This document shows positions 1 through 40,921 of a stretch of 40,921 nucleotides of DNA, piece after piece (within the stretch, counting starts at the first letter, position 1; every line of letters begins with the position of its first letter). The notes beneath the pieces were generated by a model. That model searched no databases and was not told where the DNA came from. It saw only the letters and a program-made list of their open reading frames with translations. Source of the DNA: a virus (lineage: Duplodnaviria; Heunggongvirae; Uroviricota; Caudoviricetes); the IMG/VR virus record IMGVR_UViG_2740892440_000004, positions 1-40,921 of that record. The stretch is one strand, 5' to 3'. Made by a program: the position numbers and the translations under genes.

Positions 1-1374
1 ATGTTAGTTAGTAAAAGCAACGGATTTAACGCTAGCGCAGTTTTGGGTAGTGGAAGTTATAATGAAAATAAATCTTCTAAACACATGGAGCTACTAGCTC
101 ATAGTATTTTAAAATTAATTTGTAAGGAAGCTGCATCAGAGACGTATCGCGGTGCTCTTGAAACTTTACAAAAAATGATGTCTGAATGTATATATCAAGA
201 AGGCAACGCCTTTGTCATTATGGGAGCTGGAGAGCAATTAAAACGTATTAAATATGAAGTTGGTGAAAATAACTTAAAGGTATTCAACGTACACTTTAAT
301 AATAATCACGAGTTAGTTAGTTCTGGTGAGCCTGACGTAATATGTTTAAGCAAGCAGGTCTGGGAAAATCTTCTCATTAAACTAAAGCTGGAAAACAATG
401 AAAATGTGTTTTCTGAAACTAAAAAATTATCGAATAAAAATAATGCCGATCAGTTTTTTGAATGCGCTAAAAGAAATGAACAGAACCTTTTCGATAATAT
501 AAGAAAAAGTGATTTTCATGTTGGTTTACTTAAGCCAAGTAGTACGCGTAGTGTTATTTTAGAAACGCCGCCAAATGTCTGTATGGAATCACGTAATTCA
601 TATGAAAACAAAATAGATGAGATTTCATCTTTGTCAGAGTCAAAGGAACACCCCATAGATATTCAAGAAAAAAAAGATGCGTTTGTGAATGAGTTCAAGG
701 GGATATTATTTGATAAAAATGGAAGGTCTTCAGAGTTTCTACTTAATTTTTATGAATGTTGCTATGAGTTTTTACCAAGAGCGCAGCCTCAGGATAAAAT
801 CGAAAGCTATAATTCAGCACTGCAAGCTTTCTCCATCTTTTGTTCATCTACGTTGATACATAATAATATAGGCTTTGATTTCAAATTATTTCCAGAAGTC
901 AAACTGTGTGGGGAAAATCTTGAAACGGTATTCAAATATAAAAATGGCGATGATGTCCGGGAGATAGCCAAAATTAACATTACTCTCCAAAAAGAAGAGG
1001 ATGGTTTATATAATTTAGGTGGATTGGATTTTAAGGGATGCTTCTTTTCTGGACAGAACTTCAGTAACTATGATATTCAATATGTGAACTGGGGAACGTC
1101 ATTGTTTGATCTTGATACTCCGTGTATTTTTAATGCGCCTGCTTACAACAAGAGTAATGAAAAATCATTAAAACCTGTGAGCGAAAACGGTTTAAGTGGA
1201 GTCTTGACTGATCGTAATAATAAAATAAAACTCATCACGGGCGTGGCACCATTCGATGATATTTTATTTATGGATGATGACTTTGATGATAGTTCCTCTG
1301 AGGATGATCCCGTTGAGAATAGTCCTGTTGTGACTAGTCCCGTTGTATCAAGTTCTAAAAGCAGTTTTCAATGA
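1..1374 (+). CDS. hypothetical protein, low-GC, acidic Ser/Asp-rich C-terminal tail; ORF begins at the window edge so the 5' end may be incomplete
   Basis: 457-codon open frame from base 1; AT-rich composition unlike the phage backbone; no catalytic motif recognised. Confidence 0.5.
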   Translation: MLVSKSNGFNASAVLGSGSYNENKSSKHMELLAHSILKLICKEAASETYRGALETLQKMMSECIYQEGNAFVIMGAGEQLKRIKYEVGENNLKVFNVHFNNNHELVSSGEPDVICLSKQVWENLLIKLKLENNENVFSETKKLSNKNNADQFFECAKRNEQNLFDNIRKSDFHVGLLKPSSTRSVILETPPNVCMESRNSYENKIDEISSLSESKEHPIDIQEKKDAFVNEFKGILFDKNGRSSEFLLNFYECCYEFLPRAQPQDKIESYNSALQAFSIFCSSTLIHNNIGFDFKLFPEVKLCGENLETVFKYKNGDDVREIAKINITLQKEEDGLYNLGGLDFKGCFFSGQNFSNYDIQYVNWGTSLFDLDTPCIFNAPAYNKSNEKSLKPVSENGLSGVLTDRNNKIKLITGVAPFDDILFMDDDFDDSSSEDDPVENSPVVTSPVVSSSKSSFQ

Positions 1375-1536
1375 TTAATAAATGGCTATTTTTACAAAGA
1401 GATAATAACGTAGATTGAAACAATATGTATTATTGATTGATTAAACGGGATTATTTTTTACACTACAACCATTTTGCTGCCACTACCAAAGAAAAAGGGG
1501 CTACGCTTTCACGTAACCCCTTGATTTATTTGTTGA

Positions 1537-1554
1537 GCTGGCGGTGTCTGAATT
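1537..1554. repeat. degenerate att-like repeat (gctggcggtgtctgaatt) related to the tmRNA 3' end; copy 1
   Basis: 18-mer differs by 1 nt from the copy at 5703-5720 and resembles the gctggcgggagttgaa segment of the ssrA 3' end at 18123-18167. Confidence 0.3.
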
Positions 1555-1647
1555 GGTGCTGTAATTGGTTGAAATATTTATTCTAATGTCTGGTTCAACT
1601 TTCCTTAGCTGCCTGAAAGTTTTTTTGATCTTACCCATCAATAATAG

Positions 1648-1708
1648 GGTTACGGTACACCACGCCTGACTGATGAACTGCGTGCTCAGGGTTACCTCTT
1701 CAACGTAA
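1648..1708 (+). pseudogene. possible IS3-family transposase remnant (very short)
   Basis: frame-1 translation ...GYGTPRLTDELRAQGYLFNVK resembles a conserved stretch of IS3-family OrfB from memory; truncated where the recombinase fragment begins. Confidence 0.25.
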
Positions 1709-1870
1709 AACCGTGGCAGGAGGTCCGGACTGAAAAAACTGCTCAGGACATTATCGGCGGTGGACGCACGGGTAGTCTGTAAACCGAACCGACTGGGGCG
1801 CAGTATGTGGCATCTTGTCGTGCTGTTGGAGGAGCTGTGCAAACGTGGTATTAACTTTCGTGCTCTGGCC
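1709..1870 (+). pseudogene. serine recombinase (Pin/Hin/Gin invertase family) internal fragment
   Basis: translation GLKKLLRTLSAVDARVVCKPNRLGRSMWHLVVLLEELCKRGINFRAL matches the central conserved region of DNA invertases (..GDTLVVWKLDRLGRS..LxxELxxRGIxFRSL); N-terminal catalytic Ser region and C-terminal HTH absent. Confidence 0.55.
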
Positions 1871-2276
1871 CAATCTATATTTGCCCAACAATGGGGGGAC
1901 GAATGCTGTAAAAGTAAAAGAATCTGCGATCTCAAAGTTATTGTGTGATTTTTATGTGAGCAGAAGATATTCATCAGAAACGATTATGTAAATCATTTTA
2001 TTTTGCCGACGACCTGATTGTCGAAAGAAAAGAATACCCCCGTATTCCCTGAATAGATTGACTTTTTTATCCAACCATACTTCAGCGCACTGCGTTTAAA
2101 AAATGCTTCTTTCTTATGTGGAATATCATCATTTCATCATGATGTCTTTGATGAGCGGTGAACACAATACACTTGCGCTGTCTCTTCAGGATGAATCCCC
2201 TGGTCTGGTGCCTGTGGCTGATGTTGCAGCAGAGCTAAGGTCGCTTAAACGCTACTCAGTATTCACTTTTCAGAGG

Positions 2277-5200
2277 ATGAAATTTATGAACAGGACCAGT
2301 CCCCATTATTGTCGCCGCTCAGTACTTTCCTTATTGATATCTGCCTTGATATATGCCCCGCCCGGTATGGCGGCCTTCACTCCTGATGTTATTGGTGTGG
2401 TAAACGATGAGACTGTAGATGGCAACCAAAAAGTGGATGAACGAGGTACAACAAATAACACTCATATTATCAACCATGGCCAGCAGAATGTTCATGGCGG
2501 GGTATCTAATGGAAGTCTTATTGAATCTGGTGGATATCAAGATATAGGAAGTCATAACAATTTTGTGGGGCAGGCTAATAATACAACCATTAACGGTGGC
2601 AGACAGTCAATTCATGACGGGGGTATTTCCACAGGTACGACAATCGAGAGTGGCAATCAGGACGTTTATAAAGGGGGTATCAGCAATGGAACGACAATTA
2701 AGGGCGGTGCTTCACGCGTAGAGGGAGGGAGTGCGAATGGAATACTCATTGATGGTGGTAGCCAGATAGTAAAAGTTCAAGGGCATGCTGATGGTACAAC
2801 GATAAATAAGTCTGGCTCTCAGGACGTAGTACAAGGAAGTCTGGCAACGAACACAACCATAAATGGTGGTCGACAGTATGTTGAACAGAGCACAGTAGAA
2901 ACAACAACCATTAAAAATGGCGGTGAGCAAAGAGTATATGAGAGCCGTGCGCTGGACACGACGATTGAAGGCGGAACTCAGTCTCTGAATAGTAAGTCAA
3001 CGGCAAAAATTACGCAGATCTATTCTGGTGGCACGCAAATTGTTGATAACACCAGCACCTCGGATGTTATTGAAGTTTATTCCGGTGGCGTGCTTGATGT
3101 TAGTGGTGGTACGGCAACAAATGTTACCCAGCACGATGGTGCAATTTTAAAAACAAACACTAACGGTACGACGGTGAGCGGTACGAATAGTGAAGGTGCA
3201 TTCTCCATCCACAATAAAGTGGAAGACAATGTGTTGCTGGAAAATGGAGGCCATTTAGAAGTATCTCATTCCGCAAACAAGACGATTATTAAAGATAAAG
3301 GAACAATGTCAGTTTTAACGAATGCTAAAGCTGATGCGACCCGAATAGATAATGGCGGGGTTATGGATGTTGCAGGAAACGCGACAAATACCATAATTAA
3401 TGGTGGCACACAGAATCTTAATAATTATGGCATAGCCACAGGCACCAATATCAACAGCGGAACGCAAAATATCAAAAGCGGTGGGAAAGCTGACACAACA
3501 ATTATATCCTCCGGGAGCCAGCAAGTTGTTGAGAAAGATGGTACGGCAATTGGCAGCAATATTAGCGCCGGAGGCTCGCTGATTGTCTATACCGGCGGTA
3601 TTGCACATGGGGTTAACCAGGAGACGGGCAGTGCTTTAGTTGCCAACACGGGCGCAGGGACTGATATTGAAGGATACAACAAGCTCTCTCACTTCACTAT
3701 TACCGGAGGGGAGGCTAATTATGTTGTGCTGGAAAATACCGGCGAACTGACGGTAGTGGCTAAAACCTCGGCGAAAAATACTACCGTTGATGCTGGCGGT
3801 AAGCTGATTGTCCAGAAGGAGGCTAAAACAGATACCACCAGACTTAATAATGGTGGCGTTCTGGAGGTTCAGGACGGTGGTGAGGCTAAGCATGTTGAGC
3901 AACAATCCGGCGGCGCATTAATTGCTTCCACAACTTCCGGAACCCTTATCGAAGGAACCAACAGTTATGGTGATGCTTTCTACATCAGGAATTCAGAAGC
4001 TAAAAATGTAGTGCTGGAAAACGCTGGCTCATTAACAGTCGTCACTGGTTCCCGGGCAGTTGATACGATTATTAATGCCAACGGCAAAATGGATGTTTAT
4101 GGAAAAGATGTTGGCACTGTACTTAATAGTGCTGGCACCCAAACAATATATGCCAGTGCCACTTCTGATAAAGCAAATATCAAAGGTGGCAAGCAAACGG
4201 TATATGGTTTAGCCACTGAGGCAAATATTGAAAGTGGTGAACAAATTGTTGATGGTGGGTCAACTGACAAAACGCACATCAATGGCGGCACACAAACCGT
4301 TCAGAATTATGGTAAGGCGATCAATACCGATATCGTCTCTGGCCTACAACAAATTATGGCAAACGGGATAGCGGAAGGTTCCATTATTAATGGGTGTTCA
4401 CAGGTAGTTAATGAGGGCGGTCTGGCTGAAAACTCGGTGCTTAATGACGGCGGCACACTCGATGTGCGGGAGAAAGGCAGCGCAACGGGGATACAGCAGA
4501 GTAGCCAGGGCGCTTTGGTTGCAACCACCAGGGCGACGCGGGTCACAGGAACACGCGCGGATGGCGTCGCGTTCAGCATCGAGCAGGGTGCGGCGAACAA
4601 TATCCTGCTGGCAAATGGCGGCGTGTTAACCGTGGAGTCAGACACCTCTTCTGACAAAACACAGGTCAATACGGGCGGACGGGAGATCGTCAAAACAAAA
4701 GCCACTGCGACAGGCACGACGCTCACCGGCGGCGAACAAATCGTCGAGGGGGTGGCGAATGAGACAACGATTAACGACGGCGGAATACAAACAGTTTCAG
4801 CTAACGGAGAGGCAATAAAAACAAAGATCAATGAAGGCGGTACGCTGACAGTTAACGATAATGGCAAAGCGACAGATATCGTCCAGAACAGCGGTGCCGC
4901 TCTCCAGACGAGCACGGCTAACGGTATTGAAATCAGCGGTACTCACCAGTACGGCACTTTTTCCATTTCCGGCAATTTAGCGACCAATATGTTGCTGGAA
5001 AATGGCGGTAATTTATTGGTATTAGCAGGTACCGAAGCTCGCGACTCCACGGTTGGCAGCGGTGGAGCCGCCAACGGCAGTTATCGCAGCTACGGGCTGG
5101 GCGGTCACATTGAAACCGGGATGCGATTTACCGATGGTAACTGGAACCTGACGCCGTATGCATCGTTAACGGGGGTTCACCGCTGATAACCCTGAATATC

Positions 5201-5541
5201 ATTTATCCAATGGCATGGAATCGAAATCAGTCGATACCCGCAGTTTATATCGTGAACTGGGTGCAACGCTGAGTTACAACATGCGTCTGGGGAACGGTAT
5301 GGAAGTTGAGCCGTGGCTGAAGGCGGCTGTGCGCAAAGAATTTGTCGATGATAACCGGGTGAAAGTGAATAGTGACGGTAATTTCGTCAATGATTTGTCG
5401 GGCAGACGTGGAATATACCAGGCAGGTATTAAAGCCTCATTCAGCAGTACGTTAAGCGGGCATCTTGGGGTGGGGTATAGCCATGGTGCCGGTGTGGAAT
5501 CCCCGTGGAACGGGGTAGCTGGTGTGAACTGGTCGTTCTGA
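2277..5541 (+). pseudogene. AIDA-I-type autotransporter adhesin, interrupted by a frameshift near 5170-5183
   Basis: RBS plus ATG at 2277; signal-peptide-like N-terminus; approx. 900 aa of degenerate GG-x-Q-x-V-x-GG / T-T-I-x-GG beta-helical repeats; C-terminal ...GVNWSF ending in aromatic residue typical of OM beta-barrels; passenger frame stops at 5186 and continues in +1 frame (ORF 5215-5541). Confidence 0.7.
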
Positions 5542-5702
5542 CCATCAACGAAAAAGCCACATCTGTGGGCTTTCATGTCACCAGGAGCCGCGGCTCCTTT
5601 GCGTATCCTTTTATGTCTCTTCACCGTCTGGTCGGTGTCCTGCTGAGACTGCTAACTTCCTGTTTTTATTGGTGTTGTCCTTATACCGTCCAATCATGAT
5701 TG

Positions 5703-5720
5703 GCTGGCGGAGTCTGAATT
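5703..5720. repeat. degenerate att-like repeat (gctggcggagtctgaatt); copy 2, probable distal boundary of the P4-like element
   Basis: near-identical to 1537-1554 and related to the tmRNA 3' end fragment at 18123-18167. Confidence 0.3.
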
Positions 5721-5878
5721 TGTATGTTATATCTATGTTTTAATTGGTTATTTATTTAAGTTGTTTTTGTTTGTATACCTAAGCGTATACCAATAGCGGG
5801 GTGCAATACTTATTGAACTTTAAAAAAATCACGCTAAATAGGTCTTCTATATTCAAAAAAACTCTTTTTTCAATAAAT

Positions 5879-5957
5879 TGTTCACACTGTTCACTTTGGA
5901 TTTTTACCATTCAAAATCAAGGAAATAGAAGTTAACTGTACGGTGAAGAGTGAACAG
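5879..5957. repeat. iteron-like octamer cluster (TGTTCACA, TGTTCACT, GGTGAAGA, GTGAACAG), possible P4 crr/ori-like alpha-binding region
   Basis: four copies of a TGTTCAC-type octamer in both orientations within 80 bp immediately beyond the 3' end of the alpha gene; recalled P4 ori/crr iteron is TGTTCACC. Confidence 0.35.
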
Positions 5958-5980
5958 ATAACTCTACATTCTTGTGCCAG

Positions 5981-6010
5981 CAAAAATAAAACCCGGCATC
6001 AGCCGGGTTA
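5981..6010 (-). terminator. rho-independent terminator downstream of the alpha operon
   Basis: perfect hairpin acccggc-atca-gccgggt followed on the minus strand by a T-run (plus-strand A-run 5982-5990). Confidence 0.5.
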
Positions 6011-6017
6011 GTTGTAA

Positions 6018-8351
6018 TTATTTGATTGTTGGCTCATCGCACTTGGGTAGCCAGTCTGCATTACTTTCCTCTTTTAAAGTGAGGTTAGTCTGCATTCCCT
6101 GATTAGTTCGCCGTTTCTCATAATGTAGCCCGTACTCCTTCAGCATGACTGGCAACCCTTTGCCAAACATCGTAAGACTCAGGGTGTTTTTATATCCATT
6201 AGCCTCCATGTATACGAGGTAGGCATGGTAAAGGTAGGTACGTGGCTGGCGTGGGACAATATTGGCGTTCCCCATAAACATGCCGTTGGTGTCAGGTAAT
6301 GCCTCAAGATAGCCACAAAAATCAAATGCTGGATCAGCATCACGCTTGATGGTGAGAGCCTCATCAGAATTCTGCTGCGACTGAAGCAATGTTCTGGCGC
6401 TCATCGGATCGCTGAAACGCTGCATGAGCTGGCGAACAATCACAGCCAGTTCTCGTGCAATTTTATCTTTCAGCTGCGGATCGCGTTCTTCCGGTGCTAT
6501 CTGCTCAGGAAAATGCAGAATAACTCTCCTGCGGGACACACCACCACTGCGATCAGTGAAGCGCATAGGATTATTATTTACGGCCAGGATAACCGCCGGA
6601 ATATGTGTTGAATAAGCATTCTGATATTTGGGGTCCACCGATACCGCATCGCCACCAGTTATAGCCTTAAGCCCGGCGCCGTCGCCGCTCCACTTCTCCT
6701 GATCAGGCAGGCGAATAAGAGAAAAACCTATCAGAGCCGCACGTTCTCGCGGGGACTCCAGCGTTTCAATGGTCGCAGAGGTGGCGTTATCCTCTCCAGC
6801 AAGCATGGTCGCAATTTCAGCCAGAATACTTTTGCCACTTCCACCAGGGCCAGTCACTTCCAGAAAGAGCTGCCAGTCATAGCGATTCGCCAGCACCATA
6901 AATAACGCCGCAAGAATAATGTCGCGTTTTTCTGGCTTGTGTCCGGCAGCCCGGTCCAGCCAGCGCCAGAATGCCGGGGCATGAGTTTCAAGCGTTTCCC
7001 CCTCTACCGGTGGCGTGAAATCGACTTCACACAGGGTACGCAGCCAGTTCTCTTTACAGTGCGGACTAAACAGCCCTGTTCGCGTATCGAGGACGCCATT
7101 ACGAAAACCGATCAGATGACGTGCCGGATTTTGCTGCTGCGGAACAATTAACTTTAATGTTTCCACCAGTGAAGCAATTTTTCCTGAGGAAAACGGTGCA
7201 CCGAGGCGCTGGAAAAGGGCTGCGACATCTCGGGCAAAATCTGACTGAGAAATCACTTTCCACGCTCCAGACTCGTAGCGGGATAAAAGCTGCCCGTTCG
7301 GATCAACCGCCAGTGCATCCCTGTAATGCTCCCGAACCCTCTGAGCTTTTTCGCTGACACTCATCGCTGTGAATTCTGCTTCACTCATTGTGTCGAAAGG
7401 ACTGGCGTTATGTGGCTTCAAAGCCTCAAGAATTGCCTTCCGGGTGGATTCCTCTCCGTATTGGGTAAGCGCATCATTCCAGTCACCAAAAACCGGTGGC
7501 AGCACAATGTCACACTGACACGCTTTTGCAGCAGTTTCAGCCCTGTTCTGGCCTGAACCATTCAGATCGCGGTCCGCTGCAATAATTAACTGATATCCCG
7601 GATACTTGTTATGGGCAACGCTGGCCAGAGAAAGAAAGTTGACCGACGAAAATGCCACCATGACGGCTTCTCCTGTCAGATGACGAATGGTAAGCGCCGT
7701 GGCGTAACCTTCCGCAATCCACATCCTTCTTACAGAACTCCCGCCCCCTTCTATCAGATGATAGGCCTCCTTAACCTGACCTCCTTTAAGAAAACACTTG
7801 CTACCATTGCCACTGATAAGCTGAATATTCACCAGTTCCCCGTCAGCGTTATAGAGCGGGACGATCAAATCACCGGGGTGGAACATCACCCCACCGGTTT
7901 TATGACCTGAAGTCAGCTCATGGCAAATATGCTCCGGGAAACCTTTATGTGTAAGATAAGTATTTCCGGCAGATTCACGCGAGACTTGCAGTAGTCGCGC
8001 GGCAAGTGCTGCTGCCGCCTGTTTCCCGCCATCTGTATCTGCGGTTGACGTCCAGACTCCAGAAGAGGCTGAAGACAGACTATGTGTCAGTCCATGTATC
8101 CTGTCTGCTGCTTCACTGATATCCACATTCAGTACCTTGCTGACAAGCGCTAAACCGTCCCCAGCCCCGCACTGGTTGCAGAACCATGTTCCACGTCCTT
8201 CCAGATCGTCGAAGCGAAAACGATCTTTACCGGCGCAGACCGGACAAGGCTGATGGCGATTTTTCAGTATGTTCATACCCAGCGCTGGCAAAATCCGCGC
8301 CCAGTGACCGCGGGCAGCCTTCACGGCCTGACTGACTTTCATTCCTGACAT
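6018..8351 (-). CDS. P4 alpha-type primase/helicase (replication protein)
   Basis: Zn-finger primase motif CPVCAGKDRFRFDDLEGRGTWFCNQCGAGDG, Walker A GPGGSGKS; approx. 777 aa; start set at the ATG preceded by GAGGGAG rather than the upstream alternative start in the ORF track. Confidence 0.9.
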   Translation of the reverse strand: MSGMKVSQAVKAARGHWARILPALGMNILKNRHQPCPVCAGKDRFRFDDLEGRGTWFCNQCGAGDGLALVSKVLNVDISEAADRIHGLTHSLSSASSGVWTSTADTDGGKQAAAALAARLLQVSRESAGNTYLTHKGFPEHICHELTSGHKTGGVMFHPGDLIVPLYNADGELVNIQLISGNGSKCFLKGGQVKEAYHLIEGGGSSVRRMWIAEGYATALTIRHLTGEAVMVAFSSVNFLSLASVAHNKYPGYQLIIAADRDLNGSGQNRAETAAKACQCDIVLPPVFGDWNDALTQYGEESTRKAILEALKPHNASPFDTMSEAEFTAMSVSEKAQRVREHYRDALAVDPNGQLLSRYESGAWKVISQSDFARDVAALFQRLGAPFSSGKIASLVETLKLIVPQQQNPARHLIGFRNGVLDTRTGLFSPHCKENWLRTLCEVDFTPPVEGETLETHAPAFWRWLDRAAGHKPEKRDIILAALFMVLANRYDWQLFLEVTGPGGSGKSILAEIATMLAGEDNATSATIETLESPRERAALIGFSLIRLPDQEKWSGDGAGLKAITGGDAVSVDPKYQNAYSTHIPAVILAVNNNPMRFTDRSGGVSRRRVILHFPEQIAPEERDPQLKDKIARELAVIVRQLMQRFSDPMSARTLLQSQQNSDEALTIKRDADPAFDFCGYLEALPDTNGMFMGNANIVPRQPRTYLYHAYLVYMEANGYKNTLSLTMFGKGLPVMLKEYGLHYEKRRTNQGMQTNLTLKEESNADWLPKCDEPTIK

Positions 8352-8365
8352 GATGCAGTTCTCCC

Positions 8366-8689
8366 TCAGTGTAAAACCGGCTTTATAATGTGACGGACGC
8401 ATAACTCATCCATTACGGCTATTCCGAGCTGGGAGAGTGCGGGGCAGGACATTAGAGGACCGGATTCCATCAGGTCTGAAAGCAGGGCGCAGGCGATTTC
8501 CATGCCTTTTGTTTGCCCGTGCTGTCGCAGATAAAAACCTTCAAGCTCACGGGCAATGGCGGTTTCAATTTCATCCAGAGTGAGCTGCAGGTGGCGGTTG
8601 TGCTGATGGCAGATACTCAGCCAGGCGCAGGCAACCGCGCGGCGATATAACGCCAGCCGAAGTGAGAGGGGAAGAGTGCGTGATTTCAT
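8366..8689 (-). CDS. hypothetical protein (107 aa) of the satellite early operon
   Basis: ORF whose start overlaps the upstream stop (ATGA) and whose end overlaps the alpha start. Confidence 0.5.
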
Positions 8690-8913
8690 TGCACCACCTC
8701 CTTGTTCATCAGGTCATCCTGGCAACGCTGTACCACGCCATCAAGCTGTTCTGTCATCAGATAAATCAGGGAAACCAGTTGCTCACATTGAGCACCTGCA
8801 GGTTTTTCATAGCAGTCCTGAAGAACAGCCATTCCGGTGACAAATTCCCCCACGTTACGAAGATGCTTGAGGCGGACAATATCGTCATAAGAAATTGCGG
8901 CGTGATTCATCAC
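8686..8913 (-). CDS. hypothetical protein (75 aa) of the satellite early operon
   Basis: ORF coupled by ATGA overlaps on both sides. Confidence 0.45.
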
Positions 8914-9101
8914 ATCACCTCCCCGGCAGGCAGCCGTGCAGAAAGGGAGAGCACATAATCACGGACCAGCGAAAGGCGTGCAAAGCGCTCATCGCAGGCC
9001 ACGGTGCGAAGCATACAGATGCGGGGTTGAGTGTCAGCACGGCGGATTGCGGCAAGCACAAAGACATATTGCGGGTAAAACGGGGTGAGGGTTGTAGCCA
9101 T
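8910..9101 (-). CDS. hypothetical small protein (approx. 63 aa); the longer 183-aa ORF in the track is probably not real
   Basis: GGAGG upstream of an internal ATG; the long version would span a terminator-like hairpin at 9308-9333. Confidence 0.3.
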
Positions 9102-9307
9102 GATGGCAGCCTCCATTGAGTAGCGGTTATTGCTACCACCGGAAACGCCAATTTCACTGGTGGCAGCCCGAACGGGGTTGGCGTAACCGGCCTCAATGGA
9201 TACCGGCCAGCCCGAAGGCTGCCCCGCCCGGACTGCCATTATCTCGAAAGAACCACGGTGTACGCATAAACACCACAGCCTGGAAAATGGGTGTGCCAGA
9301 GCTTCGA

Positions 9308-9333
9308 CGAAAAAAAAGACGCTTGGCGCGTCT
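9308..9333 (-). terminator. rho-independent terminator downstream of the alpA-like gene
   Basis: hairpin agacgc-ttggc-gcgtct followed on the minus strand by an 8-T run. Confidence 0.4.
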
Positions 9334-9460
9334 GGTGTCGCCATTGAGTTTCGCGGAACGCCAATTCCGGCTGCCGATTTTGCGGCAGCGGAAAAACTAT
9401 ACCTGGAAATGACTGCAGGATGCAAGCCAGAAAAATGGGGATTAATGCGTTCAGGCATCA

Positions 9461-9721
9461 TTATGCATCACATCCCCGTCCGCGGGCACTTATACGATCC
9501 GCCATCCATGCGCTTACCTCTGACTGTGCCCAGGCAACATTTTTACCACCAAGTGGGATCTGCTTCGGGAAAGCATCGCGGCTTATCAGGTCGTATATAG
9601 TTGAGCGGGACAAGCCGCATAAATGCATCACCTCGGGAAGACGTAAAAATCGCTCATGCTGGTTCAGCACAGGAAATAATGGCGCAGCCGGAGCTGGCGC
9701 AGAAACAGAAATATCATGCAT
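9461..9721 (-). CDS. alpA: AlpA-family prophage transcriptional regulator / excisionase-like DNA-binding protein
   Basis: 86 aa with HTH segment [39 protein letters not shown] characteristic of AlpA/Vis-type regulators of P4-like elements. Confidence 0.75.
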
Positions 9722-10283
9722 TTATCTACCCTCTTTAATTCCTTCATCAGTCCGGATAAATCCCCCCGGATTCAGGTAGTTCCTTATTATGTATATATTT
9801 CTCGCTTACGCACCCATTATTTATTTAGCGTCACATATTGATTTAATGGAATTTAAAACTATATCAAACCACATAAAATGGCATGATAGATATTATGTCT
9901 GCGAACTATAAATACAGGGACATTAATAGGAACTAACTTTCATCCAGGGGTTACTACCCCATAAGTCATAGAACTTAATGGTACTGAAACCGCAACCCAT
10001 TCAGCAGGGATGCACAATTTCTACATATGGCTTTACATTGCAAACCTAACTTCAGGATATACTCATGAATTGCATCAAGCTCAGAAGAATTAGAACCGCA
10101 TAAAATCAATAACCACGCATTCTTAACCTAAAAATATATCCAAATAAATTCATAAAAGACCGAGCAGTTCTAGTTTTATAAAAATCAGATTGAAATGCAA
10201 CACCAGGGAAAGGGGGGAATCATGTTATTTCCCGGCAAAGAAAAATCGTCTATTTCATCATCTGTTGAATACTACTGAAGAGT

Positions 10284-10480
10284 GGTGAATAGTTGTGAGG
10301 AACAATAATGAAATAATCATTCGGAATAAAAATTTCACTTTTGATGAAAAAAAATCATAAATCACGCTACCTTCCGATGAACACTCATGAACAGTCACTG
10401 AATACTGCCTTGTCAACCCTTCACCTCTTAACTAGCTGTATTATCAATTTTTTTATCAAAGTGAACAGTAGTGAATAGTA
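10284..10480. repeat. second iteron-like cluster (GGTGAATA, ATGAACAG, GGTGAAGG, GTGAACAG, GTGAATAG) in an AT-rich non-coding region; possible ori-like site
   Basis: at least five TGAAC/TA-type octamers in a 200-bp ORF-free segment about 4.4 kb from the cluster at 5879-5957. Confidence 0.3.
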
Positions 10481-10544
10481 TTTATTAAAGGAAAGTTGAA
10501 GATCAGACATGACACATTTCTCTGGCTAGCCAGAACAAGGTCAT

Positions 10545-10562
10545 TGTTCTGTCACTGACACA
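10545..10562 (+). promoter_or_regulatory. TGT-N12-ACA element (Ogr/Delta-dependent late promoter motif) upstream of the sid-like operon
   Basis: TGTTCTGTCACTGACACA about 75-90 bp upstream of the sid-like start, matching the P2/P4 late-activator site consensus. Confidence 0.5.
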
Positions 10563-10702
10563 ATCCCCCTCGGTAGTGCGCTTGTATGGGCATCGGCACA
10601 ATTGACACGACAACAAAACACTACCGGAGCATTCATGACTACTGTTAACCAGATCTCTGATGCAAACATTACATCCTCCCTCCCGCCGAAAATTCGCGAA
10701 GC

Positions 10703-11386
10703 GTGGAAAACGTTAAGGCAGCAAAAGCTGTCTGGCAGGAAGAACGGCGAAAACAAACTGAAGCTGCTGCAATGATTGAAACTATCCGTAAACGTCAGGA
10801 AGATACAAAAACGGAAACGCAGGCGCTTAATGATGAATGGCGAAACCTGTTTCGTGAGAATCAGGGAAATATGACACCACGCATGAAAAAACTGCGGGCA
10901 GAAATCGCCCTCGGACGCGAAACACTGGATGAGTTCGAAGATTTGCTGGCAGCTCAGGTGGCAGAAAATGAATTCCTGCCCTGGAAAACTGCGGATGCTG
11001 CAAACCACTACATCAGCGAACATAATCGCCTGATTGAAACTCATGCAGTGTGGCTCTGGAATGAGTTTATGAAGGAACACGGCCAGAAACTTATTCAGAT
11101 CCTTGGACTGTTGAAAATGACTCTGGGCCGAAGCGCTTCTGCTGTTATCGGTGTAGTTCATACCGTAAACGACCCCGAAAGTGTGCTGAAGCAATTTATC
11201 AGCGAGCAACTCACCACTCCGGCACTGTCCTGTAACGTATCTTCAACGGATGATATTACCCTGCCGGGGATCAGCATTTATGCGGACGATAAAGCCATCC
11301 AGGATGCCAGACAATCCCCCAGCCCTGCAGCGCGTTCACGGATGCTTAAACAGCGTGACATGGTTAAAGGGGGCGAGAAGAAATGA
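10703..11386 (+). CDS. putative Sid-like capsid size-determination (external scaffold) protein; probably starts at ATG 10635 with a frameshift near 10705
   Basis: first gene of a +strand operon followed by psu and delta; coiled-coil-like Glu/Arg/Ala-rich sequence; ATG 10635 has a GGAG RBS and reads into this frame if one base is restored. Confidence 0.45.
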   Translation: MENVKAAKAVWQEERRKQTEAAAMIETIRKRQEDTKTETQALNDEWRNLFRENQGNMTPRMKKLRAEIALGRETLDEFEDLLAAQVAENEFLPWKTADAANHYISEHNRLIETHAVWLWNEFMKEHGQKLIQILGLLKMTLGRSASAVIGVVHTVNDPESVLKQFISEQLTTPALSCNVSSTDDITLPGISIYADDKAIQDARQSPSPAARSRMLKQRDMVKGGEKK

Positions 11387-11937
11387 ATGCCGGAACCATT
11401 ACTCAGGAAGCTCTCAACGATTACCGCTCGGCGATAAAAAGCTGGCTGACACTACGTAATACGCAAAGTACCTACCAGCTTCGTCTGGCGGCTCTGCTGA
11501 ATACTGAAGAAAAACCGGCAGCATATGCCAGCCAGCTTGAGGAGCTTCGTGAGCGTCTTGCTGTCCTCGAATGGCAGATTAACTGTGCTGCACGGGATGG
11601 TCTTTATGCTCACCAGATTGTGCTGGAGAGTTGTGTTACAAGCGCAACGGAAAACTTCATGAGCGAGCATGGTGATGCACTCACTGACGCACTGGCTCCT
11701 TTTCTTTGCGCTCCATACGGGCTTGAGGCGGCAATGAAAATATTACGAACCGCTGTAGCCCGACAAACGGAAGTGCGTACTCCGGTAATTTCAGCAGCAT
11801 ACAAGAGCATTATCGACGAAACCGGATTAACGGTGGATGCATCAATGTACGCTGATGCTTCAACCAGTTTCACCCCGGCACAACATAAAGTTTTCCTGGC
11901 CCGCCTTAACCGACTTAATGAAAAAGGAGGGTACTGA
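11383..11937 (+). CDS. psu: Psu-like polarity suppression (capsid decoration) protein
   Basis: 184 aa; ATGA overlap with upstream gene; segments ...MSEHGDALTDALAPF... and ...FTPAQHKVF... resemble P4 Psu as recalled. Confidence 0.7.
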   Translation: MNAGTITQEALNDYRSAIKSWLTLRNTQSTYQLRLAALLNTEEKPAAYASQLEELRERLAVLEWQINCAARDGLYAHQIVLESCVTSATENFMSEHGDALTDALAPFLCAPYGLEAAMKILRTAVARQTEVRTPVISAAYKSIIDETGLTVDASMYADASTSFTPAQHKVFLARLNRLNEKGGY

Positions 11938-11938
11938 T

Positions 11939-12211
11939 ATGGCCCTGAAGTGTCCTGAATGTGGGACGGTCGCTCACGCCAGAACCAGCGCCTATGAAGC
12001 TCCATCGGTTAAACGCTCATGGTATCAGTGCCAGAATCTGGAATGTTCCTGCACATTTACCGCTCTGGAAAGCGTGGATACGATAATTATGAAGCCTTGG
12101 CGCAATGAACAGGAATCAGACAAAGAACAAATGCCAGAAAAACAACAGCAAACTCTCAACCGCTATGGCTCCGCGTCAAAGCTGTCAAGCCGTCAGCTAA
12201 TTCCTGTCTGA
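11939..12211 (+). CDS. Delta/Ogr-family zinc-finger late-gene activator
   Basis: MALKCPECGTVAHARTSAYEAPSVKRSWYQCQNLECSCTF matches the Ogr/Delta C-x2-C...C-x4-C pattern (CPxCxxxAHARTS...YxQCxN). Confidence 0.8.
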   Translation: MALKCPECGTVAHARTSAYEAPSVKRSWYQCQNLECSCTFTALESVDTIIMKPWRNEQESDKEQMPEKQQQTLNRYGSASKLSSRQLIPV

Positions 12212-12234
12212 TTAGCAAAATACGCCCACGTAGT

Positions 12235-12259
12235 CCCGGTCCAGTACCGGGATTTTTTA
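12235..12259 (+). terminator. rho-independent terminator after delta
   Basis: hairpin cccggt-ccagt-accggg followed by ATTTTTT. Confidence 0.55.
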
Positions 12260-12289
12260 CGCCTTTTCCCTGGCTGGCCTGAAGGCGTA

Positions 12290-12445
12290 TGAGTGCATAT
12301 CTATAGCGCATGAAAACGCATGAGTCTCATGCGCCATTTTTGACGCGAAAGCCCTTGTGTGGTGGCTTCTGAGACGATTTACGGGGTGCATGAAAACCAG
12401 TCTGTTAAGCGAAGCGGGCAGGCGGGCGGGGCAGCGCACGCTGTG
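12290..12445. other. cos-like packaging site of the P4-like satellite (candidate)
   Basis: approx. 150-bp non-coding block homologous to 26830-26990 (shared ggtgcatgaaaacca and aagcgggcaggcg); core GGCGGGCGGGGCAGCGCAC at 12421-12439 resembles the recalled P2/P4 cohesive end GGCGAGGCGGGGAAAGCAC. Confidence 0.4.
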
Positions 12446-12636
12446 TATGGTCAAAGTAACTTTTAACTTTCAATGAGTACCTGATTGAAAGAATCGTTTA
12501 TCACGTTAAAGCGATAACAATGATTTTAAGCAGCGAGTGTGGTGTAAGTATCATTGTCGAGTAAAAATGTTGCAAGCTATTGAAATAAGTATATATTGCA
12601 AATGATGAGGAAAATAAAATATGCAAGGACCTACTC

Positions 12637-13578
12637 ATGGATGCACTGCATGTCGCGCTTGAAAATCTGATTAGAGATGATGGTCAAACACTAAATAGTT
12701 ATTTTAGTGAAGTTAAAGTTAATTCATTGATTGAAAATACAAATGCAACTTGTCATTTTCATTGCCTTAATCTTGATGGCAATGGACGTCCTCGGGTAGA
12801 CGCGTTAATCCAATTCTTGAACGATAAAGTAGTTGATTATGCTATTCCAAGGAAAAAAATCAATGAGGCAGTGCAATATTTTAATGAAACACAATCAACA
12901 GCGAAAATAACAAAATTAGCAAATCAAGCAAAAAAATTATTTACTAGGCTTGCAAATAGTGGCGAAGGCGGTGAATTTATTCTTTTTTTATTTGCAGAGC
13001 AATTCCTTAGATTTCCACAAATTATTTGCAAAATGAGCCTGAAAACGAGTTCTCAAATGCATTACCATGGTGCAGATGGAATACATATAGGCGTAGATAA
13101 AGATAATAAAAAATTATGTTTATACTGGGGCGAGTCTAAACTCTATTCCAATCTGAGCAAAGGTATTTCTGAGTGTATGGATAGTATAGCTCCATTACTT
13201 CAAAGTTCTATGGGAATAGAAGGCGCTGAGACACGTGATATGCAGTTGCTGGAGTCGCACTTAAATGTTGATGATATAGAACTAGAACAAGCGTTGAAAA
13301 GATTCTTAGATCCTGATAGCCCGGATTTTAATAAATTGGAATACAGAGGAATATGCTTAGTTGGGTTTGATCTTAAAGATTATCCACAAGGGCCCAGTTC
13401 AATTGATATCAGTGAACTAGTTGCTTTGATTAATACTAAAGTCGGGAAATGGTCAACTAGTGTGCAAGGTGGTATAGTTAATAAAAAACTTGATCGCTTT
13501 GCTATGCATGTTTTTATTCTTCCTTTTCCTTCAGTAAAAGCATTTAGGGCTAGTTTAATTAAAGCATTGGAGAGTTGA
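12637..13578 (+). CDS. cargo protein 1 (313 aa) with a PD-(D/E)xK-like nuclease motif; candidate defence effector
   Basis: low-GC ORF; segment HGADGIHIGVDKDNKKLCLYWGESK has D...D...ExK spacing typical of PD-(D/E)xK nucleases. Confidence 0.6.
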   Translation: MDALHVALENLIRDDGQTLNSYFSEVKVNSLIENTNATCHFHCLNLDGNGRPRVDALIQFLNDKVVDYAIPRKKINEAVQYFNETQSTAKITKLANQAKKLFTRLANSGEGGEFILFLFAEQFLRFPQIICKMSLKTSSQMHYHGADGIHIGVDKDNKKLCLYWGESKLYSNLSKGISECMDSIAPLLQSSMGIEGAETRDMQLLESHLNVDDIELEQALKRFLDPDSPDFNKLEYRGICLVGFDLKDYPQGPSSIDISELVALINTKVGKWSTSVQGGIVNKKLDRFAMHVFILPFPSVKAFRASLIKALES

Positions 13579-13579
13579 A

Positions 13580-15514
13580 ATGTCGTTGCGAGATTTATCT
13601 GGGTGGTTGATTAAGAATCAAGGATTCTTAAGAAAATATCAGGCATTAGTCGCTAACTCGATAAAAGATCAATTTCCAGAGTTAAAATCAGATGTAATCC
13701 CACAGATTAGTTCTGAGGATGTCGGCTATCTTTTAACATGTGCTAGTTCTTTGGCTTTCTCAAGTGATGAGAAATGCCAAGATGCAGCCTTAAGGATTGC
13801 ACAGTATTGCTTATTGAATGAAAAAAGTGAAGCAAGAAAAGATAGTGCTGCATTAATTCTTGATTCATTATCTAATAATCCAGCAATACAACTTGCTGAA
13901 AATAGGGGGTATCTTAACCCTGATTTCGAAGAAAGATTACCCTTAAAGGCTCAGTTAGAACTAACTAAAAGAAAAATTCTATATACAATTGAAATAGATG
14001 CTGATAAGCATATTTATGCTAATAGGTTTCAATCAGAGTTTTGGGATGCGGTACAAGAAAACTCATGGGTTAGTGTCTCTGCTCCTACCTCTGTAGGAAA
14101 ATCATTTATCCTGGAATCTTGGGTGGAGCAGTTTGTAAAAAGAAATAAGAATTGCTTAGTTATTTATATCGTACCAACAAGGGCATTGATTTCAGAAGTA
14201 TATTCTGAGTTGCAAAAACGTTTGGATCCTAATTTAACAAATATAGTTAATATTCAGACACTACCATTGAGTAATGTATACCAGAGCGAAAAATCTAATG
14301 TCTTCATATTTACACAGGAAAGATTAAATTTATTCTACAATCATTTCTCACAAATTCCAAAGATAGACGTCTTAGTTGTTGATGAAGCACACAAGATCGG
14401 TGATGGTGGAAGAGGTGTTATTCTTCAACATGTAATTGAACTGACTTGTCTAAATAACCCTGATTCAAAAGTTATCTTTGCAAGTCCTTTCACCTTAAAT
14501 CCTGAAATATTGCTCAGTGATGCTCCAATATTAAAAAACAAAAGAACTATAAAAAGTGACTATGTTACAGTTAATCAAAATTTAATATGGGTAGAACAAA
14601 AACCACGCAAGACCAAAGATTGGTTGATGTATTATTTTGCAAACGGTGAAAAACGCGAGTTAGGAAACTTTTCTTTAGAAAATGCACCATCTCCTGAAAG
14701 TAAAAGATTGCCTTTTGTAGCTCTTTGTTTAGGTAAGGGGGCTTCTGGTAACGTAGTTTACGTAAATGGAGCCGCTGAAGCAGAATCTACTTCCAAGCTA
14801 ATATCTGCAAGTATAGAAAATGAGACTGAGGATGAAGAAATTTTAGCTCTCGTTGAGCTTAGTGAGACAATTATACATAAAAATTTCGCATTAAATCGCA
14901 CTCTAAAAAAGAGAGTCGCTTTTCATTATGGCAACATGCCTTTAATAATAAAGGGCGAGATTGAACGATTGTTTAGTAAAGGTAAGATTGATTTTTTAAT
15001 TTGTACCTCAACTTTAGTTGAGGGCGTAAACATGGCTTGTAAAAATATTTTTATAAGAGGCCCTAAAAAGGGTAATTCAACCCCGATGCGAGAAGAGGAT
15101 TTTTGGAATCTTGCTGGCAGAGCTGGTCGTTGGGGAAAAGAATTCCAAGGTAATGTCATCTGCATCGATAGCGACAATGAAAAAATTTGGAATGGAGAGC
15201 CTCCAAAAACCAAAAAAAATATATTTATAACTCGCGCCACGGATGCTATTTCCCATGACATGGATAAGTTGGTTTCCTATATTTTTTCAGAGCATCATTT
15301 TGGTATGTCTGAGCGGAATCCTAATCTCCAGAGTCTATTTAGTTATTTATGTTCATCATTTTATTTTTATAATGGCTTGGATAATAATCCTTACATGGAA
15401 AAGTACAATATAAAAAATATCGATGTTTTAAATGAAGCAATATTTGATGTTTTTGATTCTTTAACTTTTCCACACGAATTGGTTGTGCGGCATCCTGGTA
15501 TAAGCCGCTTTTAA
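13580..15514 (+). CDS. cargo protein 2: superfamily-2 DEAH-box helicase (644 aa)
   Basis: motif I APTSVGKS, motif II VVDEAHKI, motif V TSTLVEGVN, motif VI NLAGRAGRWG; starts 2 bp after gene 1. Confidence 0.8.
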   Translation: MSLRDLSGWLIKNQGFLRKYQALVANSIKDQFPELKSDVIPQISSEDVGYLLTCASSLAFSSDEKCQDAALRIAQYCLLNEKSEARKDSAALILDSLSNNPAIQLAENRGYLNPDFEERLPLKAQLELTKRKILYTIEIDADKHIYANRFQSEFWDAVQENSWVSVSAPTSVGKSFILESWVEQFVKRNKNCLVIYIVPTRALISEVYSELQKRLDPNLTNIVNIQTLPLSNVYQSEKSNVFIFTQERLNLFYNHFSQIPKIDVLVVDEAHKIGDGGRGVILQHVIELTCLNNPDSKVIFASPFTLNPEILLSDAPILKNKRTIKSDYVTVNQNLIWVEQKPRKTKDWLMYYFANGEKRELGNFSLENAPSPESKRLPFVALCLGKGASGNVVYVNGAAEAESTSKLISASIENETEDEEILALVELSETIIHKNFALNRTLKKRVAFHYGNMPLIIKGEIERLFSKGKIDFLICTSTLVEGVNMACKNIFIRGPKKGNSTPMREEDFWNLAGRAGRWGKEFQGNVICIDSDNEKIWNGEPPKTKKNIFITRATDAISHDMDKLVSYIFSEHHFGMSERNPNLQSLFSYLCSSFYFYNGLDNNPYMEKYNIKNIDVLNEAIFDVFDSLTFPHELVVRHPGISRF

Positions 15515-16161
15515 TGCAAAACCTTTGGGATAGATTTTCGCGGGATACAAACAAACCTGTAGAGAGATTACTGCTTTCTGAACCTGGTAGTAATGATGCG
15601 TTAGATTCATATGTATCCGCATTCTCTAGAATTAGTGATACTCTGAGTAAGAAGCTAGGTTATAATTCAAAAGGAGCTTACGTACAGGCCTTGTTAGTTT
15701 CCAAGTGGATGAAAGGTTATCCCCTAGCAAGATTGATCTCGGATAGAATAAGATATAACAAAAAGAAAAATATTGTTTTCAAAGAAGCGACTTTAATACG
15801 AGGGGTTATGAAGGATGTTGAAGAGATCGCTCGCTATCAAGCTCCAAGGCTTTTAGGATGTTATAATGATTTATTAAAAAGCTTTTATCTTTCGATAGAT
15901 CGCACAGACTTAGCAAAAGATGTTGAAGATATCGGTGTTTATTTAGAACTGGGTGTAAGTTTAAAAACTCAGATTTCACTAATAGGGCTTGGCTTTTCAA
16001 GAACTGCTGCTGTAATGATTTCAGAGCTTATTCCTAATGATAGTTTAGATGAGGAAGAATGCATTAATTGGATTAAGGACAATAAAGTTGACATGGAAGA
16101 ACTGCCACAATTAGTTCAAAACGAAATACATAATATATTTCGTAACTTTTGGGTACAATAG
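15514..16161 (+). CDS. cargo protein 3 (215 aa), unknown function; coupled to the helicase by TAATG overlap
   Basis: low-GC ORF immediately following the helicase in a different frame. Confidence 0.6.
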   Translation: MQNLWDRFSRDTNKPVERLLLSEPGSNDALDSYVSAFSRISDTLSKKLGYNSKGAYVQALLVSKWMKGYPLARLISDRIRYNKKKNIVFKEATLIRGVMKDVEEIARYQAPRLLGCYNDLLKSFYLSIDRTDLAKDVEDIGVYLELGVSLKTQISLIGLGFSRTAAVMISELIPNDSLDEEECINWIKDNKVDMEELPQLVQNEIHNIFRNFWVQ

Positions 16162-16192
16162 TCTTATTTAGACGATTTTTTAAACAATCAAT

Positions 16193-16240
16193 AGAGAAGT
16201 TTTTGAATTTTATCATTCTTCCAGTAACAAAAACTTCTCT
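16193..16240. terminator. long-loop hairpin between convergent cargo genes (possible bidirectional terminator)
   Basis: 12-bp inverted repeat agagaagttttt / aaaaacttctct separated by 24 nt, flanked by T-runs. Confidence 0.3.
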
Positions 16241-16253
16241 TTTATAACACCGC

Positions 16254-16711
16254 TCAGGCTATTCCAGAATAGGCTTTGCTTACTTCACTATGCCTTGTGC
16301 CGCAATGCCTCAAAATAACAAGGCCATGTTGCAGTAACGCCTCACTACGTTCAGGTTCAAACCATTTCCCGTTAAATTTTCCTCCGTGAAAAAGATTGTT
16401 TCTTACACGGCGGATTAACAAAAAAAGAAATTTTGCTAAATCTTTTTCTTGTGGTAAAGAATCATCCAAACTAAAGAGTCATCTTCTATGATTTGTTTTT
16501 TGGGTGGGTGTTCTTTAAAGTAGGTGATAGCAGCAATTAGCTCTGGATCAGTTGTGTTATTTATGATTTCAGAAACTTGCTTTGCATACTCATCCCAGTT
16601 CGCTTTAGCATCTTTTATTTTATGATGAAGTCCACATGCCTTAAGGCAATATTCATAACGTGAAAACTCTCTAAAGAATTCATAACATAAATTATCTAGA
16701 TTATTCTCCAT
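16254..16711 (-). pseudogene. HEPN-like small protein (Rx4H motif), split into two ORFs by an apparent 1-bp G-run contraction
   Basis: ORFs 16436-16711 and 16254-16469 overlap; restoring one G in tttgg-atg fuses them into approx. 160 aa; C-terminal part contains IRRVRNNLFHGG, i.e. R-x4-H as in HEPN RNase motifs. Confidence 0.45.
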
Positions 16712-16740
16712 GAACTATATCTCCATGTATAACAAGTTAA

Positions 16741-17940
16741 CTAATATTGATTGCGCTCGTACACTTTTTGGCCCCACCAATTCATAAGTCCTATTCGTTG
16801 CTCAAGGTAAGTTGAACGATTATATGCTCTGCGCACTTCATTTTTATCACTATGTGCAAGAGCAGCCTCAATTACATCTGCATTAAAACCCGCTTCATTT
16901 AATGCGGTGCTGGCAATTGAACGCAATCCATGAGCAACCAATCTACCACCAAATCCAATCCTTTTTAAAGCAGCATTTGCCGTCTGGCTATTCATTGGTT
17001 GCTTTGGGTCATTCCGACTCGGGAAAACATGTTCACGATGGGCACTGATTAGCTTCATCACATCAAGAATCTCTAATGCCTGAGGAGATAGAGGGACTAT
17101 GTGTTCCCGCTTAGCCTTCATTCGTTCAGCTGGGATAGTCCAGAGCTTTGCATCGAGATCGAGCTCAGCCCACCTAGCACCGGAAGCCTCAGAAGGACGA
17201 ACTAGAGTCAGGAGTTGCCACTCAATGAGGCAGCGAGTCGGAACAGACAAATTTGACATGACGAGAGAACGCATCAGCATAGGCAATTCTTCTGGGCGCA
17301 ACGTAGGCATATTTTGTTTTTTTGGCTTCTCAAAGGCCATTCCAATGCCTGATGCTGGATTGGCATCAATAAGACCAGTATTTACGGCATAAATCATTAT
17401 CTCGTTAACACGCTGCACCAACCGGCGCACCGTCTCCAGCGCCCCACGAGCTTTGATCGGTTCAAGGGCTTCAACCAGTGTTCGGGCTTTGATTTGCTGG
17501 ACAGGGATCTCCCCGATGGTGGGGAATACGTCTTTTTCCAGTGAACGCCATATATCTTTAGCGTAATCATGGGTAACGCTTTTGCTTTTGAGCTGGAACC
17601 AGTTAGCGGCGACCGTCGAAAAAATACTGTCCAGAGCGATTTGCTGCTGTTCCTCTGCAACTTCAGCTTGAATTTGCGGGTCGATTCCGTTGGCTAATAG
17701 GGCAAGGTAATCTGCTCTTAACCCTCGGGCATCAGCAAGAGAAAGGGCAGGAAAAGCACCAAGTCCCATCATAGTCCGCTGTTTTGTTGCTGGGCGTTGA
17801 TAGCGAAAGCGCCAGAGTTTCTTGCCGCTAGTTTTCACTATCAGGAAAAGCCCATCGCCATCATGCAGCGTTAGATCCTTCTCTAACGCTTTCGCGCGCA
17901 GAACTTCGGTGTTGGTCAGGGGGCGTGTTGTCCGTGCCAC
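16741..17940 (-). CDS. int: P4-type tyrosine integrase
   Basis: 399 aa; catalytic segments AHGLRSIASTAL (HxxR) and RAYNRSTY (Tyr); positioned next to the tmRNA-derived att fragment. Confidence 0.9.
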   Translation of the reverse strand: MARTTRPLTNTEVLRAKALEKDLTLHDGDGLFLIVKTSGKKLWRFRYQRPATKQRTMMGLGAFPALSLADARGLRADYLALLANGIDPQIQAEVAEEQQQIALDSIFSTVAANWFQLKSKSVTHDYAKDIWRSLEKDVFPTIGEIPVQQIKARTLVEALEPIKARGALETVRRLVQRVNEIMIYAVNTGLIDANPASGIGMAFEKPKKQNMPTLRPEELPMLMRSLVMSNLSVPTRCLIEWQLLTLVRPSEASGARWAELDLDAKLWTIPAERMKAKREHIVPLSPQALEILDVMKLISAHREHVFPSRNDPKQPMNSQTANAALKRIGFGGRLVAHGLRSIASTALNEAGFNADVIEAALAHSDKNEVRRAYNRSTYLEQRIGLMNWWGQKVYERNQY

Positions 17941-18050
17941 TGTGGCCGCTCCTTCATGAATTGGTATACGCTTTTAGGTATACATCCTACCGTATACCGA
18001 AACGTATACCAATAATCATCGGATTTAGCCGGATGTTCTCGGACAACGAC

Positions 18051-18088
18051 AAACACAAAAAAGCCCGCAGCTTGTGCCATGCGGGCTT
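18051..18088 (-). terminator. rho-independent terminator between the att fragment and the satellite integrase
   Basis: 9-bp stem aagcccgca / tgcgggctt with 10-nt loop, followed on the minus strand by TTTTGTGTTT. Confidence 0.4.
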
Positions 18089-18122
18089 TCTGTACTTCAC
18101 CGGACGTATCCGGATCATTATT

Positions 18123-18167
18123 TGGTGGAGCTGGCGGGAGTTGAACCCGCGTCCGAAATTCCTACAT
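18123..18167 (-). other. 45-nt copy of the tmRNA (ssrA) 3' end: attachment-site junction between the P4-like element and the 186-like prophage, not a complete tmRNA gene
   Basis: reverse complement reads ATGTAGGAATTTCGGACGCGGGTTCAACTCCCGCCAGCTCCACCA, the T-arm/acceptor/CCA end of enterobacterial tmRNA; match stops after 45 nt and upstream sequence is unrelated AT-rich DNA. Confidence 0.8.
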
Positions 18168-18252
18168 ACCATTTTTACTATAATAAAAACATGTATTTAT
18201 CTTTAAAATTAGTGTGTTAGTATTATTGTGTATTTGCTTGTTTTACCTATTT

Positions 18253-19314
18253 TTAATCCTCTGCCGCCAAAGTGCCGCCATCATCAACTGTCACCGGTTT
18301 CTCCATTACGTATGCTGACCATTCAGGAGAATAGAATGGTTGCAAAAATTTAGAAAATTGTTCTGTATCAAATTTAATTTCACCAATGTACAAGTAGTTA
18401 TATATATTACTGTAGTTTTGAAGCTGAAATCCGTAAGCTAGTTTTAATATCTTTTTAGATAGATAAAATGCAGCCTCAAGTGATTCGGCTAACATTGATT
18501 CTGTAGGGGTGAACGTTCTTATTTTAGTGCCGTTGATTTTTAACTCTATATAGGCTATCGAGATACAATCTACGCATAAAGTATCTAATAATTTAGCTAT
18601 GTTATATGAAATTGTATTTAATCTGGTAAGGTAATCTTCTGCATTTGAATGGGGTGTAACCTTATCTTTTGATAAGTTATTATTAATGGTATCTAGGATT
18701 GACAATATGCTTTTTTTAAAGTTCTCGTCTGGTGAATAATTGGATGTGATATCCATTGACGATTCTGTATATATATTGGAATATAATAAGTATGGGTTTG
18801 AGATTTTAATTTCATGAGTTGTTAGTATTTTAATTTTGTTGCTATCATTGTAATTATAATATTTTGATGCGTCATCTACAAAGCTTTGCATCGTAAAGCT
18901 TGATATTTCTTTAATTTTATCTACGAAATTTTTCTCATGAGCAAAATGTCTATCGATTGCATTTTTGATTTCAGATGAATTAATTTGTGCTTCGGTTTGT
19001 ATCGTTCTGTGAATGTTATTTACTATGGAAGCTAATGGTACAGAACTTGCGAGTATCAATAATGGGAATTTGCTTATCTCATAGAATCTGGCATATCCGT
19101 GAGCAGAAAGAACAGGTATTTTACCAAACCATGCAAATGCTCCAAAATAAATGAATGACAGCAGTGGTACTGCAATTGAAATCCAAAATAATTTCTGTTG
19201 AAATAAATTTCTTTTATCGAGAATGTACCACTTTTTATATATTGATACAAACGCAAAAAGAATAATTGCCAAAATATACACAATAATTCCAGTAAAGCTA
19301 GTATTAATGTTCAT
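18253..19314 (-). CDS. low-GC membrane protein (353 aa, three N-terminal TM helices plus approx. 250-aa soluble domain); moron co-transcribed with the phage integrase
   Basis: start ATG overlaps the integrase stop (ATGA); hydrophobic segments FTGIIVYILAIILFAFVSIY, LFWISIAVPLLSFIYFGAFAWF, FPLLILASSVPLASIV; AT-rich relative to neighbours. Confidence 0.7.
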   Translation of the reverse strand: MNINTSFTGIIVYILAIILFAFVSIYKKWYILDKRNLFQQKLFWISIAVPLLSFIYFGAFAWFGKIPVLSAHGYARFYEISKFPLLILASSVPLASIVNNIHRTIQTEAQINSSEIKNAIDRHFAHEKNFVDKIKEISSFTMQSFVDDASKYYNYNDSNKIKILTTHEIKISNPYLLYSNIYTESSMDITSNYSPDENFKKSILSILDTINNNLSKDKVTPHSNAEDYLTRLNTISYNIAKLLDTLCVDCISIAYIELKINGTKIRTFTPTESMLAESLEAAFYLSKKILKLAYGFQLQNYSNIYNYLYIGEIKFDTEQFSKFLQPFYSPEWSAYVMEKPVTVDDGGTLAAED

Positions 19315-20332
19315 ATAATATTTAAATTAAATAGTGGGTTTTTAGTTACTGCATCTTCAAGATGCTCTGGTGAAAAATGGGCATAAACCATAGTCATCTT
19401 AATATCTGAATGCCCTAAAATATCCCTCAAAACGAGTATGTTTCCGCCATTCATCATGAAGTGACTGGCGAATGTGTGGCGCAGTACATGGGTGCATTGG
19501 CCTTCTGGCAGCTCAATACCCGCGCGTTTAACCGCCCGCTCAAAGGCTTTTCTACATGGAGTGAATAGCTTCCCTCTGTTTTTGGGGAGTTCATCATACA
19601 GATCCTGAGATATCGGCACAGTACGGTTTTTCTTGCCTTTTGTTTTTGTATAAGTAATTCGGTATTTCGATATTTGATGGCCCTGCAGATTTTCGGCTTC
19701 ACTCCACCGTGCGCCAGTAGCTAGGCATATTTTTGCAATCATTAGTAAGCTAGGGCTTTGAGATTCAGCACATGCCGCCAACAGGCGCTTGATTTCGTCC
19801 GTGGAAAGAAAAGCCAGCTCACCTTCGGCAATTTTGAAGGTCGGAAGTCCTGCCAGCGGGTTTGGTGCTGACCAGTGTCCTAGTTTTTTTAATGTACCGA
19901 ACACAGATGATAGATTGCGCTGTTCAAGGTTTACCGTGCGGGGCTTAACGGGCGACATAAGCGTGCCATCTTCATTTCGTATTTCACCTTTTAACCGTGC
20001 TTCGCGGTATTTTGTAAAGTCACCAGCTGTCAGTTCTGAGGCGATGGGATCGCCTAGACCATTACAGATAATTCTAAGTTTCGCCATGAGGCGCTTGGGG
20101 TCTGCGAGTGTTTGACCATATAGGGAATACCAAAGCTCAATTAATTCTGATAGCGTCGCCGATCATCCTTTTCACCCAACCACGGTTTTTTATTCACTTC
20201 TTCCATTGTGAAGCTTTCAAACGCAATGGCTTCGCCTTTCGTGGCAAATTGCTTACGCACGCGCTTGCCATTGCGTCCATTGGGATAGCACTCACACAAC
20301 CATTTTCCGTTCGGCTGTTTTCTGATGGTCAT
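19311..20332 (-). pseudogene. int: P2/186-type tyrosine integrase, frameshifted near 20130-20140
   Basis: N-terminal ORF (20141-20332) MTIRKQPNGKWLCECYPNGRNGKRVRKQF... and C-terminal ORF (19311-20087) with HVLRHTFASHFMMNGGNILVLRDILGHSDIKMTMVYAHF; combined length approx. 337 aa. Confidence 0.8.
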
Positions 20333-20333
20333 A

Positions 20334-20966
20334 TCAAAGGCTCTTAATGATTTTCAGTGCGCGGCCTACTACCTCAATGTCATCCAGACCGCACTCAAAC
20401 GATGAATCATCCTGATGCACTACTAATTTGTTTCCCGGGAGTCGAGTCAATTTAACGATGCTTTTTATCCCGTCGATATCGACTAACCACATACCATTTA
20501 CTGGTGGTGTTTGGTTGCGATCTATTAAATAAGAATCACCAGAAGTAGTCACCAGCAGTAGGTTGCTTGAGTCTGAGGGGAGTATGCTGCTATCAATGAT
20601 TGCTTTTCCAGCATCGACCAATAAACCACCGTTGAGAGTCGCCTTGTCAATTTCAGGAGATACTAGTTCAGAAAGAGGTACAACCTTGCTGGAGTTCACG
20701 GAATTGATATTTTTTTTAGGTTCAATGTTTGGACCTGGCTCTCCCTGTCCGGTGGTTAGCCACAGTAAAGAAACTCCTGTTTCCAAGGCGCACTGAATCA
20801 CCCACTCTGCAGGAAAACTATCTCTTAAGTATCTGTTTGCCATGGTGCTTTTTGATGCGCCTAAGTGATCGCAAAGTTGCTGTCTGGACTTGAAATCATA
20901 GGCTGCCATTAGTCTATGGATAGCCTCTCTTCCCCCTGTATTCTCTCCAACCTTTACCTGTATCAT
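20334..20966 (-). CDS. CI-type immunity repressor with N-terminal HTH and LexA-like (S24) C-terminal domain
   Basis: 210 aa; HTH LCDHLGASKSTMANRYL; C-terminal LLLVTTSGDSYLIDRN...GIKSIVKLTRLPGNKLVV aligns with the LexA Ser/Lys region (VSGMSM ... TVKRL..GNKV); divergent from the lytic operon. Confidence 0.75.
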   Translation of the reverse strand: MIQVKVGENTGGREAIHRLMAAYDFKSRQQLCDHLGASKSTMANRYLRDSFPAEWVIQCALETGVSLLWLTTGQGEPGPNIEPKKNINSVNSSKVVPLSELVSPEIDKATLNGGLLVDAGKAIIDSSILPSDSSNLLLVTTSGDSYLIDRNQTPPVNGMWLVDIDGIKSIVKLTRLPGNKLVVHQDDSSFECGLDDIEVVGRALKIIKSL

Positions 20967-20978
20967 TTTTTAATCCTG

Positions 20979-21030
20979 TTGACGTATCAAATATTGGATC
21001 GTAGTATCTCGATGTATCAAATATTGAATC
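20979..21030 (+). promoter_or_regulatory. putative rightward early promoter (TTGACG-17-TAGTAT) overlapping two 20-bp direct-repeat operators
   Basis: -35 TTGACG 20979-20984, 17-nt spacer, -10 TAGTAT 21002-21007; repeats gacgtatcaaatattggatc (20981-21000) and gatgtatcaaatattgaatc (21011-21030). Confidence 0.45.
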
Positions 21031-21085
21031 AGGTAAAACGAGATAAAACGACGTAAACCAAACCTTAATCGGGAGATACTGCACT

Positions 21086-21328
21086 ATGAGCACTGATATT
21101 TCAATTCGTGTACCAAAAGAGATGGCTACGCCTGCAGAGTTCGCGGAATGGGAAGGTATCTCCCGCGGCTCCGTGTATCAAAAAATTCACCATGGTCAGC
21201 TTGCTAAATACATGGTCAAGAAAGAAAAAAACAAAGGCCGCGTAAGCCTGCGTTATTTAATGTACAAAACCGATCAGGTCCGTGAATCCCTCGGTCATTC
21301 CAACTTCCGCGTCATTGTTGGTAAGTAA
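21086..21328 (+). CDS. Apl/Cox-like small DNA-binding regulator/excisionase (first gene of lytic operon)
   Basis: 80 aa, HTH-like segment ATPAEFAEWEGISRGSVYQKIHHGQL, position divergent from CI. Confidence 0.55.
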   Translation: MSTDISIRVPKEMATPAEFAEWEGISRGSVYQKIHHGQLAKYMVKKEKNKGRVSLRYLMYKTDQVRESLGHSNFRVIVGK

Positions 21329-21360
21329 GTTCAATTATGAGAACTTTCTAAGGGGGTAGC

Positions 21361-21870
21361 ATGTTTGATTATAAGATTTCCAAACACCCGCATTTTGATG
21401 AAGCCTGTAGAGCTTTTGCACTTCGTCACAATATGGCGAAGCTGGCAGAACGTGCAGGTATGAATGTCCAGACTCTGCGAAACAAACTCAACCCAGATCA
21501 ACCGCATCAGCTCAATGCGTCAGATATCTGGCTACTTACCGATCTGACGGAAGATTCAACGCTGGTAGACGGTTTTCTGGCACAGATTCACTGCCTGCCA
21601 TGTGTACCGATTAATGAGGTGGCAAAAGAGAAACTGCCACATTACGTCATGAGTGCAACCGCAGAGATCGGGCGTGTTGCTGCAGGTGCGGTATCTGGCG
21701 ATGTAAAAACCAGTGCAGGTCGTCGTGATGCTATCAGCAGCATTAACTCTGTTACACGACTGATGGCGTTAGCTGCTGTTTCATTGCAGGCCCGTTTACA
21801 GGTTAATCCTGCGATGGCAAGTGCAGTTGATACTGTAACTGGCCTCGGTGCTTCATTCGGTTTGCTGTGA
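21361..21870 (+). CDS. cII: CII-like lysogeny establishment regulator (186 CII family)
   Basis: 169 aa beginning MFDYKISKHPHFDEACRAFALRHNMAKLAERAGMNVQTLRNKLNP, closely resembling coliphage 186 CII as recalled. Confidence 0.75.
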   Translation: MFDYKISKHPHFDEACRAFALRHNMAKLAERAGMNVQTLRNKLNPDQPHQLNASDIWLLTDLTEDSTLVDGFLAQIHCLPCVPINEVAKEKLPHYVMSATAEIGRVAAGAVSGDVKTSAGRRDAISSINSVTRLMALAAVSLQARLQVNPAMASAVDTVTGLGASFGLL

Positions 21871-21877
21871 GGTGCTT

Positions 21878-22078
21878 ATGCTGACGAAAGAACCATCATT
21901 TGCATCGCTGCTGGTAAAACAAAGTCCGGCAATGCACTACGGTCACGGCTGGATCATGGGTGAGGATGGTAAACGCTGGCATCCGTGCCGTTCGCAAGAT
22001 GAATTGTTGGCAGAACTATCAACGAAAAAACGGGGGAACAAATGGCTATTGAAGGCGCTGCGGCGACTGTTCCATTAA
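21878..22078 (+). CDS. hypothetical early protein (66 aa)
   Basis: ATG with GAGG RBS; may be fused with the next ORF if a G is missing from the GGGGG run at about 22030. Confidence 0.4.
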   Translation: MLTKEPSFASLLVKQSPAMHYGHGWIMGEDGKRWHPCRSQDELLAELSTKKRGNKWLLKALRRLFH

Positions 22079-22383
22079 GCCCAGGTGAACGCCTGAATGG
22101 ACTTAATCATATTGCGGAATTAAGGGCGAAAGTATTTGGCCTGAATATTGAGTCAGAGCTTGAGCGGTTTATTAAAGATATACGTGATCCACGGGATGTT
22201 AATTATGAACGAAATAAACGAGCACTGGCTGCTATATTCTTTATAGCAAAAATTCCAGCTGAACGTCATAGCATCAGCATTAATGAGCTGACCACTGACG
22301 AAAAGCGGGAGTTGATTAAAGTAATGAATCATCTTCGTGCAGTGGTGAGCTTATTTCCCAGACGGCTAGCCATGCCGAATTAA
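22042..22383 (+). CDS. hypothetical early protein (113 aa)
   Basis: ORF with G-rich RBS. Confidence 0.45.
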   Translation: MAIEGAAATVPLSPGERLNGLNHIAELRAKVFGLNIESELERFIKDIRDPRDVNYERNKRALAAIFFIAKIPAERHSISINELTTDEKRELIKVMNHLRAVVSLFPRRLAMPN

Positions 22384-22450
22384 CCAATTAATGAAATTCA
22401 TGGCGTAAACCCGCCGGGTATTCCTTTATCTAAATTCAGGAGAATTGATT

Positions 22451-22684
22451 ATGCGTAATATTGAAACCCTCTCGACTAAAACCGGACCGGATGACGCAGG
22501 ACTTAATATTTTACTGACAGAGGCTCGTCTGGAAGAACGTCGGGCAAGAGCTGAAGCAATGGCAGCTCGCCTTGATAGCCTTGCGTGCCATATCACATCC
22601 CGCCAGCTAAACCACGTTGAAGCGGCTGAACTGCTGCGTGTGGCAGCTGAAGCAATCCAGAACGAAGCGCAGGAGATCCACTAA
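22451..22684 (+). CDS. hypothetical early protein (approx. 77 aa)
   Basis: AGGAG RBS 6 nt upstream of ATG 22451. Confidence 0.45.
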   Translation: MRNIETLSTKTGPDDAGLNILLTEARLEERRARAEAMAARLDSLACHITSRQLNHVEAAELLRVAAEAIQNEAQEIH

Positions 22685-22911
22685 TGGCTGATGCAATGGA
22701 TCTCGTACAGCAGCGCGTTGAAGAAGAACGCCAGCGTCATATCCGTGCTGCCCGTGCCAAAACGCCGGGCGTGTCCCGCGTGCTTTGCATTGAGTGTGAA
22801 GCGCCAATTCCGCCAGCACGCCGCCGTGCCATTCCGGGTGTGCAGCTTTGCATTACCTGTCAGGAAATCGCAGAGCTGAAAGGCAAACATTACAACGGAG
22901 GTGCTGTATGA
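22684..22911 (+). CDS. TraR/DksA-family C4 zinc-finger protein
   Basis: CIECEAPIPPARRRAIPGVQLCITCQE, a C-x2-C...C-x2-C motif typical of phage TraR/DksA-like proteins. Confidence 0.7.
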   Translation: MADAMDLVQQRVEEERQRHIRAARAKTPGVSRVLCIECEAPIPPARRRAIPGVQLCITCQEIAELKGKHYNGGAV

Positions 22912-23765
22912 GCACCATCCTGAAATGGGCGGGAAATAAAACCGCCATTATGTCCGAACTGAAAAAGCATCTTCCTGCTGGCCCGCGACTGGTTGAACCT
23001 TTCGCGGGTTCCTGTGCAGTGATGATGGAGACGGAGTACCCCAGCTATCTTGTTGCGGATATTAATCCTGATTTAATCAACCTCTATAAAAAGGTTGCTG
23101 CTGATTGTGAATCGTTTATATCTCGCGCCAGAGTTTTATTTGAGATCGCAAACAGGGAGGTGGCTTATTACAACATAAGGCAGGAGTTTAATTACTCAAC
23201 TGAAATTACTGATTTCATGAAAGCGGTATATTTCCTGTATCTCAATCGTCACGGTTACCGTGGTTTATGTCGCTATAACAAGAGCGGGCATTTCAACATT
23301 CCCTACGGTAATTATAAAAATCCGTATTTCCCTGAAAAAGAAATTCGCGCATTTGCAGAAAAAGCCCAGCGAGCAACGTTTATCTGCGCCAGCTTTGATG
23401 AAACGCTGGCGATGTTGAAGGCGGGGGATGTGGTGTATTGCGATCCGCCGTATGACGGTACGTTTTCCGGCTATCACACTGATGGTTTCACTGAAGATGA
23501 CCAGTATCACCTGGCATCCGTTCTTGAACATCGGTCATCAGAAGGACATCCGGTCATTGTTTCTAACAGTGACACATCCCTGATCCGTTCGCTGTATCGC
23601 AATTTTACTCACCACTATATCAAGGTAAAACGCAGCATCGGTGTGGCAGCTGGCGAGGGTAAATCAGCAACAGAAATCATTGCTGTTTCCGGGCCGCGCT
23701 GCTGGGTGGGATTTGATTATTCGCGTGGCGTGGATAGTTCTGCCGTGTACGGAGTACGTGCATGA
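22908..23765 (+). CDS. dam: DNA adenine methyltransferase (Dam-like, N6-adenine)
   Basis: N-terminal LKWAGNK...EPFAGSCAV (SAM-binding) and catalytic DPPY ([13 protein letters not shown]). Confidence 0.85.
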
Positions 23766-26175
23766 GCCATGCCGATATGAACAACTGCTGCGGCTTTAAC
23801 GAGGCTGCCGCAGCGTTCTCATGGAACAGCCCGAAAAAGGCCATTAACCCTTATCTGGACCCGGCGGAAGTTGCGCCGGTTTCTGCGCTTTCAAACCTGA
23901 TCGCTCTGTACGCTGCCGATAACGAGCAGGAACACCTGCGCCGCGAGGCACTGAGTGATCAGGTCTGGGAGCGTTATTTCTTTAATGAATCCCGTGATCC
24001 TGTCCAGCGCGAAATGGAGCAGGATAAGCTCATTAGTCGGGCAAAGCTGGCGCATGAGCAGCAGCGTTTTAATCCAGATATGGTCATTCTGGCGGACGTC
24101 AATGCCCAGCCTTCCCATATCAGCAAGCCGCTGATGCAACGTATTGAATACTTCAGCAGCCTGGGCAGGCCAAAGGCTTATTCCCGCTATTTGCGTGAGA
24201 CGATTAAGCCATGTCTGGAGCGACTGGAGCATGTACGCGACAGCCAGCTATCTGCATCTTTTCGTTTTATGGCAAGCCATGTAGGGCTGGACGGCCTGCT
24301 GATTCTGCCTGAAATGAGTCAGGATCAGGTGAAACGCCTGTCTACTCTTGTCGCTGCGCATATGAGCATGTGTCTTGATGCCGCTTGTGGTGATTTGTAC
24401 GCCACCGATGACGTTAAGCCAGAAGAAATCCGCAAAACATGGGAAAAGGTGGCAGCGGAAACCCTGCGTCTGGATGTTATTCCGCCTGCGTTTGAGCAAC
24501 TCCGTCGGAAAAGAAACCGCCGTCAACCCGTGCCCTATGAACTCATTCCGGGTTCGCTGGCGCGTATGTTGTGTGCCGACTGGTGGTACCGGAAATTATG
24601 GAAAATGCGTTGCGAATGGCGGGAAGAGCAGTTGCGTGCTGTCTGCCTGGTCAGCAAAAAAGCATCTCCCTATGTCAGCTATGAAGCCGTGATTCATAAA
24701 CGTGAGCAGCGCCGCAAGTCACTGGAGTTTTTCCGTTCTCATGAACTGGTGAACGAAGAGGGCGACACGCTGGATATGGAAGACGTGGTAAACGCCAGCA
24801 GCAGCAACCCGGCGCACCGCCGCAATGAGATGATGGCCTGTGTTAAAGGTCTGGAGCTTATCGCGGAAATGCGCGGTGACTGCGCCGTTTTCTACACCAT
24901 TACCTGTCCGTCACGTTTCCATTCCACGCTCAATAACGGCAGACCAAACCCAACCTGGACAAATGCGACGGTAAGACAAAGCAGCGATTATCTGGTCGGC
25001 ATGTTTGCTGCATTTCGTAAGGCGATGCACAAAGCCGGGTTGCGCTGGTATGGCGTGCGGGTGGCTGAGCCGCATCATGACGGTACAGTTCACTGGCACC
25101 TGTTGTGTTTCATGCGCAAAAAAGACCGCCGCGCCATTACTGCATTGTTGCGTAAGTTTGCCATCCGTGAAGACCGCGAGGAACTGGGTAATAACACTGG
25201 TCCACGCTTTAAATCTGAGCTGATAAACCCGCGCAAAGGAACGCCGACAAGCTACATCGCGAAATACATCAGTAAGAACATTGACGGGCGTGGTCTGGCT
25301 GGCGAGATCAGCAAGGAAACGGGTAAATCCCTGCGTGATAACGCTGAATACGTTAATGCCTGGCGTCTCTGCATCGTGTACAGCAATTCCGCTTCTTTGG
25401 TATTCCGGGACGTCAGGCTTACCGTGAACTTCGCTTGCTGGCTGGTCAGGCGGCAAGGCAACAGGGTGACAAAAAAGCAGGTGCGCCGGTACTGGATAAC
25501 CCGCGTCTTGATGCCATTCTGGCTGCTGCTGATGCTGGTTGTTTTGCCACCTACATCATGAAGCAGGGCGGCGTACTGGTTCCCCGCAAATATCACCTCA
25601 TCAGAACCGCTTATGAAATCAACGAAGAGCCGACCGCCTATGGCGATCACGGCATTCGTATTTATGGCATCTGGTCACCCATTGCAGAGGGCAAGATCTG
25701 CACTCATGCAGTGAAGTGGAAAATGGTTCGTAAGGCCGTTGACGTTCAGGAGGCGGCAGCCGACCAGGGCGCTTGCGCCCCTTGGACTCGTGGCAATAAC
25801 TGTCCCCTTGCTGAAAATTTGAACCAACAGGAGAAAGATAAATCAGCTGATGGGGACCCCAGAACGGACATTACCAGCATGGATGACAAGGAGTTGCACG
25901 ATTACCTGCACAGTATGAGCAAAAAAGAGCGCCGGGAACTGGCAGCAAGGTTATGCCTGGTGAAACCGAAACGGCGTAAAGACTACAAACAGCGAATTAC
26001 AGACCATCAGCGACTGCAGCTCGTGTATGAGCTGAAGTCCAGAGGATTTGATGGCAGCGAGAAAGAGGTCGATTTACTCCTTCGCGGAGGCAGTATTCCG
26101 TCAGGAGCAGGCCTGCGTATCTTCTATCGGAGCCAGCGTTTGCAGGAAGATGATCAGTGGCGGAACCTGTATTAA
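23762..26175 (+). pseudogene. P2 gpA-family replication initiation endonuclease, frameshifted at about 25363
   Basis: HUH-like [11 protein letters not shown] and catalytic tyrosines YIAKYISKN; frame a ends in junk after ...EYVNAW while frame b continues [29 protein letters not shown]...; restoring one G in tgg-cg fuses approx. 805 aa. Confidence 0.8.
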
Positions 26176-26267
26176 TTACGCGGGTTAACAATTCGTGCTC
26201 TTAATAATACCAGGCATATCAGGCTGATGAATGTAAAAAAACGTTTTACATCAGTAAGATTATTATA

Positions 26268-26287
26268 TACTGTAAATATAAACAGTG
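26268..26287. promoter_or_regulatory. LexA (SOS) box
   Basis: TACTGTAAATATAAACAGTG fits CTG-N10-CAG SOS-box consensus; lies 40 bp upstream of the small ORF / DinI-like operon. Confidence 0.6.
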
Positions 26288-26328
26288 GTTATACATACAG
26301 TATTGCGTGTGGTGTCATAGGAGGAAAG

Positions 26329-26517
26329 ATGCAGGACTATTTTTTGGAGTCTTTGAAGCTCCAGCGCATTGATTTTTTTCTTAAGCTTGTAGCGGCTAGT
26401 GAGTGTAGTGATGAAGAGAAGGGGCTGGCTCTGCAGTGGGTTTCTGAATTGACTGATGAACTCATGGCAAAAATCAGAACCCACGAATACAACCGCTCAA
26501 TGGATGTCATCAGCTGA
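26329..26517 (+). CDS. hypothetical small protein (62 aa) in SOS-controlled operon
   Basis: GGAGG RBS then ATG 26329. Confidence 0.45.
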   Translation: MQDYFLESLKLQRIDFFLKLVAASECSDEEKGLALQWVSELTDELMAKIRTHEYNRSMDVIS

Positions 26518-26527
26518 GGTGACTTTT

Positions 26528-26761
26528 ATGCGCATTGAAATAATGATCGATAAAGAGCAGAAGATTAGCCAGTCTACCCTGGACGCCCTTGAATCCGAGC
26601 TTTACCGCAATCTGCGCCCCCTGTATCCCAAAACGGTAATTCGCATTCGCAAAGGTAGCTCTAACGGTGTGGAACTAACCGGACTGCAACTGGACGAAGA
26701 AAGAAAACAAGTGATGAAAATTATGCAGAAGGTGTGGGAAGACGACAGCTGGCTGCATTAA
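26528..26761 (+). CDS. DinI-like protein (Tum/antirepressor C-terminal-domain-like)
   Basis: 77 aa MRIEIMIDKEQ...LYRNLRPLYPK...VWEDDSWLH resembles the DinI family (MRIEV...E.W....W). Confidence 0.7.
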   Translation: MRIEIMIDKEQKISQSTLDALESELYRNLRPLYPKTVIRIRKGSSNGVELTGLQLDEERKQVMKIMQKVWEDDSWLH

Positions 26762-26799
26762 GAAACGTTGCTGGCGTCTGAACTTGCTTCTGGCGTCAG

Positions 26800-26995
26800 C
26801 AAGGTTGAACAACGAGCCCTTGCGAGGCGTTAGCTCTGTAGTGCATGTCTATGCCGCATGAGATCGCATGATCGTTTGAGGATCGTTTTTGCTAAGGCCC
26901 GCCAGAACTGGCGGGCTTTTGCGTAGCTCATGCAGGTGCATGAAAACCACTACATAAAGCGGGCAGGCGTGGCGGGGATACGAGCGCGCGAAATC
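26800..26995. other. cos-like packaging site of the 186/P2-like prophage (candidate)
   Basis: non-coding; core GGCGTGGCGGGGATACGAGC at 26966-26985 shares its first 13 nt with the recalled 186 cohesive end GGCGTGGCGGGGAAAGCAT; homologous to the satellite block at 12290-12445. Confidence 0.4.
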
Positions 26996-27131
26996 CCTTA
27001 CTATGAAGAAAAGTGTGACTTAATTACCAACCAGGGTTAAGCTTTGATTCATATTGAGAGTAAGTTGAACTAGAATATTTTAACAGAGAGGAACCACTGA
27101 GCGGTGGTGTTTTTTTGAACAAGGAGCAATT

Positions 27132-27827
27132 ATGAAATTGATTGAACAGACGCATCAGATTAATTTTTTCACAAATAATAATGATATAGTTCCAAATACA
27201 CTAACTATTGGATCTATGCTTGATAAGATTGGAAAATTTGGATTTGTACCTACTTTTGGTCAGGAGATTAATGCCATCACTGGTGAGAAAAAGCAAATTC
27301 TTATCATGGTAGATACCAATCAAACAGTAAGAGTCGAGTTTCCTAGCCATGGAATCATTTTTAATGGTTTGGGGGGGGAACCTCAAGCGTTTTCAGAAAT
27401 GGTTCTATCTATATCTAGGGAACTACAAAACGTATTTCCGATGAAAAAAGGAAATAGGATAGCTGTTCTGAATTCACGTATCTATCAAGGGGATGAATCT
27501 GTTTACTCTTCGCTTTACAATGCTTTGTTTACCTATAAAGGTGTTAATCCATTTGAGTGGGACAATCGTATAGCTGTAAGGAAAAATATTGAAGAGTATC
27601 AGGAAGAAATTAATAGTATTAGTACAATTAGACGCGCTGAAATTTCAGCTCCATTTTTGAATAATGGTATGCCAAGTGATTGCGTATTATTTGAAACTGA
27701 TACTAATACTCTTCCTCAAAATGGATATATGCGGTTTGGTTGGGATGAATATATCCGCGTGCTAGAGTTATTGTGTCAGGACAATCTTAAAACTATTGAT
27801 AATTTACAACGCTACACTTCTCTGTAA
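27132..27827 (+). CDS. cargo protein X1 (231 aa), unknown function
   Basis: low-GC ORF, first of three tightly spaced genes between the cos-like site and the portal gene; no recognisable motif. Confidence 0.75.
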   Translation: MKLIEQTHQINFFTNNNDIVPNTLTIGSMLDKIGKFGFVPTFGQEINAITGEKKQILIMVDTNQTVRVEFPSHGIIFNGLGGEPQAFSEMVLSISRELQNVFPMKKGNRIAVLNSRIYQGDESVYSSLYNALFTYKGVNPFEWDNRIAVRKNIEEYQEEINSISTIRRAEISAPFLNNGMPSDCVLFETDTNTLPQNGYMRFGWDEYIRVLELLCQDNLKTIDNLQRYTSL

Positions 27828-27836
27828 GGTGATGCT

Positions 27837-28484
27837 ATGGTAAAGAATAGTTTTATAATAAGTGATGAAAAGCCTTTTGGCTTACCTAAGTTTAAAAATG
27901 GGGTAAGTTCAATAGGTGCATTTTCTGATTATTATGATGGTAACAATATCATTTACGCTGATATTAAAAGAAATGAGCTGTCACATAGCAAAACAAATGG
28001 TGGCTTTCAATTAGAGACTGAGTCAATAAATCAAGGTTCGTCAACTAAGCAGAACTTTGAAATTCAGGTTTCAAAATGTACCTCTAGACTAATTGAGTTA
28101 ACATGTTCAGAAGATTACATTGAAGGCGAGATAAGCAAGACACAGATTTACATGGAGTTCTTGTATGATAAAAATCAGGATTTATTCCAAGAGTCCTTTC
28201 AAAGGACATGGGTACAATTGTACAGAATGAATGATCAACATGTAAAGAACTTCATTAATTTTGCATCGACTATTGAATATGAATGGTTAGGTAATAAAGC
28301 TGACGCTATGATTATGGGAGTTTGTTCTCTTGAGAATGAACTTATATTTGAGGCAGCGATCCGTGCAGTTGAGTCTTGGGGGGAAAAATCATTTATTCCA
28401 GTCCTTGAAAGAATGAGGAAATTTGATGCTGATTGGGTGGAAGAATATAAAGAAGCAGTTATAGGATATTTGAGAAGTCTATAA
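27837..28484 (+). CDS. cargo protein X2 (215 aa), unknown function
   Basis: AGGTGA RBS; 9 bp after X1; no recognisable motif. Confidence 0.75.
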   Translation: MVKNSFIISDEKPFGLPKFKNGVSSIGAFSDYYDGNNIIYADIKRNELSHSKTNGGFQLETESINQGSSTKQNFEIQVSKCTSRLIELTCSEDYIEGEISKTQIYMEFLYDKNQDLFQESFQRTWVQLYRMNDQHVKNFINFASTIEYEWLGNKADAMIMGVCSLENELIFEAAIRAVESWGEKSFIPVLERMRKFDADWVEEYKEAVIGYLRSL

Positions 28485-29005
28485 TGACATATTTATTGCG
28501 TAAAATATCCCATAGTAAATGGGAATGTAATAAAGGTAGAGCACCTGACAATATATCCGCAGACGCGATAACAGGTTGCACAAGGACCTCTAATAACACC
28601 TTGTCAGTTTGGGTTTCTGACTCTATCGATTTTCAAGATGAATCGGTAGAGAAAATTATTGTTGCCCTTGCCACCACGATGTCAGAGCCAGCTACGATAG
28701 ATTTGGTTTGGCTTGATTCACAATGGTTTGAAGATAAAGGTATTGATATTTCTCGTACTGAAGGAAATACTTTGTATAAATCAGTTAACCATTTGCATCG
28801 AGATCTGTCAGAATTAAATCATAGAAAGCTTGCTGAGGTTGGTGAACATATACTTGAGCAATTAAAATCTAAGGATTATTATAAAAGAATCCTCAAGAGT
28901 GAACTTATAGCCTTAGTTTTTAAATGGCAGCAGCGAGATGGTGATTTTGATATTGATGATTTGGGACAGAAGTGGTCTAAGTCATTAAATAAACTGATTA
29001 ACTGA
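28484..29005 (+). CDS. cargo protein X3 (173 aa), unknown function
   Basis: start overlaps X2 stop (TAATG); no recognisable motif. Confidence 0.75.
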   Translation: MTYLLRKISHSKWECNKGRAPDNISADAITGCTRTSNNTLSVWVSDSIDFQDESVEKIIVALATTMSEPATIDLVWLDSQWFEDKGIDISRTEGNTLYKSVNHLHRDLSELNHRKLAEVGEHILEQLKSKDYYKRILKSELIALVFKWQQRDGDFDIDDLGQKWSKSLNKLIN

Positions 29006-29010
29006 TTTTC

Positions 29011-29040
29011 AAAAGCCCTCGATTGAGGGCTTGCTTTAAA
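29011..29040. terminator. bidirectional rho-independent terminator between cargo operon and portal gene
   Basis: hairpin agccctc-gatt-gagggct flanked by AAAA upstream and TTTAAAAATT downstream. Confidence 0.55.
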
Positions 29041-30063
29041 AATTGTATGTGTTAAATGTTATTATTTTATCGTCTAACCAATTATTTAACTCATCCAATC
29101 TTTTTTGCAATGGTATTAGTTCGTTACGAACAAACACACGGCTTGCCTTCTCCACATCCCCAAACCCCCCAACATTATTCGGCATAATCCCCATCATTTG
29201 CGGCGGCACACGATGCGCTGCCATCATGTCATCGCGGCTGACATTTTTGATACTCAGAAACTCATCCTTCGCCGCGACTTCTGACAACGGGATGATCTGA
29301 AGCCCGTCCTTTTTGCCGTTAGGCGAGTACATAAACAGGTTGCGGAAGTTGCCAGGGCCTTTGGCGCTTTTCATCGCATTGCGGAGGTTGTTCACATCCT
29401 CCTGGTTCTGCGCGGCATCGGTCATGTACATGATGAAGCTGCATGACTGCCGTTAATGTAATACTTGCGGCGGAACAGCGTGGCGGACTCGTTGAGCAGG
29501 GCTGATGGAATGGCAGAAAGATAACCTGGCAGGCCGTAGATCTCCTGGTTGATGTCCGGTTCCATCAGATGAAAAATGCTGCCTTTCGTGAACTGATACG
29601 GCTGGGTTGTCATACCGTATTGCACAAACCAGTAGGTATCCAGGTCTAACCCGCGTCGGGTGTATTTTGCCAGAGCAGGCTCAAGGGCGATAACTTCACC
29701 GAAGCGGTTCGTGCGTTTCTCCAGGTAGGCGTTACCAAATACCAGATAGTCCTGCACAAAACGTGAAAAAGCCTGCTGGCTGAGCAGCGGGTGAGGGATG
29801 TAGGTACTGGTCAGAATGTTGCATTTCACCGCAATTGGTGAGCTGTGATGCACGGCGGCGCGGAAGGTTCGTGCCAGTCCGTCAAAGCTGACGGGCGGCT
29901 CATACCAGCGGTCCATCTGTACGCATTCCACATAGTCCAGCAGTTCACGGCGGTCCAGAACAGGAACGGGATCGCCAAAGCTGAATGCTTCGGCTGAAGT
30001 TTGGCTTTTATGCTTGAGCTGATTCGTCGCCGCAGCGCGGTTTTTCTTACTCTTTCCCATCAA
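29036..30063 (-). pseudogene. Q: portal protein (P2 gpQ family), frameshifted near 29430
   Basis: two contiguous same-strand ORFs (213 + 131 aa = 344 aa, the gpQ length); restoring one G in gcagc fuses ...YINGSHA to ...MYMTDAAQ. Confidence 0.8.
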
Positions 30064-31826
30064 AAAATCTCCACAATATTGCTGGTATTGGCGGACTCGC
30101 CCTGCAGCGGTTCGTTAAACAGTGCGTGCATTGTTGCCCAGGCCAGATCGGCGTGGCTGGCTTCTTCGCTGCGGCTGGCCTCATAGGTCGGGCGGTTGCC
30201 GCTGGCAGTGGTGGCGCGACGGATTGCCATAAAGGACTGCGCTATGTCGGTGTGCCCGGCGTCAAACTCCAGGCGGCGGTGGCTAATAATGTCGTAGGCC
30301 TTGAGTACCAGGGCGTTTTTAACGTTGGGGTTGTAGACAAACTCCCGGACGGCAGGAAAAAACGCTTTCACGTTCTCGTAAACCCCGTGACCGACGCCGG
30401 TTGAGTCGATACCGATGTATGTCACGTTGTACTGTTCAGTCAGTTTTTTGATGGCGTTAGCCTGGGCGCGGAAGTCCATCCCGCGCCACTGGTGACGCTC
30501 AAGAATGCGGAACTTACCGCCCGGCACGGCTGGCGGTGCCACCACCACGCACCCGGCGCTGTCGCCGTTTTGCGTACCTTTTGCCGGGTCATAACCGATC
30601 CACACTTCGCGCCAGCCAAACGGGCGCAGGGCCAGTGCATGAAAGTCGGTCCAGACTTCCCAACTGTCCACCATGCACGCCTGCAGCTCGCTGAGCGGGA
30701 ACACGGACGCGAGATCGTCCACAAACTCGCACATCAGCAGGTTCTGGTATTCGTCCGGGCTGTACTCCATGCGCAACTGATCGAGGTCGAAAAGGTTACA
30801 TCCGCCGCGCACTGCATCTTCCACGGTGACTATCTGGCGGTATTGCCCGTCTGCGCACAGCAGGCCGGGGGCCAGATTGCTGTGGGACAGGTCGATGTCC
30901 ACCTTATCGGCTTTATTGCGCCCACGGTTGAACAGCGCACCGGACCAGAACGGATAAGCACTGTGTGTCAGGCTGGATGGCGTGGAAAAATAGGTTTGTC
31001 GCCATTTTTTGTGAATAGCCATACCAGAAGCCACTTTGCGCAGCTCCTGGAATTTCGGTATCCAGAAATATTCATCCAGATACAGGTTGCCGTGGTAACT
31101 CTGGGCCGTGCGGGCATTGGTGCCGAGGAAGTAAAGCGTGGCTCCGTTAGGAAGCACCATCGGATCGCCTTTCAGCTCCACCTCGACTTCTTTGGCGAAG
31201 TCTATGATGTACTGCTTAAAGACGTGAGCCTGTGCCTTGCTGGCGGAAAGAAAAATCTGGTTACGTCCGGTAAGCAGAGCGTCAATCAGGGCTTCACGGG
31301 CAAAGTAAAAGGTCGCGCCGATCTGGCGTGACTTCAGCAGGTTGCGGATGCGGTTGGTTTTTCCGGCTTCCCACCAGTGGCGCTGGTAGTTGAACATGGA
31401 GGAATGGAAGATTTCTTCCAGCTTCTCAATCTGCTCATCGGTGAAAACATTCTTTTCCGGCTGACGGCGCGGGCCTTTGTTGCGGTTGGCGACGTTAGGG
31501 TTTAAGTCGGATTCGTTGCCGCCATTGTTAAACTTGCCGATCCGCGCGTGGCGCTCCGACTGGCGCGCCAGCAGGTCAATCTCTTTGAAATCTTTCCCTT
31601 CTTTGTGCTCCTTCATAATGAGCTGGCAGTAGCGTGCGGCGGTGGTGAGCTGCATCTGATCCAGCGGCCCATAGTCACCCCACTTGTCGCGTTTTTTCCA
31701 GCTGTGAACGGTTGCAACTTTCTCGCCCAGCATTTCAGCAATGCGGGCTACGCGGTATCCCTGAAAGTACAGCAGCATGGCCTGCCGACGGGGATCGAGA
31801 TCTGCGGGTGTCAGTGTGGTGTTCAT
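30060..31826 (-). CDS. P: terminase large (ATPase) subunit (P2 gpP family)
   Basis: 588 aa; position divergent from capsid operon; resembles P2 gpP as recalled. Confidence 0.85.
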   Translation of the reverse strand: MNTTLTPADLDPRRQAMLLYFQGYRVARIAEMLGEKVATVHSWKKRDKWGDYGPLDQMQLTTAARYCQLIMKEHKEGKDFKEIDLLARQSERHARIGKFNNGGNESDLNPNVANRNKGPRRQPEKNVFTDEQIEKLEEIFHSSMFNYQRHWWEAGKTNRIRNLLKSRQIGATFYFAREALIDALLTGRNQIFLSASKAQAHVFKQYIIDFAKEVEVELKGDPMVLPNGATLYFLGTNARTAQSYHGNLYLDEYFWIPKFQELRKVASGMAIHKKWRQTYFSTPSSLTHSAYPFWSGALFNRGRNKADKVDIDLSHSNLAPGLLCADGQYRQIVTVEDAVRGGCNLFDLDQLRMEYSPDEYQNLLMCEFVDDLASVFPLSELQACMVDSWEVWTDFHALALRPFGWREVWIGYDPAKGTQNGDSAGCVVVAPPAVPGGKFRILERHQWRGMDFRAQANAIKKLTEQYNVTYIGIDSTGVGHGVYENVKAFFPAVREFVYNPNVKNALVLKAYDIISHRRLEFDAGHTDIAQSFMAIRRATTASGNRPTYEASRSEEASHADLAWATMHALFNEPLQGESANTSNIVEIF

Positions 31827-31872
31827 GGCACAAACCTACAGCCTTGAATGAAGGCTTTCCCCGCCTGCGGTT

Positions 31873-31890
31873 TGTGTGGTTGTCGGTACA
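31873..31890. promoter_or_regulatory. TGT-N12-ACA late-promoter activator site in the divergent P/O intergenic region
   Basis: TGTGTGGTTGTCGGTACA. Confidence 0.45.
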
Positions 31891-31968
31891 AATACCGCGC
31901 ATTGTTTCACTGCCCCCATCACCGCAACCATAAGGCTCCAGTAAGTTTTTTCTAACGGAGCACGGCTC

Positions 31969-32802
31969 ATGACAGTGAAAGCAAAGCGTTTTCGCATCGG
32001 GGTGGAAGGTGCCACCACCGACGGACGCGAAATCCAGCGTGAATGGCTGGAACAGATGGCAGCCAGCTACAACCCGGCGGTGTATACCGCGCTGATTAAC
32101 CTTGAGCACATCAAGTCTTATCTGCCGGACAGCACCTTTAACCGCTACGGCAAGGTGACGGCGCTGTTTGCTGAAGAAATCACGGAAGGTCCGCTGGCAG
32201 GCAAGATGGCGCTGTATGCCGACGTTGAGCCAACGGAGTCCCTGGTGGAGCTGGTGAAAAAAGGCCAGAAATTATTCACCTCTATGGAAGTCAGCCCGAA
32301 GTTTGCTGATACGGGCAAAGCCTACCTGGTCGGCCTGGCTGCCACTGATGATCCAGCCAGTCTGGGTACGGAAATGCTGACATTCAGCGCCAGTGCAGCC
32401 CATAACCCGCTGGCAAGCCGCAAGCAGAATCCTGCCAATCTCTTTACCGCTGCAGAGGAAACGGTGATCGAACTGGAAGAAATCCAGGATGACAAACCGT
32501 CCCTGTTTGCCCGTGTCACGGCGCTGTTCACCAAAAAAGAGCAGTCCGATGATGCCCGGTTCTCTGATGTGCATAAGGCCGTGGAGCTGGTCGCCACTGA
32601 GCAGCAGAACCTGAGCGCACGCACCGAAAAATCCCTGTCTGAGCAGGAAGAACGCCTGTCTGAACTGGAGACTGCTCTGCAGGAGCAGCAAACCGCTTTT
32701 AACGAACTGGTGAATAAGCTGAGTCATGAAGACAGCCGCCAGGACTACCGCCAGCGTGCAACAGGCGGTAACGCCCCCGCTGACACTCTGACCAATTGCT
32801 GA
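31969..32802 (+). CDS. O: capsid scaffolding protein (P2 gpO family)
   Basis: 277 aa, first gene of capsid operon. Confidence 0.8.
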   Translation: MTVKAKRFRIGVEGATTDGREIQREWLEQMAASYNPAVYTALINLEHIKSYLPDSTFNRYGKVTALFAEEITEGPLAGKMALYADVEPTESLVELVKKGQKLFTSMEVSPKFADTGKAYLVGLAATDDPASLGTEMLTFSASAAHNPLASRKQNPANLFTAAEETVIELEEIQDDKPSLFARVTALFTKKEQSDDARFSDVHKAVELVATEQQNLSARTEKSLSEQEERLSELETALQEQQTAFNELVNKLSHEDSRQDYRQRATGGNAPADTLTNC

Positions 32803-32818
32803 TGGAGCACAAAACCTG

Positions 32819-33877
32819 ATGAAGAAGAATACCCGCTTTGCTTTTAACGCTTACCTGCAGCAGCTGGCGCGTCTGAACGGTGTGGCAGTTGAAGAACTGT
32901 CCAGCAAGTTCACCGTGGAGCCGTCTGTACAGCAGACGCTGGAAGACCAGATCCAGCAGTCCGCCGCTTTCCTGACGCTGATTAACGTCACGCCAGTGAC
33001 TGAGCAGTCCGGTCAGCTGCTGGGGTTGGGTGTTGGCAGCACCATTGCCGGAACCACTGATACCACCGCGAAAGAGCGTGAACCTGTCGATCCGACGCTG
33101 ATGGTCGATGTGGAATACAAATGCGAGCAGACCAACTTTGACACGGTGCTGACCTACGCGAAGCTGGACCTGTGGGCGAAATTTCAGGATTTCCAGGTGC
33201 GTATCCGTGACGCCATCGTGAAACGTCAGGCACTGGACCGCATCATGATCGGCTTTAACGGCGTGAAGCGTGCGAAAACCTCCAACCGTAGTGAAAACCC
33301 GCTGCTGCAGGATGTGAACAAAGGCTGGCTGCAGAAAATCCGTGAGGATGCACCGGATCACGTCATGGGCAGCACCACCACAGGCGGTGAAACCACACCG
33401 GGCGCGGTGAAAGTCGGTAAAGGTGGCGAATATGCCAACCTGGACGCCGTGGTGATGGATGCCGTCAATGAGCTTATCGACGTGGTCTACCAGGACGATG
33501 ACGATCTGGTGGTGATTTGCGGTCGTGAACTGTTGTCTGACAAGTATTTCCCACTGGTCAACAAAGAGCAGGAAAACAGTGAAAAACTCGCTGCCGATAT
33601 GATCATCAGTCAGAAACGCATGGGTGGCCTGCAGGCCGTGCGTGCGCCGTTCTTCCCGCCGAATGCACTGCTGATCACCCGTCTGGATAACTTGTCCATC
33701 TACTGGCAGGAAGACACCCGCCGCCGTTCAGTTATCGACAACCCGAAACGTGACCGGATTGAAAACTTTGAATCCGTTAATGAAGCCTATGTGGTTGAGG
33801 ACTACCGCTGCGCCGCACTGGTGGAAAACATCCAGATTGGTGATTTCAGCGCCGCCGCAGCAGAAGCCGGAGCGTAA
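32819..33877 (+). CDS. N: major capsid protein (P2 gpN family)
   Basis: 352 aa following scaffold gene. Confidence 0.85.
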   Translation: MKKNTRFAFNAYLQQLARLNGVAVEELSSKFTVEPSVQQTLEDQIQQSAAFLTLINVTPVTEQSGQLLGLGVGSTIAGTTDTTAKEREPVDPTLMVDVEYKCEQTNFDTVLTYAKLDLWAKFQDFQVRIRDAIVKRQALDRIMIGFNGVKRAKTSNRSENPLLQDVNKGWLQKIREDAPDHVMGSTTTGGETTPGAVKVGKGGEYANLDAVVMDAVNELIDVVYQDDDDLVVICGRELLSDKYFPLVNKEQENSEKLAADMIISQKRMGGLQAVRAPFFPPNALLITRLDNLSIYWQEDTRRRSVIDNPKRDRIENFESVNEAYVVEDYRCAALVENIQIGDFSAAAAEAGA

Positions 33878-33880
33878 ACC

Positions 33881-34531
33881 ATGAGCCTGAGTCCCGCACG
33901 GCAGCATCGCCTGCGCGTTCAGGCTGAACAGGCCGCCCGTGAGGGCGGCAGTGTTCGCCACGCGTCGGGCTATGACCTGATGCTGCTGCAGCTGTCGGAA
34001 GACCGCCGCCGTCTCAAGGGCGTTCAGTCCACGGTGAAAAAAGCGGAAATAAAGGTGGAGCTGCTGCCGAAATATGCCGCCTGGGCGGAGGGCGTCCTGG
34101 CTGCCGGAGGCGCTCAACAGGATGACGTGCTGATGTACGTGATGCTGTGGCGCATTGATGCCGGAGATTATGCCGGGGCGCTGGAGATCGGGCGTCATGC
34201 CCTGCGTCATGGCTGGGTGATGCCTCTGGGTAACCGCAACGTGCAGACCGTGCTGGCAGAGGAAATGGCAGATGCAGCGCAGAGCGCAATGCTTGCCGCT
34301 ACCGGCTTTGATGCCGATCTGTTGCTGCAGACGCTGGAGCTGACAGACGGTCTGGATATGCCGGACCAGTCACGGGCGCGTCTGCATAAAGCGATTGGCG
34401 CTGTCCTGAGTGAAAGCAATCCGGCTTCCGCCCTTAATCATCTCAACCATGCGTTACAGCTCGATCCCCGCTGTGGCGTGAAAAAAGACAAACAGCAGCT
34501 GGAGCGCAGACTGCGCAATGACAGCCGCTGA
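33881..34531 (+). CDS. M: terminase small/endonuclease subunit (P2 gpM family)
   Basis: 216 aa following capsid gene. Confidence 0.75.
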   Translation: MSLSPARQHRLRVQAEQAAREGGSVRHASGYDLMLLQLSEDRRRLKGVQSTVKKAEIKVELLPKYAAWAEGVLAAGGAQQDDVLMYVMLWRIDAGDYAGALEIGRHALRHGWVMPLGNRNVQTVLAEEMADAAQSAMLAATGFDADLLLQTLELTDGLDMPDQSRARLHKAIGAVLSESNPASALNHLNHALQLDPRCGVKKDKQQLERRLRNDSR

Positions 34532-34626
34532 CAGAACGTGCCCCCGCGCACGGGCGGCACGGGGTGGCGAAAGGCATAGCCACATCAAAATCCCGTCCAC
34601 CGCCCTCTATTTCAGGAGAAAGCAGC

Positions 34627-35091
34627 ATGAAGTTTGTTGCGCCAGAACAGGCACCGGAACAGGCGGAAATCATCAGAAATACGCCGTTCTGGCCTGATGT
34701 GGACCTGTCGGAGTTTCGCAGCGTGATGCGCACTGACGGCACGGTGACGCAGCCGCGTTTAAAGCAGGTTGCCCTGTCGGCAATTTCGGAGGTCAACGCA
34801 GAGCTGTATGAGTTTCGCAGACGTCAGCAGATGCTGGGATATGTGTCGCTGGCTGAGGTTCCGGCGGAACAGCTGGACGGCAAAAGTGAGCGCATTCAGC
34901 ACTATTTCAACGCGGTTTACTGCTGGGCACGCGCCATGCTCAACGAACGATACCAGGACTATGACGCCACGGCGTCCGGTGTGAAGCGGGGCGAGGAACT
35001 GGCGGAAGCCAGCGGTGATTTGTGGCGTGACGCCCGCTGGGCCATCAGCCGGGTGCAGGACGCGCCGCACTGCACAGTGGAGCTTATCTGA
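34627..35091 (+). CDS. L: head completion/stabilisation protein (P2 gpL family)
   Basis: AGGAG RBS then ATG 34627; 154 aa. Confidence 0.75.
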   Translation: MKFVAPEQAPEQAEIIRNTPFWPDVDLSEFRSVMRTDGTVTQPRLKQVALSAISEVNAELYEFRRRQQMLGYVSLAEVPAEQLDGKSERIQHYFNAVYCWARAMLNERYQDYDATASGVKRGEELAEASGDLWRDARWAISRVQDAPHCTVELI

Positions 35092-35294
35092 TGAAAGTGC
35101 GTGCGCATCAGTATGACACGGTGGACGCGCTTTGCTGGCGTCATTACGGGCGCACGCAGGGTGTCACGGAGCAGGTACTGAAGGCAAATCCGGGGCTTGC
35201 CGAATACGGCCCCTTTTTACCTCACGGGCTGCAGGTGGAGCTGCCGGACATTCCGACCACCACCACCGTGCAGACCGTCCAGCTATGGGACTGA
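35091..35294 (+). CDS. X: tail protein X (P2 gpX family)
   Basis: 67 aa, ATGA overlap with L. Confidence 0.75.
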   Translation: MKVRAHQYDTVDALCWRHYGRTQGVTEQVLKANPGLAEYGPFLPHGLQVELPDIPTTTTVQTVQLWD

Positions 35295-35297
35295 ATT

Positions 35298-35513
35298 ATG
35301 ACGCTTGAGCGAATCAGCGCCTTTATCACGTATTGCATCGCCGTCGTGCTGGCCTGGCTGGGCGATTTGTCCATCAAGGATGCCTCAACGCTGGGCGGCC
35401 TGATGATTGGTGTGCTGATGCTGGCTATCAACTGGTACTACAAACATAAAGCCTACCAGCTTCTGCGCGACGGGCAGATCTCGCGGGAGGACTATGAATC
35501 CATCAATCGTTAA
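35298..35513 (+). CDS. holin-like small membrane protein
   Basis: 71 aa with two hydrophobic helices and charged C-terminus, immediately upstream of the lysozyme gene. Confidence 0.6.
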   Translation: MTLERISAFITYCIAVVLAWLGDLSIKDASTLGGLMIGVLMLAINWYYKHKAYQLLRDGQISREDYESINR

Positions 35514-36005
35514 ACGCTGCCTTGTCGGGGCCGTGCTGGCTATTACTGCCACGCTGCCGGGTTTTCAGCAGCTTCACACCTCCGTGGAGGGGCTGAAACT
35601 GATTGCTGATTACGAAGCTGTCGTCTGCAGCCGTATCAGTGCAGCGCGGGTGTCTGGACCGACGGCATTGGTAATACGTCGGGCGTCATTCCCGGCAAAA
35701 CCATTACGGAGCGACAGGCAGCAGAAGGGCTGATCTCCAACGTGCTGCGTGTGGAGCGGGCGCTGGAAAGGTGTGTGAAGCAACAGCCGCCGCAGAAGGT
35801 GTATGACGCTGCGGTGTCGTTTGCCTTCAACGTGGGAACGGGCAATGCCTGCAGTTCCACACTGGTGAAATTACTCAATCAGCGGCGCTGGGCGGATGCG
35901 TGCCGACAGTTGCCGCGCTGGGTTTATGTGAAAGGTGTTTTTAATCAGGGGCTGGATAACCGCCGTGCGCGGGAGATGGCCTGGTGCTTACAGGGAGCAA
36001 ACTGA
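35494..36005 (+). pseudogene. endolysin (T4-lysozyme-like, GH24), frameshifted at about 35620
   Basis: third frame restores the lysozyme catalytic region YEG-CRLQPYQCSAGVWTDGIGNT; frame as sequenced stops at 35733; one G missing in gaa-g-ctgt. Confidence 0.8.
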
Positions 36006-36006
36006 A

Positions 36007-36384
36007 ATGAAAAAGAAAGTAATCAGCGGGCTGTTTCTGATGTTATGGATGGCGCTGTTGATCGCAGCAATGGTGTATCCGCAGGGGATTTTTCCGGTAC
36101 TGGCAGCGTCCGGTGTCTGGGTAGCCTGTCTGCTGACATGGGCGGTAATTCCGGTAGCACTGGCTGCGTCAATTAAGAACGGCCCGCTCTGGCAGGAGTT
36201 GAGGGCATCTTTGCTAAAGACCATTACCCGAAAAGAAAACGTATTTATCAGCTGGGTGATGCGATTGCTGATTGTCGTAAGTTTCGCCTGGACGGGGTGG
36301 GCTATTACCCTGGTCTTTTATCTGCTGACCGTTATTGCCTTCTGGATGATCCGTAATCAGATTGCGCAACAGGTAGCAGCATGA
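36007..36384 (+). CDS. LysA-like membrane protein (lysis timing)
   Basis: 125 aa with four hydrophobic segments, position after lysozyme. Confidence 0.6.
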   Translation: MKKKVISGLFLMLWMALLIAAMVYPQGIFPVLAASGVWVACLLTWAVIPVALAASIKNGPLWQELRASLLKTITRKENVFISWVMRLLIVVSFAWTGWAITLVFYLLTVIAFWMIRNQIAQQVAA

Positions 36385-36809
36385 ACCGGTTGCTGCTGGT
36401 TGTGCTGGCGTTATTACTGGCGGCGCTGGGCTGGCAGACGTGGCGGCTGGCTGATGCCAGCCAGACCATCAGCACGCAGGCAGACGAGCTTCGGAGCAAA
36501 AGCCAGGCACTGGCAAAGAGCAACAGCCAGCTTATCAGCCTGTCCATTCTGACTGAAACCAACAACCGGGAGCAGGCGCGGCTCTACGCCGAAGCAGAAC
36601 AGACCAGCGCACTGCTGAGACAACGACAACGCCGGATGGAGGAACTGAAACGTGAGAACGAGGATTTACGCCGCTGGGCTGATACTCCTTTGCCTGCTGA
36701 CATTATCCGGCTGCGGGAACGTCCGGCACTCACCGGAGGTGCAGCTTACCGTCAGTGGTTGTCCGCGAGTGACGCCGTGTCGGCTGGAGCAGGCAGCGCC
36801 GCGCACTAA
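36381..36809 (+). CDS. LysB / Rz-like inner-membrane spanin
   Basis: 142 aa; N-terminal TM helix then coiled-coil-like region. Confidence 0.7.
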   Translation: MNRLLLVVLALLLAALGWQTWRLADASQTISTQADELRSKSQALAKSNSQLISLSILTETNNREQARLYAEAEQTSALLRQRQRRMEELKRENEDLRRWADTPLPADIIRLRERPALTGGAAYRQWLSASDAVSAGAGSAAH

Positions 36810-36942
36810 CGGTGATCTGAACGCATTGCTGGATGAAACGGAGGTCGCCTGGGCGGTCTGTGCAGACAAAGTGGACATGATTATTGCGTGTCAGGAGCGA
36901 AACAGTGAACAAACCACAATCCCTGCGCCACGCCCTCAATAA
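36652..36942 (+). CDS. LysC / Rz1-like outer-membrane lipoprotein spanin, embedded in and extending beyond lysB
   Basis: GGAGG RBS then GTG; lipobox LTLSGC; alternative frame overlapping lysB. Confidence 0.55.
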   Translation: MRTRIYAAGLILLCLLTLSGCGNVRHSPEVQLTVSGCPRVTPCRLEQAAPRTNGDLNALLDETEVAWAVCADKVDMIIACQERNSEQTTIPAPRPQ

Positions 36943-37336
36943 AGCGGTACCTTATGTCCGCAATAACCCGGACAAACTGCATCTGTTTGTGGATAACGGT
37001 TCGCTGGTTGCCACGGGGGCCAGCTCCATGTCATGGGAGTACCGCTATACCCTGAACGTGGTGATAGAGGATTTCAGCGGCGACCAGAATCTGCTGATGG
37101 CCCCGGTTTTGCTGTGGCTTCGGGATAACCAGCCCGATGCCATCAATAACCCGGCGTTACGGGAAAAGCTATTCACCTTTGAGGTGGATATTTTGCGCAA
37201 CGATGTCTGTGATATCAGCCTTAACCTGCAATTGACGGAACGTGTGCTGGTCAGTACTGACGGCAGTGTGTCGAGTGTTGAAGCTGTAGCAGAACCCGAT
37301 GAACCTGAAGAAATGTGGACGGTGAAACGTGGCTGA
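36905..37336 (+). CDS. R: tail completion protein (P2 gpR family)
   Basis: AGGAG RBS then GTG 36905; approx. 143 aa. Confidence 0.7.
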   Translation: MNKPQSLRHALNKAVPYVRNNPDKLHLFVDNGSLVATGASSMSWEYRYTLNVVIEDFSGDQNLLMAPVLLWLRDNQPDAINNPALREKLFTFEVDILRNDVCDISLNLQLTERVLVSTDGSVSSVEAVAEPDEPEEMWTVKRG

Positions 37337-37775
37337 ACTGCAGAAGGTGGACGACTGGCTGAGTGCCTTGCTGGCGAATCTGGAGCCAGCCGCAAGAAGC
37401 CGCATGATGCGCCAGCTGGCGCAGGAACTGCGCCGGACACAGCAGCAGAATATCAGGATGCAGCGCAATCCAGATGGCAGCAGTTATGAACCGCGCAGGG
37501 TAACAGCACGTAGCAAGAAGGGGCGCATCAAACGTCAGATGTTTGCAAAGCTGCGCACCACAAAATACCTGAAAACTGCCGCCAGCGCCGACTCTGCCAG
37601 CGTACAGTTTGAAGGCAAGGTGCAGCGTATTGCCCGTGTTCACCATTACGGCCTGCGTGATCGCGTCAGTCGCAAAGGACCGGAAGTCCGTTACGCAGAG
37701 CGCCGCCTGCTGGGTGTAAATGATGATGTTGAGGCAATGACCCGCGACATGATTCTGCAATGGCTGGCGGGGTGA
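37329..37775 (+). CDS. S: tail completion protein (P2 gpS family)
   Basis: 148 aa overlapping R stop. Confidence 0.75.
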   Translation: MAELQKVDDWLSALLANLEPAARSRMMRQLAQELRRTQQQNIRMQRNPDGSSYEPRRVTARSKKGRIKRQMFAKLRTTKYLKTAASADSASVQFEGKVQRIARVHHYGLRDRVSRKGPEVRYAERRLLGVNDDVEAMTRDMILQWLAG

Positions 37776-37779
37776 TCTT

Positions 37780-37797
37780 TGTATCAGCACTGATACA
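37780..37797 (+). promoter_or_regulatory. TGT-N12-ACA late-promoter activator site upstream of gene V
   Basis: TGTATCAGCACTGATACA, a perfect dyad, 47 bp upstream of the V start. Confidence 0.55.
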
Positions 37798-37843
37798 AGT
37801 TGCAGCACTGCCGCCTTTCTTCCCCTGATGGCAACCTTTCCCT

Positions 37844-38422
37844 ATGAACGCACAATTAACCGAAATCATGCGCCTTATCACCAACCTGATCCGCACAGGT
37901 ATAGTCACCGAAGTGGATCGGGAGAACTGGCTTTGCCGGGTGAAAACGGGCGACCTCGAAACCAACTGGATCAGCTGGCTGACACTGCGTGCCGGGAATG
38001 CCCGGACATGGTGGCGACCATCGGAAGGTGAGCAGGTGGTGCTGCTGAGTCTGGGCGGAAATCTGGAAACAGCCTTTGCGCTGCCCGCTGTCTATTCGAA
38101 TCAGTTTGCACCGCCGTCGACGTCGGCGGACGCCTGCGTGACAGAACATCCTGACGGTGGCTGGTTTGAATATGAACCCGCCACCGGGCGCTGGTATGTC
38201 AGGGGCATCAAATCAATGGTCATTGAGGCCGCTGATAACATCACCATGAAAACCAGTGAGTTTGTACTGGAGGCTGACCGCACGCGCATTAACAGCGAAG
38301 TGGTGATCAATGGTGGCGTTACCCAGGGCGGCGGAGCGATGAGTTCTAACGGGATTGTGGTTGATGCACATCAGCATACTGGCGTCCTGAAAGGCGGCGA
38401 CACAACCGGAGGCCCGGTATGA
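37844..38422 (+). CDS. V: baseplate spike protein (P2 gpV family)
   Basis: 192 aa; conserved ...TWWRPSEGEQVVLLSLGGNLETAFALPAVYS... and C-terminal HQHTG. Confidence 0.8.
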   Translation: MNAQLTEIMRLITNLIRTGIVTEVDRENWLCRVKTGDLETNWISWLTLRAGNARTWWRPSEGEQVVLLSLGGNLETAFALPAVYSNQFAPPSTSADACVTEHPDGGWFEYEPATGRWYVRGIKSMVIEAADNITMKTSEFVLEADRTRINSEVVINGGVTQGGGAMSSNGIVVDAHQHTGVLKGGDTTGGPV

Positions 38423-38778
38423 CGCTTTATAGCGGGATGAACAATACCAGCGGTAAAGCCATTACTGATATTGACCATCTGCGCCAGTCGGTGCGGGACA
38501 TTTTGCTGACGCCGCAGGGTAGCCGCATTGCCCGTCGGGAATATGGTTCCCTGCTGTCGGCACTGATAGACCAGCCACAAAATCCGGCATTACGCCTGCA
38601 GGTCATGTCGGCAGTGTATGTGGCGCTGAGTCGCTGGGAGCCACGGCTGACGCTGGATTCCATCACCATTAACAGCAATTTTGACGGTTCAATGGTGGTG
38701 GAGCTGACCGGGCGGCGTAATAACGGTGTGCCTGTTTCCCTTTCCGTATCAACAGGAGCAGAGAATGGCAGTGATTGA
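38419..38778 (+). CDS. W: baseplate wedge protein (P2 gpW / gp25-like)
   Basis: 119 aa overlapping V stop. Confidence 0.8.
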   Translation: MTLYSGMNNTSGKAITDIDHLRQSVRDILLTPQGSRIARREYGSLLSALIDQPQNPALRLQVMSAVYVALSRWEPRLTLDSITINSNFDGSMVVELTGRRNNGVPVSLSVSTGAENGSD

Positions 38779-39673
38779 CCTTTCGCAGTTGCCTGCGCCG
38801 CAGATTGTCGATGTGCCGGACTTTGAGACGCTGCTTGCCGAACGCAAGGCCGAATTTGTTGCGCTTCATCCGAAAGATGAGCAGGAAGCAGTGATCCGCA
38901 CGCTGGAACTGGAATCTGAACCCGTCACCAAATTGCTGCAAGAGAACGCTTATCGTGAGCTGCTTCTGCGCCAGCGCATTAACGAAGCCGCGCAGGCGGT
39001 GATGGTGGCTTATGCGATGGGCGGCGATCTGGACCAGCTCGCCGCCAATTACAACGTGAAACGCCTGACGGTGATACCTGCTGATGATGACGCTGTGCCG
39101 CCCGTTGCGGCTGTGATGGAAAGCGATGAAGCGTTACGCCTGCGTGTGCCTGCAGCCTTTGAGGGGCTTTCAGTTGCGGGGCCAACTGCAGCTTATGAAT
39201 TTCATGCCCGAAGCGCCGACGGTCGGGTGGCGGATGCCAGTGCAACCAGTCCGGCCCCTGCAGAGGTGGTGCTGACTGTCCTGAGTCGCGAAGGCGACGG
39301 AACAGCAGAAAAAGACCTGCTGGATGTGGTGGAGAACGCCCTGAACAGTGAGAACGTCCGCCCGGTGGCTGACCGTCTGACGGTTCGCAGCGCAGAAATC
39401 ATCCCGTACCGCGTGGAAGCCACCATTTTTCTCTATCCGGGACCGGAAGCAGAGCCGGTAATGGCAGCGGCAAAAGCCAGTCTGCAGAAGTACATCGCCA
39501 GTCAGACGCGTCTTGGCCGGGATATTCGCCGTAGCGCCATCTTTGCCGCCCTGCATGTTGAGGGTGTGCAGCGTGTGGAGCTGGCTTCGCCGCTGGCGGA
39601 TGTGGTCCTGAACAAAACACAGGCGGCATCATGTACGCAGTGGAGCGTAACCAACGGAGGAACGGATGAATAG
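38765..39673 (+). CDS. J: baseplate protein J (P2 gpJ family)
   Basis: ATG 38765; approx. 302 aa. Confidence 0.8.
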   Translation: MAVIDLSQLPAPQIVDVPDFETLLAERKAEFVALHPKDEQEAVIRTLELESEPVTKLLQENAYRELLLRQRINEAAQAVMVAYAMGGDLDQLAANYNVKRLTVIPADDDAVPPVAAVMESDEALRLRVPAAFEGLSVAGPTAAYEFHARSADGRVADASATSPAPAEVVLTVLSREGDGTAEKDLLDVVENALNSENVRPVADRLTVRSAEIIPYRVEATIFLYPGPEAEPVMAAAKASLQKYIASQTRLGRDIRRSAIFAALHVEGVQRVELASPLADVVLNKTQAASCTQWSVTNGGTDE

Positions 39674-40271
39674 TCTGCTGCCACCGGGTTCAACTTCACT
39701 GGAGCGCCGACTGGCGCAAACCTGCAGCGGGATTTCTGATTTGCAGGTGCCGCTGCGTGACTTGTGGAATCCAACGACCTGTCCGGTCAGTTTCCTGCCT
39801 TATCTCGCCTGGGCGTTCTCTGTGGATCGCTGGGACGAGGACTGGACGGAAAGTGTCAAACGCCAGGTGGTGAAGGATGCTTTTTATATTCATCAGCATA
39901 AAGGAACCACCAGTGCCGTGCGGCGGGTAGTGGAACCGTTCGGCTTCCTGATCCGCATTATTGAGTGGTGGCAGACCGGAGAAACACCAGGCACGTTTCG
40001 CCTGGATATCGGCGTGCAGGATCAGGGCATCACTGAAGATACCTATCTGGAACTTGAGCGACTGATAAGCGATGCCAAACCCTGCAGCCGTCACATGATC
40101 GGCATGTCCATCAATCTGCAGACCAGCGGCCCGCATTGGGTGGGAGCCGCCAGTTATCTTGGCGAAGAAATCACGATCTATCCGTATATCAACGAAACAA
40201 TTATTTCCGGCGGCACCGCGCATGAAGGCGGGGCGGTCCATGTTATTGACACAATGAGAGTGAATCCATGA
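39666..40271 (+). CDS. I: baseplate/tail protein I (P2 gpI family)
   Basis: 201 aa overlapping J stop. Confidence 0.75.
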   Translation: MNSLLPPGSTSLERRLAQTCSGISDLQVPLRDLWNPTTCPVSFLPYLAWAFSVDRWDEDWTESVKRQVVKDAFYIHQHKGTTSAVRRVVEPFGFLIRIIEWWQTGETPGTFRLDIGVQDQGITEDTYLELERLISDAKPCSRHMIGMSINLQTSGPHWVGAASYLGEEITIYPYINETIISGGTAHEGGAVHVIDTMRVNP

Positions 40272-40921
40272 GCACAAAATTTTATACCCTGCTGACGGAT
40301 ATTGGCGCGGCGAAACTTGCCAGCGCCGCCGCGCTCGGTGTGCCTTTAAAAATTACCCATATGGCGGTCGGCGATGGCGGCGGAACATTACCAACGCCGG
40401 GCGCAAAGCAGACAGCACTGGTAAATGAGAAACGCCGGGCTGCGCTGAATATGCTCTATATCGACCCGCAGAACAGCAGCCAGATTATTGCTGAACAGGT
40501 GATCCCTGAAAACGAGGGCGGTTGGTGGATACGTGAAGTGGGCTTGTTTGATGAGTCCGGGGCATTGATTGCCGTGGGTAACTGCCCGGAAAGCTATAAG
40601 CCGCAACTGGCTGAAGGCAGTGGGCGTACCCAGACCGTGCGCATGGTGCTGATTACCAGTAGTACGGACAATATCATCCTGAAAATCGACCCTGCTGTAG
40701 TGCTGGCAACCCGCAAGTATGTGGATGACAAAATATCAGAGCACGAACAGTCACGACGTCACCCGGACGCCTCGCTGACTGCAAAAGGTTTTACTCAGTT
40801 AAGCAGTGCGACCAACAGTGAATCCGAAATACTGGCCGCAACACCGAAGGCTGTGAAGGTGCATATGATCTTGCAGCAGGTAAAGCATCCGCCAGTCACA
40901 CACACCCGTGGAATCAGATAA
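40268..40921 (+). pseudogene. H: tail fibre protein (P2 gpH family) N-terminal part; frameshifted at about 40850 and cut by the window end
   Basis: N-terminus MSTKFYTLLTDIGAAKLASAA...MAVGDGGG...EHEQSRRHPDASLTAKGFTQLSSATNS typical of P2-like fibres; after ...AATPKAVK the frame runs to a stop, while the +2 frame continues GAYDLAAGKASASHTHPW. Confidence 0.75.

Follow-up and report, generated by a model that had tools for sequence, protein, structure and literature searches.

The 40,921-nucleotide stretch of DNA analysed here (IMG/VR record IMGVR_UViG_2740892440_000004; hereafter the window) carries P2-like prophage genes, a P4-like satellite and a Hachiman system, and many of its genes are interrupted by frameshifts. 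The question raised by the locus is whether these breaks are mutations carried by the organism or were introduced when its genome was sequenced. A first-pass annotation had listed eight such breaks, had described most of them as contractions of G/C runs, and had ascribed them to a systematic error rather than to decay. Seven of the eight are indeed present in the window, no more than about 20 nt from the positions given for them, and each comes down to the loss of one G or C (in one case a lone C). The eighth, in ypjA, is an additional G, which is inherited and is not a contraction.

Over its full 40,921 bases the window aligns collinearly with GCA_958315865.1, an assembly that was obtained independently and is almost clonal with it. 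The two sequences differ by 3 substitutions and by 11 indel events totalling 12 nt, and in all 11 it is G or C that is missing from the window (ten one-base events and one two-base event). Over the 40.9 kb no insertion, A/T indel or larger lesion was found relative to this assembly. The probability that all 11 events would be deletions is about 5e-4, and that all 11 would remove G/C about 3e-4. The 11 sites include four that had been missed in the first inspection, at 2216, 5557, 15505 and 18070. Eight of the deletions are in coding sequence, in proportion to the coding density, and the remaining three (2216, 5557 and 18070) are non-coding.

Among the P2-like prophage genes, the P2-type integrase gene (minus strand) has GG reduced to G at 20153 and is split into 19311-20087 (258 aa) and 20141-20332 (63 aa); the repaired protein has 340 aa. 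The replication endonuclease gpA (plus strand) is cut to 599 aa (23762-25561) by a GGG to GG change at 25362..25363, and has 804 aa after repair. In the gene of the portal protein gpQ (minus strand) the loss of a C at 29439 (CC to C) leaves the fragments 29422-30060 and 29036-29431, and restoring the base yields an ORF of 342 aa (341 aa from the annotated ATG). The lysozyme gene, gpK (plus strand), is split into 35494-35733 and 35742-36005 by a GG to G change at 35617, with a repaired length of 170 aa; this deletion was absent from every aligned locus fetched for the 87-aa lysozyme fragment. Tail fibre gene H (plus strand, start at 40268) has lost the lone C of GGCTG at junction 40859..40860, where relatives read GAAGGCTGCAT and the window reads GAAGGTGCAT, and the resulting frameshift creates a stop at 40919-40921.

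In the P4-like satellite, the sid-like/Psu gene (plus strand; family PF07455, Psu) carries a GG to G change at 10703, and the remaining ORF is 10703-11386. With the base restored, an ORF of 261 aa (250 aa from the annotated ATG) is obtained. The position of this deletion directly follows a GCGAAGC element. In the Hachiman system hamA was confirmed at 12637-13578, and the gene of the helicase HamB (plus strand) is split by a CCC to CC change at 15505..15506 into 13580-15514 (644 aa) and 15514-16161 (215 aa). Repaired HamB has 860 aa; this site had been overlooked in the first-pass annotation. Public contigs fetched for the 215-aa HamB fragment had, where checked, other lesions and not the deletions of the window. 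A HEPN-like gene of 152 aa (minus strand) is broken into 16436-16711 and 16254-16469 by a CCC to CC change at 16466..16467, which leaves GG on the coding strand, and restoring the base gives the 152-aa ORF found in relatives. One member of the cluster of this 152-aa protein is named 'Apea-like HEPN domain-containing protein' in one source. A Pfam search of the cargo proteins (353, 231, 215, 173 and 152 aa) returned no matches. The earlier warning that ORF boundaries elsewhere were provisional was thus justified for hamB, whereas the other cargo genes match GCA_958315865.1 exactly.

Three deletions are non-coding. At 2216..2217, about 70 nt before the true start of ypjA (ATG at 2286), GGG in K-12 and in relatives is GG in the window, and the loss artificially joins an upstream 39-codon ORF to ypjA, giving a 1027-aa ORF (2103-5186). 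At 5557..5558 a CCC to CC change affects the left arm of the hairpin GCCCACA..TGTGGGC, which lies 16 nt past the stop codon of the beta-barrel remnant of ypjA and whose otherwise perfect stem is spoiled by the missing base. At 18070 two bases are missing (GGG in relatives, G in the window) from the intergenic hairpin AAGCCC GCA GGGCTT, which has the satellite integrase (16741-17940) on one side and the attachment site derived from ssrA on the other.

The undeleted allele was present in 9-24 other fetched loci at each of the 11 sites, and homologues of the broken genes are single ORFs (250, 860, 152, 340, 804, 341 and 170 aa). Restoring one base at each of the seven sites gives full-length ORFs that match intact genes in relatives, as the first-pass annotation had anticipated, and the comparison with related genomes that it had recommended returned undeleted alleles at seven of its eight sites, ypjA being the exception. 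Exact matches were found on 19 public contigs for the repaired gpA (804 aa) and on 131 for the 340-aa repaired integrase, as against just 1 to 4 or 5 short contigs for the truncated forms. The deleted alleles recur only in the source contig of the window and in Logan contigs of two read sets, SRR1599278 and SRR2550166. One further scaffold was flagged at 20153, but its lesion is a different 12-bp deletion.

The autotransporter gene ypjA (plus strand) differs in this respect. It has GGGGG at 5171..5175, where K-12 ypjA has GGGG, and the frameshifting extra G sits downstream of the junction (5056..5068) of an internal deletion of about 1.3 kb that removed K-12 residues 931-1366. Judged by sequence comparison, the break is a genuine inherited lesion, neither a contraction nor an artefact, because the ypjA sequence is identical in the four closest RefSeq relatives and in GCA_958315865.1. 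It is almost certainly the sole real lesion in the window.

Frameshifted cryptic prophages are common in E. coli, a real inherited frameshift is present in ypjA within the same window, and all 11 deletion sites are in dispensable DNA. These facts would fit a cryptic P2-like prophage and P4-like satellite decaying by real frameshift mutations. However, decay should leave several kinds of mutation, with more substitutions than indels, and against the near-clonal genome the ratio of indels to substitutions is 11:3, with no insertions, A/T events or larger lesions. None of the 11 deletions is shared by any relative outside the data of the same strain, non-coding DNA was hit as readily as genes, and the existence of a clean twin assembly implies that accurate reads lack the deletions. 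Moreover, the paper describing the source genome itself reports remaining artificial indels (PMC5517970). Taken together, these observations make genuine decay very improbable.

The window comes from JUDW01000001.1, a contig in the draft assembly of E. coli strain RCE02, and is 100% identical to this contig over positions 1-18351 and 26381-40921 (32.9 kb compared). The RCE02 draft belongs to a Crohn's disease E. coli collection. For this genome (JUDW00000000) an Ion Torrent PGM was used with the 318 chip and the 200 kit v2, reads from three colonies were pooled, and the assembly was made with MIRA 4.0; a correction step cut artificial indels only about 2.5-fold, and the authors call this correction partial (PMC5517970). 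For this platform a class of high-frequency indels has been described that are single-base and mainly C/G deletions, occur about once per 1-2 kb and result in frameshifts in assemblies; 82% of the strand-asymmetric ones were in 2-3-mers, most were specific to a run with an overlap between runs greater than chance, and a sequence motif was suspected but none was named (Bragg et al. 2013, PLoS Comput Biol 9:e1003031).

The mechanism proposed in the first-pass annotation was homopolymer under-calling. In its classical form, typical of consensus sequences from long reads or flow-based chemistry, this error is length-dependent and longer runs are increasingly shortened. Ion Torrent chemistry is flow-based, and in 10 of the 11 cases the loss does fall in a homopolymer. 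This explanation nevertheless failed on run length: the affected runs are 2-3-mers in those ten events and one event removes a lone C, whereas no length differs from that in GCA_958315865.1 among the 132 G/C runs of at least 4 bases (an 8-mer included) or the 65 A/T runs of at least 6 bases. The errors occur in GCC/GGC contexts, mostly AG-CC. The base preceding the C-run was G in 16 of 18 cases, and AG preceded it in 11 of 18 (9.4% expected, P = 8e-8), which suggests that the neighbouring bases and not the run length govern the errors. Flow-call length errors were, in addition, kept apart from high-frequency indels as a separate class (Bragg et al. 2013). We therefore assign length-dependent under-calling a negligible probability.

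The Logan contigs of SRR1599278 and SRR2550166 show the same type of change. Compared with the repaired window they contain no substitutions and 15 deletions in 32.8 kb, each of one G or C. Of the window sites that could be tested, 3 of 6 were present in the SRR1599278 set and 2 of 2 in the SRR2550166 set, and the other deletions differ between the sets. Deletion sites coincide between the window and these sets far more often than chance would allow, with P values from 2e-8 to 2e-3 according to how the site universe is defined. These two sets are probably colony runs of RCE02 on the Ion Torrent platform; a literature search for the two run numbers gave no hits. The deletion density is 1 per 3.7 kb in the window and 1 per 2.2 kb in the contigs built from single runs, values that are likely to reflect the partial indel correction by the authors. 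In about 4 kb of JUDW01000001.1 upstream of the window there were no additional deletions, with about 1 expected at that length.

The strongly non-random sequence context, and the different but overlapping subsets of deletions in read sets on one background, could also be accounted for by a real -1 deletion process targeted to AG-CC or GGC in the E. coli of the patient, with colonies carrying overlapping subsets. Candidates for such a process are slippage by an error-prone polymerase, a frameshift mutagen and a mismatch-repair defect, and overproduction of Pol IV as well as acridine-type mutagens are reported to favour -1 events in G:C runs. Against this, one event per 1.5-3.7 kb with no substitutions is unlike known mutators, long runs, which should be the chief targets of slippage or of a mismatch-repair defect, were untouched, and at least one site (21843) does not fit a simple tree that joins the window to SRR1599278 and SRR2550166. 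The density would be lethal if extrapolated genome-wide; the argument from viability (one frameshift per 2-4 kb over the genome) is not directly applicable to the window, because it contains no essential gene. Finally, this signature is on record as an artefact of Ion Torrent sequencing, the platform from which the data come. A real motif-targeted process as the source of the deletions is thus extremely improbable. There is a very small chance that some of the deletions are real, produced by a -1 process at AG-CC or GGCT in prophage and satellite DNA that diversifies the E. coli of one Crohn's patient, with the overlaps representing clonal heterogeneity. The AG-CC context may instead be the motif behind the Ion Torrent high-frequency indels, which would be much likelier than a real diversifying process.

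Several more specific sources were considered and rejected. A mismatch-repair mutator should have produced long-run hits, insertions and many transitions, none of which was seen, and a frameshift mutagen or -1 slippage of the Pol IV type is made very unlikely by the density, the lack of substitutions and the documented platform. Band compression in Sanger sequencing was suggested by the stable GCGAAGC element at 10703 and by the hairpins at 5557 and 18070, but the same deletions are in the SRA contigs and the platform is known. Consensus errors of PacBio or nanopore sequencing can be dismissed since the paper settles the platform, and k-mer contigs of 5-21 kb could not, by our estimate, be obtained from noisy long reads. 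The GGC-motif errors of Illumina sequencing are miscalls rather than consensus deletions. For that platform a review mentions only that indels are more frequent in GC-rich stretches, for example GGCGGG.

We conclude, with a probability of roughly 97 per cent, that the 11 G/C deletions are consensus errors of Ion Torrent PGM sequencing which persisted in the MIRA draft and belong to the high-frequency indel class. The data come from a PGM, and the events are C/G deletions, nearly all of a single base, that lie mainly in short runs, are absent from the independent assembly, and are largely run-specific yet overlap more than by chance if, as we infer, the runs come from the same strain. A C or G of a 2-3-base run would have been dropped in a substantial fraction of the reads that span the position, often on one strand only, so that the wrong length would win the consensus, and deletions in coding sequence would then give frameshifts resembling pseudogenes. 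The attribution of the breaks to systematic sequencing or assembly error and not to decay therefore holds, given the near-clonal assembly without the 11 deletions, the Ion Torrent source and the signature of the type described by Bragg et al. Judging from the comparison with GCA_958315865.1, the P2-like prophage genes of the window, the P4-like satellite and its Hachiman system are almost certainly intact in the organism.

The finding is a sequencing artefact, and its value is in quality control and not in biology. Annotators of the contig would wrongly score the P2-like prophage, the P4-like satellite and the Hachiman system as defective; a corrected sequence for the entire window can be obtained from GCA_958315865.1. 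Were the rate in the window, some one spurious frameshift in 3.7 kb, to apply throughout a genome of about 5 Mb, more than 1,000 false pseudogenes would result, and these would skew comparisons of gene content, for example with the Crohn's disease collection. Because the errors in these data concentrate at C-runs that follow AG (AGCC/GGCT), this context could be used for filtering in any new work with old Ion Torrent assemblies.

Among known systems, programmed ribosomal frameshifting in phage genes also involves two overlapping frames that encode one protein family, but relatives encode each protein in one uninterrupted frame, so that the breaks do not represent conserved sites of recoding. 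The decay of cryptic prophages, as in the K-12 CP4-57 region beside ypjA, is similar in that phage genes of an integrated element are broken at the ssrA/ypjA locus, and the ypjA remnant of the window is a real case of decay; such decay is shared by relatives and of mixed mutation types, whereas the 11 deletions of the window are confined to the Ion Torrent data of one strain and are of one type. Length miscalls of 454, of Ion Torrent flow calls and of early PacBio/ONT sequencing likewise combine an indel in a run with a spurious frameshift, and the window differs from them in having no long-run, over-call or A/T events. The likeness to Ion Torrent high-frequency indels extends to the C/G deletions, the 2-3-base runs, a frequency of about 1 per 1-4 kb, the recurrent sites and the frameshifts. 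The present case differs in that the hits cluster at C-runs preceded by G, mostly by AG (AGCC/GGCT), and in that the set in the window is the residue that survived the correction by the authors.

The window is a segment of the E. coli chromosome downstream of ileY and contains no essential genes. It starts with a ypjCB-family gene (1-1374) and a degenerate ypjA autotransporter gene (2286-5541), which are followed by a P4-like satellite (about 6018-17940) encoding a primase, AlpA, an Icd-like protein, two Psu-family proteins, ogr/delta, HamA and HamB, a 152-aa HEPN-like protein and an integrase. The rest is a P2-like prophage, present from the integrase side through the tail fibre gene H (18253 to the end of the window). 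A 45-nt copy of the ssrA 3' end (about 18123-18167) separates the two elements, indicating tandem integration of both at a shared tmRNA attachment site. Strain 789 has the satellite alone, adjoining an intact ssrA.

The window was aligned to eleven annotated RefSeq loci. Each indel separating it from all references covering the site was a deletion in the window, located at 2216, 5557, 10703, 15505, 16466, 18070 (two bases), 20153, 25362, 29439, 35617 and 40860. The first-pass annotation had listed eight genes broken by single-base frameshifts; seven of these breaks are among these deletions, lying within about 20 nt of the positions it gave, and it had overlooked four deletions, one at 15505, which splits the Hachiman helicase gene hamB, and three in non-coding sequence (2216, 5557 and 18070). 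When the missing bases were restored, the ORFs became as long as their intact counterparts in relatives: Psu 261 aa (250 from the annotated ATG), HamB 860, HEPN-like protein 152, P2 integrase 340, gpA 804, portal 342 (341 from the annotated ATG) and lysozyme 170 aa. Depending on the site, the undeleted allele was present in 9 to 24 fetched loci. Exact copies of the repaired gpA and integrase were found on 19 and 131 public contigs, respectively, whereas the truncated forms occurred on only one to a handful of short contigs.

A near-clonal assembly (GCA_958315865.1, contig CATSHG010000005.1) was found by exact match of the 353-aa cargo protein, the terminase and the primase of the window, and its sequence was stitched from three fetched pieces. 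It is collinear with the window over the full 40,921 bases, in which the window differs from it by three substitutions (2935, 5652 and 36566) and just the 11 deletion events, together removing 12 bases; across the same length the window has no insertion relative to it and no further indel. In the left 18 kb, the reference genomes have 0-4 private substitutions relative to one another and essentially no single-base indels. Natural divergence or pseudogene decay was considered and rejected, as neither the 11:3 ratio of indels to substitutions nor indels consisting solely of G/C loss fits such an origin. Judged from these sequence comparisons, the frameshifts at the deletion sites are sequencing artefacts, the break in ypjA excepted. 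The caution that ORF boundaries, including those of the cargo genes, were provisional proved justified for hamB, but because no other indel separates the window from the clean assembly, the remaining ORFs, cargo genes included, can be trusted. The suggestion that prophage and satellite may be functional agrees with the near-clonal assembly, in which the P2-like prophage genes, the satellite and the Hachiman genes are intact.

The eighth break, in ypjA, had also been ascribed to base loss, and here the interpretation failed. Compared with K-12, the gene has lost 1.3 kb internally (K-12 residues 931-1366; junction at about 5056-5068) and has, downstream of this deletion, one additional G (GGGG to GGGGG, 5171-5175), an expansion rather than a contraction. 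The lesion is identical in sequence in the four closest RefSeq relatives, in whose genomes PGAP calls ypjA incomplete or frameshifted, and in GCA_958315865.1; the break is therefore real and inherited. The true start of ypjA is the MNRTSP... codon at 2286. A 39-codon 'hypothetical protein' is annotated upstream of it in several RefSeq genomes (window 2103-2222). The 1027-aa ORF at 2103-5186 is misleading and partly an artefact, since only the deletion at 2216 fuses the 39-codon ORF in frame to ypjA.

The satellite carries a Hachiman pair (12637-16711), hamA (313 aa, PF08878) and hamB (860 aa when repaired), beside the 152-aa gene, whose cluster has a member named 'Apea-like HEPN' by one source. 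All three genes lie between ogr/delta and the integrase gene, an interval that corresponds to a described cargo hotspot of P4-like satellites. In three unrelated read sets (L015, L017 and L018; SRR17839128, ERR8084999 and SRR35085102) hamB has a different lesion, an A6 run shortened to A5 at the equivalent of 15412, about 90 nt upstream of the artefact in the window, leaving fragments of 616 and 215 aa. Given its recurrence in three data sets, this shortening may truly inactivate Hachiman in another lineage. The P2-like prophage has a 353-aa cargo gene beside its integrase gene (18253-19314) and a trio encoding 231, 215 and 173 aa that is flanked by the DinI-like and portal genes (27132-29005); no Pfam match was obtained for any of these four. 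At the DinI-portal position the cargo of relatives differs, and includes TIR/SEFIR, an AAA ATPase with an S8 peptidase, a dsDNA nuclease, GAPS4, DndB and GmrSD, while SIR2 is found elsewhere, at another hotspot flanked by the genes for gpS and gpV (loci L039 and L042). An independent ENA metagenome scaffold (L021, AUGU21-1_SAMEA6085151) lacks 12 bp of the integrase gene at the very place of the artefact in the window (equivalent to 20152); the surrounding sequence, GATAGGCGTCGCCGATC, holds a GGCG/CGCC inverted repeat, and the deletion is either real or another assembly artefact.

The short contigs encoding the truncated products are Logan assemblies of SRR2550166 (L013) and SRR1599278 (L014 and L050), with zero substitutions relative to the repaired window. 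SRR1599278 shares the deletions at 15505, 16466 and 29439, is undeleted at 20153, 25362 and 35617, and has extra deletions at 17937, 20483, 21843, 30180, 31854, 35010 and 37135. SRR2550166 shares 20153 and 25362 and has extra deletions at 21124, 21843 and 22080. Together the two runs have 15 events in 32.8 kb, each the loss of one G or one C. Far more sites are shared than chance would give, even with the universe confined to positions in the favoured context (P = 0.0015 and 0.0067), and site 21843, common to both runs and absent from the window, is incompatible with a simple tree. A systematic chemistry error would be expected to produce just this: hot positions that recur but differ from run to run although the genetic background is identical.

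The core of the earlier claim, a sequencing artefact rather than decay, is borne out by the clean assembly, the error signature and the Ion Torrent source, but its proposed mechanism, homopolymer under-calling, is not. All deletion events fall in runs of 1-3 bases, whereas all 132 G/C runs of at least four bases, one of them an 8-mer, and all 65 A/T runs of at least six have the same length as in the clean assembly. Viewed on the C strand, 16 of the 18 shortened runs follow a G (38% expected, P = 1e-5) and 11 of the 18 follow AG (9.4% expected, P = 8e-8). The correct long runs and this context preference show that the problem is not the classical, length-dependent one but a motif-dependent loss of C/G in short runs. 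Small stable secondary-structure elements lie in or beside three deletions (5545-5570, 10693-10703 and 18058-18078): the hairpins GCCCACA..TGTGGGC and AAGCCC-GCA-GGGCTT, and GCGAAGC, known to form a very stable mini-hairpin in DNA. The error may owe something to local structure as well as to the AG|CC context.

When all fetched loci were scanned for the deleted alleles, all six left-hand deletions were found in L044, a locus on contig JUDW01000001.1 (GCA_001630825.1) that is 100% identical to window 1-18351; L080, on the same contig, is 100% identical to 26381-40921. A further 161 nt beyond the window, the contig stops within gene H, where the sequence repeats itself in two similar segments, each closing with CAGTCACACACACCCGTGGAAT (window 40769-40921; L080 14380-14702); this internal repeat is the probable cause of the break in the assembly. 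E. coli RCE02, the strain behind JUDW00000000, comes from ileal aspirate taken from a patient with Crohn's disease (Rakitina et al. 2017, BMC Genomics 18:544, PMC5517970). It was sequenced on the Ion Torrent PGM (318 chip, 200 kit v2) and assembled with MIRA 4.0 from pooled reads of three colonies; the authors, who cite Bragg et al. for the indel problem, used a correction tool that lowers artificial indels only about 2.5-fold (PMC5517970). Deletion density is one per 3.7 kb in the window and one per 2.2 kb in the single-run contigs, a difference that would fit a partly corrected assembly, and we infer that the errors extend genome-wide. The 'high-frequency indel' errors of the PGM are single-base events; among those that are strand-asymmetric, 82% fall in 2-3-mers, with C and G deletions dominant. 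The errors occur about once per 1-2 kb, are mostly unique to one run, with an overlap between runs above chance that possibly reflects a motif, and give frameshifts in assemblies (Bragg et al. 2013). The deletions in the window are exactly of the class described there.

Follow-up and report, generated by a model that had tools for sequence, protein, structure and literature searches.

Does a P4-like satellite that lies directly beside a P2-family prophage have its own helper as a neighbour, or do the two merely share an insertion site? The question is raised by a window of 40,921 nt, the whole stretch of DNA analysed here, in which a head-to-tail pair of independent integrative elements occupies the region downstream of the E. 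coli ssrA gene (tmRNA); the window reads towards ssrA. The satellite, which is P4-like, spans approximately 5703-18122 and is about 12.4 kb (12,427 bp). Its neighbour, a P2-family prophage whose switch is of the 186 type, has a total size of approximately 34.6 kb; the window ends inside the tail-fibre gene H, and the ogr/B gene and tail genes fall outside it. Each element brings an integrase and an ssrA 3'-end copy of its own. The structural identification of both is close to certain. That this particular prophage could serve as helper for this satellite has slightly better than an even chance, and the best overall explanation, which takes the structure together with this prophage as helper, is judged quite likely.

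The boundaries are marked by the following features.

1469-1552, unstranded, relic of an earlier insertion, matched by BLAST to the prophage-end/ssrA junction of strain 1-62
5703-5718, unstranded, satellite distal (left) att GCTGGCGGAGTCTGAA, a 16-nt degenerate copy of the ssrA 3' end that marks the left boundary
5773-5795, unstranded, left-arm integrase arm-type repeat GTATACCTAAGCGTATACCAATA, a 91% direct repeat with 17992-18014
17960-18122, unstranded, satellite att arm, with arm-type repeats at 17960-18014
18123-18167, minus strand, 45-nt copy of the ssrA (tmRNA) 3' end, TGGTGGAGCTGGCGGGAGTTGAACCCGCGTCCGAAATTCCTACAT, a unique exact match in the window (0 expected by chance)

The 45-nt copy does double duty, serving the satellite as proximal att and the prophage as distal att, and two complete E. 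coli genomes have exactly these letters at the 3' end of their intact ssrA. The first-pass annotation had placed a 186/P2-like prophage beside a P4-like satellite at the ssrA 3' end, in tandem and with nothing but this copy between them, and every tested element of that description was correct. No intact tmRNA or tRNA was found within the window. In strain CV839-06, which lacks the satellite, the same left flank runs on as ssrA-like GCTGGCGGGAGTTGAA. The left-arm repeat also forms an inverted 14-mer with 17960-17973. Directly downstream of the 45-nt copy, on the minus strand, is a terminator-like hairpin (18058-18092; fold -29.3 kcal/mol, z = -3.4) whose stem runs into UUUUUU. The relic consists of approximately 62 nt resembling the right end of a P2-like prophage, followed by a degenerate ssrA 3' end TGTTGAGCTGGCGGTGTCTGAA. 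Base-calling in the window shows signs of being imperfect and a 45-nt repeat could mislead an assembler, but an identical junction, extending 180 nt into the satellite arm and 85 nt into the prophage arm, is present in about 20 independent complete genomes, and an assembly mis-join at repeated ssrA 3' sequence is extremely improbable.

The satellite carries these features.

5879-5957, unstranded, crr-like cluster of alpha-type iterons (TGTTCACA, TGTTCACT, GGTGAAGA, AGTGAACA), the densest in the window
6018-8402, minus strand, alpha primase-helicase (Pfam Zn_Ribbon_Prim, Toprim_3, D5_N, DUF5906, Pox_D5), 74% identical to P4 alpha
8366-8689, minus strand, DUF5375 protein, homologue of P4 orf106 (PF17345, 5.7e-48; 69% identical)
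8686-8913, minus strand, 75-aa ORF where P4 has epsilon/orf151
8910-9461, minus strand, Ash-family / P4 'cI ORF' region (PF10554, 1.2e-29)
9156-9243, within that region, CI (C4-family) immunity RNA (Rfam C4, 84.6 bits)
9312-9389, within the same region, isrK-like RNA (Rfam isrK, 76.7 bits)
9461-9721, minus strand, AlpA/Vis-type excisionase-regulator (PF05930, 6.4e-20; 72% identical to P4 orf88)
10545-10562 and 10583-10600, plus strand, two TGT-N12-ACA operators of a Psid-type late promoter, 38 nt apart
~10635-11386, plus strand, Sid-family capsid-size determination gene (phrog_6165), frameshifted by a 1-nt deletion at 10702
11383-11937, plus strand, Psu, capsid decoration / Rho antagonist family (PF07455, 2e-35; phrog_6366, 1.3e-73)
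11939-12211, plus strand, Delta, a single-domain Ogr/Delta zinc-finger late activator of 90 aa (PF04606, 1.7e-16)
12292-12445, plus strand, cos region with candidate cohesive-end core GGCGGGCGGGGCAGCGCAC at 12421-12439
12637-16161, plus strand, Hachiman defence cassette in the P4 psu-int hotspot (GC 0.35)
12637-13578, plus strand, hamA (PADLOC HamA, 9.5e-136)
13580-16161, plus strand, hamB (PADLOC HamB, E=0), frameshifted at 15504
16254-16711, minus strand, 152-aa hypothetical gene (phrog_19013), frameshifted at 16465
16741-17940, minus strand, P4-type tyrosine integrase (Pfam Arm-DNA-bind_3, Phage_int_M, Phage_integrase), 36% identical to P4 Int

All items of the P4-type module listed in the first-pass annotation (alpha, AlpA, sid-like/psu/delta, a cos-like site and a P4-type int) are in place. 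Its term "complete-looking" holds for gene content but not for the sequence as it stands, in which sid, hamB and the small ORF are broken by single-base deletions. In P4 the crr, with the annotated type-1 repeat TGTTCACC, is likewise directly downstream of alpha, and Rfam finds the C4 and isrK pair in the same order. The intact sid copy of a relative matches phrog_6165 at 1.3e-94, the same PHROG as P4 Sid (6e-116). Delta shares 47% identity with 186 B and 31% with P4 Delta, to both halves of which it aligns. The 75-aa ORF was rejected as epsilon, as it matches phrog_10110 and P4 epsilon phrog_10016, and BLASTP against P4 epsilon and orf151 gave no match. No homologue of the epsilon derepressor was found in the satellite by PHROG profile and BLASTP comparison; the satellite therefore probably awaits induction of a helper or superinfection instead of forcing it.

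The prophage portion of the window comprises the following.

18253-19314, minus strand, membrane-anchored cargo protein of 353 aa in the att-int slot (GC 0.31)
19314-20332, minus strand, P2/186-type integrase, frameshifted at 20152; 53-61% identical to 186 Int, in two frames
20334-22078, unstranded, 186-type lysis-lysogeny switch (CI, Apl-like, CII, Fil)
20334-20966, minus strand, CI (Pfam Phage_CI_repr, Phage_CI_C), 33% identical to 186 CI
21086-21328, plus strand, Apl-like, 30% identical to 186 Apl
21361-21870, plus strand, CII, 69% identical to 186 CII
21878-22078, plus strand, Fil, 82% identical to 186 Fil
22042-26175, plus strand, early operon of DUF5347, DUF2732, TraR/DksA, Dam methylase and A (annotation of the near-identical CV839-06)
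23762-26175, plus strand, replication endonuclease A, frameshifted at 25361
26270-26761, plus strand, SOS module of LexA box, 62-aa ORF and DinI/Tum-like gene
26528-26761, plus strand, DinI/Tum-like gene (Pfam DinI, 6.6e-23)
26840-26990, plus strand, cos region with core GGCGTGGCGGGGATACGAG at 26966-26984
27132-29005, plus strand, three-gene cargo cassette (231, 215 and 173 aa) in the cos-proximal gpA-gpQ hotspot (GC 0.35)
29036-30063, minus strand, portal Q, 61% identical to the 186 homologue, frameshifted at 29438
30060-31826, minus strand, terminase ATPase P, 63% identical to the 186 homologue
31873-31890, unstranded, late-activator site TGTGTGGTTGTCGGTACA, common to the divergent P and O operons
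31969-37775, plus strand, late operon of O scaffold, N capsid, M small terminase, L, X, holin, lysozyme (frameshifted at 35616), lysis genes, R and S
37780-37797, unstranded, TGT-N12-ACA site TGTATCAGCACTGATACA before baseplate gene V
37844-40921, plus strand, baseplate and tail-fibre genes V, W, J and I, then the first part of H, which the window end truncates and in which 1 nt is deleted at 40859

The LexA box CTGTAAATATAAACAG (26270-26285) is the only one in the window and directly precedes the Tum-like operon, whose DinI/Tum-like product shares 41% identity with 186 Tum over the C-terminal half of the latter. Since a Tum-like anti-repressor operon lies under LexA, the prophage is probably SOS-inducible.

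If the frameshifts were true, neither element would be able to finish a cycle, and both could be decaying, immobile remnants retained as defence islands. The broken genes fit such decay: sid, hamB and the small ORF in the satellite, and int, A, Q, K/lysozyme and H in the prophage. This explanation is nevertheless unlikely. The 11 one- or two-base indel events relative to close relatives are all deletions, with 0 insertions, and in each a G or C was lost from a short G/C run; their density varies little, with 2 over 5.7 kb of chromosomal flank, 4 over 12.4 kb of satellite and 5 over 22.8 kb of prophage; and the broken ORFs are intact in every relative. Because of this pattern, the deletions look like systematic sequencing or assembly errors. 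Moreover hamB, the presumed cause of retention, is itself broken.

The signals that the two elements have in common bear on whether the prophage could act as helper. The first Psid site begins 90 nt upstream of the sid ATG. P4 has its sites at 9493/9531 and sid at 9583, with the same spacing and register, and the two pairs align without gaps. The prophage site between P and O aligns with the annotated activator-binding site of P2 (3057-3087) and with the B site of 186. TGT-N12-ACA occurs 7 times in the window vs 10.7 expected, which is not above chance, and 5 of the 7 sites are packed into late-promoter DNA that totals approximately 320 nt (Poisson p ~3e-8). The satellite cos region is collinear with those of the prophage, P4 and 186. 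Earlier claims of the element before the sid operon, before O/P and before V, and of a cos-like site in the satellite, are borne out by the aligned operators and the collinear cos region. Compatibility is supported by the operators that the late promoters have in common, by the collinearity at cos and by the presence of a Sid-family gene, and "potential helper" is a fair term.

The cos regions also bear on a rival reading, in which the neighbour is not the cognate helper, is adjacent only through ssrA targeting, and any mobiliser would be another P2-family phage with a terminase matching the satellite cos core. The satellite and prophage regions are 66% identical, below the 71% of the P4/186 pair, and the 19-nt cores differ, the T at position 5 being missing from that of the satellite and the last 7 nt being changed. 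The first 13 nt of the prophage core equal the 186 cos; the exact P2/P4 cos 19-mer is absent from the window, even allowing 3 mismatches. The satellite is also 99.9% conserved beside differing prophage variants or none, and co-occurs with the prophage just ~2.7-fold over independence, a value not corrected for phylogeny. On the other side, cos-flanking motifs such as GGTGCATGAAAACCA are common to satellite and prophage and differ in P4 and 186, and the two elements have the same late-promoter operators. P4 tolerates cos and helper variation, and 186 is an established P4 helper. A non-cognate neighbour is a minority possibility, though the weightiest of the alternatives.

The satellite is read as silencing itself through its P4-type CI RNA, replicating by means of alpha at the ori/crr iterons and excising through its P4-type integrase and AlpA. 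If the prophage is the helper, DNA damage would lift LexA, the Tum-like protein would inactivate the prophage CI, lytic growth would follow, and the Ogr/B activator made would turn on satellite Psid. Delta may in return boost the prophage late promoters through the same operator, Sid would steer the prophage capsid protein into small heads, and the prophage terminase would cut the satellite at cos and package it.

The exact layout is already known from public E. coli genomes. The first-pass annotation had overlooked this, as it had the many gene-breaking 1-nt deletions, the missing epsilon homologue and the divergence of the cos cores. The complete genome of strain 1-62 has the same tandem, in which the ogr-side end of the prophage is followed by intact ssrA and then smpB; in CV839-06 the prophage is alone at ssrA, with intact ssrA after its right end; and strain F95 has an independent tandem with a different satellite. 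Among 5426 genomes the tandem junction is found in about 20, whereas satellite-type arms adjoin intact ssrA in 385 instances and prophage arms adjoin the flank in 95, giving an odds ratio of ~2.7 vs independence (Fisher p = 4e-4, with narrow junction definitions, shared ancestry ignored and counts not phylogeny-corrected). About 11 of the 18 genomes carrying this satellite have it at ssrA without a prophage.

Such enrichment, and the recurrence of the tandem with different satellites and prophage variants, could mean that adjacency is selected and couples satellite to helper in cis, perhaps through amplification of the satellite as the induced prophage replicates in situ, through excisionase cross-talk or through cos-to-cos packaging of the 14.5-kb interval. 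The two cos sites are equally oriented and 14,545 bp apart, and a satellite without epsilon depends on helper induction. Selection for adjacency is, however, very doubtful. P4/P2 interactions act in trans. The enrichment is small, and this satellite type is mostly at ssrA without a prophage (385 vs 20). The 14.5-kb interval also exceeds the small-head capacity of ~12 kb (PMC9122126). Adjacency is best explained as a by-product of two integrases that hit overlapping parts of the ssrA 3' end, with no functional requirement; the layout is an ordinary, recurrent outcome of two known elements with the same insertion site, and arrays of this tandem kind have been recognised as a class at tDNAs (PMC4383910).

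In both elements low-GC anti-phage cargo adjoins the cos site; the satellite has the Hachiman cassette there, the prophage its uncharacterised genes. The suggestion of dual defence islands was right, and the class is already documented: Rousset et al. 2022 (PMC9122126) described both the P4 and P2 hotspots for defence cargo, and their P4-hotspot table includes DUF1837+helicase cassettes. The uncharacterised prophage cargo genes are the freshest lead. The 353-aa protein has no match in Pfam, NCBIfam, PADLOC or PDB, and its att-int slot is occupied in relatives by dCTP deaminase or GapS1. The three-gene cassette has no family match in searches including Pfam and PADLOC; its first gene is entered as 'hypothetical' in the P2-hotspot table (PMC9122126), and the cassette is kept as a unit as far as Acinetobacter.

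The window is E. coli DNA from downstream of ssrA, read toward that gene. A 45-mer, TGGTGGAGCTGGCGGGAGTTGAACCCGCGTCCGAAATTCCTACAT, occurs in it as a single copy (none is expected by chance) and is the reverse complement of the final 45 nt of the intact ssrA carried by two E. coli comparison genomes, strains 1-62 and CV839-06. This match to the 3′ end means that ssrA, on the minus strand, lies beyond the right edge of the window and that the DNA from about 5703 rightward is inserted. No tRNA or tmRNA gene was found within the window by ARAGORN or Rfam; intact ssrA-smpB comes after the prophage in both strains.

Features of the flank and the satellite ends
1–5700: ypjCB and the autotransporter gene ypjA; 99.8–99.9% identity to this flank as it stands in complete E. 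coli genomes
5703–5718: left core of the satellite, GCTGGCGGAGTCTGAA, a 16-nt degenerate ssrA fragment
5773–5795 and 17960–18014: integrase arm-type repeats at the satellite boundaries
18058–18092, minus strand: hairpin and U6 in the satellite arm, directly past the ssrA 3′ copy
18123–18167: the 45-nt copy of the ssrA 3′ end

By the Islander criterion both insertions have an integrase of their own and a correctly oriented ssrA fragment, the satellite the 16-nt fragment at 5703–5718 and the prophage the 45-nt fragment at 18123–18167. From core to core the satellite measures 12,427 bp, 107% of P4 (11,624 bp). Its size suits a small head (~12 kb). A genome free of the satellite has the ssrA-like GCTGGCGGGAGTTGAA at the left-core position. 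A 45-nt copy at the satellite's left end was also considered and is absent, that end carrying just the 16-nt degenerate core, which was found by comparison with CV839-06.

The hairpin and U6 of the satellite arm would be expected in an element that normally sits right behind ssrA. A hairpin with a U-run also lies directly past the ssrA 3′ end at the ssrA-proximal end of the prophage (46540–46593 in L003, a genome with intact ssrA). With hairpins in both, each element would supply its own replacement ssrA terminator. Further out in the flank is a relic junction (1469–1552), in which a degenerate ssrA 3′ end, TGTTGAGCTGGCGGTGTCTGAA, comes after ~62 nt that resemble a P2-like prophage at its ssrA-proximal end. 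The right half of the junction is similar to the satellite-type core at 5703–5718. This suggests that the ypjA-bearing segment (1553–5702) is itself an old island and the locus a four-layer array; the ssrA locus has, judging from the relic, been used repeatedly.

The genes of the satellite were called with Pfam, PHROGs and PADLOC.

Genes and RNAs of the satellite
6018–8402, minus strand: alpha primase-helicase, Pfam domains; 74% identity to P4 alpha
Between alpha and the 75-aa ORF: DUF5375 protein, counterpart of P4 orf106; 69% identity
8686–8913, minus strand: 75-aa ORF, phrog_10110, in the position of P4 epsilon/orf151
9156–9243: C4-family RNA, Rfam 84.6 bits
9312–9389: isrK-like RNA, Rfam 76.7 bits
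Within the satellite: Ash-family ORF; 68% identity to the P4 cI region
9461–9721: AlpA/Vis, PF05930; 72% identity to P4 Vis
~10635–11386: Sid-family gene; the intact orthologue in L001, a related E. coli sequence, matches phrog_6165 at 1.3e-94
11383–11937: Psu, PF07455 at 2e-35; 28% identity to P4 Psu
11939–12211: Ogr/Delta protein, 90 aa, single domain, PF04606 at 1.7e-16
12637–16161: HamA and HamB (Hachiman); PADLOC HamA 9.5e-136, HamB E = 0 on the intact orthologue
Between HamB and the integrase: 152-aa ORF
16741–17940: P4-type tyrosine integrase with Arm-DNA-bind_3, Phage_int_M and Phage_integrase domains; 36% identity to P4

The satellite shares with P4 (NC_001609) the order, counted from att, of alpha, orf106/DUF5375, the CI RNA region, AlpA/Vis and Psid with the sid operon, followed by cos, a cargo hotspot and int. 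The C4 family of Rfam includes the P4 CI immunity RNA, and P4 scanned in the same way gives C4 and isrK matches in the same order and strand. P4-type iterons (TGTTCAC-) cluster directly downstream of alpha, where P4 has crr. P4 Sid matches the same phrog_6165 (6e-116), and its kinship to the satellite Sid is visible by profile only. No capsid or tail homologue was found within 5703–18122. Searched by megablast against a phage collection, the satellite yielded matches limited to the ssrA/att end and scraps, because its DNA sequence and that of P4 have drifted too far apart.

There are also differences from P4. The late operon reads sid-psu-delta here but sid-delta-psu in P4. P4 Delta is a double-domain protein of 166 aa, whereas the 90-aa Delta of the satellite has one domain, which aligns with both halves of the P4 protein and is nearer to 186 B (47%). 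The P4 integrase has leuX as its target; that of the satellite targets ssrA. The att site of P4 is annotated in NC_001609. P4 carries gop-beta-cII as cargo and the satellite Hachiman, in which HamA (DUF1837) adjoins the helicase HamB. P4 also has epsilon and orf151, for which tblastn, BLASTP and PHROGs gave no homologues in the satellite; P4 epsilon is phrog_10016, and the ORF in its place here is phrog_10110. Against the core set of P4-like elements, int, psu, delta, sid, alpA, epsilon and alpha (Moura de Sousa and Rocha, 2021), the satellite would count as a six-of-seven variant with epsilon missing. The 75-aa ORF at 8686–8913 could be an alternative anti-repressor against a 186-type CI, or unrelated.

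To the right of the 45-nt copy, from 18168 to the window end, lies a P2-family phage with a 186-type switch.

Features of the prophage
18253–19314, minus strand: 353-aa cargo gene
Integrase: 53–61% identity to 186 Int
CI: Phage_CI_repr and Phage_CI_C domains; 33% identity to 186
Apl-like gene: 30% identity to 186 Apl
CII: 69% identity to 186 CII
Fil: 82% identity to 186 Fil
Early operon: Dam methylase and replication gene A
26270–26285: LexA box CTGTAAATATAAACAG, the sole one in the window; a 62-aa ORF and a DinI/Tum-like gene lie directly downstream
27132–29005: three-gene cargo cassette (231/215/173 aa)
Portal and terminase: 61–63% identity to 186
Scaffold, capsid, small terminase, lysis and baseplate genes: capsid 60% identity to 186
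37780–37797: TGT-N12-ACA site before V
Window end: start of tail-fibre gene H

In common with 186 (NC_001317, Eganvirus) the prophage has the CI-Apl-CII-Fil switch, a LexA-boxed Tum/DinI-like operon after A, P2-type morphogenesis synteny and an integrase beside att. The Q-P/O-N-M-L... V-W-J-I-H order is conserved at 45–63% identity to 186, the sheath-to-D genes and ogr lying beyond the window. The placement of the LexA box and the Tum-like gene corresponds to that of the SOS-controlled tum operon in 186, and the prophage is probably SOS-inducible. Unlike 186, it has the Tum-like function split between ORFs of 62 and 77 aa. Other differences are the site of integration (tRNA-Ile for 186, ssrA here), the Dam methylase, the cargo slots between att and int and beside cos, and capsid and terminase just ~60% identical. 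From the identities of CI and Apl the two phages are likely heteroimmune. The DNA adenine methylase is encoded at 22908–23765, where 186 has other non-essential genes. A 98%-identical prophage of ~34.6 kb is present alone at the ssrA site of CV839-06, where it ends with D, ogr and small cargo before intact ssrA-smpB. No second Ogr/B homologue was found within the window; relatives have one at the ssrA-proximal end. The structural proposal of the first-pass annotation, a P4-like satellite beside a 186/P2-like prophage at ssrA, holds.

Compared with near-identical relatives, the record has 11 indel events, all of them deletions, and all with G/C lost in short G/C runs, often after AAG (2215, 5556, 10702, 15504, 16465, 18069, 20152, 25361, 29438, 35616 and 40859). 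They break sid (1 nt at 10702), hamB (1 nt at 15504) and an ORF in the satellite, and, by 1 nt each, int, A, Q, lysozyme and H in the prophage. If the deletions were real, satellite and prophage would both be dead. The broken genes are intact in all relatives, and the density of deletions is similar across chromosomal flank, satellite and prophage; from its sequence pattern this looks like a systematic error of the source record, made in sequencing, base-calling or assembly.

The first-pass annotation had also noted a TGT-N12-ACA element shared by the two late regions, and this was borne out, with Psid in P4 register and a prophage site aligned to P2 and 186. Enrichment over the window as a whole was rejected, as 7 matches were found and 10.7 expected; the information is in position and register alone. 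Late-promoter DNA amounting to ~320 nt contains five of the seven (Poisson p ~3e-8). The satellite Psid sites (10545 and 10583) are 38 nt apart, the first 90 nt before the sid ATG. P4 has the identical geometry (sites at 9493 and 9531, sid at 9583), and a three-way alignment of Psid from the satellite, P4 and a second satellite is gap-free. The prophage site at 31873–31890 aligns to the annotated activator-binding site of P2 and to the 186 B site. The centres of the activator sites (31815–31832, 31873–31890 and 37780–37797) are separated from the ATGs annotated for P and V by just ~55 nt. By the P2 rule (site at −55) the P and V transcripts would be almost leaderless, or the true starts lie further downstream. 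The extra match at 31815–31832, which runs into the start codon of P, may be due to chance.

A cos-like site had been suggested for the satellite as well. A collinear cos region is indeed present, placed by comparison with the prophage, P4 and 186, but the P2/P4 19-mer is absent from the window even with 3 mismatches allowed. The cos regions of satellite and prophage are collinear and both contain repeated GCATG-type motifs; over ~155 nt, identity is 66% for satellite and prophage, 59% for satellite and P4, and 71% for P4 and 186. The prophage core, GGCGTGGCGGGGATACGAG, is the same as that of 186 in its first 13 nt. The satellite core, GGCGGGCGGGGCAGCGCAC (12421–12439), has one T missing and a different 3′ part; at 19 nt it differs from the cores of P2/P4, 186 and the adjoining prophage, and its flanking motifs are shared. 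With collinear regions and diverged cores, compatibility of the satellite cos with that of the prophage is plausible.

A helper role of the prophage for the satellite is likewise plausible on these comparisons. In the likeliest working model, in which the proteins act as their homologues do, the prophage would be SOS-induced via its Tum-like protein, Ogr/B would activate the satellite Psid, and Delta would act reciprocally. The P4-type integrase and AlpA would excise the satellite, alpha would drive its replication, Sid would direct the formation of small capsids, and the terminase would cut the satellite cos. The target of epsilon in P4 is the C repressor of P2, and among P2-like phages those other than 186 are not UV-inducible (PMC1904268 and references therein). 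Lacking epsilon, the satellite is not expected to derepress a 186-type CI alone. The locus shows cleanly, in a natural setting, a P4-type satellite beside a phage of its own helper family. Unlike the textbook P2/P4 pair, it combines a 186-type, probably SOS-inducible phage with a satellite that has no epsilon. Such strains would be convenient for studying how satellites of this sort sense helper induction and whether diverged cos cores limit helper range.

An assembly mis-join at the tandem junction was rejected, since the junction is found in ~20 complete genomes. Of 5426 complete E. coli genomes, 18 have the satellite itself at full length and 99.9% identity, and in ~7 of these a P2-like arm comes next instead of intact ssrA. 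The tandem junction (satellite-type arm, 45 nt, prophage arm) occurs in 20 genomes, a satellite-type arm directly at intact ssrA in 385, and a prophage arm directly at the flank in 95, which gives an odds ratio for tandems of 2.7 (Fisher p = 4e-4) that ignores shared ancestry and uses narrow junction definitions. These numbers show the layout to be recurrent but rare, and it is mostly what would be expected of two elements with one target. Integration of the satellite first or of the prophage first would both yield the junctions seen. In F95 an independent tandem pairs another P4-like satellite with another variant of the prophage; in TOK-001 the integrase alone remains of the satellite.

It might be argued that tandem residence is not accidental, and that an epsilon-less satellite gains, through cis effects, from residence beside an SOS-inducible 186-type helper, the two forming a linked helper-satellite-defence unit. 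The cis routes would be in-situ replication, excisionase cross-talk and packaging of the 14.5-kb cos-to-cos interval, which carries Hachiman and both integrases. We consider this reading improbable. Helper-embedded PICIs are also physically linked to a helper-type prophage, but they sit inside a late gene of the helper and are cis-regulated, whereas the satellite here lies outside the prophage at a shared bacterial att site, and no cis link was found (PMC10111431).

The layout illustrates the stacking of mobile elements at ssrA. Tandem island arrays at the tmRNA gene were reportedly described by Williams in 2003 in "Traffic at the tmRNA gene". Islander documents arrays at tRNA and tmRNA genes, among which the tmRNA gene shows the strongest enrichment as a target (PMC4383910), and P4-like elements have been observed close to large prophages (PMC8628076). 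[quoted passage not shown] Both element classes and their hotspots are documented already, as is tandem insertion at tmRNA genes, and current understanding is unchanged: the tandem is a new instance of well-known kinds, already in public genomes.

Rousset et al. (2022; PMC9122126) described defence hotspots adjacent to cos, which occupy the psu-int interval of P4-like elements and the gpA-gpQ interval of P2-like phages. Hachiman, between the end of the sid operon with cos and int, and the variable low-GC genes of the prophage between gpA and gpQ conform to this. The tables of that study list DUF1837 and helicase cassettes in the P4 hotspot, and the first gene of the prophage cassette as 'hypothetical'. 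In contrast to that study, a single chromosome segment here carries both hotspots, at a distance of 14.5 kb. The att-int slot adds a third one of the variable or defence kind and falls outside the published E. coli analysis of P2 hotspots; in related ssrA prophages it holds a dCTP deaminase (CV839-06), GapS1 (TOK-001) or other unknown genes. Three variable cargo slots lie within 17 kb (Hachiman, att-int and cos-proximal).

Two of these slots contain uncharacterised genes, which are reasonable candidates for new defence functions. Neither the cassette nor the 353-aa protein had a match in Pfam, NCBIfam, PADLOC or PDB sequence searches, and a structure search gave matches for cassette gene 1 at the fold level only. 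The 353-aa protein (GC 0.31) has N-terminal membrane helices and a confident AF2 model (pLDDT 85), for which a PDB fold search found no structural relative; every one of its 81 homologues is listed as 'hypothetical' and comes from Enterobacterales. The cassette stays together as a unit in Erwinia and in a P2-like fragment, and also in the chromosome of an Acinetobacter baumannii, where it is not part of a prophage. It may be a new anti-phage system, and so may the 353-aa membrane protein. The cos site directly adjoins the portal gene in P2 and 186; here the prophage cos (26966–26984) is ~2 kb from portal Q (29036), with the cassette between them, and in the F95 and TOK-001 relatives cargo flanks cos on both sides.

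Follow-up and report, generated by a model that had tools for sequence, protein, structure and literature searches.

Two mobile elements fill most of the window

The window, by which we mean the whole 40,921-nucleotide stretch of DNA that was analyzed, is filled for the most part by two mobile elements. A P4-like satellite extends from ~5.9 kb to 18.1 kb, and a P2-family prophage starts at ~18160. Positions 1–18159 are 99.9% identical to the chromosome of E. coli strain 190. The following features were assigned to the satellite.

6018–8402, minus strand: alpha primase, 74% identical to P4 alpha
Within the satellite: DUF5375 gene
9156–9243: C4 antisense RNA (Rfam, 84.6 bits)
9312–9389: isrK RNA (Rfam, 76.7 bits)
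10703–11386: sid
11383–11937: psu
~11939–12211: single-domain Ogr/Delta gene (Pfam PF04606, E = 3e-16; annotated so in strain 190)
12637–13578: HamA (Hachiman)
13580–16161: HamB (Hachiman)
16741–17940, minus strand: P4-type integrase

Searches with P4 (tblastn) matched alpha (74%), orf106, the cI region, orf88, psu, delta, and int, and Pfam retrieved Psu (twice), Ogr_Delta, primase domains, and an integrase. All loci that mark a P4-like satellite (alpha, alpA/orf88, C4, sid, psu, delta, and integrase) are present, and the element is apparently intact; a homologue of P4 epsilon was not detected in it by tblastn. The late genes run sid-psu-delta with a single-domain delta, which differs from the sid-delta-psu order of P4, and a hairpin with a T run follows directly after delta (~12235–12258). 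Estimated from gene positions alone, the excised satellite would measure roughly 12 kb, against 11.6 kb for P4. We searched for the left att site as a duplicate of the ssrA 3' end without finding one; a 12-mer, the longest repeat in that search, may be an integrase arm-type site.

The prophage, hereafter the resident helper, was annotated as follows.

From ~18160: early genes int, 186-like cI, apl, cII, Dam-class methylase, and replication gene A
26456–26761: DinI/Tum-like gene
27132–29005: three unknown genes (helper hotspot)
29036–30063: portal
30060–31826, minus strand: terminase large subunit, P2 gpP homologue (Pfam Terminase_6N, Terminase_6C, Terminase_5)
33881–34531, plus strand: terminase small subunit, P2 gpM homologue (Pfam Phage_term_smal, E = 3e-40)
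Further genes: scaffold, capsid, and tail

The large subunit is 63% identical to P2 P and is the enzyme expected to cut both of the cos sites described below. The small subunit, only 45–49% identical to P2 M and 186 R, belongs to a lineage common to one class of helpers (type C, below) and is a candidate reader of the repeat array in those sites. Relative to near-identical genomes, the prophage carries single-base deletions at 20153 (int), 25362 (A), 29439 (portal), and 35617, and in the satellite HamB is split at 15514. Most deletions fall in short base runs and therefore look like assembly errors, which is probably what those in the helper int, A, and portal genes are. If they were real, the resident helper itself could not package anything.

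A structured noncoding block downstream of delta

Between the end of delta (12211) and the start of HamA (12637) lies a noncoding block in which the following parts were distinguished.

12290–12441, plus strand: predicted complete cos region of the P4-like satellite ("type D"), aligning with the P4, P2, and 186 junctions and with the helper cos
12295–12321, plus strand: three direct GCAT repeats starting at 12295, 12308, and 12318 (spacing 13 and 10), the presumed recognition array of the terminase small subunit
12317–12341, plus strand: palindrome CGCATGAG-T-CTCATGCG followed by a T run, terminator-like (consensus scan; inverted self-match in blastn)
12387–12398, plus strand: box TGCATGAAAACC, forming the left end of the 55-bp P2-family cos core, 12/12 identical to the helper
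12399–12415, plus strand: 17-nt spacer AGTCTGTTAAGCGAAGC, equal in length to the distance from box to annotated cohesive end in P4, P2, and 186
12416–12434, plus strand: predicted 19-nt 5' cohesive end GGGCAGGCGGGCGGGGCAG, with putative nick positions placed by a position-based register
12435–12441, plus strand: right flank CGCACGC, closing the conserved core and bordering the variable defense hotspot

The box is invariant across 30 unique type D loci and matches P4, P2, and 186 at 11 of 12 positions, while the right flank shares six of seven with the CGCGCGC of P4. The spacer contains AAGCG twice, an apparent 5-nt duplication relative to the other cos types (A–C, defined below). The palindrome, which holds an inverted fourth GCAT, is kept only partly in the type D consensus. 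Binding of terminase by the GCAT repeats is presumed from their conservation. The Rfam matches in the satellite, C4 and isrK, both lie outside the block, and ARAGORN found no tRNA or tmRNA.

The block resembles one segment of the resident helper

The original prediction held that this block, placed downstream of delta, aligns with a segment of the prophage, and both points proved accurate. The upstream neighbor is the Ogr/Delta zinc-finger gene (~11939–12211), and 12290–12445 and 26830–26990 form a collinear alignment. In a MAFFT alignment of 12270–12460 with 26815–27000, mean column identity was 75%, concentrated in blocks. The local alignment of 12290–12445 with 26830–26990 scored 45, corresponding to z = 11.7 against 1000 dinucleotide-preserving shuffles (mean 16.8, sd 2.4, maximum 27). 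When the block was compared with the whole window by blastn, its two best non-self matches were 26840–26871 and 26935–26977, again collinear, and the helper segment was its only significant non-self match. The pattern GCATKAAAACC-N8-AAGYG is found in the window only at 12388 and 26938, on the plus strand in each case, and in none of 100 shuffles. The shared strings quoted in the prediction were found where it had placed them, ggtgcatgaaaacca at 12385–12399 and 26935–26949, and aagcgggcaggcg at 12412–12424 and 26957–26969.

The helper segment itself carries a second cos region, with these parts.

26843–26991, plus strand: "type C" cos region of the adjacent P2-family (Fels-2/Felsduovirus-type) prophage, 84–99% identical to its relatives
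26843, 26856, and 26866, plus strand: GCAT repeats
26937–26948, plus strand: box
26966–26984, plus strand: predicted cohesive end GGCGTGGCGGGGATACGAG, identical to the 19-mer of the SEN8 "putative cos site"
26985–26991, plus strand: flank CGCGCGA

Relatives at 84–99% identity include Fels-2, RE-2010, SopEPhi, SEN8, and Klebsiella and Escherichia P2-like phages. The record of SEN8, a Felsduovirus, ends at the equivalent of 26965 and begins with the helper 19-mer given above. Type C helper cos regions also conserve two GATC sites, which in the resident helper lie at 26870 and 26882, and these helpers encode a Dam-class methylase.

Both segments are homologous to the cos sites of P4, P2, and 186

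The records of P4, P2, and 186 are linear. We joined the ends of each and aligned the resulting junctions with both window segments, and all of them aligned. The P2 and 186 records annotate their own ends as cohesive ends. In all five sequences, three GCAT repeats and a spacer of ~60 nt precede the box TGCAT(T/G)AAAACC, which is followed by 17 nt containing AAG(C/T)G, a G-rich 19-mer, and a (C/T)GCGCGC flank. In the reference records, this 19-mer is the cohesive end. The span from box to flank is 55 bp, and a "55-bp core" of P2-family cos sites is attributed to Ziermann and Calendar 1990 in two papers (PMC5694545; PMC9594776). The satellite block is homologous to every element of that core (TGCATKAAAACC box, AAGYG, 19-mer, and CGCGCGC flank) at the fixed spacing. 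Ungapped, it is identical to the P4, P2, and 186 junctions at 33–36 of 55 positions (11–12/12 in the box, 5–6/7 in the flank). It also has the upstream array of three GCAT repeats at a fixed distance from the box, with a 2-nt offset; this feature was derived from the present comparison and is not one that we know as a published criterion.

Genomic position agrees with the same reading. The satellite block lies between the late operon (sid/psu/delta) and the hotspot and int, and the helper site lies between the replication/tum region and the portal gene. Published work places the P4-like cos beside a defense hotspot and reports the same arrangement in P2-like phages (PMC9122126; PMC8628076).

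The block is conserved well beyond close relatives. Across 30 unique related type D satellites from several genera, conservation in 10-nt bins was 0.75–1.0 up to 12441 and ~0.3 beyond, with the box and spacer at 0.94–1.0. The noncoding block is conserved even though the alpha proteins of some of these satellites are as little as ~36% identical, and its conservation equals or exceeds that of the delta coding sequence. Homology among E. coli genomes (BLAST) likewise stops at 12441. The block is thus under purifying selection with a sharp boundary. Taken with the element-by-element homology to the end junctions of P4, P2, and 186, this supports the cos reading advanced in the original prediction, and we conclude that 12290–12441 is very probably the cos packaging site of a P4-like satellite integrated at ssrA, its cleavage being deduced from homology.

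Register of the cohesive end

The precise ends of the predicted overhang are less secure than the identity of the site. In the original prediction, the core was GGCGGGCGGGGCAGCGCAC at 12421–12439, and its likeness to the P2/P4 cohesive end GGCGAGGCGGGGAAAGCAC holds at 13 of 19 positions ungapped. As also stated there, the satellite and helper cores differ; only 10 of 19 positions are identical, whichever register is used. The register itself, however, is probably wrong. Box spacing and flank give 12416–12434 followed by CGCACGC at 12435–12441, which is probably the correct placement, with a 14-nt end also possible. We favor it because the box-to-flank distance is identical in all types and because both the conservation among the 30 satellites and the BLAST homology among E. 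coli genomes stop at 12441. The ungapped register is also the one common to P4, P2, 186, and the helper. Compared with the helper, deletions of 1 nt and 4 nt compensate for the apparent 5-nt AAGCG duplication, so that box and CGCRCGC flank lie as far apart as in the helper. In related satellites the sequence is ...AAGCGAAGC GGGCAGGCG[G/T]G[C/G]GGGGC[A/T]G and then CGCGCGC, that is, the canonical flank in the position-based register.

Behind the 12421–12439 register is a gapped alignment pairing GGGCA|GGCG with the helper; we set that alignment aside in favor of the ungapped register, with which both the right flank and the conservation boundary agree. A functional cos site whose nicks fall elsewhere, either at 12421–12439 or flanking a 14-nt overhang at 12421–12434, nevertheless deserves consideration as a possible, if not the probable, arrangement. 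In the 14-nt model, the local sequence GGGCA^GGCG would fix the left nick and the ^CGCRCGC flank the right one. A 5-nt shift with one gap brings GGCG-GGCGGGG, which forms the left part of the type D core, into almost perfect agreement with the helper GGCGTGGCGGGG. The match to P2/P4 is 13/19 at 12421–12439, against 12/19 in the position-based register. That register, however, would put the conserved CGCRCGC within the overhang and the bottom-strand nick 2 nt from nonconserved hotspot DNA, and P4, P2, 186, and the type C helpers all keep the 17-nt box-to-end distance and the 19-mer-plus-flank layout without variation.

Four cos types and their distribution

A general-motif scan of IMG/VR yielded at least 120 loci and a separate scan with the type D pattern yielded 39; loci were classified by tblastn with P2, 186, P4, and window marker proteins. 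Four types were recognized.

Type A: 19-mer as in P2; P2-like helpers and some satellites
Type B: 19-mer GGCGTGGCGGGGAAAGCAT, as in 186; 186-like helpers and some satellites
Type C: 19-mer GGCGTGGCGGGG(A/C/G/T)TACGAG; Fels-2-like helpers, including the resident prophage, and some satellites
Type D: 19-mer GGGCAGGCG...; satellites only, among the matches listed

Type D was found at the 39 IMG/VR loci and in 6 species-representative genomes (among them Scandinavium, two Citrobacter, Pseudocitrobacter, and Enterobacter soli), and it adjoins a satellite delta in every classifiable IMG/VR locus and in all six genomes. In P2-like phages, the type D core was absent from 50,697 phage records, from the IMG/VR matches listed, and from GTDB representative genomes. 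A BLAST search of 12200–12640 against the 50,697 phage records returned nothing at E ≤ 1e-5, and a short, relaxed query gave weak matches (75–79%) to Fels-2-type and Burkholderia P2-like cos cores. An 18-nt type D pattern matched genome contigs 103 times, with the box upstream in only 6. The remaining 97 matches lack the box upstream and were rejected as chance occurrences in GC-rich genomes. We found no description of the type D variant in the literature searched, and no report of virion ends, cleavage, or transduction for any type D site.

Both cos blocks of the window are 100% identical to several complete genomes. The 152-nt type D block occurs in 847 of 5426 complete E. coli genomes (~16%), including O157:H7 EDL933, and the helper type C block in 1277 of the 5426. 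Strains C2 and 2011C-3911 appear for both the type D and the type C blocks among the matches listed, an observation to which no statistic is attached.

The types also differ in geometry. Relative to the GCAT of the box, the repeats start at −93/−80/−70 in type D satellites, whereas −95/−82/−72 is the commonest arrangement among 135 unique sites of types A, B, and C from both helpers and satellites. In type D the array thus lies 2 nt closer to the box than in any other type.

Among helpers, cos type follows terminase lineage. In type A helpers, the M and P proteins are 98% and 97% identical to those of P2, and the terminase of type B helpers is closest to that of 186 (M 186-like). In type C helpers, M and P are 89% and 94% identical to the window proteins and only 47% and 62% identical to those of P2.

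The recognition side points to Fels-2-type helpers

On its recognition side, the satellite site resembles type C. Over its upstream 138 nt, type D has a mean identity of 0.61 to type C helpers, compared with 0.46 for types A and B; the corresponding region of P4-type satellites is unlike type D (0.37). Within the 35-nt GCAT cluster, 27 of 35 positions match the resident helper, compared with 18–21 of 35 for P2, 186, and P4. The 19-mer scores 10/19 against the resident helper and 12/19 against P2/P4. In the P2–P4 paradigm, the satellite 19-mer is identical, or nearly so, to that of its helper, and here the satellite and resident helper share only 10 of 19 positions. The P4 19-mer is that of P2 and differs from that of 186 at 2 positions. 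Since 186 is a reported helper of P4, 19-mer identity is typical rather than strictly defining.

Exchange between these lineages has left a trace. Five type D satellites carry a portal gene to the right of cos, in the orientation it has in the helper and with 82% nucleotide identity to helper Q. The captured portal is apparently full length, and the open reading frame was intact in the one locus checked (L159). The capture implies DNA exchange with type C helpers at the cos-proximal side.

With a Fels-2/Felsduovirus-type recognition side, the lineage probably has phages like the adjacent one as its natural helpers, and not P2 or 186; this attribution to Fels-2-type phages comes from comparison of the sites. 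The prediction had called compatibility with the resident helper uncertain since the two cores differ. On this attribution, the doubt would concern the cleavage core alone, the GCAT array and box being of the resident helper's type. Given that helper cos types follow terminase lineages, compatibility with the resident helper class is likelier than first thought.

Proposed packaging route and alternative roles

In the scheme that we propose, the satellite would excise and replicate as a circle. The gpM-like and gpP-like terminase of a helper would recognize the left part of the site, comprising three phased GCAT repeats and the TGCATGAAAACC box, with the small subunit binding both. The large subunit would then nick the two strands 19 nt apart, 17 nt downstream of the box. 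The predicted linear molecule would begin at 12416, continue through Hachiman, int, the att junction, alpha, and the late genes, and end at 12415. Packaging would most likely be into small, Sid-remodeled capsids, as described for P4-type satellites (PMC8628076), and the single-stranded ends would re-anneal in the next host.

A more specific evolutionary account can be offered only tentatively, and we regard it as unlikely. Type D would be a satellite-only derivative of a Fels-2-type cos site, retaining the helper's recognition array and having ends unable to anneal with those of any helper. The 5-nt duplication would have displaced the G-rich cleavage core, and compensating deletions would have restored the box-to-flank spacing, leaving either a new 19-mer or a shortened, 14-nt overhang. 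If this were so, type D might be adaptive, through avoidance of satellite–helper end joining or heteroconcatemers, and cleavage might be tuned so that the satellite competes better for terminase. Since the satellite lacks the helper's two GATC sites and the helpers encode a Dam-class methylase, it might also escape methylation-dependent control of packaging.

One alternative makes the block mainly a homology anchor or recombination site for swapping defense cassettes, in place of a packaging site. The variable region begins exactly at 12442, some type D satellites have captured the helper portal to the right of cos, and cos-associated recombination at such hotspots has been proposed by Rousset et al. 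(PMC9122126). Recombination would leave unexplained why the internal layout of phased GCAT repeats, box, spacings, and flank is shared with phages that have annotated ends, which makes this improbable as the main role. The anchor and packaging roles are compatible, and exchange is better seen as a consequence of cos.

If the P4-like island were domesticated or cryptic and its packaging had ceased, the block would be a defunct cos site and the divergent core a product of decay. The core is unlike every helper core found, no P4 epsilon homologue was detected, and the element sits at ssrA, where cryptic P4-like islands such as CP4-57 are known. Decay is difficult to reconcile with a block conserved at least as well as its coding neighbors across the 30 unique sequences from several genera, with a sharp boundary, or with indels that compensate one another and so preserve the total box-to-flank spacing. 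The gene set of the satellite looks intact, moreover, and the block is present in the 847 E. coli genomes noted above, so we judge this explanation very unlikely.

A chiefly transcriptional block, serving as the sid-psu-delta terminator or as an insulator before the hotspot, is suggested by the terminator-like palindrome and T run at 12317–12341 and by a strong hairpin and T run in the helper (26897–26920), but it is highly unlikely, because the hairpin and T run at ~12235–12258 already look like the operon terminator, the hairpin in the spacer reaches significance in type C helpers (mean z = −3.2) but in neither satellites nor type A or B helpers, the most conserved parts (box and core) lack terminator features, and Rfam has no family there. 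An inverted repeat in the spacer of P4, 186, and the helper was considered as a general cos element and rejected: significant folding was confined to type C helpers (mean z ~0 for satellites and type A), and there the repeat is terminator-like.

Relation to known packaging sites and implications

The packaging reading places the block in a well-known family. The P4 cos site (NC_001609) occupies the same position, following the late operon and preceding the variable region and int, and contains three GCAT repeats, a box of the TGCATKAAAACC form, a 17-nt spacer with AAGCG, a G-rich 19-mer, and the CGCGCGC flank, with 36 of 55 core positions identical ungapped. It differs in that the P4 19-mer is that of P2, whereas the satellite core matches no helper core found. 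Also, the GCAT cluster and box of the satellite are Fels-2-type and not P2/186-type (27/35 vs 21/35), and the satellite array is 2 nt nearer the box. The cos sites of P2 (NC_001895) and 186 (NC_001317) likewise have a homologous core and an upstream GCAT array, and a defense or accessory hotspot adjoins them (PMC9122126). Their 19-mers share 12/19 (P2) and 11/19 (186) positions with the satellite GGGCAGGCGGGCGGGGCAG, their box TGCATTAAAACC has T where the satellite site has G, and type C helper terminases are ~47% (M) and ~62% (P) identical to theirs. The Felsduovirus sites (Fels-2, RE-2010, SopEPhi, SEN8) agree with the satellite in the box (12/12), the most similar GCAT cluster (27/35), and total core length. 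The satellite differs from them in a core with the AAGCG duplication and a shortened 3' part (10/19), and in lacking the helper's two GATC sites and strong spacer hairpin.

More distant systems provide functional parallels. In lambda cos (cosQ-cosN-cosB), the nicking site is flanked on one side by a repeat array that binds the small terminase subunit; this is a functional analogy only, between unrelated sequences. The ends of lambda are 12 nt long and its DNA is packaged from concatemers, and P2-type terminase is said to use monomeric circles, in work credited to Pruss and Calendar in 1978 and Bowden and Modrich in 1985. The cos-packaged PICIs and SaPIs (e.g., SaPIbov5, PMC6893505) follow the same strategy of encoding no terminase of their own and carrying the packaging signal of the helper, but they belong to an unrelated sequence family with other helper phages, so this too is analogy only.

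The kind of element described here is already known; the instance is a widespread variant found only in satellites among the matches listed. The finding was to be expected, because a P4-like satellite needs a cos site and its position beside the hotspot has been published, and its interest is modest and mainly for specialists in phage packaging and satellite–helper specificity. As cos types partition with terminase lineages, the cos site of a satellite carries information about which class of helper can mobilize it. That information extends to the defense systems the satellite carries, here Hachiman. The type D core, which was seen in no phage searched, offers a naturally occurring means to test what portion of cos is read by the terminase and whether nicks are placed by distance or by local sequence.

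Arrangement of the satellite and helper prophages

Positions 18123-18166, where the satellite integrase side meets the P2-family prophage, carry an exact reverse-complement copy of the sequence that we take to be the 3' end of ssrA (tmRNA). The presence of this copy at the junction suggests that the satellite and the helper sit in tandem at ssrA. ARAGORN retrieved no complete tmRNA from the window. In E. coli strain 190, the same junction position leads into a different, lambdoid prophage. The satellite and helper cos sites (12388 and 26938) share one orientation and lie 14.55 kb apart on the chromosome; the interval between them holds the Hachiman system, the int gene of the satellite, the ssrA att copy, and the early region of the helper.

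Features of the window
10703-12211, satellite late operon, in the order sid-psu-delta
12637-16161, Hachiman system (PADLOC), cargo of the satellite hotspot
18253-19314, minus strand, 353-aa ORF flanked by the att junction and the integrase of the helper
22848-23765, helper-encoded D12 (Dam-class) adenine methyltransferase gene
26870 and 26882, GATC sites in the helper cos
27132-29005, cos-proximal hotspot of the helper, filled by three co-oriented genes (231, 215, and 173 aa)

Gene content around type D cos sites

The satellite late operon departs from that of P4, in which the order is sid-delta-psu and delta is 166 aa; here, delta is the last gene and encodes a short, single Ogr-like protein of about 90 aa. 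A homologue of this delta is located directly upstream of most type D (satellite-type) cos sites found. Five type D P4-like satellites, four from IMG/VR (L134, L155, L156, and L159) and one from a GTDB genome (L248), additionally have a portal gene, apparently of full length, located between cos and the integrase in the orientation seen in helpers. The satellite portal shares about 60% protein identity with P2 Q and 82% nucleotide identity with the portal of the window's helper. At L159, the sole locus where the ORF was checked, the gene (7324-8502) is intact and encodes 392 aa.

P2-like phages that infect Burkholderia-type hosts (Burkholderia phage vB_SR7, locus L005, and locus L040) share the AAGCGAAG spacer form of type D satellites; their cos core comprises, in order, the box, ...GTTAAGCGAAGT, CCGCAGGCGGGGAGGGGAC, and CGCGCAA. 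Given its occurrence in these phages, the spacer form may be an ancestral state and not the product of a recent duplication.

GATC sites in the helper cos

Directly after the third GCAT, the helper cos contains a direct repeat, GATCGTTT-N4-GATCGTTT (26870-26889). The two GATC sites keep constant offsets from the box (the conserved left edge of the cos core), -68 and -57, at no fewer than 49 of the 58 unique type C (Fels-2-like) helper sites. Among the matches listed, both sites were lacking in every satellite and in the type A (P2-like) and type B (186-like) helpers. Together with the D12 methyltransferase gene, these sequence features raise the possibility that helper packaging is under methylation-dependent control.

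Hotspot cargo and frame breaks

PADLOC assigned HamA at E = 1e-135 and HamB at E = 1e-262 (N-terminal ORF) and E = 6e-72 (C-terminal ORF). The three helper hotspot genes had no match in Pfam or PADLOC; the same cassette, annotated as hypothetical proteins, is found in strain CV839-06. We consider this trio a candidate uncharacterised defence cassette. The 353-aa ORF, for which no Pfam match was obtained, may represent cargo located at the end of the prophage.

HamB is encoded in the window by two ORFs (644 aa and 215 aa, with the break at 15514), whereas strain 190 has a single 860-aa gene. Relative to the 98.8% identical prophage of strain CV839-06, the helper int, A, and portal genes are split by single-base deletions; the deletion sites in the window are 20153, 25362, 29439, and 35617. 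Most of these breaks lie in short base runs, a pattern that points to assembly errors more than to pseudogenes. Were the breaks real, the resident helper would be defective.

What the first reader, a model, noticed from the sequence alone, without database searches (positions are those of the whole stretch)
12637..16161. Satellite cargo: nuclease-like protein + DEAH helicase + third gene (Hachiman-like architecture)
The low-GC cargo sits between the satellite cos-like site and its integrase, the position of the non-essential region in P4. Gene 1 has a D...D...ExK segment (HGADGIHIGVDKDNKKLCLYWGESK) compatible with a PD-(D/E)xK nuclease fold. Gene 2 is an SF2 helicase with motifs I, II (DEAH), V and VI. 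This two-component layout resembles Hachiman (HamA effector + HamB helicase), but the third, TAATG-coupled 215-aa gene is not part of the canonical description. Alternatively genes 2 and 3 are one longer helicase split at the T-run junction (644 + 215 = approx. 860 aa).
Basis: partly seen in the sequence, partly recalled or inferred. Interest (0 to 1): 0.7.

Follow-up and report, generated by a model that had tools for sequence, protein, structure and literature searches.

The report
Hachiman defence operon, helicase gene artefactually split
This is an ordinary, already-described two-gene Hachiman (HamA nuclease + HamB helicase) anti-phage system carried in the known defence hotspot of a P4-like phage satellite of E. 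coli; the apparent "third gene" is just the tail of the helicase, cut off by a one-base deletion that is almost certainly a sequencing/assembly error.

Summary
The three ORFs exist exactly as described. Gene 1 (12637-13578) is HamA: Pfam HamA 2.9e-61, PADLOC HamA1 9.5e-136, invariant D147/E166/K168, and a predicted fold that matches only solved HamA chains. Genes 2 and 3 are one HamB helicase. They cover positions 1-648 and 652-860 of the same 864-position HamB profile. Re-inserting one C at 15505 (GCCGC to GCCCGC) gives an 860-aa protein identical to WP_016809719, which occurs on 682 public contigs.

The split is most likely technical. Every indel between this window and its closest relatives is a lost G or C in the window: 11 events across chromosome, satellite and P2-like prophage. 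These break eight genes, including P2 replication, portal, lysozyme and tail-fibre genes, with about 100% amino-acid identity on both sides of most breaks. The only other carrier of the truncated allele is a 5.5-kb Logan contig of one SRA run. That contig has a further deletion of the same kind that the window lacks.

Hachiman in the P4 psu/delta-integrase hotspot is already published. Low interest.

The parts
12637..13578 (+). hamA: DUF1837/HamA PD-(D/E)xK effector nuclease, 313 aa, intact. Catalytic-core candidates are D147 (nt 13075-13077), E166 (13132-13134) and K168 (13138-13140).
   Evidence: Pfam PF08878 HamA 2.9e-61, full length. PADLOC HamA1 PDLC00163 9.5e-136. 100% identical to WP_016809718. 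D147/E166/K168 are invariant in alignment A1. AlphaFold2 model has pLDDT 86.8 and pTM 0.88. The top three Foldseek PDB hits are HamA chains 8zue_A, 8vxy_A and 8vx9_A, probability 1.00.
13580..15514 (+). hamB, 5' part as it reads in the window (644 aa): N-terminal helical bundle plus the RecA1/RecA2 SF2 (Ski2/Hel308-like) helicase core with all ATPase motifs. It ends at a premature TAA created by the -1 frameshift.
   Evidence: PADLOC HamB1 PDLC00186 1e-262, profile positions 1-648 of 864. Pfam DEAD 1.1e-19 and Helicase_C 5.5e-9. Residues 1-642 are 100% identical to the intact HamB of strain 190.
15505..15505 (+). Site of the one-base deletion that splits hamB: the window reads AAGCCGCTTTTAATG where all relatives read AAGCCCGCTTTTAATG.
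   Evidence: Pairwise comparison with L001, L004 and L006. Re-inserting one C gives an 860-aa ORF identical to L001 HamB. Two metagenome contigs carry GCCCGC.
   Evidence: PADLOC HamB1 PDLC00186 6e-72, profile positions 652-860 of 864. 100% identical to residues 643-860 of the intact HamB. Intact HamB matches the profile end to end, 1135 bits.
12570..12597 (+). Candidate sigma-70 promoter for hamAB (TTGCAA-16-TATATT), about 40 nt upstream of the hamA ATG. This is a consensus match only.
   Evidence: The number of promoter-like sites in the region is not above the shuffled expectation, so this is weak evidence.
16254..16711 (-). Convergent 152-aa gene of unknown function in the same low-GC cargo. 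In the window it is also broken into 91-aa and 71-aa ORFs by a C deletion at 16466. It is not a required Hachiman component.
   Evidence: Intact as WP_016809720 in relatives. Frameshift shown. No Pfam, NCBIfam or PADLOC family. Absent from Klebsiella P4-like satellites with hamAB in the same hotspot.
16741..17940 (-). P4-type tyrosine integrase of the satellite; marks the right border of the defence hotspot.
   Evidence: Pfam Phage_integrase 7e-31, Phage_int_M and Arm-DNA-bind_3. 100% identical to WP_021552398.
11383..12211 (+). psu (11383-11937) and the ogr/delta-like gene, whose stop is at 12209-12211. The delta start of about 11939 is taken from the annotated start in relatives (L001:5440, WP_016809717, 90 aa), not from the longer overlapping ORF 11837-12211 listed mechanically in the window. 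Together they mark the left border of the hotspot.
   Evidence: ORFs. Annotated as polarity suppression protein and ogr/Delta-like zinc finger protein in identical loci. Hotspot definition from PMC13586616.

Best explanation
The block is a canonical two-gene type I (I-A) Hachiman anti-phage system, hamA-hamB, carried as cargo in the known defence hotspot between the psu/delta operon and the integrase. The host element is a roughly 12-kb P4-like satellite integrated at the ssrA locus of an E. coli chromosome.

By homology to the characterised systems, HamA and HamB form a 1:1 complex. HamB, a Ski2/Hel308-like SF2 helicase, holds the HamA PD-(D/E)xK nuclease in check while it surveys DNA. When HamB loads on 3' single-stranded or damaged DNA produced during phage infection, its ATP-dependent activity frees or activates HamA. 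HamA then degrades DNA indiscriminately, which is abortive infection.

The 'third gene' is the last 218 codons of hamB. It is separated from the rest by loss of one C at window 15505. That loss is most likely a consensus error of a low-accuracy assembly, so the real organism most probably encodes one intact 860-aa HamB.

Shown here: family membership, the fold, conserved catalytic and ATPase motifs, the single-base nature of the split, and its membership in a window-wide deletion bias. Inferred from the literature, not tested here: the mechanism and the defence activity.
For: Identity of the genes:
- HamA: Pfam 2.9e-61 and PADLOC 9.5e-136.
- HamB halves map to profile positions 1-648 and 652-860 of one 864-position HamB1 model.
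- Intact relative HamB matches that model end to end at 1135 bits.
- HamA model (pLDDT 86.8) hits only solved HamA chains with probability 1.00.
- D147/E166/K168 are invariant.

One base restores the gene:
- Adding C at 15505 reproduces the 860-aa HamB of strain 190 exactly.
- Twenty complete E. coli genomes carry the locus at 99.9% or more; none carries the deletion at 15505.
- Exact intact HamB is on 682 contigs and the exact 644-aa product on one.
- Both metagenome contigs with this junction read GCCCGC.

Artefact signature:
- All 11 indel events against the closest relatives are G/C deletions in the window. Six of these events fall in 18.2 kb that has only 5 substitutions against strain 789.
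- They frameshift 8 genes, including P2 gpA, portal, lysozyme, tail fibre and integrase. Amino-acid identity is 100% on both sides for HamB and the 152-aa gene, and 92-100% on the flanks of the P2-gene breaks, consistent with the 0.9% DNA divergence from that reference.
- A rough chance estimate for this direction and base bias is about 1e-7.
- The only other carrier, Logan contig SRR1599278_416, shares both satellite deletions and has a further C deletion in the integrase that the window lacks, so the calls depend on the assembly.

Context and mechanism:
- P4-like core genes flank the block.
- The same hotspot in Klebsiella satellites holds hamA plus one 859-aa hamB.
- Hachiman in P4 and the hotspot location are published (PMC13586616).
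- Mechanism: PMC12278908 and PMC11914072.
Against: - An independent k-mer assembly of run SRR1599278 reproduces the 15505 and 16466 deletions. The deletion is therefore in the reads, not only in one assembler's consensus. If that run is accurate short-read data, the frameshift would be real. I could not look up the sequencing platform.
- Loss-of-function alleles of this very operon that look real do exist elsewhere: ISKpn26 in hamB, homopolymer frameshifts and a nonsense change. Inactivation is not implausible a priori.
- No experiment here shows defence activity of this particular hamAB allele.
Confidence: 0.85

Rival explanations
1. The frameshift is real. In this strain hamB is a recent pseudogene and the Hachiman system is inactivated. 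HamA would be left without a functional partner, and is expected to be insoluble or inactive alone according to the ECOR31 work.
For: The deletion is seen in two assemblies, the window and Logan SRR1599278. Other disrupted alleles of the same operon occur in independent genomes: an IS insertion, an A-run frameshift, a nonsense change and hamA frameshifts. This is consistent with a fitness cost for an abortive-infection system triggered by DNA damage (PMC12278908).
Against: The same kind of G/C deletion also breaks seven other genes in 41 kb, with no other decay at most of the breaks. These include four essential genes of an otherwise 99%-conserved P2-like prophage and a satellite sid-like gene. 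At this rate, about one event per 3.7 kb, a whole genome would carry on the order of a thousand frameshifts, which is not viable if real. The Logan contig has an extra deletion of the same type that the window lacks. Defence pseudogenes are reported as under 1% of pseudogenes in P4-like satellites (PMC13586616).
Confidence: 0.1
2. The split is real and functional: a three-polypeptide Hachiman. The helicase core (644 aa) and the C-terminal domain (215 aa, re-initiated at the TAATG overlap) would be made separately and reassemble, or a programmed +1/-1 frameshift would produce the full-length protein.
For: The stop and an in-frame native Met codon overlap as TAATG, a layout compatible with translational coupling. 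The break lies downstream of all the ATPase motifs, which end at residue 517, so it may fall near a domain boundary.
Against: The ATG is simply Met646 of the intact protein. No relative has this arrangement: 682 contigs, 20 complete genomes and Klebsiella homologues all encode one ORF. No slippery heptamer or conserved frameshift signal is maintained, because the intact allele needs none. The window-wide error pattern explains the split without any special mechanism.
Confidence: 0.03
3. The helicase is a housekeeping repair or replication helicase (Hel308/Ski2-like) and the pairing with gene 1 is coincidental.
For: NCBIfam gives weak sub-threshold similarity to Hel308-type helicases (83 bits against cut-offs of 887-1216). 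PDB sequence hits include Hel308, Ski2 and Brr2.
Against: All those scores are far below the family cut-offs, whereas HamB profiles match end to end at 1135 bits. The gene is always adjacent to hamA in low-GC cargo inside mobile P4-like satellites, not in conserved chromosomal synteny. Similarity to Ski2/Hel308 is a known property of HamB (PMC12278908).
Confidence: 0.01

Closest known systems
Type I-A Hachiman (HamA with DUF1837 only plus HamB), e.g. the E. coli DEC14B system tested in PMC11914072
   Same: Two-gene hamA-hamB operon. HamA consists of a DUF1837 domain alone and has a conserved (D/E)xK motif (E166-S-K168 here; E150/K152 in DEC14B). HamB is a DEAH-type SF2 helicase of about 860 aa with an intact Walker A motif. 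The best PADLOC models are HamA1 and HamB1.
   Different: Nothing architectural once the one-base deletion is repaired.
E. coli ECOR31 HamAB (PDB 8VX9, 8VXA, 8VXC, 8VXY; PMC12278908)
   Same: Same family and same HamA fold (Foldseek probability 1.00, TM 0.50-0.58). Same nuclease-helicase logic and a Ski2-like HamB with an N-terminal helical bundle. The mechanism is inferred from this system.
   Different: A distant subtype. ECOR31 HamB is 1174 aa with a DEGH motif and gives only a local sequence match (5.4e-12, residues 430-528). HamA is 13-14% identical, and neither phmmer nor the HamA profile search finds the ECOR31 HamA chains in the PDB. HamB here is 860 aa with DEAH.
HamAB/AbpAB with Cap4-fused HamA (type I-B; PDB 8ZUE and 9WH1)
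   Same: HamB here is closest in sequence to 9wh1_B among solved chains (3.9e-58 over residues 115-815). The DUF1837 domain aligns weakly with 9wh1_A and 8zue_A.
   Different: Those HamA/AbpA proteins carry an N-terminal Cap4 nuclease and a catalytically dead DUF1837 (PMC11914072). Here HamA has no N-terminal fusion and keeps D/ExK.
Defence hotspot of P4-like satellites, between the integrase and psu-delta-sid near cos (PMC13586616 and the work it cites)
   Same: Exact position, low-GC cargo, P4 core genes on both sides and integration at ssrA. Hachiman is explicitly listed as occurring in P4.
   Different: None. This is an instance of the published pattern.

Membership tests
Hachiman (HamAB), type I / I-A | HamA: DUF1837/HamA domain protein | tested here: met
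   Pfam PF08878 2.9e-61 covering 2-230 of 230. PADLOC HamA1 9.5e-136 covering 3-312 of 314.
Hachiman (HamAB), type I / I-A | HamA adopts the PD-(D/E)xK-like HamA fold | tested here: met
   AlphaFold2 model with pLDDT 86.8 and pTM 0.88. The only Foldseek PDB hits with E<=1e-3 are HamA chains 8zue_A, 8vxy_A and 8vx9_A; the next hit is restriction endonuclease EcoO109I at E 0.02.
Hachiman (HamAB), type I / I-A | Conserved catalytic D...(D/E)xK residues and no extra N-terminal effector domain (this distinguishes I-A from I-B/C/D) | tested here: met
   D147, E166 and K168 are invariant in 36 homologues. The protein is 313 aa and is covered end to end by the HamA1 profile. Residue-by-residue structural superposition on E138/K140 of 8VX9 was not done.
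Hachiman (HamAB), type I / I-A | HamB: SF2 Ski2-like helicase with intact ATPase motifs, encoded immediately downstream of hamA | tested here: met
   PADLOC HamB1 at 1e-262 (N part), 6e-72 (C part) and 1135 bits for the repaired or intact protein. GKS, DEAH, TSTLVEGVN and GRAGR motifs are present. hamB starts 2 nt after the hamA stop.
Hachiman (HamAB), type I / I-A | hamB is a single intact ORF in this sequence | tested here: not met
   As the window reads, hamB is split at 15505 by a one-base deletion. The evidence favours a sequencing artefact, but the sequence as given encodes a broken hamB.
Hachiman (HamAB), type I / I-A | Confers phage resistance that depends on the HamA nuclease and HamB ATPase residues | not testable with these tools
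   Shown for other Hachiman systems (PMC12278908, PMC11914072) but not for this allele.
P4-like satellite defence hotspot cargo | Located between the psu/delta(/sid) operon and the integrase of an element with P4 core genes (alpha primase, AlpA-like, Icd/Ash-like, psu, delta, int) | tested here: met
   Annotated identical loci, tblastn of core proteins onto the window, and the hotspot definition in PMC13586616.
   The 215-aa ORF is HamB residues 643-860. The only other cargo gene, 152 aa and convergent, is absent from homologous Klebsiella loci.

The most novel reading that the evidence does not exclude
The one-base deletion is real in this strain, and the two HamB fragments work together with HamA as a naturally split, three-polypeptide Hachiman. 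The fragments would be the helicase core and a C-terminal domain re-initiated at the TAATG overlap. A milder version is that the deletion is one of several genuine, recurrent loss-of-function events in satellite-borne Hachiman, which would indicate a fitness cost and would run against the published 'swap without pseudogenisation' model for P4 hotspots.
Probability: 0.04. Interest if true: 0.4.

Novelty: already known. Interest (0 to 1): 0.1.

Why it matters
It matters mainly as quality control. The window comes from a consensus with systematic G/C single-base deletions, about one per 3.7 kb, so any split gene, TAATG-coupled gene pair or pseudogene read from this window should be distrusted. 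Biologically it adds one more instance of a well-documented pattern: type I Hachiman carried in the P4-like satellite hotspot. It raises no new question. The only mildly useful lead is that this same operon shows several independent disrupted alleles in public genomes. That could be used to ask whether satellite-borne Hachiman is costly to the host.

Tried and rejected
- Sequence search of HamA against the PDB with phmmer, even at E<=10, found nothing. A 36-sequence profile gave only marginal hits to Cap4-fused HamA chains (E 0.03-0.2). The link to solved HamA structures needed a fold comparison.
- I tried to verify the G-rich 19-mer at 12421-12439 as a cos site. I searched for a second copy in the adjacent P2-like prophage and for the P2/P4 cos sequence as I remember it. 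Neither gave a match within 3 mismatches, so the cos assignment remains unverified.
- I considered the 152-aa convergent gene as a possible true third component. I rejected it as obligate because Klebsiella satellites carry hamAB without it. No family hit gives it a function.
- A programmed frameshift or functional split was rejected because no relative shares the split and the intact allele is overwhelmingly common.
- A mismatch-repair-deficient or mutagenised strain as the cause of real G/C-run deletions was considered and rejected by inference. The runs are only 1-3 bases long, the events are exclusively deletions, and the implied genome-wide load would be lethal.
- The genome-contig scan for the junction found nothing.
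Full report
**Observation.** The second and third overlap as TAATG. The block has 0.34-0.36 GC, against about 0.50 in the neighbouring satellite core genes.

**What the genes are.**
- Gene 1 is HamA. It matches Pfam PF08878 (HamA/DUF1837) at 2.9e-61 over the full model and PADLOC HamA1 at 9.5e-136.
- In an alignment of 36 homologues down to 43% identity, D147 (in GADG), E166 and K168 (in WGESK) are invariant.
- An AlphaFold2 model built from that alignment is confident (pLDDT 86.8, pTM 0.88).
- The model's only significant Foldseek matches in the PDB are the HamA chains of the three solved Hachiman complexes: 8zue_A, 8vxy_A and 8vx9_A, probability 1.00. The next hit is a type II restriction endonuclease.
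Plain sequence searches of the PDB were too insensitive to show this.
- Gene 2 carries every SF2 ATPase motif: GKS 173-175, DEAH 268-271, TSTLVEGVN 476-484 and GRAGR 513-517. It also matches Pfam DEAD and Helicase_C.
- Against PADLOC, gene 2 matches HamB1 model PDLC00186 at 1e-262, but only over positions 1-648 of 864. Gene 3 matches the same model at 6e-72 over positions 652-860. Genes 2 and 3 are therefore two pieces of one HamB.

**The split is one missing C.**
- Twenty complete E. coli chromosomes carry this locus at 99.9% identity or more.
- In strain 190 hamB is a single 2583-nt gene encoding 860 aa, WP_016809719.
- The window differs at the junction by one base. It reads AAGCCGCTTTTAATG where strains 190, 789 and 1-62 read AAGCCCGCTTTTAATG.
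- Inserting that C into the window gives a protein identical to the strain 190 HamB. The ATG of 'gene 3' is simply Met646 of the intact protein.
- The intact HamB matches the HamB1 profile end to end at 1135 bits.
The missing base lies in the C-run just before the T-run, not in the T-run itself.

**Real mutation or artefact?** I compared the whole window with its nearest relatives.
- Over window 1-18167 against strain 789 (99.93% identity) there are only 5 substitutions but 6 indel events.
- Over the P2-like prophage against strain CV839-06 there are 4 more indels, plus one in the P2 integrase.
- Every one of these 11 events is a loss of G or C in the window: 2216, 5557, 10703, 15505, 16466, 18070 (two bases), 20153, 25362, 29439, 35617 and 40860.
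- tblastn of reference proteins shows that eight genes are frameshifted. These are the sid-like gene, hamB, a 152-aa gene, the P2 integrase, the gpA replication endonuclease, portal, lysozyme and tail fibre.
- Amino-acid identity is 100% on both sides of the hamB and 152-aa breaks. It is 92-100% on the flanks of the P2-gene breaks, in line with the 0.9% DNA divergence from that reference.
- A crude probability for 11 of 11 events being deletions in the window and all G/C is about 1e-7.
- A rate of one frameshift per roughly 3.7 kb, spread over chromosome, satellite and prophage, cannot be a real property of a viable genome. This last point is inference.
- The exact 644-aa product exists on only one other public contig, a 5.5-kb Logan assembly of run SRR1599278. 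The exact intact protein is on 682 contigs.
- That Logan contig shares the 15505 and 16466 deletions and has a further C deletion (GCCAC to GCAC) in the integrase that the window lacks. These deletions therefore vary between assemblies of what is probably the same data, as technical errors do.
- Two metagenome contigs containing this junction both read GCCCGC.
- I put the artefact reading at about 85-90%.
- The main caveat is that the deletion is evidently present in the reads of SRR1599278, and I could not look up that run's platform.

**Context.**
- The flanks are a P4-like satellite: alpha primase-helicase, DUF5375, Icd/Ash-like, AlpA-like HTH, a sid-like Psu-fold gene, psu and ogr/delta. 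The hamAB cargo follows, then a P4-type integrase.
- In relatives the element abuts ssrA. A 23-nt direct repeat at 5773-5795 and 17992-18014 brackets about 12.2 kb.
- The published main defence hotspot of P4-like satellites is exactly this interval, between the integrase and the psu-delta-sid operon near cos. Hachiman is named among the systems found in P4 (PMC13586616).
- Klebsiella P4-like satellites carry a 63%-identical hamA and one 859-aa hamB in the same slot, directly abutting the integrase. This shows the two-gene unit is complete without any third gene.
- The housekeeping-synteny scenario that would have refuted the defence reading is not met.

**Mechanism (inferred from characterised homologues, not tested here).**
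- HamA and HamB form a 1:1 heterodimer through the HamB N-terminal helical bundle.
- HamB is a Ski2/Hel308-like DNA helicase and restrains HamA on intact dsDNA.
- 3' ssDNA or DNA damage arising during infection engages the helicase. ATP-dependent activity releases or activates HamA, which degrades DNA non-specifically and causes abortive infection (PMC12278908).
- The subtype here is I-A in the scheme of PMC11914072: HamA is DUF1837 only with an intact (D/E)xK. That is the majority clade (86%). Its nuclease (E150/K152 in the DEC14B example) and Walker A residues are required for defence.
- Among solved structures, HamB here is closest in sequence to 9wh1_B (3.9e-58) and only distantly related to the 1174-aa ECOR31 HamB.
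- If the frameshift were real, the 644-aa product would keep the ATPase core but lose the C-terminal region. In ECOR31 HamB that region helps form the nucleic-acid-binding cleft. The system would then most likely be dead.

**Comparison, novelty and verdict.** This is a member of a known family, in a known genomic niche, in a well-sampled species. Identical proteins are already annotated in RefSeq as 'HamA C-terminal domain-containing protein' and 'DEAD/DEAH box helicase'. The only unusual feature, the third gene, disappears on inspection. Novelty: already known. Interest: 0.1.

**Residual novel reading.** A genuine, functional split HamB, or genuine recurrent inactivation of satellite-borne Hachiman, gets about 4%. 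Different disrupted alleles of this operon do exist elsewhere:
- ISKpn26 in hamB of three related Canadian strains.
- An A6 to A5 frameshift in hamB in three Logan runs.
- A nonsense change in hamB in a fourth run.
- An A7 to A6 frameshift in hamA in RefSeq strains D3 and 4012.

Some of these may be homopolymer sequencing errors too. The IS insertion and the nonsense change look real.

Noticed in passing
window 2216, 5557, 10703, 15505, 16466, 18070, 20153, 25362, 29439, 35617, 40860: Systematic single-base G/C deletions (two bases at 18070) relative to all close relatives. They frameshift eight genes across chromosome, satellite and prophage. This is the signature of an unpolished, error-prone consensus, so other split-gene findings from this window should be distrusted.
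   Followed up: yes
window 16254-16711 (- strand): A 152-aa convergent gene (WP_016809720 when intact) lies in the same low-GC cargo between hamB and the integrase. It has no Pfam, NCBIfam or PADLOC family. It is absent from Klebsiella satellites that carry hamAB, so it is an independent cargo gene of unknown function, possibly a single-gene defence or counter-defence.
   Followed up: partly
window 27132-29005 (+ strand): Three co-directional ORFs (231, 215 and 173 aa) at GC 0.34 sit between gpA and the portal gene of the P2-like prophage, which is the published main P2 defence hotspot. They have no Pfam or PADLOC hits, so they are a candidate uncharacterised defence cargo.
   Followed up: partly
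window 18253-19314 (- strand): A 353-aa ORF at GC about 0.31-0.33 lies between the satellite/ssrA-derived junction and the P2-like integrase. This att-integrase gap is described as a minor P2 defence hotspot. It has no Pfam or PADLOC hit, and the N-terminus looks membrane-spanning by eye.
   Followed up: partly
window about 5773-18014 and about 18200-40921: A P4-like satellite and a P2-like helper-type prophage are integrated in tandem at the ssrA locus. No intact tmRNA gene is found in the window (ARAGORN finds none). A 23-nt direct repeat at 5773-5795 and 17992-18014 brackets the satellite.
   Followed up: partly
L018 (strain AH04) 1381-5162; L008, L010 and L011 at L001 position 8913; L009 at 8914; L002 and L003 at L001 position 6431: Independent disrupted alleles of the same hamAB exist in other genomes: ISKpn26 inserted after about 141 codons of hamB; an A6 to A5 frameshift and a nonsense change in hamB; and an A7 to A6 frameshift in hamA (the 227-aa fragment is on 10 contigs). 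This may indicate recurrent real inactivation of satellite-borne Hachiman. It would contrast with the reported rarity of defence pseudogenes in P4, although the homopolymer cases could be sequencing errors.
   Followed up: partly
window 12421-12439: The G-rich 19-mer GGCGGGCGGGGCAGCGCAC lies between delta and hamA, where the P4 cos site is expected. No similar sequence was found in the adjacent P2-like prophage part of the window, so the cos assignment is unverified.
   Followed up: partly
window 10635-11386: The gene upstream of psu (250 aa when intact, in the position of sid) has a weak Psu-fold Pfam match (1.8e-7). It is frameshifted in the window by the G deletion at 10703.
   Followed up: partly

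Follow-up and report, generated by a model that had tools for sequence, protein, structure and literature searches.

Two short open reading frames (ORFs) overlap on the minus strand of a 40,921-nt stretch of viral DNA (the window), between a phage integrase gene and the Hachiman genes hamA and hamB. The locus raises the question of whether these ORFs are one gene or two, what kind of protein they encode, and whether this protein belongs to the system next door or stands by itself. A preliminary description had read them as one HEPN-like gene split by an apparent single-G deletion. Our main reading, which we hold at a probability of about 0.6, is that they represent a single gene, intact in nature and interrupted here by an undercalled GGG, which encodes a 152-residue member of the HEPN superfamily (here mini-HEPN) and is carried as low-GC cargo at a psu-int position, independently of Hachiman.

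The satellite locus and the missing base

The gene is carried by a P4-like satellite that has ssrA as its integration site. The repeat at the integrase-side border of this satellite, which we take to be the 3′ end of ssrA, corresponds to the attachment site (Table 1); in strain 789, a full ssrA adjoins the same integrase. In the RefSeq annotation of identical loci, the gene order is ssrA, integrase, mini-HEPN gene, HamB, HamA, ogr/delta, psu and a psu-like gene, followed by an alpA-type HTH gene, an icd-like gene, DUF5375 and the primase. The mini-HEPN gene thus falls between psu/delta and int, where Rousset et al. 2022 (PMC9122126) place the psu-int defence hotspot in satellites of this type. 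Hachiman is also found in P4 hotspots (PMC13586616).

The integrase gene lies upstream on the same strand, with a gap of 29 nt between its stop codon and the mini-HEPN gene. The low GC content and the convergence with the helicase operon, both pointed out in the preliminary description, are confirmed: the GC content is 35.8% for the mini-HEPN gene and 34.6% for hamAB, against 47.3% for the window, and the gene lies on the strand opposite to the HamA/HamB operon. An A/T-rich inverted repeat between the two convergent units may serve as a bidirectional terminator for the mini-HEPN gene and hamB. It was missed by a consensus terminator scan, and in the vicinity of the mini-HEPN gene neither promoters nor terminators scored above shuffled expectation in a consensus scan.

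Table 1. Coordinates of features in the 40,921-nt window.
Feature	Position	Strand	Basis or remark
C4 antisense RNA	9156-9243	-	Rfam, 84.6 bits
isrK	9312-9389	-	Rfam, 76.7 bits
hamA, Hachiman neighbour	12637..13578	+	HamA1 E 9.5e-136; PF08878
hamB, Hachiman helicase	13580..16161	+	HamB profile; split by one-base deletion at 15505
A/T-rich inverted repeat between convergent mini-HEPN gene and hamB	16190..16243	.	16-nt arms, 22-nt loop
152-aa standalone HEPN-like gene	16254..16711	-	base restoration; reads as 91-aa and 71-aa ORFs
Codons R104-N105-N106-L107-F108-H109 (Rx4H), putative HEPN catalytic site	16386..16403	-	sequence and family alignment
Missing-base site	16465..16466	.	CC here, CCC in 20 reference genomes
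Codons E20-Y-C-L-K24, upstream E-x3-K motif typical of HEPN domains	16640..16654	-	family alignment; motif per PMC3710099
P4-type tyrosine integrase	16741..17940	-	Arm-DNA-bind_3, Phage_int_M, Phage_integrase
Presumed ssrA (tmRNA) 3′ end repeat, attachment site, integrase-side satellite border	18123..18165	-
One-base deletions, satellite and flank	2216, 5557, 10703, 15505, 16466, 18070		comparison with strain 789
One-base deletions, P2-like prophage	20153 (integrase), 25362 (gpA), 29439 (portal), 35617, 40860		comparison with P2-like relatives

The surroundings of the satellite deserve a brief description. The two RNAs at 9156-9389 make up the immunity-RNA region of a P4-like satellite. The satellite (~5700-18165) and a P2-like helper prophage (18200-40921) lie in tandem at the ssrA site, and each carries its own low-GC cargo. 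In the prophage, four low-GC ORFs of 231, 215, 173 and 353 aa, at 27132-29005 (+) and 18253-19314 (-), fill the P2 gpA-portal and att-integrase hotspots. These four ORFs have no Pfam or PADLOC match and are candidate defence cargo; strain CV839-06 has an anti-phage dCTP deaminase at the att-int position.

The two minus-strand ORFs span 16254..16469 (71 aa, TTG start, carrying LIRRVRNNLFHGG) and 16436..16711 (91 aa, ATG start), and overlap by 34 nt. Base-by-base comparison with reference sequences showed that the plus strand is one C short of a CCC run at 16466, corresponding to GGG>GG on the gene strand (gtttgg-atgat); this is the single indel inside the gene. Restoration of this base yields a 152-aa product that is exactly RefSeq WP_016809720.1, a protein labelled as hypothetical. 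A megablast search with positions 16150-16800 against 5,426 complete E. coli genomes identified 20 that carry this stretch, with 651 window bases matching 652 record bases at 99.7-99.8% identity, and the gene is intact in all 20. The intact protein is present on at least 1000 contigs from E. coli, Klebsiella, Salmonella and others. The deletion of a single G that splits one gene is therefore borne out, as is the fusion into one protein, which is 152 aa long and not approximately 160 aa as estimated from the window. The outcome that the preliminary description gave as a refutation, two genuine separate tiny ORFs, does not apply, given a continuous gene in 20/20 genomes and many homologues. Programmed frameshifting was dismissed, as all other copies are continuous ORFs.

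The missing base is not an isolated event. Compared with near-identical genomes, the 41-kb window contains at least 11 one-base deletions in G/C runs and zero insertions. Over the 18.2 kb that span the satellite and its flank, the window differs from strain 789 by 5 substitutions and 6 deletion events, with all deletions on the window side and in G/C runs. Five further deletions, again with no insertions, were found in the prophage, where positions 22042-40921 were compared with a P2-like prophage of ~99% identity and the integrase segment (19336-20332) with a relative of ~86% identity. The probability that all 11 events would land in G/C runs is ~1.7e-4, and 10/12 contexts are GGC/GCC. Neither the A/T runs of at least 6 nt (0/65) nor the G/C runs of at least 5 nt (0/30) in the window are affected. 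The neighbouring hamB gene is broken in the same way, by CCC>CC, into ORFs of 644 and 215 aa, which map to a single HamB profile at 1-648 and 652-860, respectively.

A real frameshift would mean that the gene is a recent pseudogene in this strain, perhaps owing to toxicity of its product, and that the satellite and prophage are a decaying pair. Loss or inactivation of defence genes is frequent, and the 91-aa fragment does recur on one public contig only, SRR1599278_416 (L099) from the Logan assembly of run SRR1599278, which repeats the deletions at 16466 and 15505 and is otherwise identical to window positions 13436-18065. However, this contig has an additional GG>G deletion at ~129 (window ~17937) that truncates the start of the integrase, so that assemblies of apparently matching material disagree at G-runs. 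Moreover, at 11 deletions and no insertions per 41 kb, a genome would carry roughly a thousand frameshifts and would not be viable; no living genome could sustain one every ~4 kb. The events fall in short G/C runs, whereas the long A/T and G/C runs favoured by replication slippage are spared, and the substitution divergence of the satellite from its relatives is just ~0.03%. We consider a real frameshift improbable. Since the deletions in G/C runs number at least 11, with no insertions, and the second assembly has one more, the split is most likely an artefact; based on the deletion pattern, it very probably arose in sequencing, from the platform or in assembly. Thus, the one-base deletion of the preliminary description stands, and a biological event such as pseudogenisation very probably does not, as the same type of deletion occurs at 11 or more sites in the window.

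For annotation, this means that the apparent pseudogene is not to be trusted and that any split gene in this assembly is suspect. The same error in G/C runs falsely breaks the HamB helicase and the P2 integrase, gpA and portal genes.

Conserved motifs and predicted fold

In the definition of Anantharaman et al. 2013 (PMC3710099), HEPN domains carry an Rx4-6H motif, in which the arginine is usually followed directly by N, D or H, and further upstream an acidic residue that is part of E-x3-[KR]; they fold into a bundle of helices, with an insert separating helices 2 and 3 and the Rx4-6H motif closing helix 3. The restored protein has all of these sequence features: Rx4H, the polar residue N105 and E20-x3-K24. 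The R-x4-H arrangement noted earlier in the C-terminal part is present as R104-H109 and is kept across the family. In an alignment of 139 divergent relatives (A3), E20 is found in 139/139 sequences, K24 in 137, R104 in 138, N105 in 137 and H109 in 136; other highly conserved positions are W39 (138/139), P70 (139/139), K112 (136/139) and R122 (132/139). Both R104 and H109 are invariant in a further alignment (A1). The R-x4-H motif is meaningful because it is conserved family-wide, as such a spacing in one 152-aa protein would be unremarkable by chance.

The structure prediction called for in the preliminary description was carried out with AlphaFold2 and gave a confident model (pLDDT 92.5, pTM 0.87), which is predicted to be helical with the Rx4H motif ending a core helix. 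R104-H109 lie at the C-terminal end of a helix formed by residues 92-108, which is followed by a hairpin loop (111-118) and a helix (124-140). The model has one long N-terminal helix and no clear helix-1/helix-2 hairpin. Foldseek searches of the PDB and BFVD with the model identified nothing significant, and an HMM search against PDB sequences gave no match.

Profile searches place the protein near two known HEPN clades. No curated HEPN model in Pfam, NCBIfam or PADLOC matched it at threshold; these scans returned just spurious Cas8c matches (E about 0.01), and PHROGs assigned it to phrog_19013, whose function is not known. Among the 139 relatives, the commonest Pfam matches, all weak, are HEPN_Apea (4 members, best E 2e-4) and HEPN_Swt1 (2 members). 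An hhalign comparison with the profile of a bona fide Swt1-HEPN domain aligned VRRVRNNLFHGGKF in register with LxDVRNKLSHNExF (RNxLxH), a local match over 27 columns with a P value of 6.8e-4 and a probability of 27%. Taken together, the motifs, the model and the weak matches make membership of the HEPN superfamily very likely. The earlier HEPN-like reading is thus upheld by motif conservation and finds no counterpart in curated models at threshold or in Foldseek matches. The opposing view, in which a helical domain of another kind has acquired the Rx4H spacing by coincidence, is very unlikely, considering the near-invariance of the motif residues.

The features shared with the HEPN RNases, of which the ApeA and Swt1 clades are nearest, are E-x3-K, R-N-x3-H and a predicted all-alpha core (PMC3710099), together with a motif that ends a core helix and a setting in defence islands and mobile elements. 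Compared to the ApeA and Swt1 clades, mini-HEPN is a minimal standalone domain of 150 aa with two inserted beta-hairpins, and its extended invariant block (HGGKF, PPKKQ, W39 and W82) is undescribed for these families. ApeA (Gao_Ape) resembles it as a single-gene HEPN system present in P4 hotspots (HEPN_Apea, Rousset 2022 Table S1). Membership in ApeA was rejected, however: about 300 aa of ApeA make up an N-terminal domain, ApeA-NTD1 (PMC3710099), whereas the protein described here is a single domain of 152 aa that has no ApeA-NTD1 and no PADLOC ApeA match.

HEPN toxins that are paired with MNT nucleotidyltransferases carry an Rx4HxY variant of the motif. Where such HEPN-MNT pairs (e.g. PDB 5yep, 7ae2, 8xdj and 1wwp) have Rx4HxY, mini-HEPN has RNNLFHGG; the equivalent of G111 is a glycine in 126/139 relatives, and tyrosine is never among the top residues at this position. 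With the wrong motif variant and no adjacent MNT nucleotidyltransferase, either here or in 79 other loci (see below), assignment to the HEPN-MNT systems was rejected. DS-28 of DefensePredictor is another small HEPN protein from E. coli, a 163-aa 'HEPN family nuclease' with a 252-aa partner, and belongs to a validated anti-phage system (PMC13092281). It differs from mini-HEPN in being a two-gene system, and hhalign covered just 16 columns (E 0.16), which indicates a different sequence family. Identity with the 'Putative HEPN' construct pFR103 of Rousset was likewise rejected, as the sequences are unrelated.

Family distribution and neighbourhoods

The family is large and patchily distributed. 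Homology searches returned 696 homologues as clusters at 90% identity. At 50% identity and with E below 1e-3, there were 2,037 representative clusters, almost all of them single-domain proteins of 145-175 aa. Homologues are present in 205 of 185,579 species genomes, from Proteobacteria, Acidobacteriota, Deinococcota, Planctomycetota, Nitrospinota, Binatia and others. In a phage collection, distant homologues (29% identity) were found in just four E. coli temperate phages, among tail genes. One of these regions, in Escherichia phage vB_EcoM-689R2 (L100, 3926-4438), has the homologue amid tail and baseplate genes, consistent with moron-type cargo. A single cluster, represented by the 349-aa protein P0130, is a genuine fusion of Mrr_cat (residues 61-171) and mini-HEPN (201-348). 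Two other proteins, P0142 (337 aa) and P0160 (347 aa), have N-terminal extensions without a Pfam match.

This is a new family of a well-known kind, whose members are already in databases as hypothetical or 'Apea-like HEPN' proteins. We found no description, name or experiment for any member in the literature, and the gene is neither named nor tested in the text or the available supplements of PMC9122126 and PMC13586616.

The preliminary description had left two possibilities for the gene, a separate single-gene Abi module or a partner of its neighbours. We surveyed the neighbourhoods of 79 diverse loci by clustering four genes on each side (ORFs of at least 70 aa). No neighbour family is common to more than five loci, and no conserved antitoxin, MNT or Hachiman partner was detected in the 79. 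The suggested antitoxin or MNT neighbour was not seen among these ORFs, either in the window, where the gene is flanked by the integrase and hamB, or as a recurrent neighbour elsewhere. Proteins with at least 91% identity always occur in the same satellite lineage, beside Hachiman. The next relatives, at 51-67% identity, are found at other sites. One lies on a Pantoea island adjoining a resolvase and a DUF2188 gene, another follows a DUF4365 nuclease gene on an ssrA island of Enterobacter, and a third occupies the icd end of an e14-like prophage in E. coli. Hachiman is missing from the contexts of P0008, P0049 and P0080 and from the operonic neighbours in the 79 loci. A role as a third Hachiman component was therefore rejected, since the context varies and there is no co-occurrence beyond the proteins of at least 91% identity; adjacency to Hachiman is limited to near-identical satellites, which removes the helicase operon as a partner. 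The gene resembles other cargo of P4-like psu-int hotspots in its position, its low GC content and its co-residence with a known system, here Hachiman.

The type of neighbourhood, by contrast, recurs. In 44/79 loci, the mini-HEPN gene starts within 120 nt of the end of a same-strand gene, and the stop codon of the one often overlaps the start codon of the other. Same-strand genes at such distances include those for short pAgo, AbiEii, AbiJ_NTD4, Abi_C, SduA_C, GIY-YIG and Mrr_cat proteins, as well as DNA methylases, AAA_13, PDC-S06 and PDC-S32; AbiEii is the sole nucleotidyltransferase among 63 operonic neighbour proteins (1/63). In L043 (5146-8453) and L054 (5213-8453), mini-HEPN is the third gene of a SPARDA-like arrangement, after DUF4365(DREN)-APAZ and short pAgo, with stop/start overlaps. 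The same three-gene layout is present in L045, L056 and L037, and these are genomes of Alphaproteobacteria/Rhodobacterales. The start codon also overlaps the upstream stop in L024, where the gene follows Abi_C, and in L025, where the order is AAA, Peptidase_S8, AbiJ_NTD4, mini-HEPN and integrase. A similar island layout, consisting of an AAA ATPase with Peptidase_S8, DUF4365 or AbiJ_NTD4, mini-HEPN and an integrase, is seen in distant taxa (L019/L012 in Enterobacter, and L025-L027 in Mesorhizobium and Aliihoeflea). The orientation relative to integrases differs between loci.

These arrangements could suggest that the protein is not autonomous, and instead acts as an accessory or effector subunit of the system that it accompanies at a given locus (Hachiman, short pAgo or Abi), or as a helper of the integrase. 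The frequent upstream genes within 120 nt, with partners such as DUF4365-APAZ plus short pAgo, Abi_C, AbiJ_NTD4 and DNA methylase, agree with this, as does the position 29 nt after int on the same strand in the window. However, the upstream partners are mutually unrelated, with the largest common family reaching 5/79; the gene is convergent, and not co-transcribed, with hamAB here; the adjacency to Hachiman is confined to one satellite lineage; the integrase orientation is variable; and the family is overwhelmingly standalone. Dependence on a neighbour thus seems unlikely. The gene is a mobile and modular cargo gene of defence islands and mobile elements that usually stands alone. Of the two possibilities left by the preliminary description, the independent module is retained and the partner is not, as the 79 loci lack a common neighbour. 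Beside Hachiman, mini-HEPN is most plausibly an independent single-gene module.

Proposed function

By analogy with known HEPN RNases, mini-HEPN would form a homodimer in which the paired R104/N105/H109 motifs, aided by E20 and K24, make up a metal-independent RNase site. Phage infection would release the protein from an inactive state, and the active protein would then cut host or phage RNA (tRNA or mRNA), such that translation is halted and the infection aborted. We infer the RNase activity, the dimerisation, the trigger and the anti-phage phenotype by such analogy only; an Abi or toxin function is suggested by the domain and its context. A substrate or ligand might be contacted by the conserved PPKKQ hairpin, by W39/W82 and by the HGGKF block.

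If such an RNase is expressed constitutively and has no antitoxin, its activity would have to be gated in some way. ApeA cuts tRNA anticodon loops upon activation by a small ligand, and assembles into doughnut-shaped oligomers with a ligand pocket (bioRxiv 10.64898/2026.01.26.701840). Ligand-activated ApeA could be a plausible model for the gating of a HEPN protein that has no partner, although mini-HEPN has neither the N-terminal domain nor the oligomeric build of ApeA.

HEPN domains are found in toxin-antitoxin systems and in RNA processing too (PMC3710099). The protein could have a housekeeping role for mobile elements, such as RNA processing or ligand binding, or it could be a toxin with an overlooked small antitoxin, for which the exclusion of small ORFs and RNAs from the neighbour survey leaves room. 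Against the toxin, the 79 loci have no MNT or other recurrent neighbour, and the motif reads H-G-G where MNT-associated HEPN toxins have H-x-Y. Against housekeeping, the spread is patchy and the gene sits at cargo sites of defence islands and mobile elements. We regard both of these roles as unlikely. A self-contained anti-phage RNase, or alternatively a plug-in terminal effector that has been repeatedly appended to unrelated defence operons, is a possible, still tentative, description of mini-HEPN.

If true, this would define a new class of minimal abortive-infection modules, which would include those in SPARDA-like DUF4365(DREN)-APAZ/short-Argonaute operons. The proteins constitute a large HEPN-like family without a Pfam, NCBIfam or PADLOC model, and their genes occupy validated hotspots for defence systems in satellites and prophages. 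As a candidate for a minimal single-gene anti-phage RNase, mini-HEPN is cheap to test, and it offers a test case for how a HEPN nuclease without a partner stays silent.

Follow-up and report, generated by a model that had tools for sequence, protein, structure and literature searches.

A putative tandem array of mobile elements nested at the tmRNA gene of Escherichia coli

No integration hotspot is better known than the tmRNA gene ssrA, and displaced or 'damaged' fragments of such genes are the standard means by which islands are mapped. In a passage of PMC3448106 that cites Pelludat 2003, the phages Fels-2 and SopEPhi are described as integrating in ssrA. Displaced tDNA fragments mark the ends of islands, and tandem arrays as well as 'damaged' fragments have been catalogued in the Islander paper (PMC4383910), where the passage noting 'damaged' displaced fragments credits them to Williams 2003. 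Base U357 of tmRNA is removed by excision of CP4-57 and CP4So, which inactivates tmRNA (PMC10107115, PMC5148205). In E. coli K-12, a stretch of 14 nt at the end of CP4-57 is annotated as the ssrA pseudogene psaA (b4645).

The window, i.e. the whole stretch of 40,921 nucleotides analysed here, corresponds to the interval of an E. coli chromosome from ileY/ypjCB to ssrA and is oriented antiparallel to ssrA. Its bases 1-6500 are 100% identical to strain 789, in which ypjCB, a recombinase (pinH) remnant, ypjA and a P4-type primase are annotated. No tRNA or tmRNA gene was detected in the window with ARAGORN, nor a tmRNA with Rfam. The only Rfam matches in the window were a C4/CI-type antisense RNA and isrK, which both lie within a P4-like satellite.

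It is most probable (about 85%) that the window is filled by nested mobile elements, each of which integrated at the 3' end of ssrA. Each arriving element would have supplied its own copy of the ssrA 3' end, whereby the gene was kept intact and the earlier 3' end was displaced outward as a scar. The innermost layer would be a 186/Fels-2-type prophage whose integrase would use a 45-bp identity block, with ssrA itself located beyond the right edge of the window; the middle layer would be a 12.4-kb P4-like satellite with an IntA-type integrase, and the outermost layer what remains of an IntA-type island, with ypjA, the pinH remnant and the IS3 fragment but no longer an integrase. A three-layer island array had been proposed in an earlier note on this DNA. 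This proposal is supported, with the oldest layer as a remnant in which no integrase of its own was found.

The 45-nt ssrA fragment and the prophage

The right part of the window contains the following features:

18123-18167, minus strand: last 45 nt of ssrA, an exact match to K-12 ssrA; attR of the 186/Fels-2-like prophage
18130-18137 and 18138-18145: left-end site of the satellite within the 45-nt fragment, consisting of the crossover block and the ssrA-side core site GAGTTGAA
18168-40921, continuing past the window: 186/Fels-2-like (P2 family) prophage, assigned by homology, with the gene order of strain D3
18168-18252: P arm of the prophage
18253-19314, minus strand: prophage cargo ORF of 353 aa, PHROG 17460 (unknown function)
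19323-20332: 186-type integrase, 97% identical to the Cartapus integrase, with one 1-nt gap
20334-20966: cI
21361-21870: cII
22848-23765: Dam methylase
23762-25561: replication gene A
29036-31826: portal and terminase
after 31826 to the window end: head and tail genes

The sequence at 18123-18167 (TGGTGGAGCTGGCGGGAGTTGAACCCGCGTCCGAAATTCCTACAT) is the exact reverse complement of the last 45 nt of K-12 ssrA (45 of 45 positions, reaching the CCA end), and the identity to ssrA ends after these 45 nt. No further ssrA segment longer than about 12 nt was found when the window was compared with K-12 ssrA. The statement that only the last 45 nt of the gene are present was borne out by this exact match, which is unique in the window.

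The attP regions of the phages Cartapus and SEN8 contain an identical 45-nt block with the same right flank and a P arm that starts with 'accattttta', and the matches to SopEPhi and Fels-2 likewise begin at the start of the block. Since block and right flank occur together in free phages as well, the block is the att core of Fels-2/186-type phages and, as had been claimed, an att repeat and not the gene. To the right of the fragment follows 'accatttttactata...', the arm adjoining the identical block in attP of Cartapus and SEN8. To its left lies the same sequence as downstream of intact ssrA in strain 789, and then the satellite integrase. With these hybrid flanks (789-type on the left, phage-type on the right) the fragment fits the right-end site (attR) of the prophage. 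An origin of the 45-mer as leftover of a deleted ssrA gene was also considered and is ruled out by the block and flank shared with free phages.

Strain 789, in which the satellite adjoins intact ssrA directly, served as the empty-site comparator. Positions 1-18167 of the window are colinear with this strain (99.93%), and the alignment stops exactly at 18167, the end of the repeat. The full array occurs in strain D3 in the order smpB, ssrA, prophage Ogr/D, head genes, A, cII, cI, integrase, cargo, 45-nt fragment and satellite integrase, and a junction of this tandem type was found in 79 of 5426 complete E. coli genomes. Strains 789 and D3 together confirm the description of the fragment as a tandem-integration junction. 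The sequence identities, the boundaries, the empty-site strains and the attP sequences of free phages are direct observations.

The window contains neither the gene itself nor the far end of the prophage. A position of the prophage proximal to ssrA is nevertheless supported by the orientation of the 45-nt block, which as a terminal 3' fragment on the minus strand is that expected for a gene lying upstream, and by the homologous arrays in other strains: strain D3 has the same prophage gene order, and its intact ssrA adjoins the Ogr end. In the window's own chromosome, the intact ssrA would be followed after CCA by the terminator trailer 'aataaatcaaggggttacg...' at the Ogr/D end of the prophage.

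For the cargo ORF between the P arm and the integrase, neither Pfam nor PADLOC gave a match. The same slot is occupied by a RES-domain gene in Cartapus and by two hypothetical genes in strain D3, which suggests that the cargo at this position varies. Three further ORFs, each matching a PHROG of unknown function and none giving a PADLOC match, are located at 27132-29005 between gene A and the portal gene, a position at which P2-like phages carry defence cargo.

In comparison to strain 789, the window shows seven gap positions, which are all single bases missing from the window (e.g. 2216, 5557, 10703, 15505, 16466 and 18070). The base missing at 15505 splits HamB, and similar 1-nt gaps split the 186-like integrase (~20150) and the portal gene (~29440). 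With gaps of this one type only, assembly errors are at least as likely as real frameshifts. The frameshifts were for this reason downgraded as a sign of a defective (locked) prophage, and the integrase, portal and HamB genes may owe their splits to the assembly instead of being pseudogenes.

The P4-like satellite and the order of integration

The middle part of the window contains the following features:

5542-5702, minus strand: arm located directly downstream of ssrA in strains without satellite and phage, according to the GF161 junction
5703-5720, minus strand: inner attR, the distal end of the satellite, consisting of GCTGGCGG and AGTCTGAATT; homologue of K-12 psaA (b4645), the attR of CP4-57
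5721-18122, minus strand: P4-like satellite of ~12.4 kb, assigned by gene content and by its 99.93% colinearity with strain 789
5784-5794, 17960-17970 (minus strand) and 18003-18013: exact copies of the arm-type site CGTATACCAAT
6018-8402: primase
9156-9243, minus strand: C4/CI-type antisense RNA (Rfam, full-length, 84.6 bits)
9312-9389, minus strand: isrK (Rfam, full-length, 76.7 bits)
10703-11937: Psu-like genes
12637-16161: Hachiman HamA/HamB in the cargo region between Psu/Delta and the integrase, HamB being split at 15505
16741-17940: tyrosine integrase with an arm-binding domain, 61% identical to K-12 IntA
18014-18122: the satellite's own ssrA trailer

The adjacent C4 RNA and isrK are probably the P4-type immunity region of the satellite. 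All arm-type sites lie within about 160 bp of a satellite end, and both ends possess at least one. In the satellite's trailer a hairpin was seen by eye only near 18055-18090, a stretch with a 2-nt gap relative to strain 789; the terminator scan, which permits only shorter loops, did not flag this hairpin. The satellite integrase would recombine within GCTGGCGG, with the left site at 18130-18137 in the 45-nt fragment and the right site at 5703-5720.

According to the earlier note, the position of the fragment implied that the phage had integrated after, and proximal to, the satellite. The proximal position stands on the D3 array and the orientation, whereas the later arrival is the parsimonious reading and is not given by the position. 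It is not deducible from the position because the 45-nt fragment contains the full short target of the satellite integrase, so that the same map results either way. We infer the recombination mechanism and the order of events from the comparison of strains. An integration of the phage as the last element is parsimonious in view of the nested series of strains GF161, 789 and D3, the numbers of the two junction types and the near-identity of the window to strain 789.

The reverse order, in which the phage arrived first, the satellite entered the displaced 45-nt fragment and satellite-only strains arose by precise excision of the phage, is unlikely, though it accounts for some of the evidence. 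The fragment holds the whole IntA-type target TGGTGGA-GCTGGCGG-GAGTTGAA, and the resulting map would be identical. Moreover, the Citrobacter locus L010 and the locus L067 contain a Fels-2-type prophage in the distal and an IntA-type island in the proximal position, which means that either order occurs in nature. Against this order, the satellite-only junction is present in 295 genomes and the tandem junction in 79, and several different elements are located proximal to the same satellite, as the matches end at different points inside the fragment. Furthermore, the window is 99.93% identical to a satellite-only strain (789).

The two elements would differ in the consequences of their excision. 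Recombination between the 45-nt repeat and ssrA by the phage integrase and its excisionase would leave a fully intact gene, whereas excision of the satellite would recombine 18130-18137 with 5703-5710. In strain 789, satellite excision would leave an ssrA ending in ...GCCAGC-CA, which is worse than the loss of U357. As the phage appears to separate the satellite from the working tmRNA gene in the window, excision of the satellite would alter the fragment only.

The 18-nt repeats and the outermost island

The left part of the window contains the following features:

1469-1530, minus strand: ssrA trailer with an intrinsic terminator, corresponding to the P' arm of Fels-2/186-type phages, which is placed just downstream of ssrA
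1531-1554, minus strand: outer attR core, consisting of TGTTGA, GCTGGCGG (crossover block) and TGTCTGAATT (element-side core site)
1555-1614, minus strand: terminal element-side arm (P arm) of the oldest IntA-type island, 94% identical over 52 nt to the P arm of the locus L067 (E 5e-19)
1615-5541: decayed cargo of the oldest island, according to the RefSeq annotation of the near-identical region of strain 789
~1631-1700: fragment of an IS3 transposase gene, 87% identical
~1712-1879: pinH recombinase remnant
2103-5186 and 5215-5541: split ypjA autotransporter gene

Two 18-nt repeats at 1537-1554 (GCTGGCGGTGTCTGAATT) and 5703-5720 (GCTGGCGGAGTCTGAATT) had been reported to differ by one mismatch, and this is the case. 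Without regard to its flanks, the pair is within what chance would give: the window contains three direct 18-nt pairs with at most one mismatch, dinucleotide shuffles contain 0.62 on average, and 45% of the shuffles contain at least one. It is the flanks that mark the 18-mers as real, namely the alignment of 1469-1614 as one block and the breaks of K-12 and GF161 homology at 5703-5720. Judged from this sequence context, both 18-mers are real attR sites of P4/IntA-type integrases, and the integrase system of the 45-nt repeat is not that of the 18-nt repeats.

The 18-mer is composed of 8 nt of ssrA (GCTGGCGG) and a 10-nt element-side core site (AGTCTGAATT). In the orientation of the window, K-12 psaA reads TGGTGG-GCTGGCGG, and AGTCTGAATT comes next. 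The homology of the window to K-12 covers the ypjA side and ends with ...GAATT, at 5720/5721. In strain GF161, the order of genes is ypjCB, pinH remnant, ypjA, ssrA and smpB, and the sequence passes at the junction from ...caatcatgat into TGGTGGAGCTGGCGGGAGTTGAACCC; its homology to the window ends at ~5703-5710, within GCTGGCGG. It follows from the GF161 junction that the shared crossover block is 5703-5710 (GCTGGCGG) and that 5711-5720 is part of the element. A search with 5600-5840 revealed many E. coli genomes in which 5600-5703 is located directly under intact ssrA. In GF161, judged by its junction sequence, the site is empty of the two newer elements.

Of the ssrA 3' end TGGTGGA, only 'TG' is left at the end of the arm at 5542-5702. 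At this inner attR the primase is adjacent and the integrase lies at the opposite end of the satellite; the cognate integrase and arm-type sites at both ends are present. The description of 5703-5720 as an island boundary is upheld by the GF161 and K-12 breaks, with the amendment that it is primarily the att site at the distal end of the satellite itself.

The motif TGGTGG(A)GCTGGCGGAGTCTGAA was found in 49 IMG/VR contigs. Many of these loci are integrated satellites of ~12 kb with the motif beside the primase and the integrase and an ssrA-type core at the other end; outside the motif they contain the ssrA trailer of another IntA-type element and are tandem arrays. A circularly permuted contig (L071) shows the order integrase, trailer, TGGTGGA-GCTGGCGG-AGTCTGAA, arm and primase, which represents a true attP. 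The stretch AGTCTGAA is invariant in the 49 IMG/VR loci, K-12, Citrobacter, Kosakonia and the attP of the circular satellite. Since it is invariant and also present in attP, it is a core-type site supplied by the element and not decayed ssrA. This 10-nt stretch would act as a core-type integrase site that mimics the T-loop of tmRNA.

The base equivalent to U357 is missing in 44 of the 49 IMG/VR loci, in both window copies, in both K-12 copies, in Citrobacter and in Kosakonia, and is present in the circular attP (L071) and the intact gene. In the inner window copy, four further bases are lost (TG and not TGGTGG), as in strain 789. The recombination model is incomplete in this respect because a crossover in GCTGGCGG between a U357-bearing attP and ssrA predicts an attR that bears U357.

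The outer copy is part of a longer conserved structure. Positions 1469-1614 align as one block with the locus L067 (91% over 146 nt, E 7e-55), the Citrobacter locus L010 and the Kosakonia loci L013 and L021, the weakest of these matches having an E value of 1e-28, and the block homology ends at 1614. The TGTTGA of the outer core is a decayed CCACCA end without the U357 base; its undecayed counterpart TGGTGG-GCTGGCGG-AGTCTGAA is present, with the same flanks on both sides, in L067, L010, L013 and L021. From these alignments, 1469-1614 has the attR architecture of an IntA-type island, i.e. trailer, core and P arm. The suggestion that the 18-mers bracket an older, decayed insertion with the autotransporter and recombinase remnants is thereby strengthened, as the outer copy possesses the full attR architecture.

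Within 1555-5700 no tyrosine integrase was found, but only the pinH serine-recombinase remnant and the IS3 fragment. Among the E. coli matches sampled, no empty site for this oldest layer was seen. Due to the absence of an integrase and of such an empty site, the layer is classed as a remnant and not as a complete island. The comparison with strains lacking each element, which the earlier note had recommended, succeeded for the phage (strain 789) and for phage and satellite together (GF161), and for the oldest layer none was seen among the matches sampled. Strain 23CRST024 (L025), which does not contain ypjCB-ypjA, was considered as an empty site of the oldest layer and was set aside as uninformative, since the segment was lost through an IS3-associated rearrangement. 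Between ileY and a 186-like prophage, this strain contains IS3, two ParB genes, a serine recombinase gene and an integrase gene interrupted by ISSen4; the interval has been remodelled by IS elements.

That the ypjA-pinH segment is ancestral chromosome, and the outer repeat a scar left by an inserted element that was lost elsewhere, is quite improbable. Such an origin would agree with the absence of an integrase, the almost universal occurrence of ypjA in E. coli and the lack of an empty site among the matches sampled. It conflicts with the IntA-type P arm (1555-1614) on one side of the segment and the ssrA trailer that abuts ssrA in GF161 on the other, a bounding geometry exactly as in an integrated island, and with the recombinase and IS debris within the segment. 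A literature search on ypjA, pinH or psaA as an island gave nothing relevant. In the phage collection no homologues of YpjCB were found, and these proteins are therefore not evidently phage cargo.

The 18-mers had also been interpreted as degenerate copies of the ssrA 3' end. This applies to GCTGGCGG only, as AGTCTGAATT is supplied by the element and occurs in the circular attP as well. An origin of the whole 18-mers by mutation of ssrA is very improbable: they match GCTGGCGGGAGTTGAA at 12 of 16 positions without gaps, but independent decay would not converge on an invariant AGTCTGAA, and the homology to the empty site of GF161 ends within GCTGGCGG. Alignment to the 3' end of a related ssrA, as had been advised, gave an exact match of the 45-nt fragment to K-12, and the 18-mers share GCTGGCGG with ssrA. 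Chance repeats in ordinary intergenic DNA unrelated to island boundaries, which the earlier note had named as the outcome that would overturn its reading, are hardly conceivable, because even with about 0.6 such pairs expected per shuffled window and two other pairs present, the strain-to-strain homology with K-12 and GF161 breaks exactly at the inner copy, the outer copy lies inside the 146-nt block (1469-1614) conserved in other genera with E values down to 7e-55, and the same motif terminates dozens of integrated satellites.

The preferred reading of the outer copy as attR of a decayed IntA-type island leaves the origin of its trailer to be considered. The trailer at 1469-1530 contains a terminator with a 12-bp stem (1522-1495), is 96.9% identical over 64 nt to the attP flank of Cartapus (E 2e-28) and matches 33 phage records including Fels-2, SopEPhi and SEN8. 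In the Citrobacter locus L010 and in L067, the same trailer is joined to gpD/Ogr of a real prophage distal to the IntA-type island. In the Fels-2 record an attP of only 47 bp is annotated, which implies a difference between the phage arm and the flank in the Salmonella host.

A tentative interpretation, to which we give somewhat less than an even chance, is that the array consists of four layers alternating between two integrase families. The trailer would then be a scrap of a Fels-2/186-type prophage that predates the ypjA island and was acquired early in E. coli, the innermost element would sustain tmRNA, and the phage would shield tmRNA from excision of the satellite. As the displaced fragments are systematically damaged, the working tmRNA gene would in such a four-layer array depend on the innermost element. 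Alternatively, the trailer may be the ancestral ssrA terminator, which was copied by phages.

A second family of ssrA trailers has the same terminator hairpin followed by repeated GTGGAC motifs (ggtggacgtaaagtggacat...) and was observed in nine loci (L008, L011, L012, L013, L015, L016, L020, L021 and L023). This type adjoins ssrA in Proteus, Photorhabdus, Salmonella, Kosakonia and others and probably represents the arm of a further family of elements that target ssrA.

Comparison with known systems

The prophage shares with Fels-2 and SopEPhi the cI-integrase-attP layout and an attP composed of the ssrA 3' end and a terminator-bearing trailer. It differs from these phages in its host, which is E. 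coli, in the 353-aa cargo ORF between integrase and attP, and in adjoining a satellite and not a naive flank.

With CP4-57 and psaA of K-12, the satellite has in common the chromosomal position, the attR sequence GCTGGCGGAGTCTGAATT, an integrase with 61% identical amino acids and the missing U357 base. CP4-57 comprises 22 kb, whereas the satellite in the window has 12.4 kb and contains primase, Psu, Delta and Hachiman. In addition, the arm beyond the 10-nt core site is unrelated, and the window copy shows the extra 4-nt loss. Satellite phage P4 resembles this element in its size, alpha primase, CI/C4-type RNA, Psu, Delta and integrase; P4 integrates in leuX, whereas the satellite integrase in the window targets ssrA.

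The locus also corresponds to the tandem arrays of the Islander type, in which displaced 3' fragments beyond an intact gene mark the boundaries of consecutive islands, and for which 'damaged' fragments carrying a small deletion close to the discriminator have been described. In contrast to those arrays, the oldest layer here would not be called under the rule that each member possesses its own integrase.

The boundaries of the three mobile elements, precise to the base, are of use for annotation and for extraction of the Hachiman-carrying satellite and the prophage, and they help to predict the effect of excision on tmRNA. In the 79 of 5426 complete E. coli genomes with the tandem junction, a P4-like satellite and a potential helper phage of the P2 family share one attachment locus. 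The stack belongs to a known kind, i.e. tandem islands at the tmRNA gene, and nothing in it alters the current understanding of such arrays.

What the first reader, a model, noticed from the sequence alone, without database searches (positions are those of the whole stretch)
26800..26995. Prophage cos-like site lies upstream of the cargo operon rather than adjacent to the portal gene
The core GGCGTGGCGGGGATACGAGC shares its first 13 nt with the recalled 186 cohesive end. If this is cos, the three cargo genes at 27132-29005 sit at the extreme left end of the packaged genome, between cos and the portal. That is a different insertion point from the right-end old/tin position of P2, and worth confirming because it defines a possibly distinct accessory hotspot.
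Basis: inference. Interest (0 to 1): 0.45.

Follow-up and report, generated by a model that had tools for sequence, protein, structure and literature searches.

The report
Prophage cos site beside cargo hotspot
The sequence is very probably the DNA-packaging cut site (cos) of a Fels-2-type P2-like prophage, and the three unknown genes after it sit in a foreign-gene hotspot between cos and the portal gene that was first described in 1996, so the finding is correct but not new.

Summary
Observation confirmed. GGCGTGGCGGGGATACGAGC lies at 26966-26985. Its first 13 nt equal the 186 cohesive end, and it sits in a full P2-family cos core (nhmmer 93 bits).

Interpretation supported. The three genes at 27132-29005 lie between cos and the portal stop (29036), so they would be at the extreme left end of packaged DNA. 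P2, 186 and PSP3 have only about 170 bp and a terminator there.

It is not new. Dodd & Egan 1996 placed retrons Ec67/Ec86 at this position, and phiCTX, phiRSY1 and the SEN8 annotation show the same layout. Rousset 2022 pooled it into the cos-proximal gpA-gpQ defence hotspot. Cargo gene 1 is in their Table S5B (system 83, untested).

What my surveys add:
- Left-of-cos cargo is the rule in Fels-2-type prophages (125/135 loci, at least 78 cassette types).
- It is rare in P2-type (2/79) and occasional in 186-type (15/79).
- The variable segment starts 6-8 nt after the 19-nt end and extends about 25 codons into the portal gene.

The cargo is a conserved three-gene module of unknown function. Gene 3 shows a weak ADP-ribosyltransferase-like fold signal. 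Cleavage at this cos has not been shown experimentally.

The parts
26966..26984 (+). Predicted 19-nt 5' cohesive end (cos cleavage region), GGCGTGGCGGGGATACGAG
   Evidence: It matches the annotated 186 end at 15 of 19 positions, including the first 13. It is identical to the 'putative cos site' at 1-19 of Salmonella phage SEN8, whose record ends at the base corresponding to window 26965. It is nearly invariant in 135 related loci. Cleavage has not been shown experimentally.
26937..26991 (+). Equivalent of the 55-bp P2/P4 cos core: 29 bp on the right-end side, the 19-nt end, and about 7 bp (GCGCG..) on the left-end side
   Evidence: Gapless alignment with the P2, 186 and Fels-2 junctions. Per-position conservation is 0.8-1.0 up to offset +24 and falls to background (0.3-0.5) from +26/+27. 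By my reading of the P4 sequence in Rousset Table S2A against P2, P2 and P4 also diverge after GCGCGC at +26. The 55-bp core concept (Ziermann & Calendar 1990) is cited via PMC5694545.
26897..26920 (+). GC-rich inverted repeat GCCCGCC-AGAACT-GGCGGGC followed by TTTT. It probably terminates the dinI transcript and may be part of the extended cos region.
   Evidence: Read directly from the sequence. It aligns with an inverted repeat at the same offset in 186 and is conserved at 0.8-0.98 in the survey. The consensus scan did not flag it. The function is inferred.
26528..26761 (+). DinI-like gene (the 186 tum / PSP3 tumB position), the last conserved gene on the right-end side of cos
   Evidence: Pfam DinI, 1.3e-22. 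Coordinates transferred from the PGAP annotation of the 99.9 % identical CV839-06 locus. Fels-2, SEN8 and 813R9 have the same gene in the same position.
23762..26175 (+). Replication endonuclease gpA. It is interrupted in the window by a 1-nt deletion at about 25361.
   Evidence: tblastn with the intact CV839-06 gpA gives two HSPs in different frames. The deletion is in a GGG run. The gap from the gpA stop to cos is 790 bp, the baseline for this lineage, so there is no cargo on the right side here.
26992..29110 (.). Variable low-GC segment (the exchangeable cassette), running from just after the cos core into the last ~25 codons of the portal gene
   Evidence: Megablast homology to all relatives stops at window 26990-26993. 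GC is 31-38 % from about 27000 to about 29150, against 50-55 % in the flanks. Portal matches in other E. coli resume only at window 29060-29148. At least 78 cassette types occur among 114 loci. The portal tail co-varies with the cargo.
27048..27108 (+). Promoter-like hexamers (27048-27081) and a hairpin with a T-run (27093-27108), upstream of the cargo RBS and ATG
   Evidence: Consensus scan only. These are matches to a consensus, not evidence of function.
27132..27827 (+). Cargo gene 1, 231 aa, unknown function
   Evidence: No Pfam, NCBIfam or PADLOC hit; PHROG 19817, function unknown. The sequence is identical to a protein of system 83 (43 loci) in Rousset 2022 Table S5B. Only 22 homologues were found among 5.8 billion proteins. 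The AF2 model has pLDDT 92 and only weak TBP-like pseudo-dimer fold hits, TM at most 0.32.
27837..28484 (+). Cargo gene 2, 215 aa, unknown function, the least conserved of the three
   Evidence: No family hit except PHROG 21208, function unknown. Six homologues were found. Uncharacterised proteins of 181-188 aa occupy the same slot in Vibrio and Acinetobacter copies.
28484..29005 (+). Cargo gene 3, 173 aa, unknown function, with a possible ADP-ribosyltransferase-like fold
29013..29030 (.). Hairpin GCCCTC-GATT-GAGGGC between the converging cargo and portal genes, a probable bidirectional terminator (the position of tQ/tW in P2 and 186)
   Evidence: Read from the sequence. P2 and 186 annotate a terminator directly after the portal stop. 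The consensus scan did not flag it. The function is inferred.
29036..30063 (-). Portal gene (gpQ homologue). It is interrupted in the window by a 1-nt deletion at about 29438, and its last ~25 codons belong to the variable segment.
   Evidence: Pfam Phage_portal hits on both halves. The gene is intact (1,026 bp) in CV839-06. The deletion is in a CC run. Tail analysis.
30060..31826 (-). Terminase large subunit (gpP homologue), the enzyme expected to cut at cos
   Evidence: Pfam Terminase_6N, Terminase_6C and Terminase_5.

Best explanation
Window 26937-26991 is the cos site of a Fels-2-type (Felsduovirus-like) P2-family prophage.

By homology with P2 and 186, the phage terminase (large subunit at 30060-31826) would make nicks staggered by 19 nt. 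Virion DNA would then start with GGCGTGGCGGGGATACGAG.

Almost all sequence-specific recognition lies on the gpA/dinI side of the cut. Only about 6-7 bp beyond the cohesive end are constrained. The next essential element on the other side is the portal gene. The stretch in between is therefore dispensable: about 140 bp plus a terminator in P2 and 186.

In this lineage that stretch has become the main landing pad for accessory cassettes. Here it holds a self-contained three-gene operon (27132-29005). The operon appears to have its own promoter and is transcribed toward the portal gene, ending at a shared hairpin terminator.

Cassettes are most likely swapped between related prophages by homologous recombination. 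One crossover falls in the conserved gpA-dinI-cos arm and the other in the portal/terminase genes. As a result, the last ~25 portal codons travel with the cassette.

From its location and its behaviour as a mobile module, the cargo is most probably a lysogen-expressed anti-phage or toxin-based system, but its function is unknown.

Shown here: the sequence identity of the cos core, its position, the boundaries and diversity of the variable segment, and the lineage bias.

Inferred: cleavage at this site, cargo expression, the recombination mechanism and the cargo function.
For: Cos identity: the 13-mer is unique. The 19-mer matches 186 at 15 of 19 positions, and the conserved flanks align without gaps to 186, P2 and Fels-2. 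The profile hit scores 93 bits, though the window is one of the profile's four seeds. SEN8's record starts and ends exactly at this cut and annotates a putative cos.

Position: cos is 2,051 bp from the portal stop and 790 bp from the gpA stop. Portal and terminase are identified by Pfam.

Minimal left-side requirement: conservation drops at +26/+27 across 135 loci. P2 and P4 diverge at the same point.

Hotspot: 125 of 135 Fels-2-type loci carry more than 400 bp between cos and portal, with at least 78 cassette types among 114 segments. E. coli neighbours carry TIR, SEFIR, S1 peptidase, P-loop NTPase, ParA, DUF4145 and Hypoth_Ymh genes at the same place. Fels-2 and SEN8 have other cargo there.

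Lineage bias: 2 of 79 P2-type and 15 of 79 186-type loci carry such cargo.

Recombination: the window and CV839-06 are virtually identical from 25735 to 32500 but about 4 % divergent in the 5' 2 kb of gpA. The portal tail has cargo-like GC (0.34 against 0.53 in the body; r = 0.62, p = 4e-13). Tail identity is 0.84 for pairs with the same cargo against 0.42 for different cargo.

Module autonomy: the same three-gene operon occurs in Acinetobacter, Erwinia and Vibrio outside intact P2-like prophages.

Literature.
Against: No experiment shows cleavage at this 19-mer in any Fels-2-type phage. SEN8's feature is labelled 'putative'.

The window's portal and gpA each carry a 1-nt frameshift. If these are real, this copy cannot package DNA and its cos is a relic.

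The survey loci are not phylogenetically independent. The IMG/VR sets are the 80 closest portals per query, so the percentages count contigs, not events.

The cargo matches no known defence model. Its promoter and terminators are consensus or by-eye calls only.

The portal-tail pattern could partly reflect closer overall relatedness of loci that share a cargo (core identity 0.97 against 0.94).
Confidence: 0.85

Rival explanations
1. The two sides of cos form one hotspot, the gpA-gpQ interval. Cos merely happens to lie inside it, and calling the cos-portal side a distinct insertion point is a matter of coordinates only.
For: Rousset 2022 and the 2026 NAR study define and analyse a single gpA-gpQ hotspot. 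In the prophage and in replicating circles, cos is uncut. In the Fels-2-type survey both sides are occupied in 69 of 125 loci. Their lengths are negatively correlated (Spearman -0.39), as expected if they share one capacity budget. Rousset's cloned systems include cargo on either side, and the 3HP system lies on the dinI side of cos.
Against: Use of the two sides is strongly lineage-specific: left side in 2 of 79 P2-type, 15 of 79 186-type and 125 of 135 Fels-2-type loci. The ~125-bp conserved cos block always separates the two variable segments. The left segment also has its own characteristic boundary inside the portal gene.
Confidence: 0.4
2. The cos-like sequence is a non-functional relic in a defective prophage, and the cargo sits in decaying prophage DNA rather than at the end of a packageable genome.
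For: The portal, gpA and the neighbouring satellite's HamB are all interrupted in the window.
Against: Both prophage frameshifts are 1-nt losses in short homopolymers, a typical assembly-error signature. The 99.9 % identical CV839-06 copy has both genes intact with the same cos and cargo. The cos core is under strong conservation in 135 loci. No alternative cos exists next to the portal.
Confidence: 0.15
3. The cargo is not a defence system. It could be another kind of accessory module, such as a toxin-antitoxin or addiction module, or a host-fitness or virulence factor, that happens to ride in the hotspot.
For: There is no PADLOC, Pfam or NCBIfam hit. Rousset 2022 notes that the hotspot also carries non-defence functions such as partition systems. 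ParA genes are seen at this site in E. coli. The weak ART-like fold of gene 3 fits a toxin as well as a defence effector.
Against: [quoted passage not shown] The module occurs in integrase-bearing islands in other genera, as is typical of defence cargo. None of this is specific evidence.
Confidence: 0.35

Closest known systems
Retron Ec67 / Ec86 insertion site in a 186-related prophage (Dodd & Egan 1996, Virology 219:115; known to me only through its title and through citations in PMC5694545 and PMC7826664)
   Same: The same lineage: a Fels-2-type prophage with a dam methylase gene upstream of gpA. Fels-2 annotations refer to 'retron EC67 DNA adenine methylase'. The same position too: foreign DNA replaces the stretch between cos and the terminator or packaging gene.
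   Different: The cargo here is a three-gene operon of unknown function, not a retron. My data place the distal boundary inside the portal ORF rather than at the terminator. I could not read the 1996 paper to compare junctions nucleotide by nucleotide.
P2 gpA-gpQ 'cos-proximal' defence hotspot (Rousset et al. 2022, PMC9122126; 2026 NAR follow-up, PMC13586616)
   Same: The window's cargo lies between gpA and gpQ next to cos. Cargo gene 1 (identical sequence) and a shorter call of gene 3 are listed as system 83, with 43 loci, in Table S5B.
   Different: Those studies work at gene level and do not separate the two sides of cos or map breakpoints. System 83 was not tested. The validated 'hp+hp+hp' system is unrelated and lies on the other side of cos.
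P2 old/tin ('TO') region
   Same: Lysogenic-conversion cargo next to cos in a P2-family phage.
   Different: It lies on the opposite side of cos, between gpA/orf91 and cosR, so it is at the right end of virion DNA. P2-type prophages almost never use the left side (2 of 79).
P4 satellite cos-adjacent hotspot
   Same: The variable cargo begins immediately after the shared cos core. P4 diverges from P2 after GCGCGC at +26, the same point where the Fels-2-type loci diverge. The window's own P4-like satellite shows the same layout, with a cos-like core and then Hachiman.
   Different: It is a different element, a satellite without structural genes. Its far boundary is the integrase side, not a portal gene.
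phiCTX ctx and phiRSY1 ORF1-4 (P2-like phages of Pseudomonas and Ralstonia); Salmonella phage SEN8
   Same: Extra genes lie between cosL and the gpQ homologue. SEN8 has the identical 19-mer and two cargo genes before the portal.
   Different: The cargo differs. phiCTX and phiRSY1 have divergent cos sequences and different hosts. I know the phiCTX case only through the citation in PMC5694545.

Membership tests
P2-family cos site | A 19-nt cohesive-end sequence of the type GGCG[A/T]GGCGGGG... | tested here: met
   26966-26984 is GGCGTGGCGGGGATACGAG. The first 13 nt are identical to 186, and 15 of 19 match overall.
P2-family cos site | A conserved core around the cut (the 55-bp P2/P4 core): TGCAT.AAAACC...AAGCGGGC on the right-end side and GCGCG(C) after the 19-mer | tested here: met
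   Gapless alignment to P2, 186 and Fels-2. nhmmer 93.2 bits, from a profile that includes the window as a seed. Conservation profile.
P2-family cos site | Location between the replication/SOS module (gpA, dinI/tum) and the portal-terminase operon | tested here: met
   gpA stop at 26175, dinI at 26528-26761, cos at 26966, portal stop at 29036, terminase at 30060-31826.
P2-family cos site | Cleavage by terminase to give 19-nt 5' overhangs, and sufficiency for packaging | not testable with these tools
   Only a 'putative' annotation exists for SEN8 in this lineage. Testing needs virion end sequencing or a cosmid packaging assay.
gpA-gpQ defence hotspot of P2-like phages (Rousset 2022) | Genes located between gpA and gpQ, next to cos | tested here: met
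   Gene 1 is listed in Table S5B, system 83.
gpA-gpQ defence hotspot of P2-like phages (Rousset 2022) | Content varies among otherwise similar prophages | tested here: met
   At least 78 cassette types among 114 segments. Only 4 of 5,426 E. coli genomes hold a match covering at least 80 % of this cos-cargo-portal stretch, while 1,288 match parts of the query.
gpA-gpQ defence hotspot of P2-like phages (Rousset 2022) | The cargo confers anti-phage activity | not testable with these tools
   System 83 is not among the cloned systems. No paper mentions the RefSeq accessions.
Known or candidate anti-phage defence systems (PADLOC-DB 2.0) | A match of the cargo proteins to a system model | tested here: not met
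   No hits at E <= 0.01 for any of the three proteins. As a positive control, the satellite's HamA and HamB hit strongly in the same library.
ADP-ribosyltransferase (ART) superfamily, for cargo gene 3 | An ART fold with catalytic-motif positions on strands beta1, beta2 and beta5 | tested here: inconclusive

The most novel reading that the evidence does not exclude
The most novel reading has two parts.

(a) The three-gene module at 27132-29005 is a previously uncharacterised anti-phage or abortive-infection system whose effector (gene 3) is a divergent ADP-ribosyltransferase-fold enzyme.

(b) In Fels-2-type phages the exchangeable cassette always includes a replacement C-terminal tail of the portal protein (about 25 residues). 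Accessory-gene swapping would then remodel an essential virion protein, possibly with functional consequences, for example for terminase or satellite interactions.
Probability: 0.3. Interest if true: 0.5.

Novelty: already known. Interest (0 to 1): 0.22.

Why it matters
The finding correctly locates the packaging site of a common family of enterobacterial prophages. It also shows that the genes after it are swappable cargo, which is how new anti-phage systems are now routinely found. That principle has been in the literature since 1996 and was exploited at scale in 2022, so the finding opens no new question.

The modest added value from this check has three parts:
- A nucleotide-level definition of the cassette: it starts 6-8 nt after the cohesive end and ends about 25 codons inside the portal gene.
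- Evidence that use of the left or right side of cos depends on lineage.
- An untested, domain-less three-gene module that is conserved from E. coli to Vibrio and Acinetobacter, which is a reasonable candidate for a defence screen.

Tried and rejected
- **Rousset's validated three-gene 'hp+hp+hp' system as the cargo.** Rejected. Its proteins are 335, ~350 and 226 aa and unrelated, and its clone places it on the dinI side of cos.
- **Family searches on the cargo.** Pfam, NCBIfam and PADLOC gave nothing, and PHROGs gave only families of unknown function. Scanning 32 gene-3 homologues against Pfam gave only scattered noise.
- **Fold search for gene 1.** Only weak TBP-like or RCR-Rep-like pseudo-dimer hits (TM at most 0.32), with no functional inference.
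- **Fold search for gene 3.** Nothing was significant, and the ART lead is kept only as a hypothesis.
- **Rfam on 26000-29300.** No structured RNA and no retron ncRNA.
- **tRNA scan of the window for att sites.** None found.
- **Phage records with experimentally defined ends at this 19-mer.** Only SEN8, labelled 'putative'. Cartapus, Midge and other records end at arbitrary or 186-type positions.
- **Primary papers.** Odegrip 2006 is not held in the library. I did not try to retrieve Dodd & Egan 1996; I used its title and secondary citations.
- **Middle cargo gene in Rousset Table S5.** Not found, but the stored file is truncated, so absence is uninformative.
- **Literature search for the three RefSeq accessions.** Nothing found.
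- **A second cos next to the portal.** None found.

Full report
**1. The observation**

The 20-mer GGCGTGGCGGGGATACGAGC is at window 26966-26985. The exact 13-mer GGCGTGGCGGGGA is unique in the window. The 186 record annotates its cohesive end at 1-19 as GGCGTGGCGGGGAAAGCAT. The first 13 nt are therefore identical, and 15 of 19 match without gaps.

The similarity is not limited to the overhang. I rebuilt the circular junctions of 186 and P2 from their right and left ends. The window then aligns without gaps over about 100 bp. This includes CATGCA..TGCAT.AAAACC...CATAAAG.GGGCA before the cut and GCGCG after the 19-mer.

A profile of four junctions (the window's own plus 186, P2 and Fels-2) scores 93.2 bits (E = 1e-26) at 26893-26991; because the window is a seed, this score is partly circular. 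It gives no hit near the portal gene. Its only other hit, at 12385-12439 (22 bits), belongs to a separate P4-like satellite.

**2. Gene context**

| Feature | Coordinates | Evidence |
|---|---|---|
| gpA (replication endonuclease) | 23762-26175 | |
| Small ORF | 26329-26517 | |
| DinI-like gene | 26528-26761 | |
| GC-rich hairpin with T-run | 26897-26920 | |
| cos core | 26937-26991 | |
| Three + strand ORFs | 27132-29005 | |
| Hairpin | 29013-29030 | |
| Portal (minus strand) | 29036-30063 | |
| Terminase large subunit | 30060-31826 | |
| Scaffold, capsid and downstream genes | from 31969 | |

Cos is 2,051 bp from the portal stop and 790 bp from the gpA stop. In P2, 186 and PSP3, cos is 168-178 bp from the portal stop, with only a terminator in between. 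P2's old and tin lie on the other side, between gpA/orf91 and cosR.

**3. Support from relatives**

- Megablast homology of 26200-29100 to Fels-2, RE2010, 813R9, 500465-1 and many Klebsiella P2-like phages ends at window 26990-26993, a few nt after the 19-mer.
- 813R9 has a Hypoth_Ymh gene between cos and portal.
- Fels-2 has a 1.7-kb gene there, and another gene on the dinI side.
- Salmonella phage SEN8 (Felsduovirus) is deposited with its first base at the same 19-mer. That feature is labelled 'putative cos site'. Its last base corresponds to window 26965, and two genes (a hypothetical protein and an HNH endonuclease) precede its portal.
- Among 5,426 complete E. coli genomes, 1,288 match parts of this query. 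Only 4 hold a match covering at least 80 % of it. Others carry TIR, SEFIR, S1 peptidase, P-loop NTPase, ParA, DUF4145 or TIGR02391 genes in the interval.

**4. Surveys**

I fetched 160 loci anchored on a Fels-2-type portal, 80 from species-representative genomes and 80 from IMG/VR. I located cos with nhmmer and gpA and portal with tblastn. As a control, I ran the same pipeline on 80 loci anchored on the P2 portal and 80 on the 186 portal.

| Portal set | Loci with cos found | Median cos-to-portal gap (bp) | Gap >400 bp | Gap ≤300 bp |
|---|---|---|---|---|
| Fels-2-type | 135 | 1,692 | 125 | 10 |
| P2-type | 79 | 172 | 2 | 77 |
| 186-type | 79 | 179 | 15 | 61 |

- The Fels-2-type intervals fall into at least 78 sequence clusters among 114 segments. 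The window's cassette is a singleton in this sample.
- The gpA-to-cos side is also variable. The baseline is about 790 bp, and 76 of 125 loci exceed 1.2 kb.
- Both sides are occupied in 69 of 125 loci, and their lengths are negatively correlated (Spearman -0.39).
- Left-of-cos cargo is therefore typical of the Fels-2-type lineage, occasional in 186-type and rare in P2-type.
- Caveat: these sets are not phylogenetically independent, so the numbers count contigs, not events.

**5. Boundaries of the variable segment**

*Cos side.* Per-position conservation is 0.93-1.00 through offset +24 (the 19-mer plus GCGCG). It is 0.80 at +25 and at background from +26/+27. P2 and P4 diverge at the same place: GCGCGC, then T in P2 and A in P4. 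This fits the 55-bp P2/P4 core of Ziermann & Calendar 1990, cited via PMC5694545. I infer that terminase recognition is almost entirely on the gpA side.

*Portal side.* The boundary is not the terminator.
- The last ~25 portal codons (after PLQKR) are hypervariable.
- Their GC is 0.34, like the cargo (0.37) and unlike the portal body (0.53).
- Tail GC correlates with cargo GC (r = 0.62, p = 4e-13), while body GC does not (r = 0.08).
- Tail identity is 0.84 for loci sharing a cassette against 0.42 otherwise. The preceding 80 residues stay at 0.97 and 0.94.
- In the window, the low-GC tract runs from about 27000 to about 29150. E. coli portal matches resume only at 29060-29148.
- The P2-type set, which lacks left cargo, has 99-100 % identical portals to the end.

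**6. Mode of exchange**

The window and E. coli CV839-06 are virtually identical from 25735 to 32500, with one substitution and one 1-nt gap. They differ at 84 positions in all, nearly all within 23701-25734, the 5' part of gpA. This indicates a recombination junction inside gpA. It fits cassette exchange by homologous recombination in the flanking core genes, which remains an inference.

**7. The cargo**

- The three proteins (231, 215 and 173 aa) have no Pfam, NCBIfam or PADLOC match, and only PHROGs of unknown function.
- Gene 1 (identical sequence) and a shorter call of gene 3 form 'system 83' (43 loci) in Rousset 2022 Table S5B. That system was not tested.
- The operon (231 / 181-215 / 176-180 aa) recurs in Erwinia, Acinetobacter and Vibrio, partly outside P2-like prophages. 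It is therefore an autonomous module.
- The AF2 models are confident, with pLDDT 92 for gene 1 and 89.5 for gene 3.
- Gene 1 gives only weak TBP-like pseudo-dimer matches.
- Rfam finds nothing in the interval.

**8. Comparison with what is known**

[quoted passage not shown] PMC7826664 repeats this for a Fels-2-type prophage.
- Rousset 2022 examined 'the cos-proximal region ... between gpA and gpQ' in 18,150 E. coli loci. The 2026 NAR study treats the same hotspot at gene level, without cos or breakpoint resolution.
- Judging only from the papers I could read, three points appear not to be explicit in them: the lineage bias, the +25 boundary shown across many loci, and the portal-tail linkage.

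**9. Caveats**

- Cleavage at this 19-mer has not been demonstrated experimentally in this lineage.
- The window has 1-nt deletions in gpA (GGG run, 25361) and portal (CC run, 29438) relative to the intact CV839-06 copy. They look like assembly errors, but if real this copy would be defective.
- The promoter and terminator calls are consensus-level or by eye.

**Verdict**

Interest is low. A moderate residual interest attaches to the untested three-gene module and the portal-tail linkage.

Noticed in passing
window 6018-17940: A P4-like satellite lies next to the P2-like prophage. It carries an alpha primase (6018-8402, minus strand), Ash (8910-9461), Sid/Psu-like genes (10703-11937), a cos-like core (~12385-12440), a Hachiman system (HamA 12637-13578, HamB 13580-16161) and an integrase (16741-17940, minus strand). 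The layout is the same as in the prophage: cos core, then cargo immediately after.
   Followed up: partly
window 12418-12442 versus 26962-26986: The satellite's cos core (GGCA GGCGGGCGGGGCAGCGCAC GC) differs from the co-resident prophage's (GGCA GGCGTGGCGGGGATACGAG CG). It resembles the weak-scoring cos of another P2-like lineage seen in L051 and L043. The neighbouring prophage may therefore not be this satellite's helper.
   Followed up: no
window 25361, 29438 and ~15514: Three genes are interrupted: gpA, portal and the satellite's HamB (split 13580-15514 / 15514-16161). The two prophage frameshifts are 1-nt losses in GGG and CC runs relative to the otherwise near-identical CV839-06. This suggests assembly indel errors rather than decay, but it is unresolved.
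   Followed up: partly
window 29036-29110 (portal 3' end); loci L088-L167: The last ~25 codons of the portal gene are hypervariable and low in GC, and they co-vary with the cassette between cos and portal. The exchanged module therefore includes a replacement portal C-terminus. I did not find this described in the papers I could read.
   Followed up: yes
window 23701-25734 versus 25735-32500: Mosaicism relative to E. coli CV839-06: about 4 % divergence in the 5' 2 kb of gpA, then near-identity through cos, cargo, portal and terminase. This implies a recombination junction inside gpA.
   Followed up: partly
window 18253-19314 (minus strand): A 353-aa ORF with no Pfam or PADLOC hit sits beside the P2-like integrase (19311-20087). 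This is the minor 'integrase-att' cargo position mentioned in the 2026 NAR paper.
   Followed up: no
Fels-2-type survey loci L008-L167: The lengths of the cargo on the two sides of cos are negatively correlated (Spearman -0.39, p = 7e-6). The summed gpA-to-portal non-core DNA has a median of 3.3 kb and a maximum of 6.1 kb, consistent with a packaging-size budget. This is not controlled for phylogeny.
   Followed up: partly
L171 (Acinetobacter baumannii), L173/L174 (Erwinia billingiae), L175-L177 (Vibrio alginolyticus): The three-gene cargo module is conserved as an operon in distant Gammaproteobacteria. In Acinetobacter it lies in ordinary chromosomal context, and in Vibrio at the edge of an integrase-bearing island next to four other genes without Pfam domains.
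   Followed up: partly
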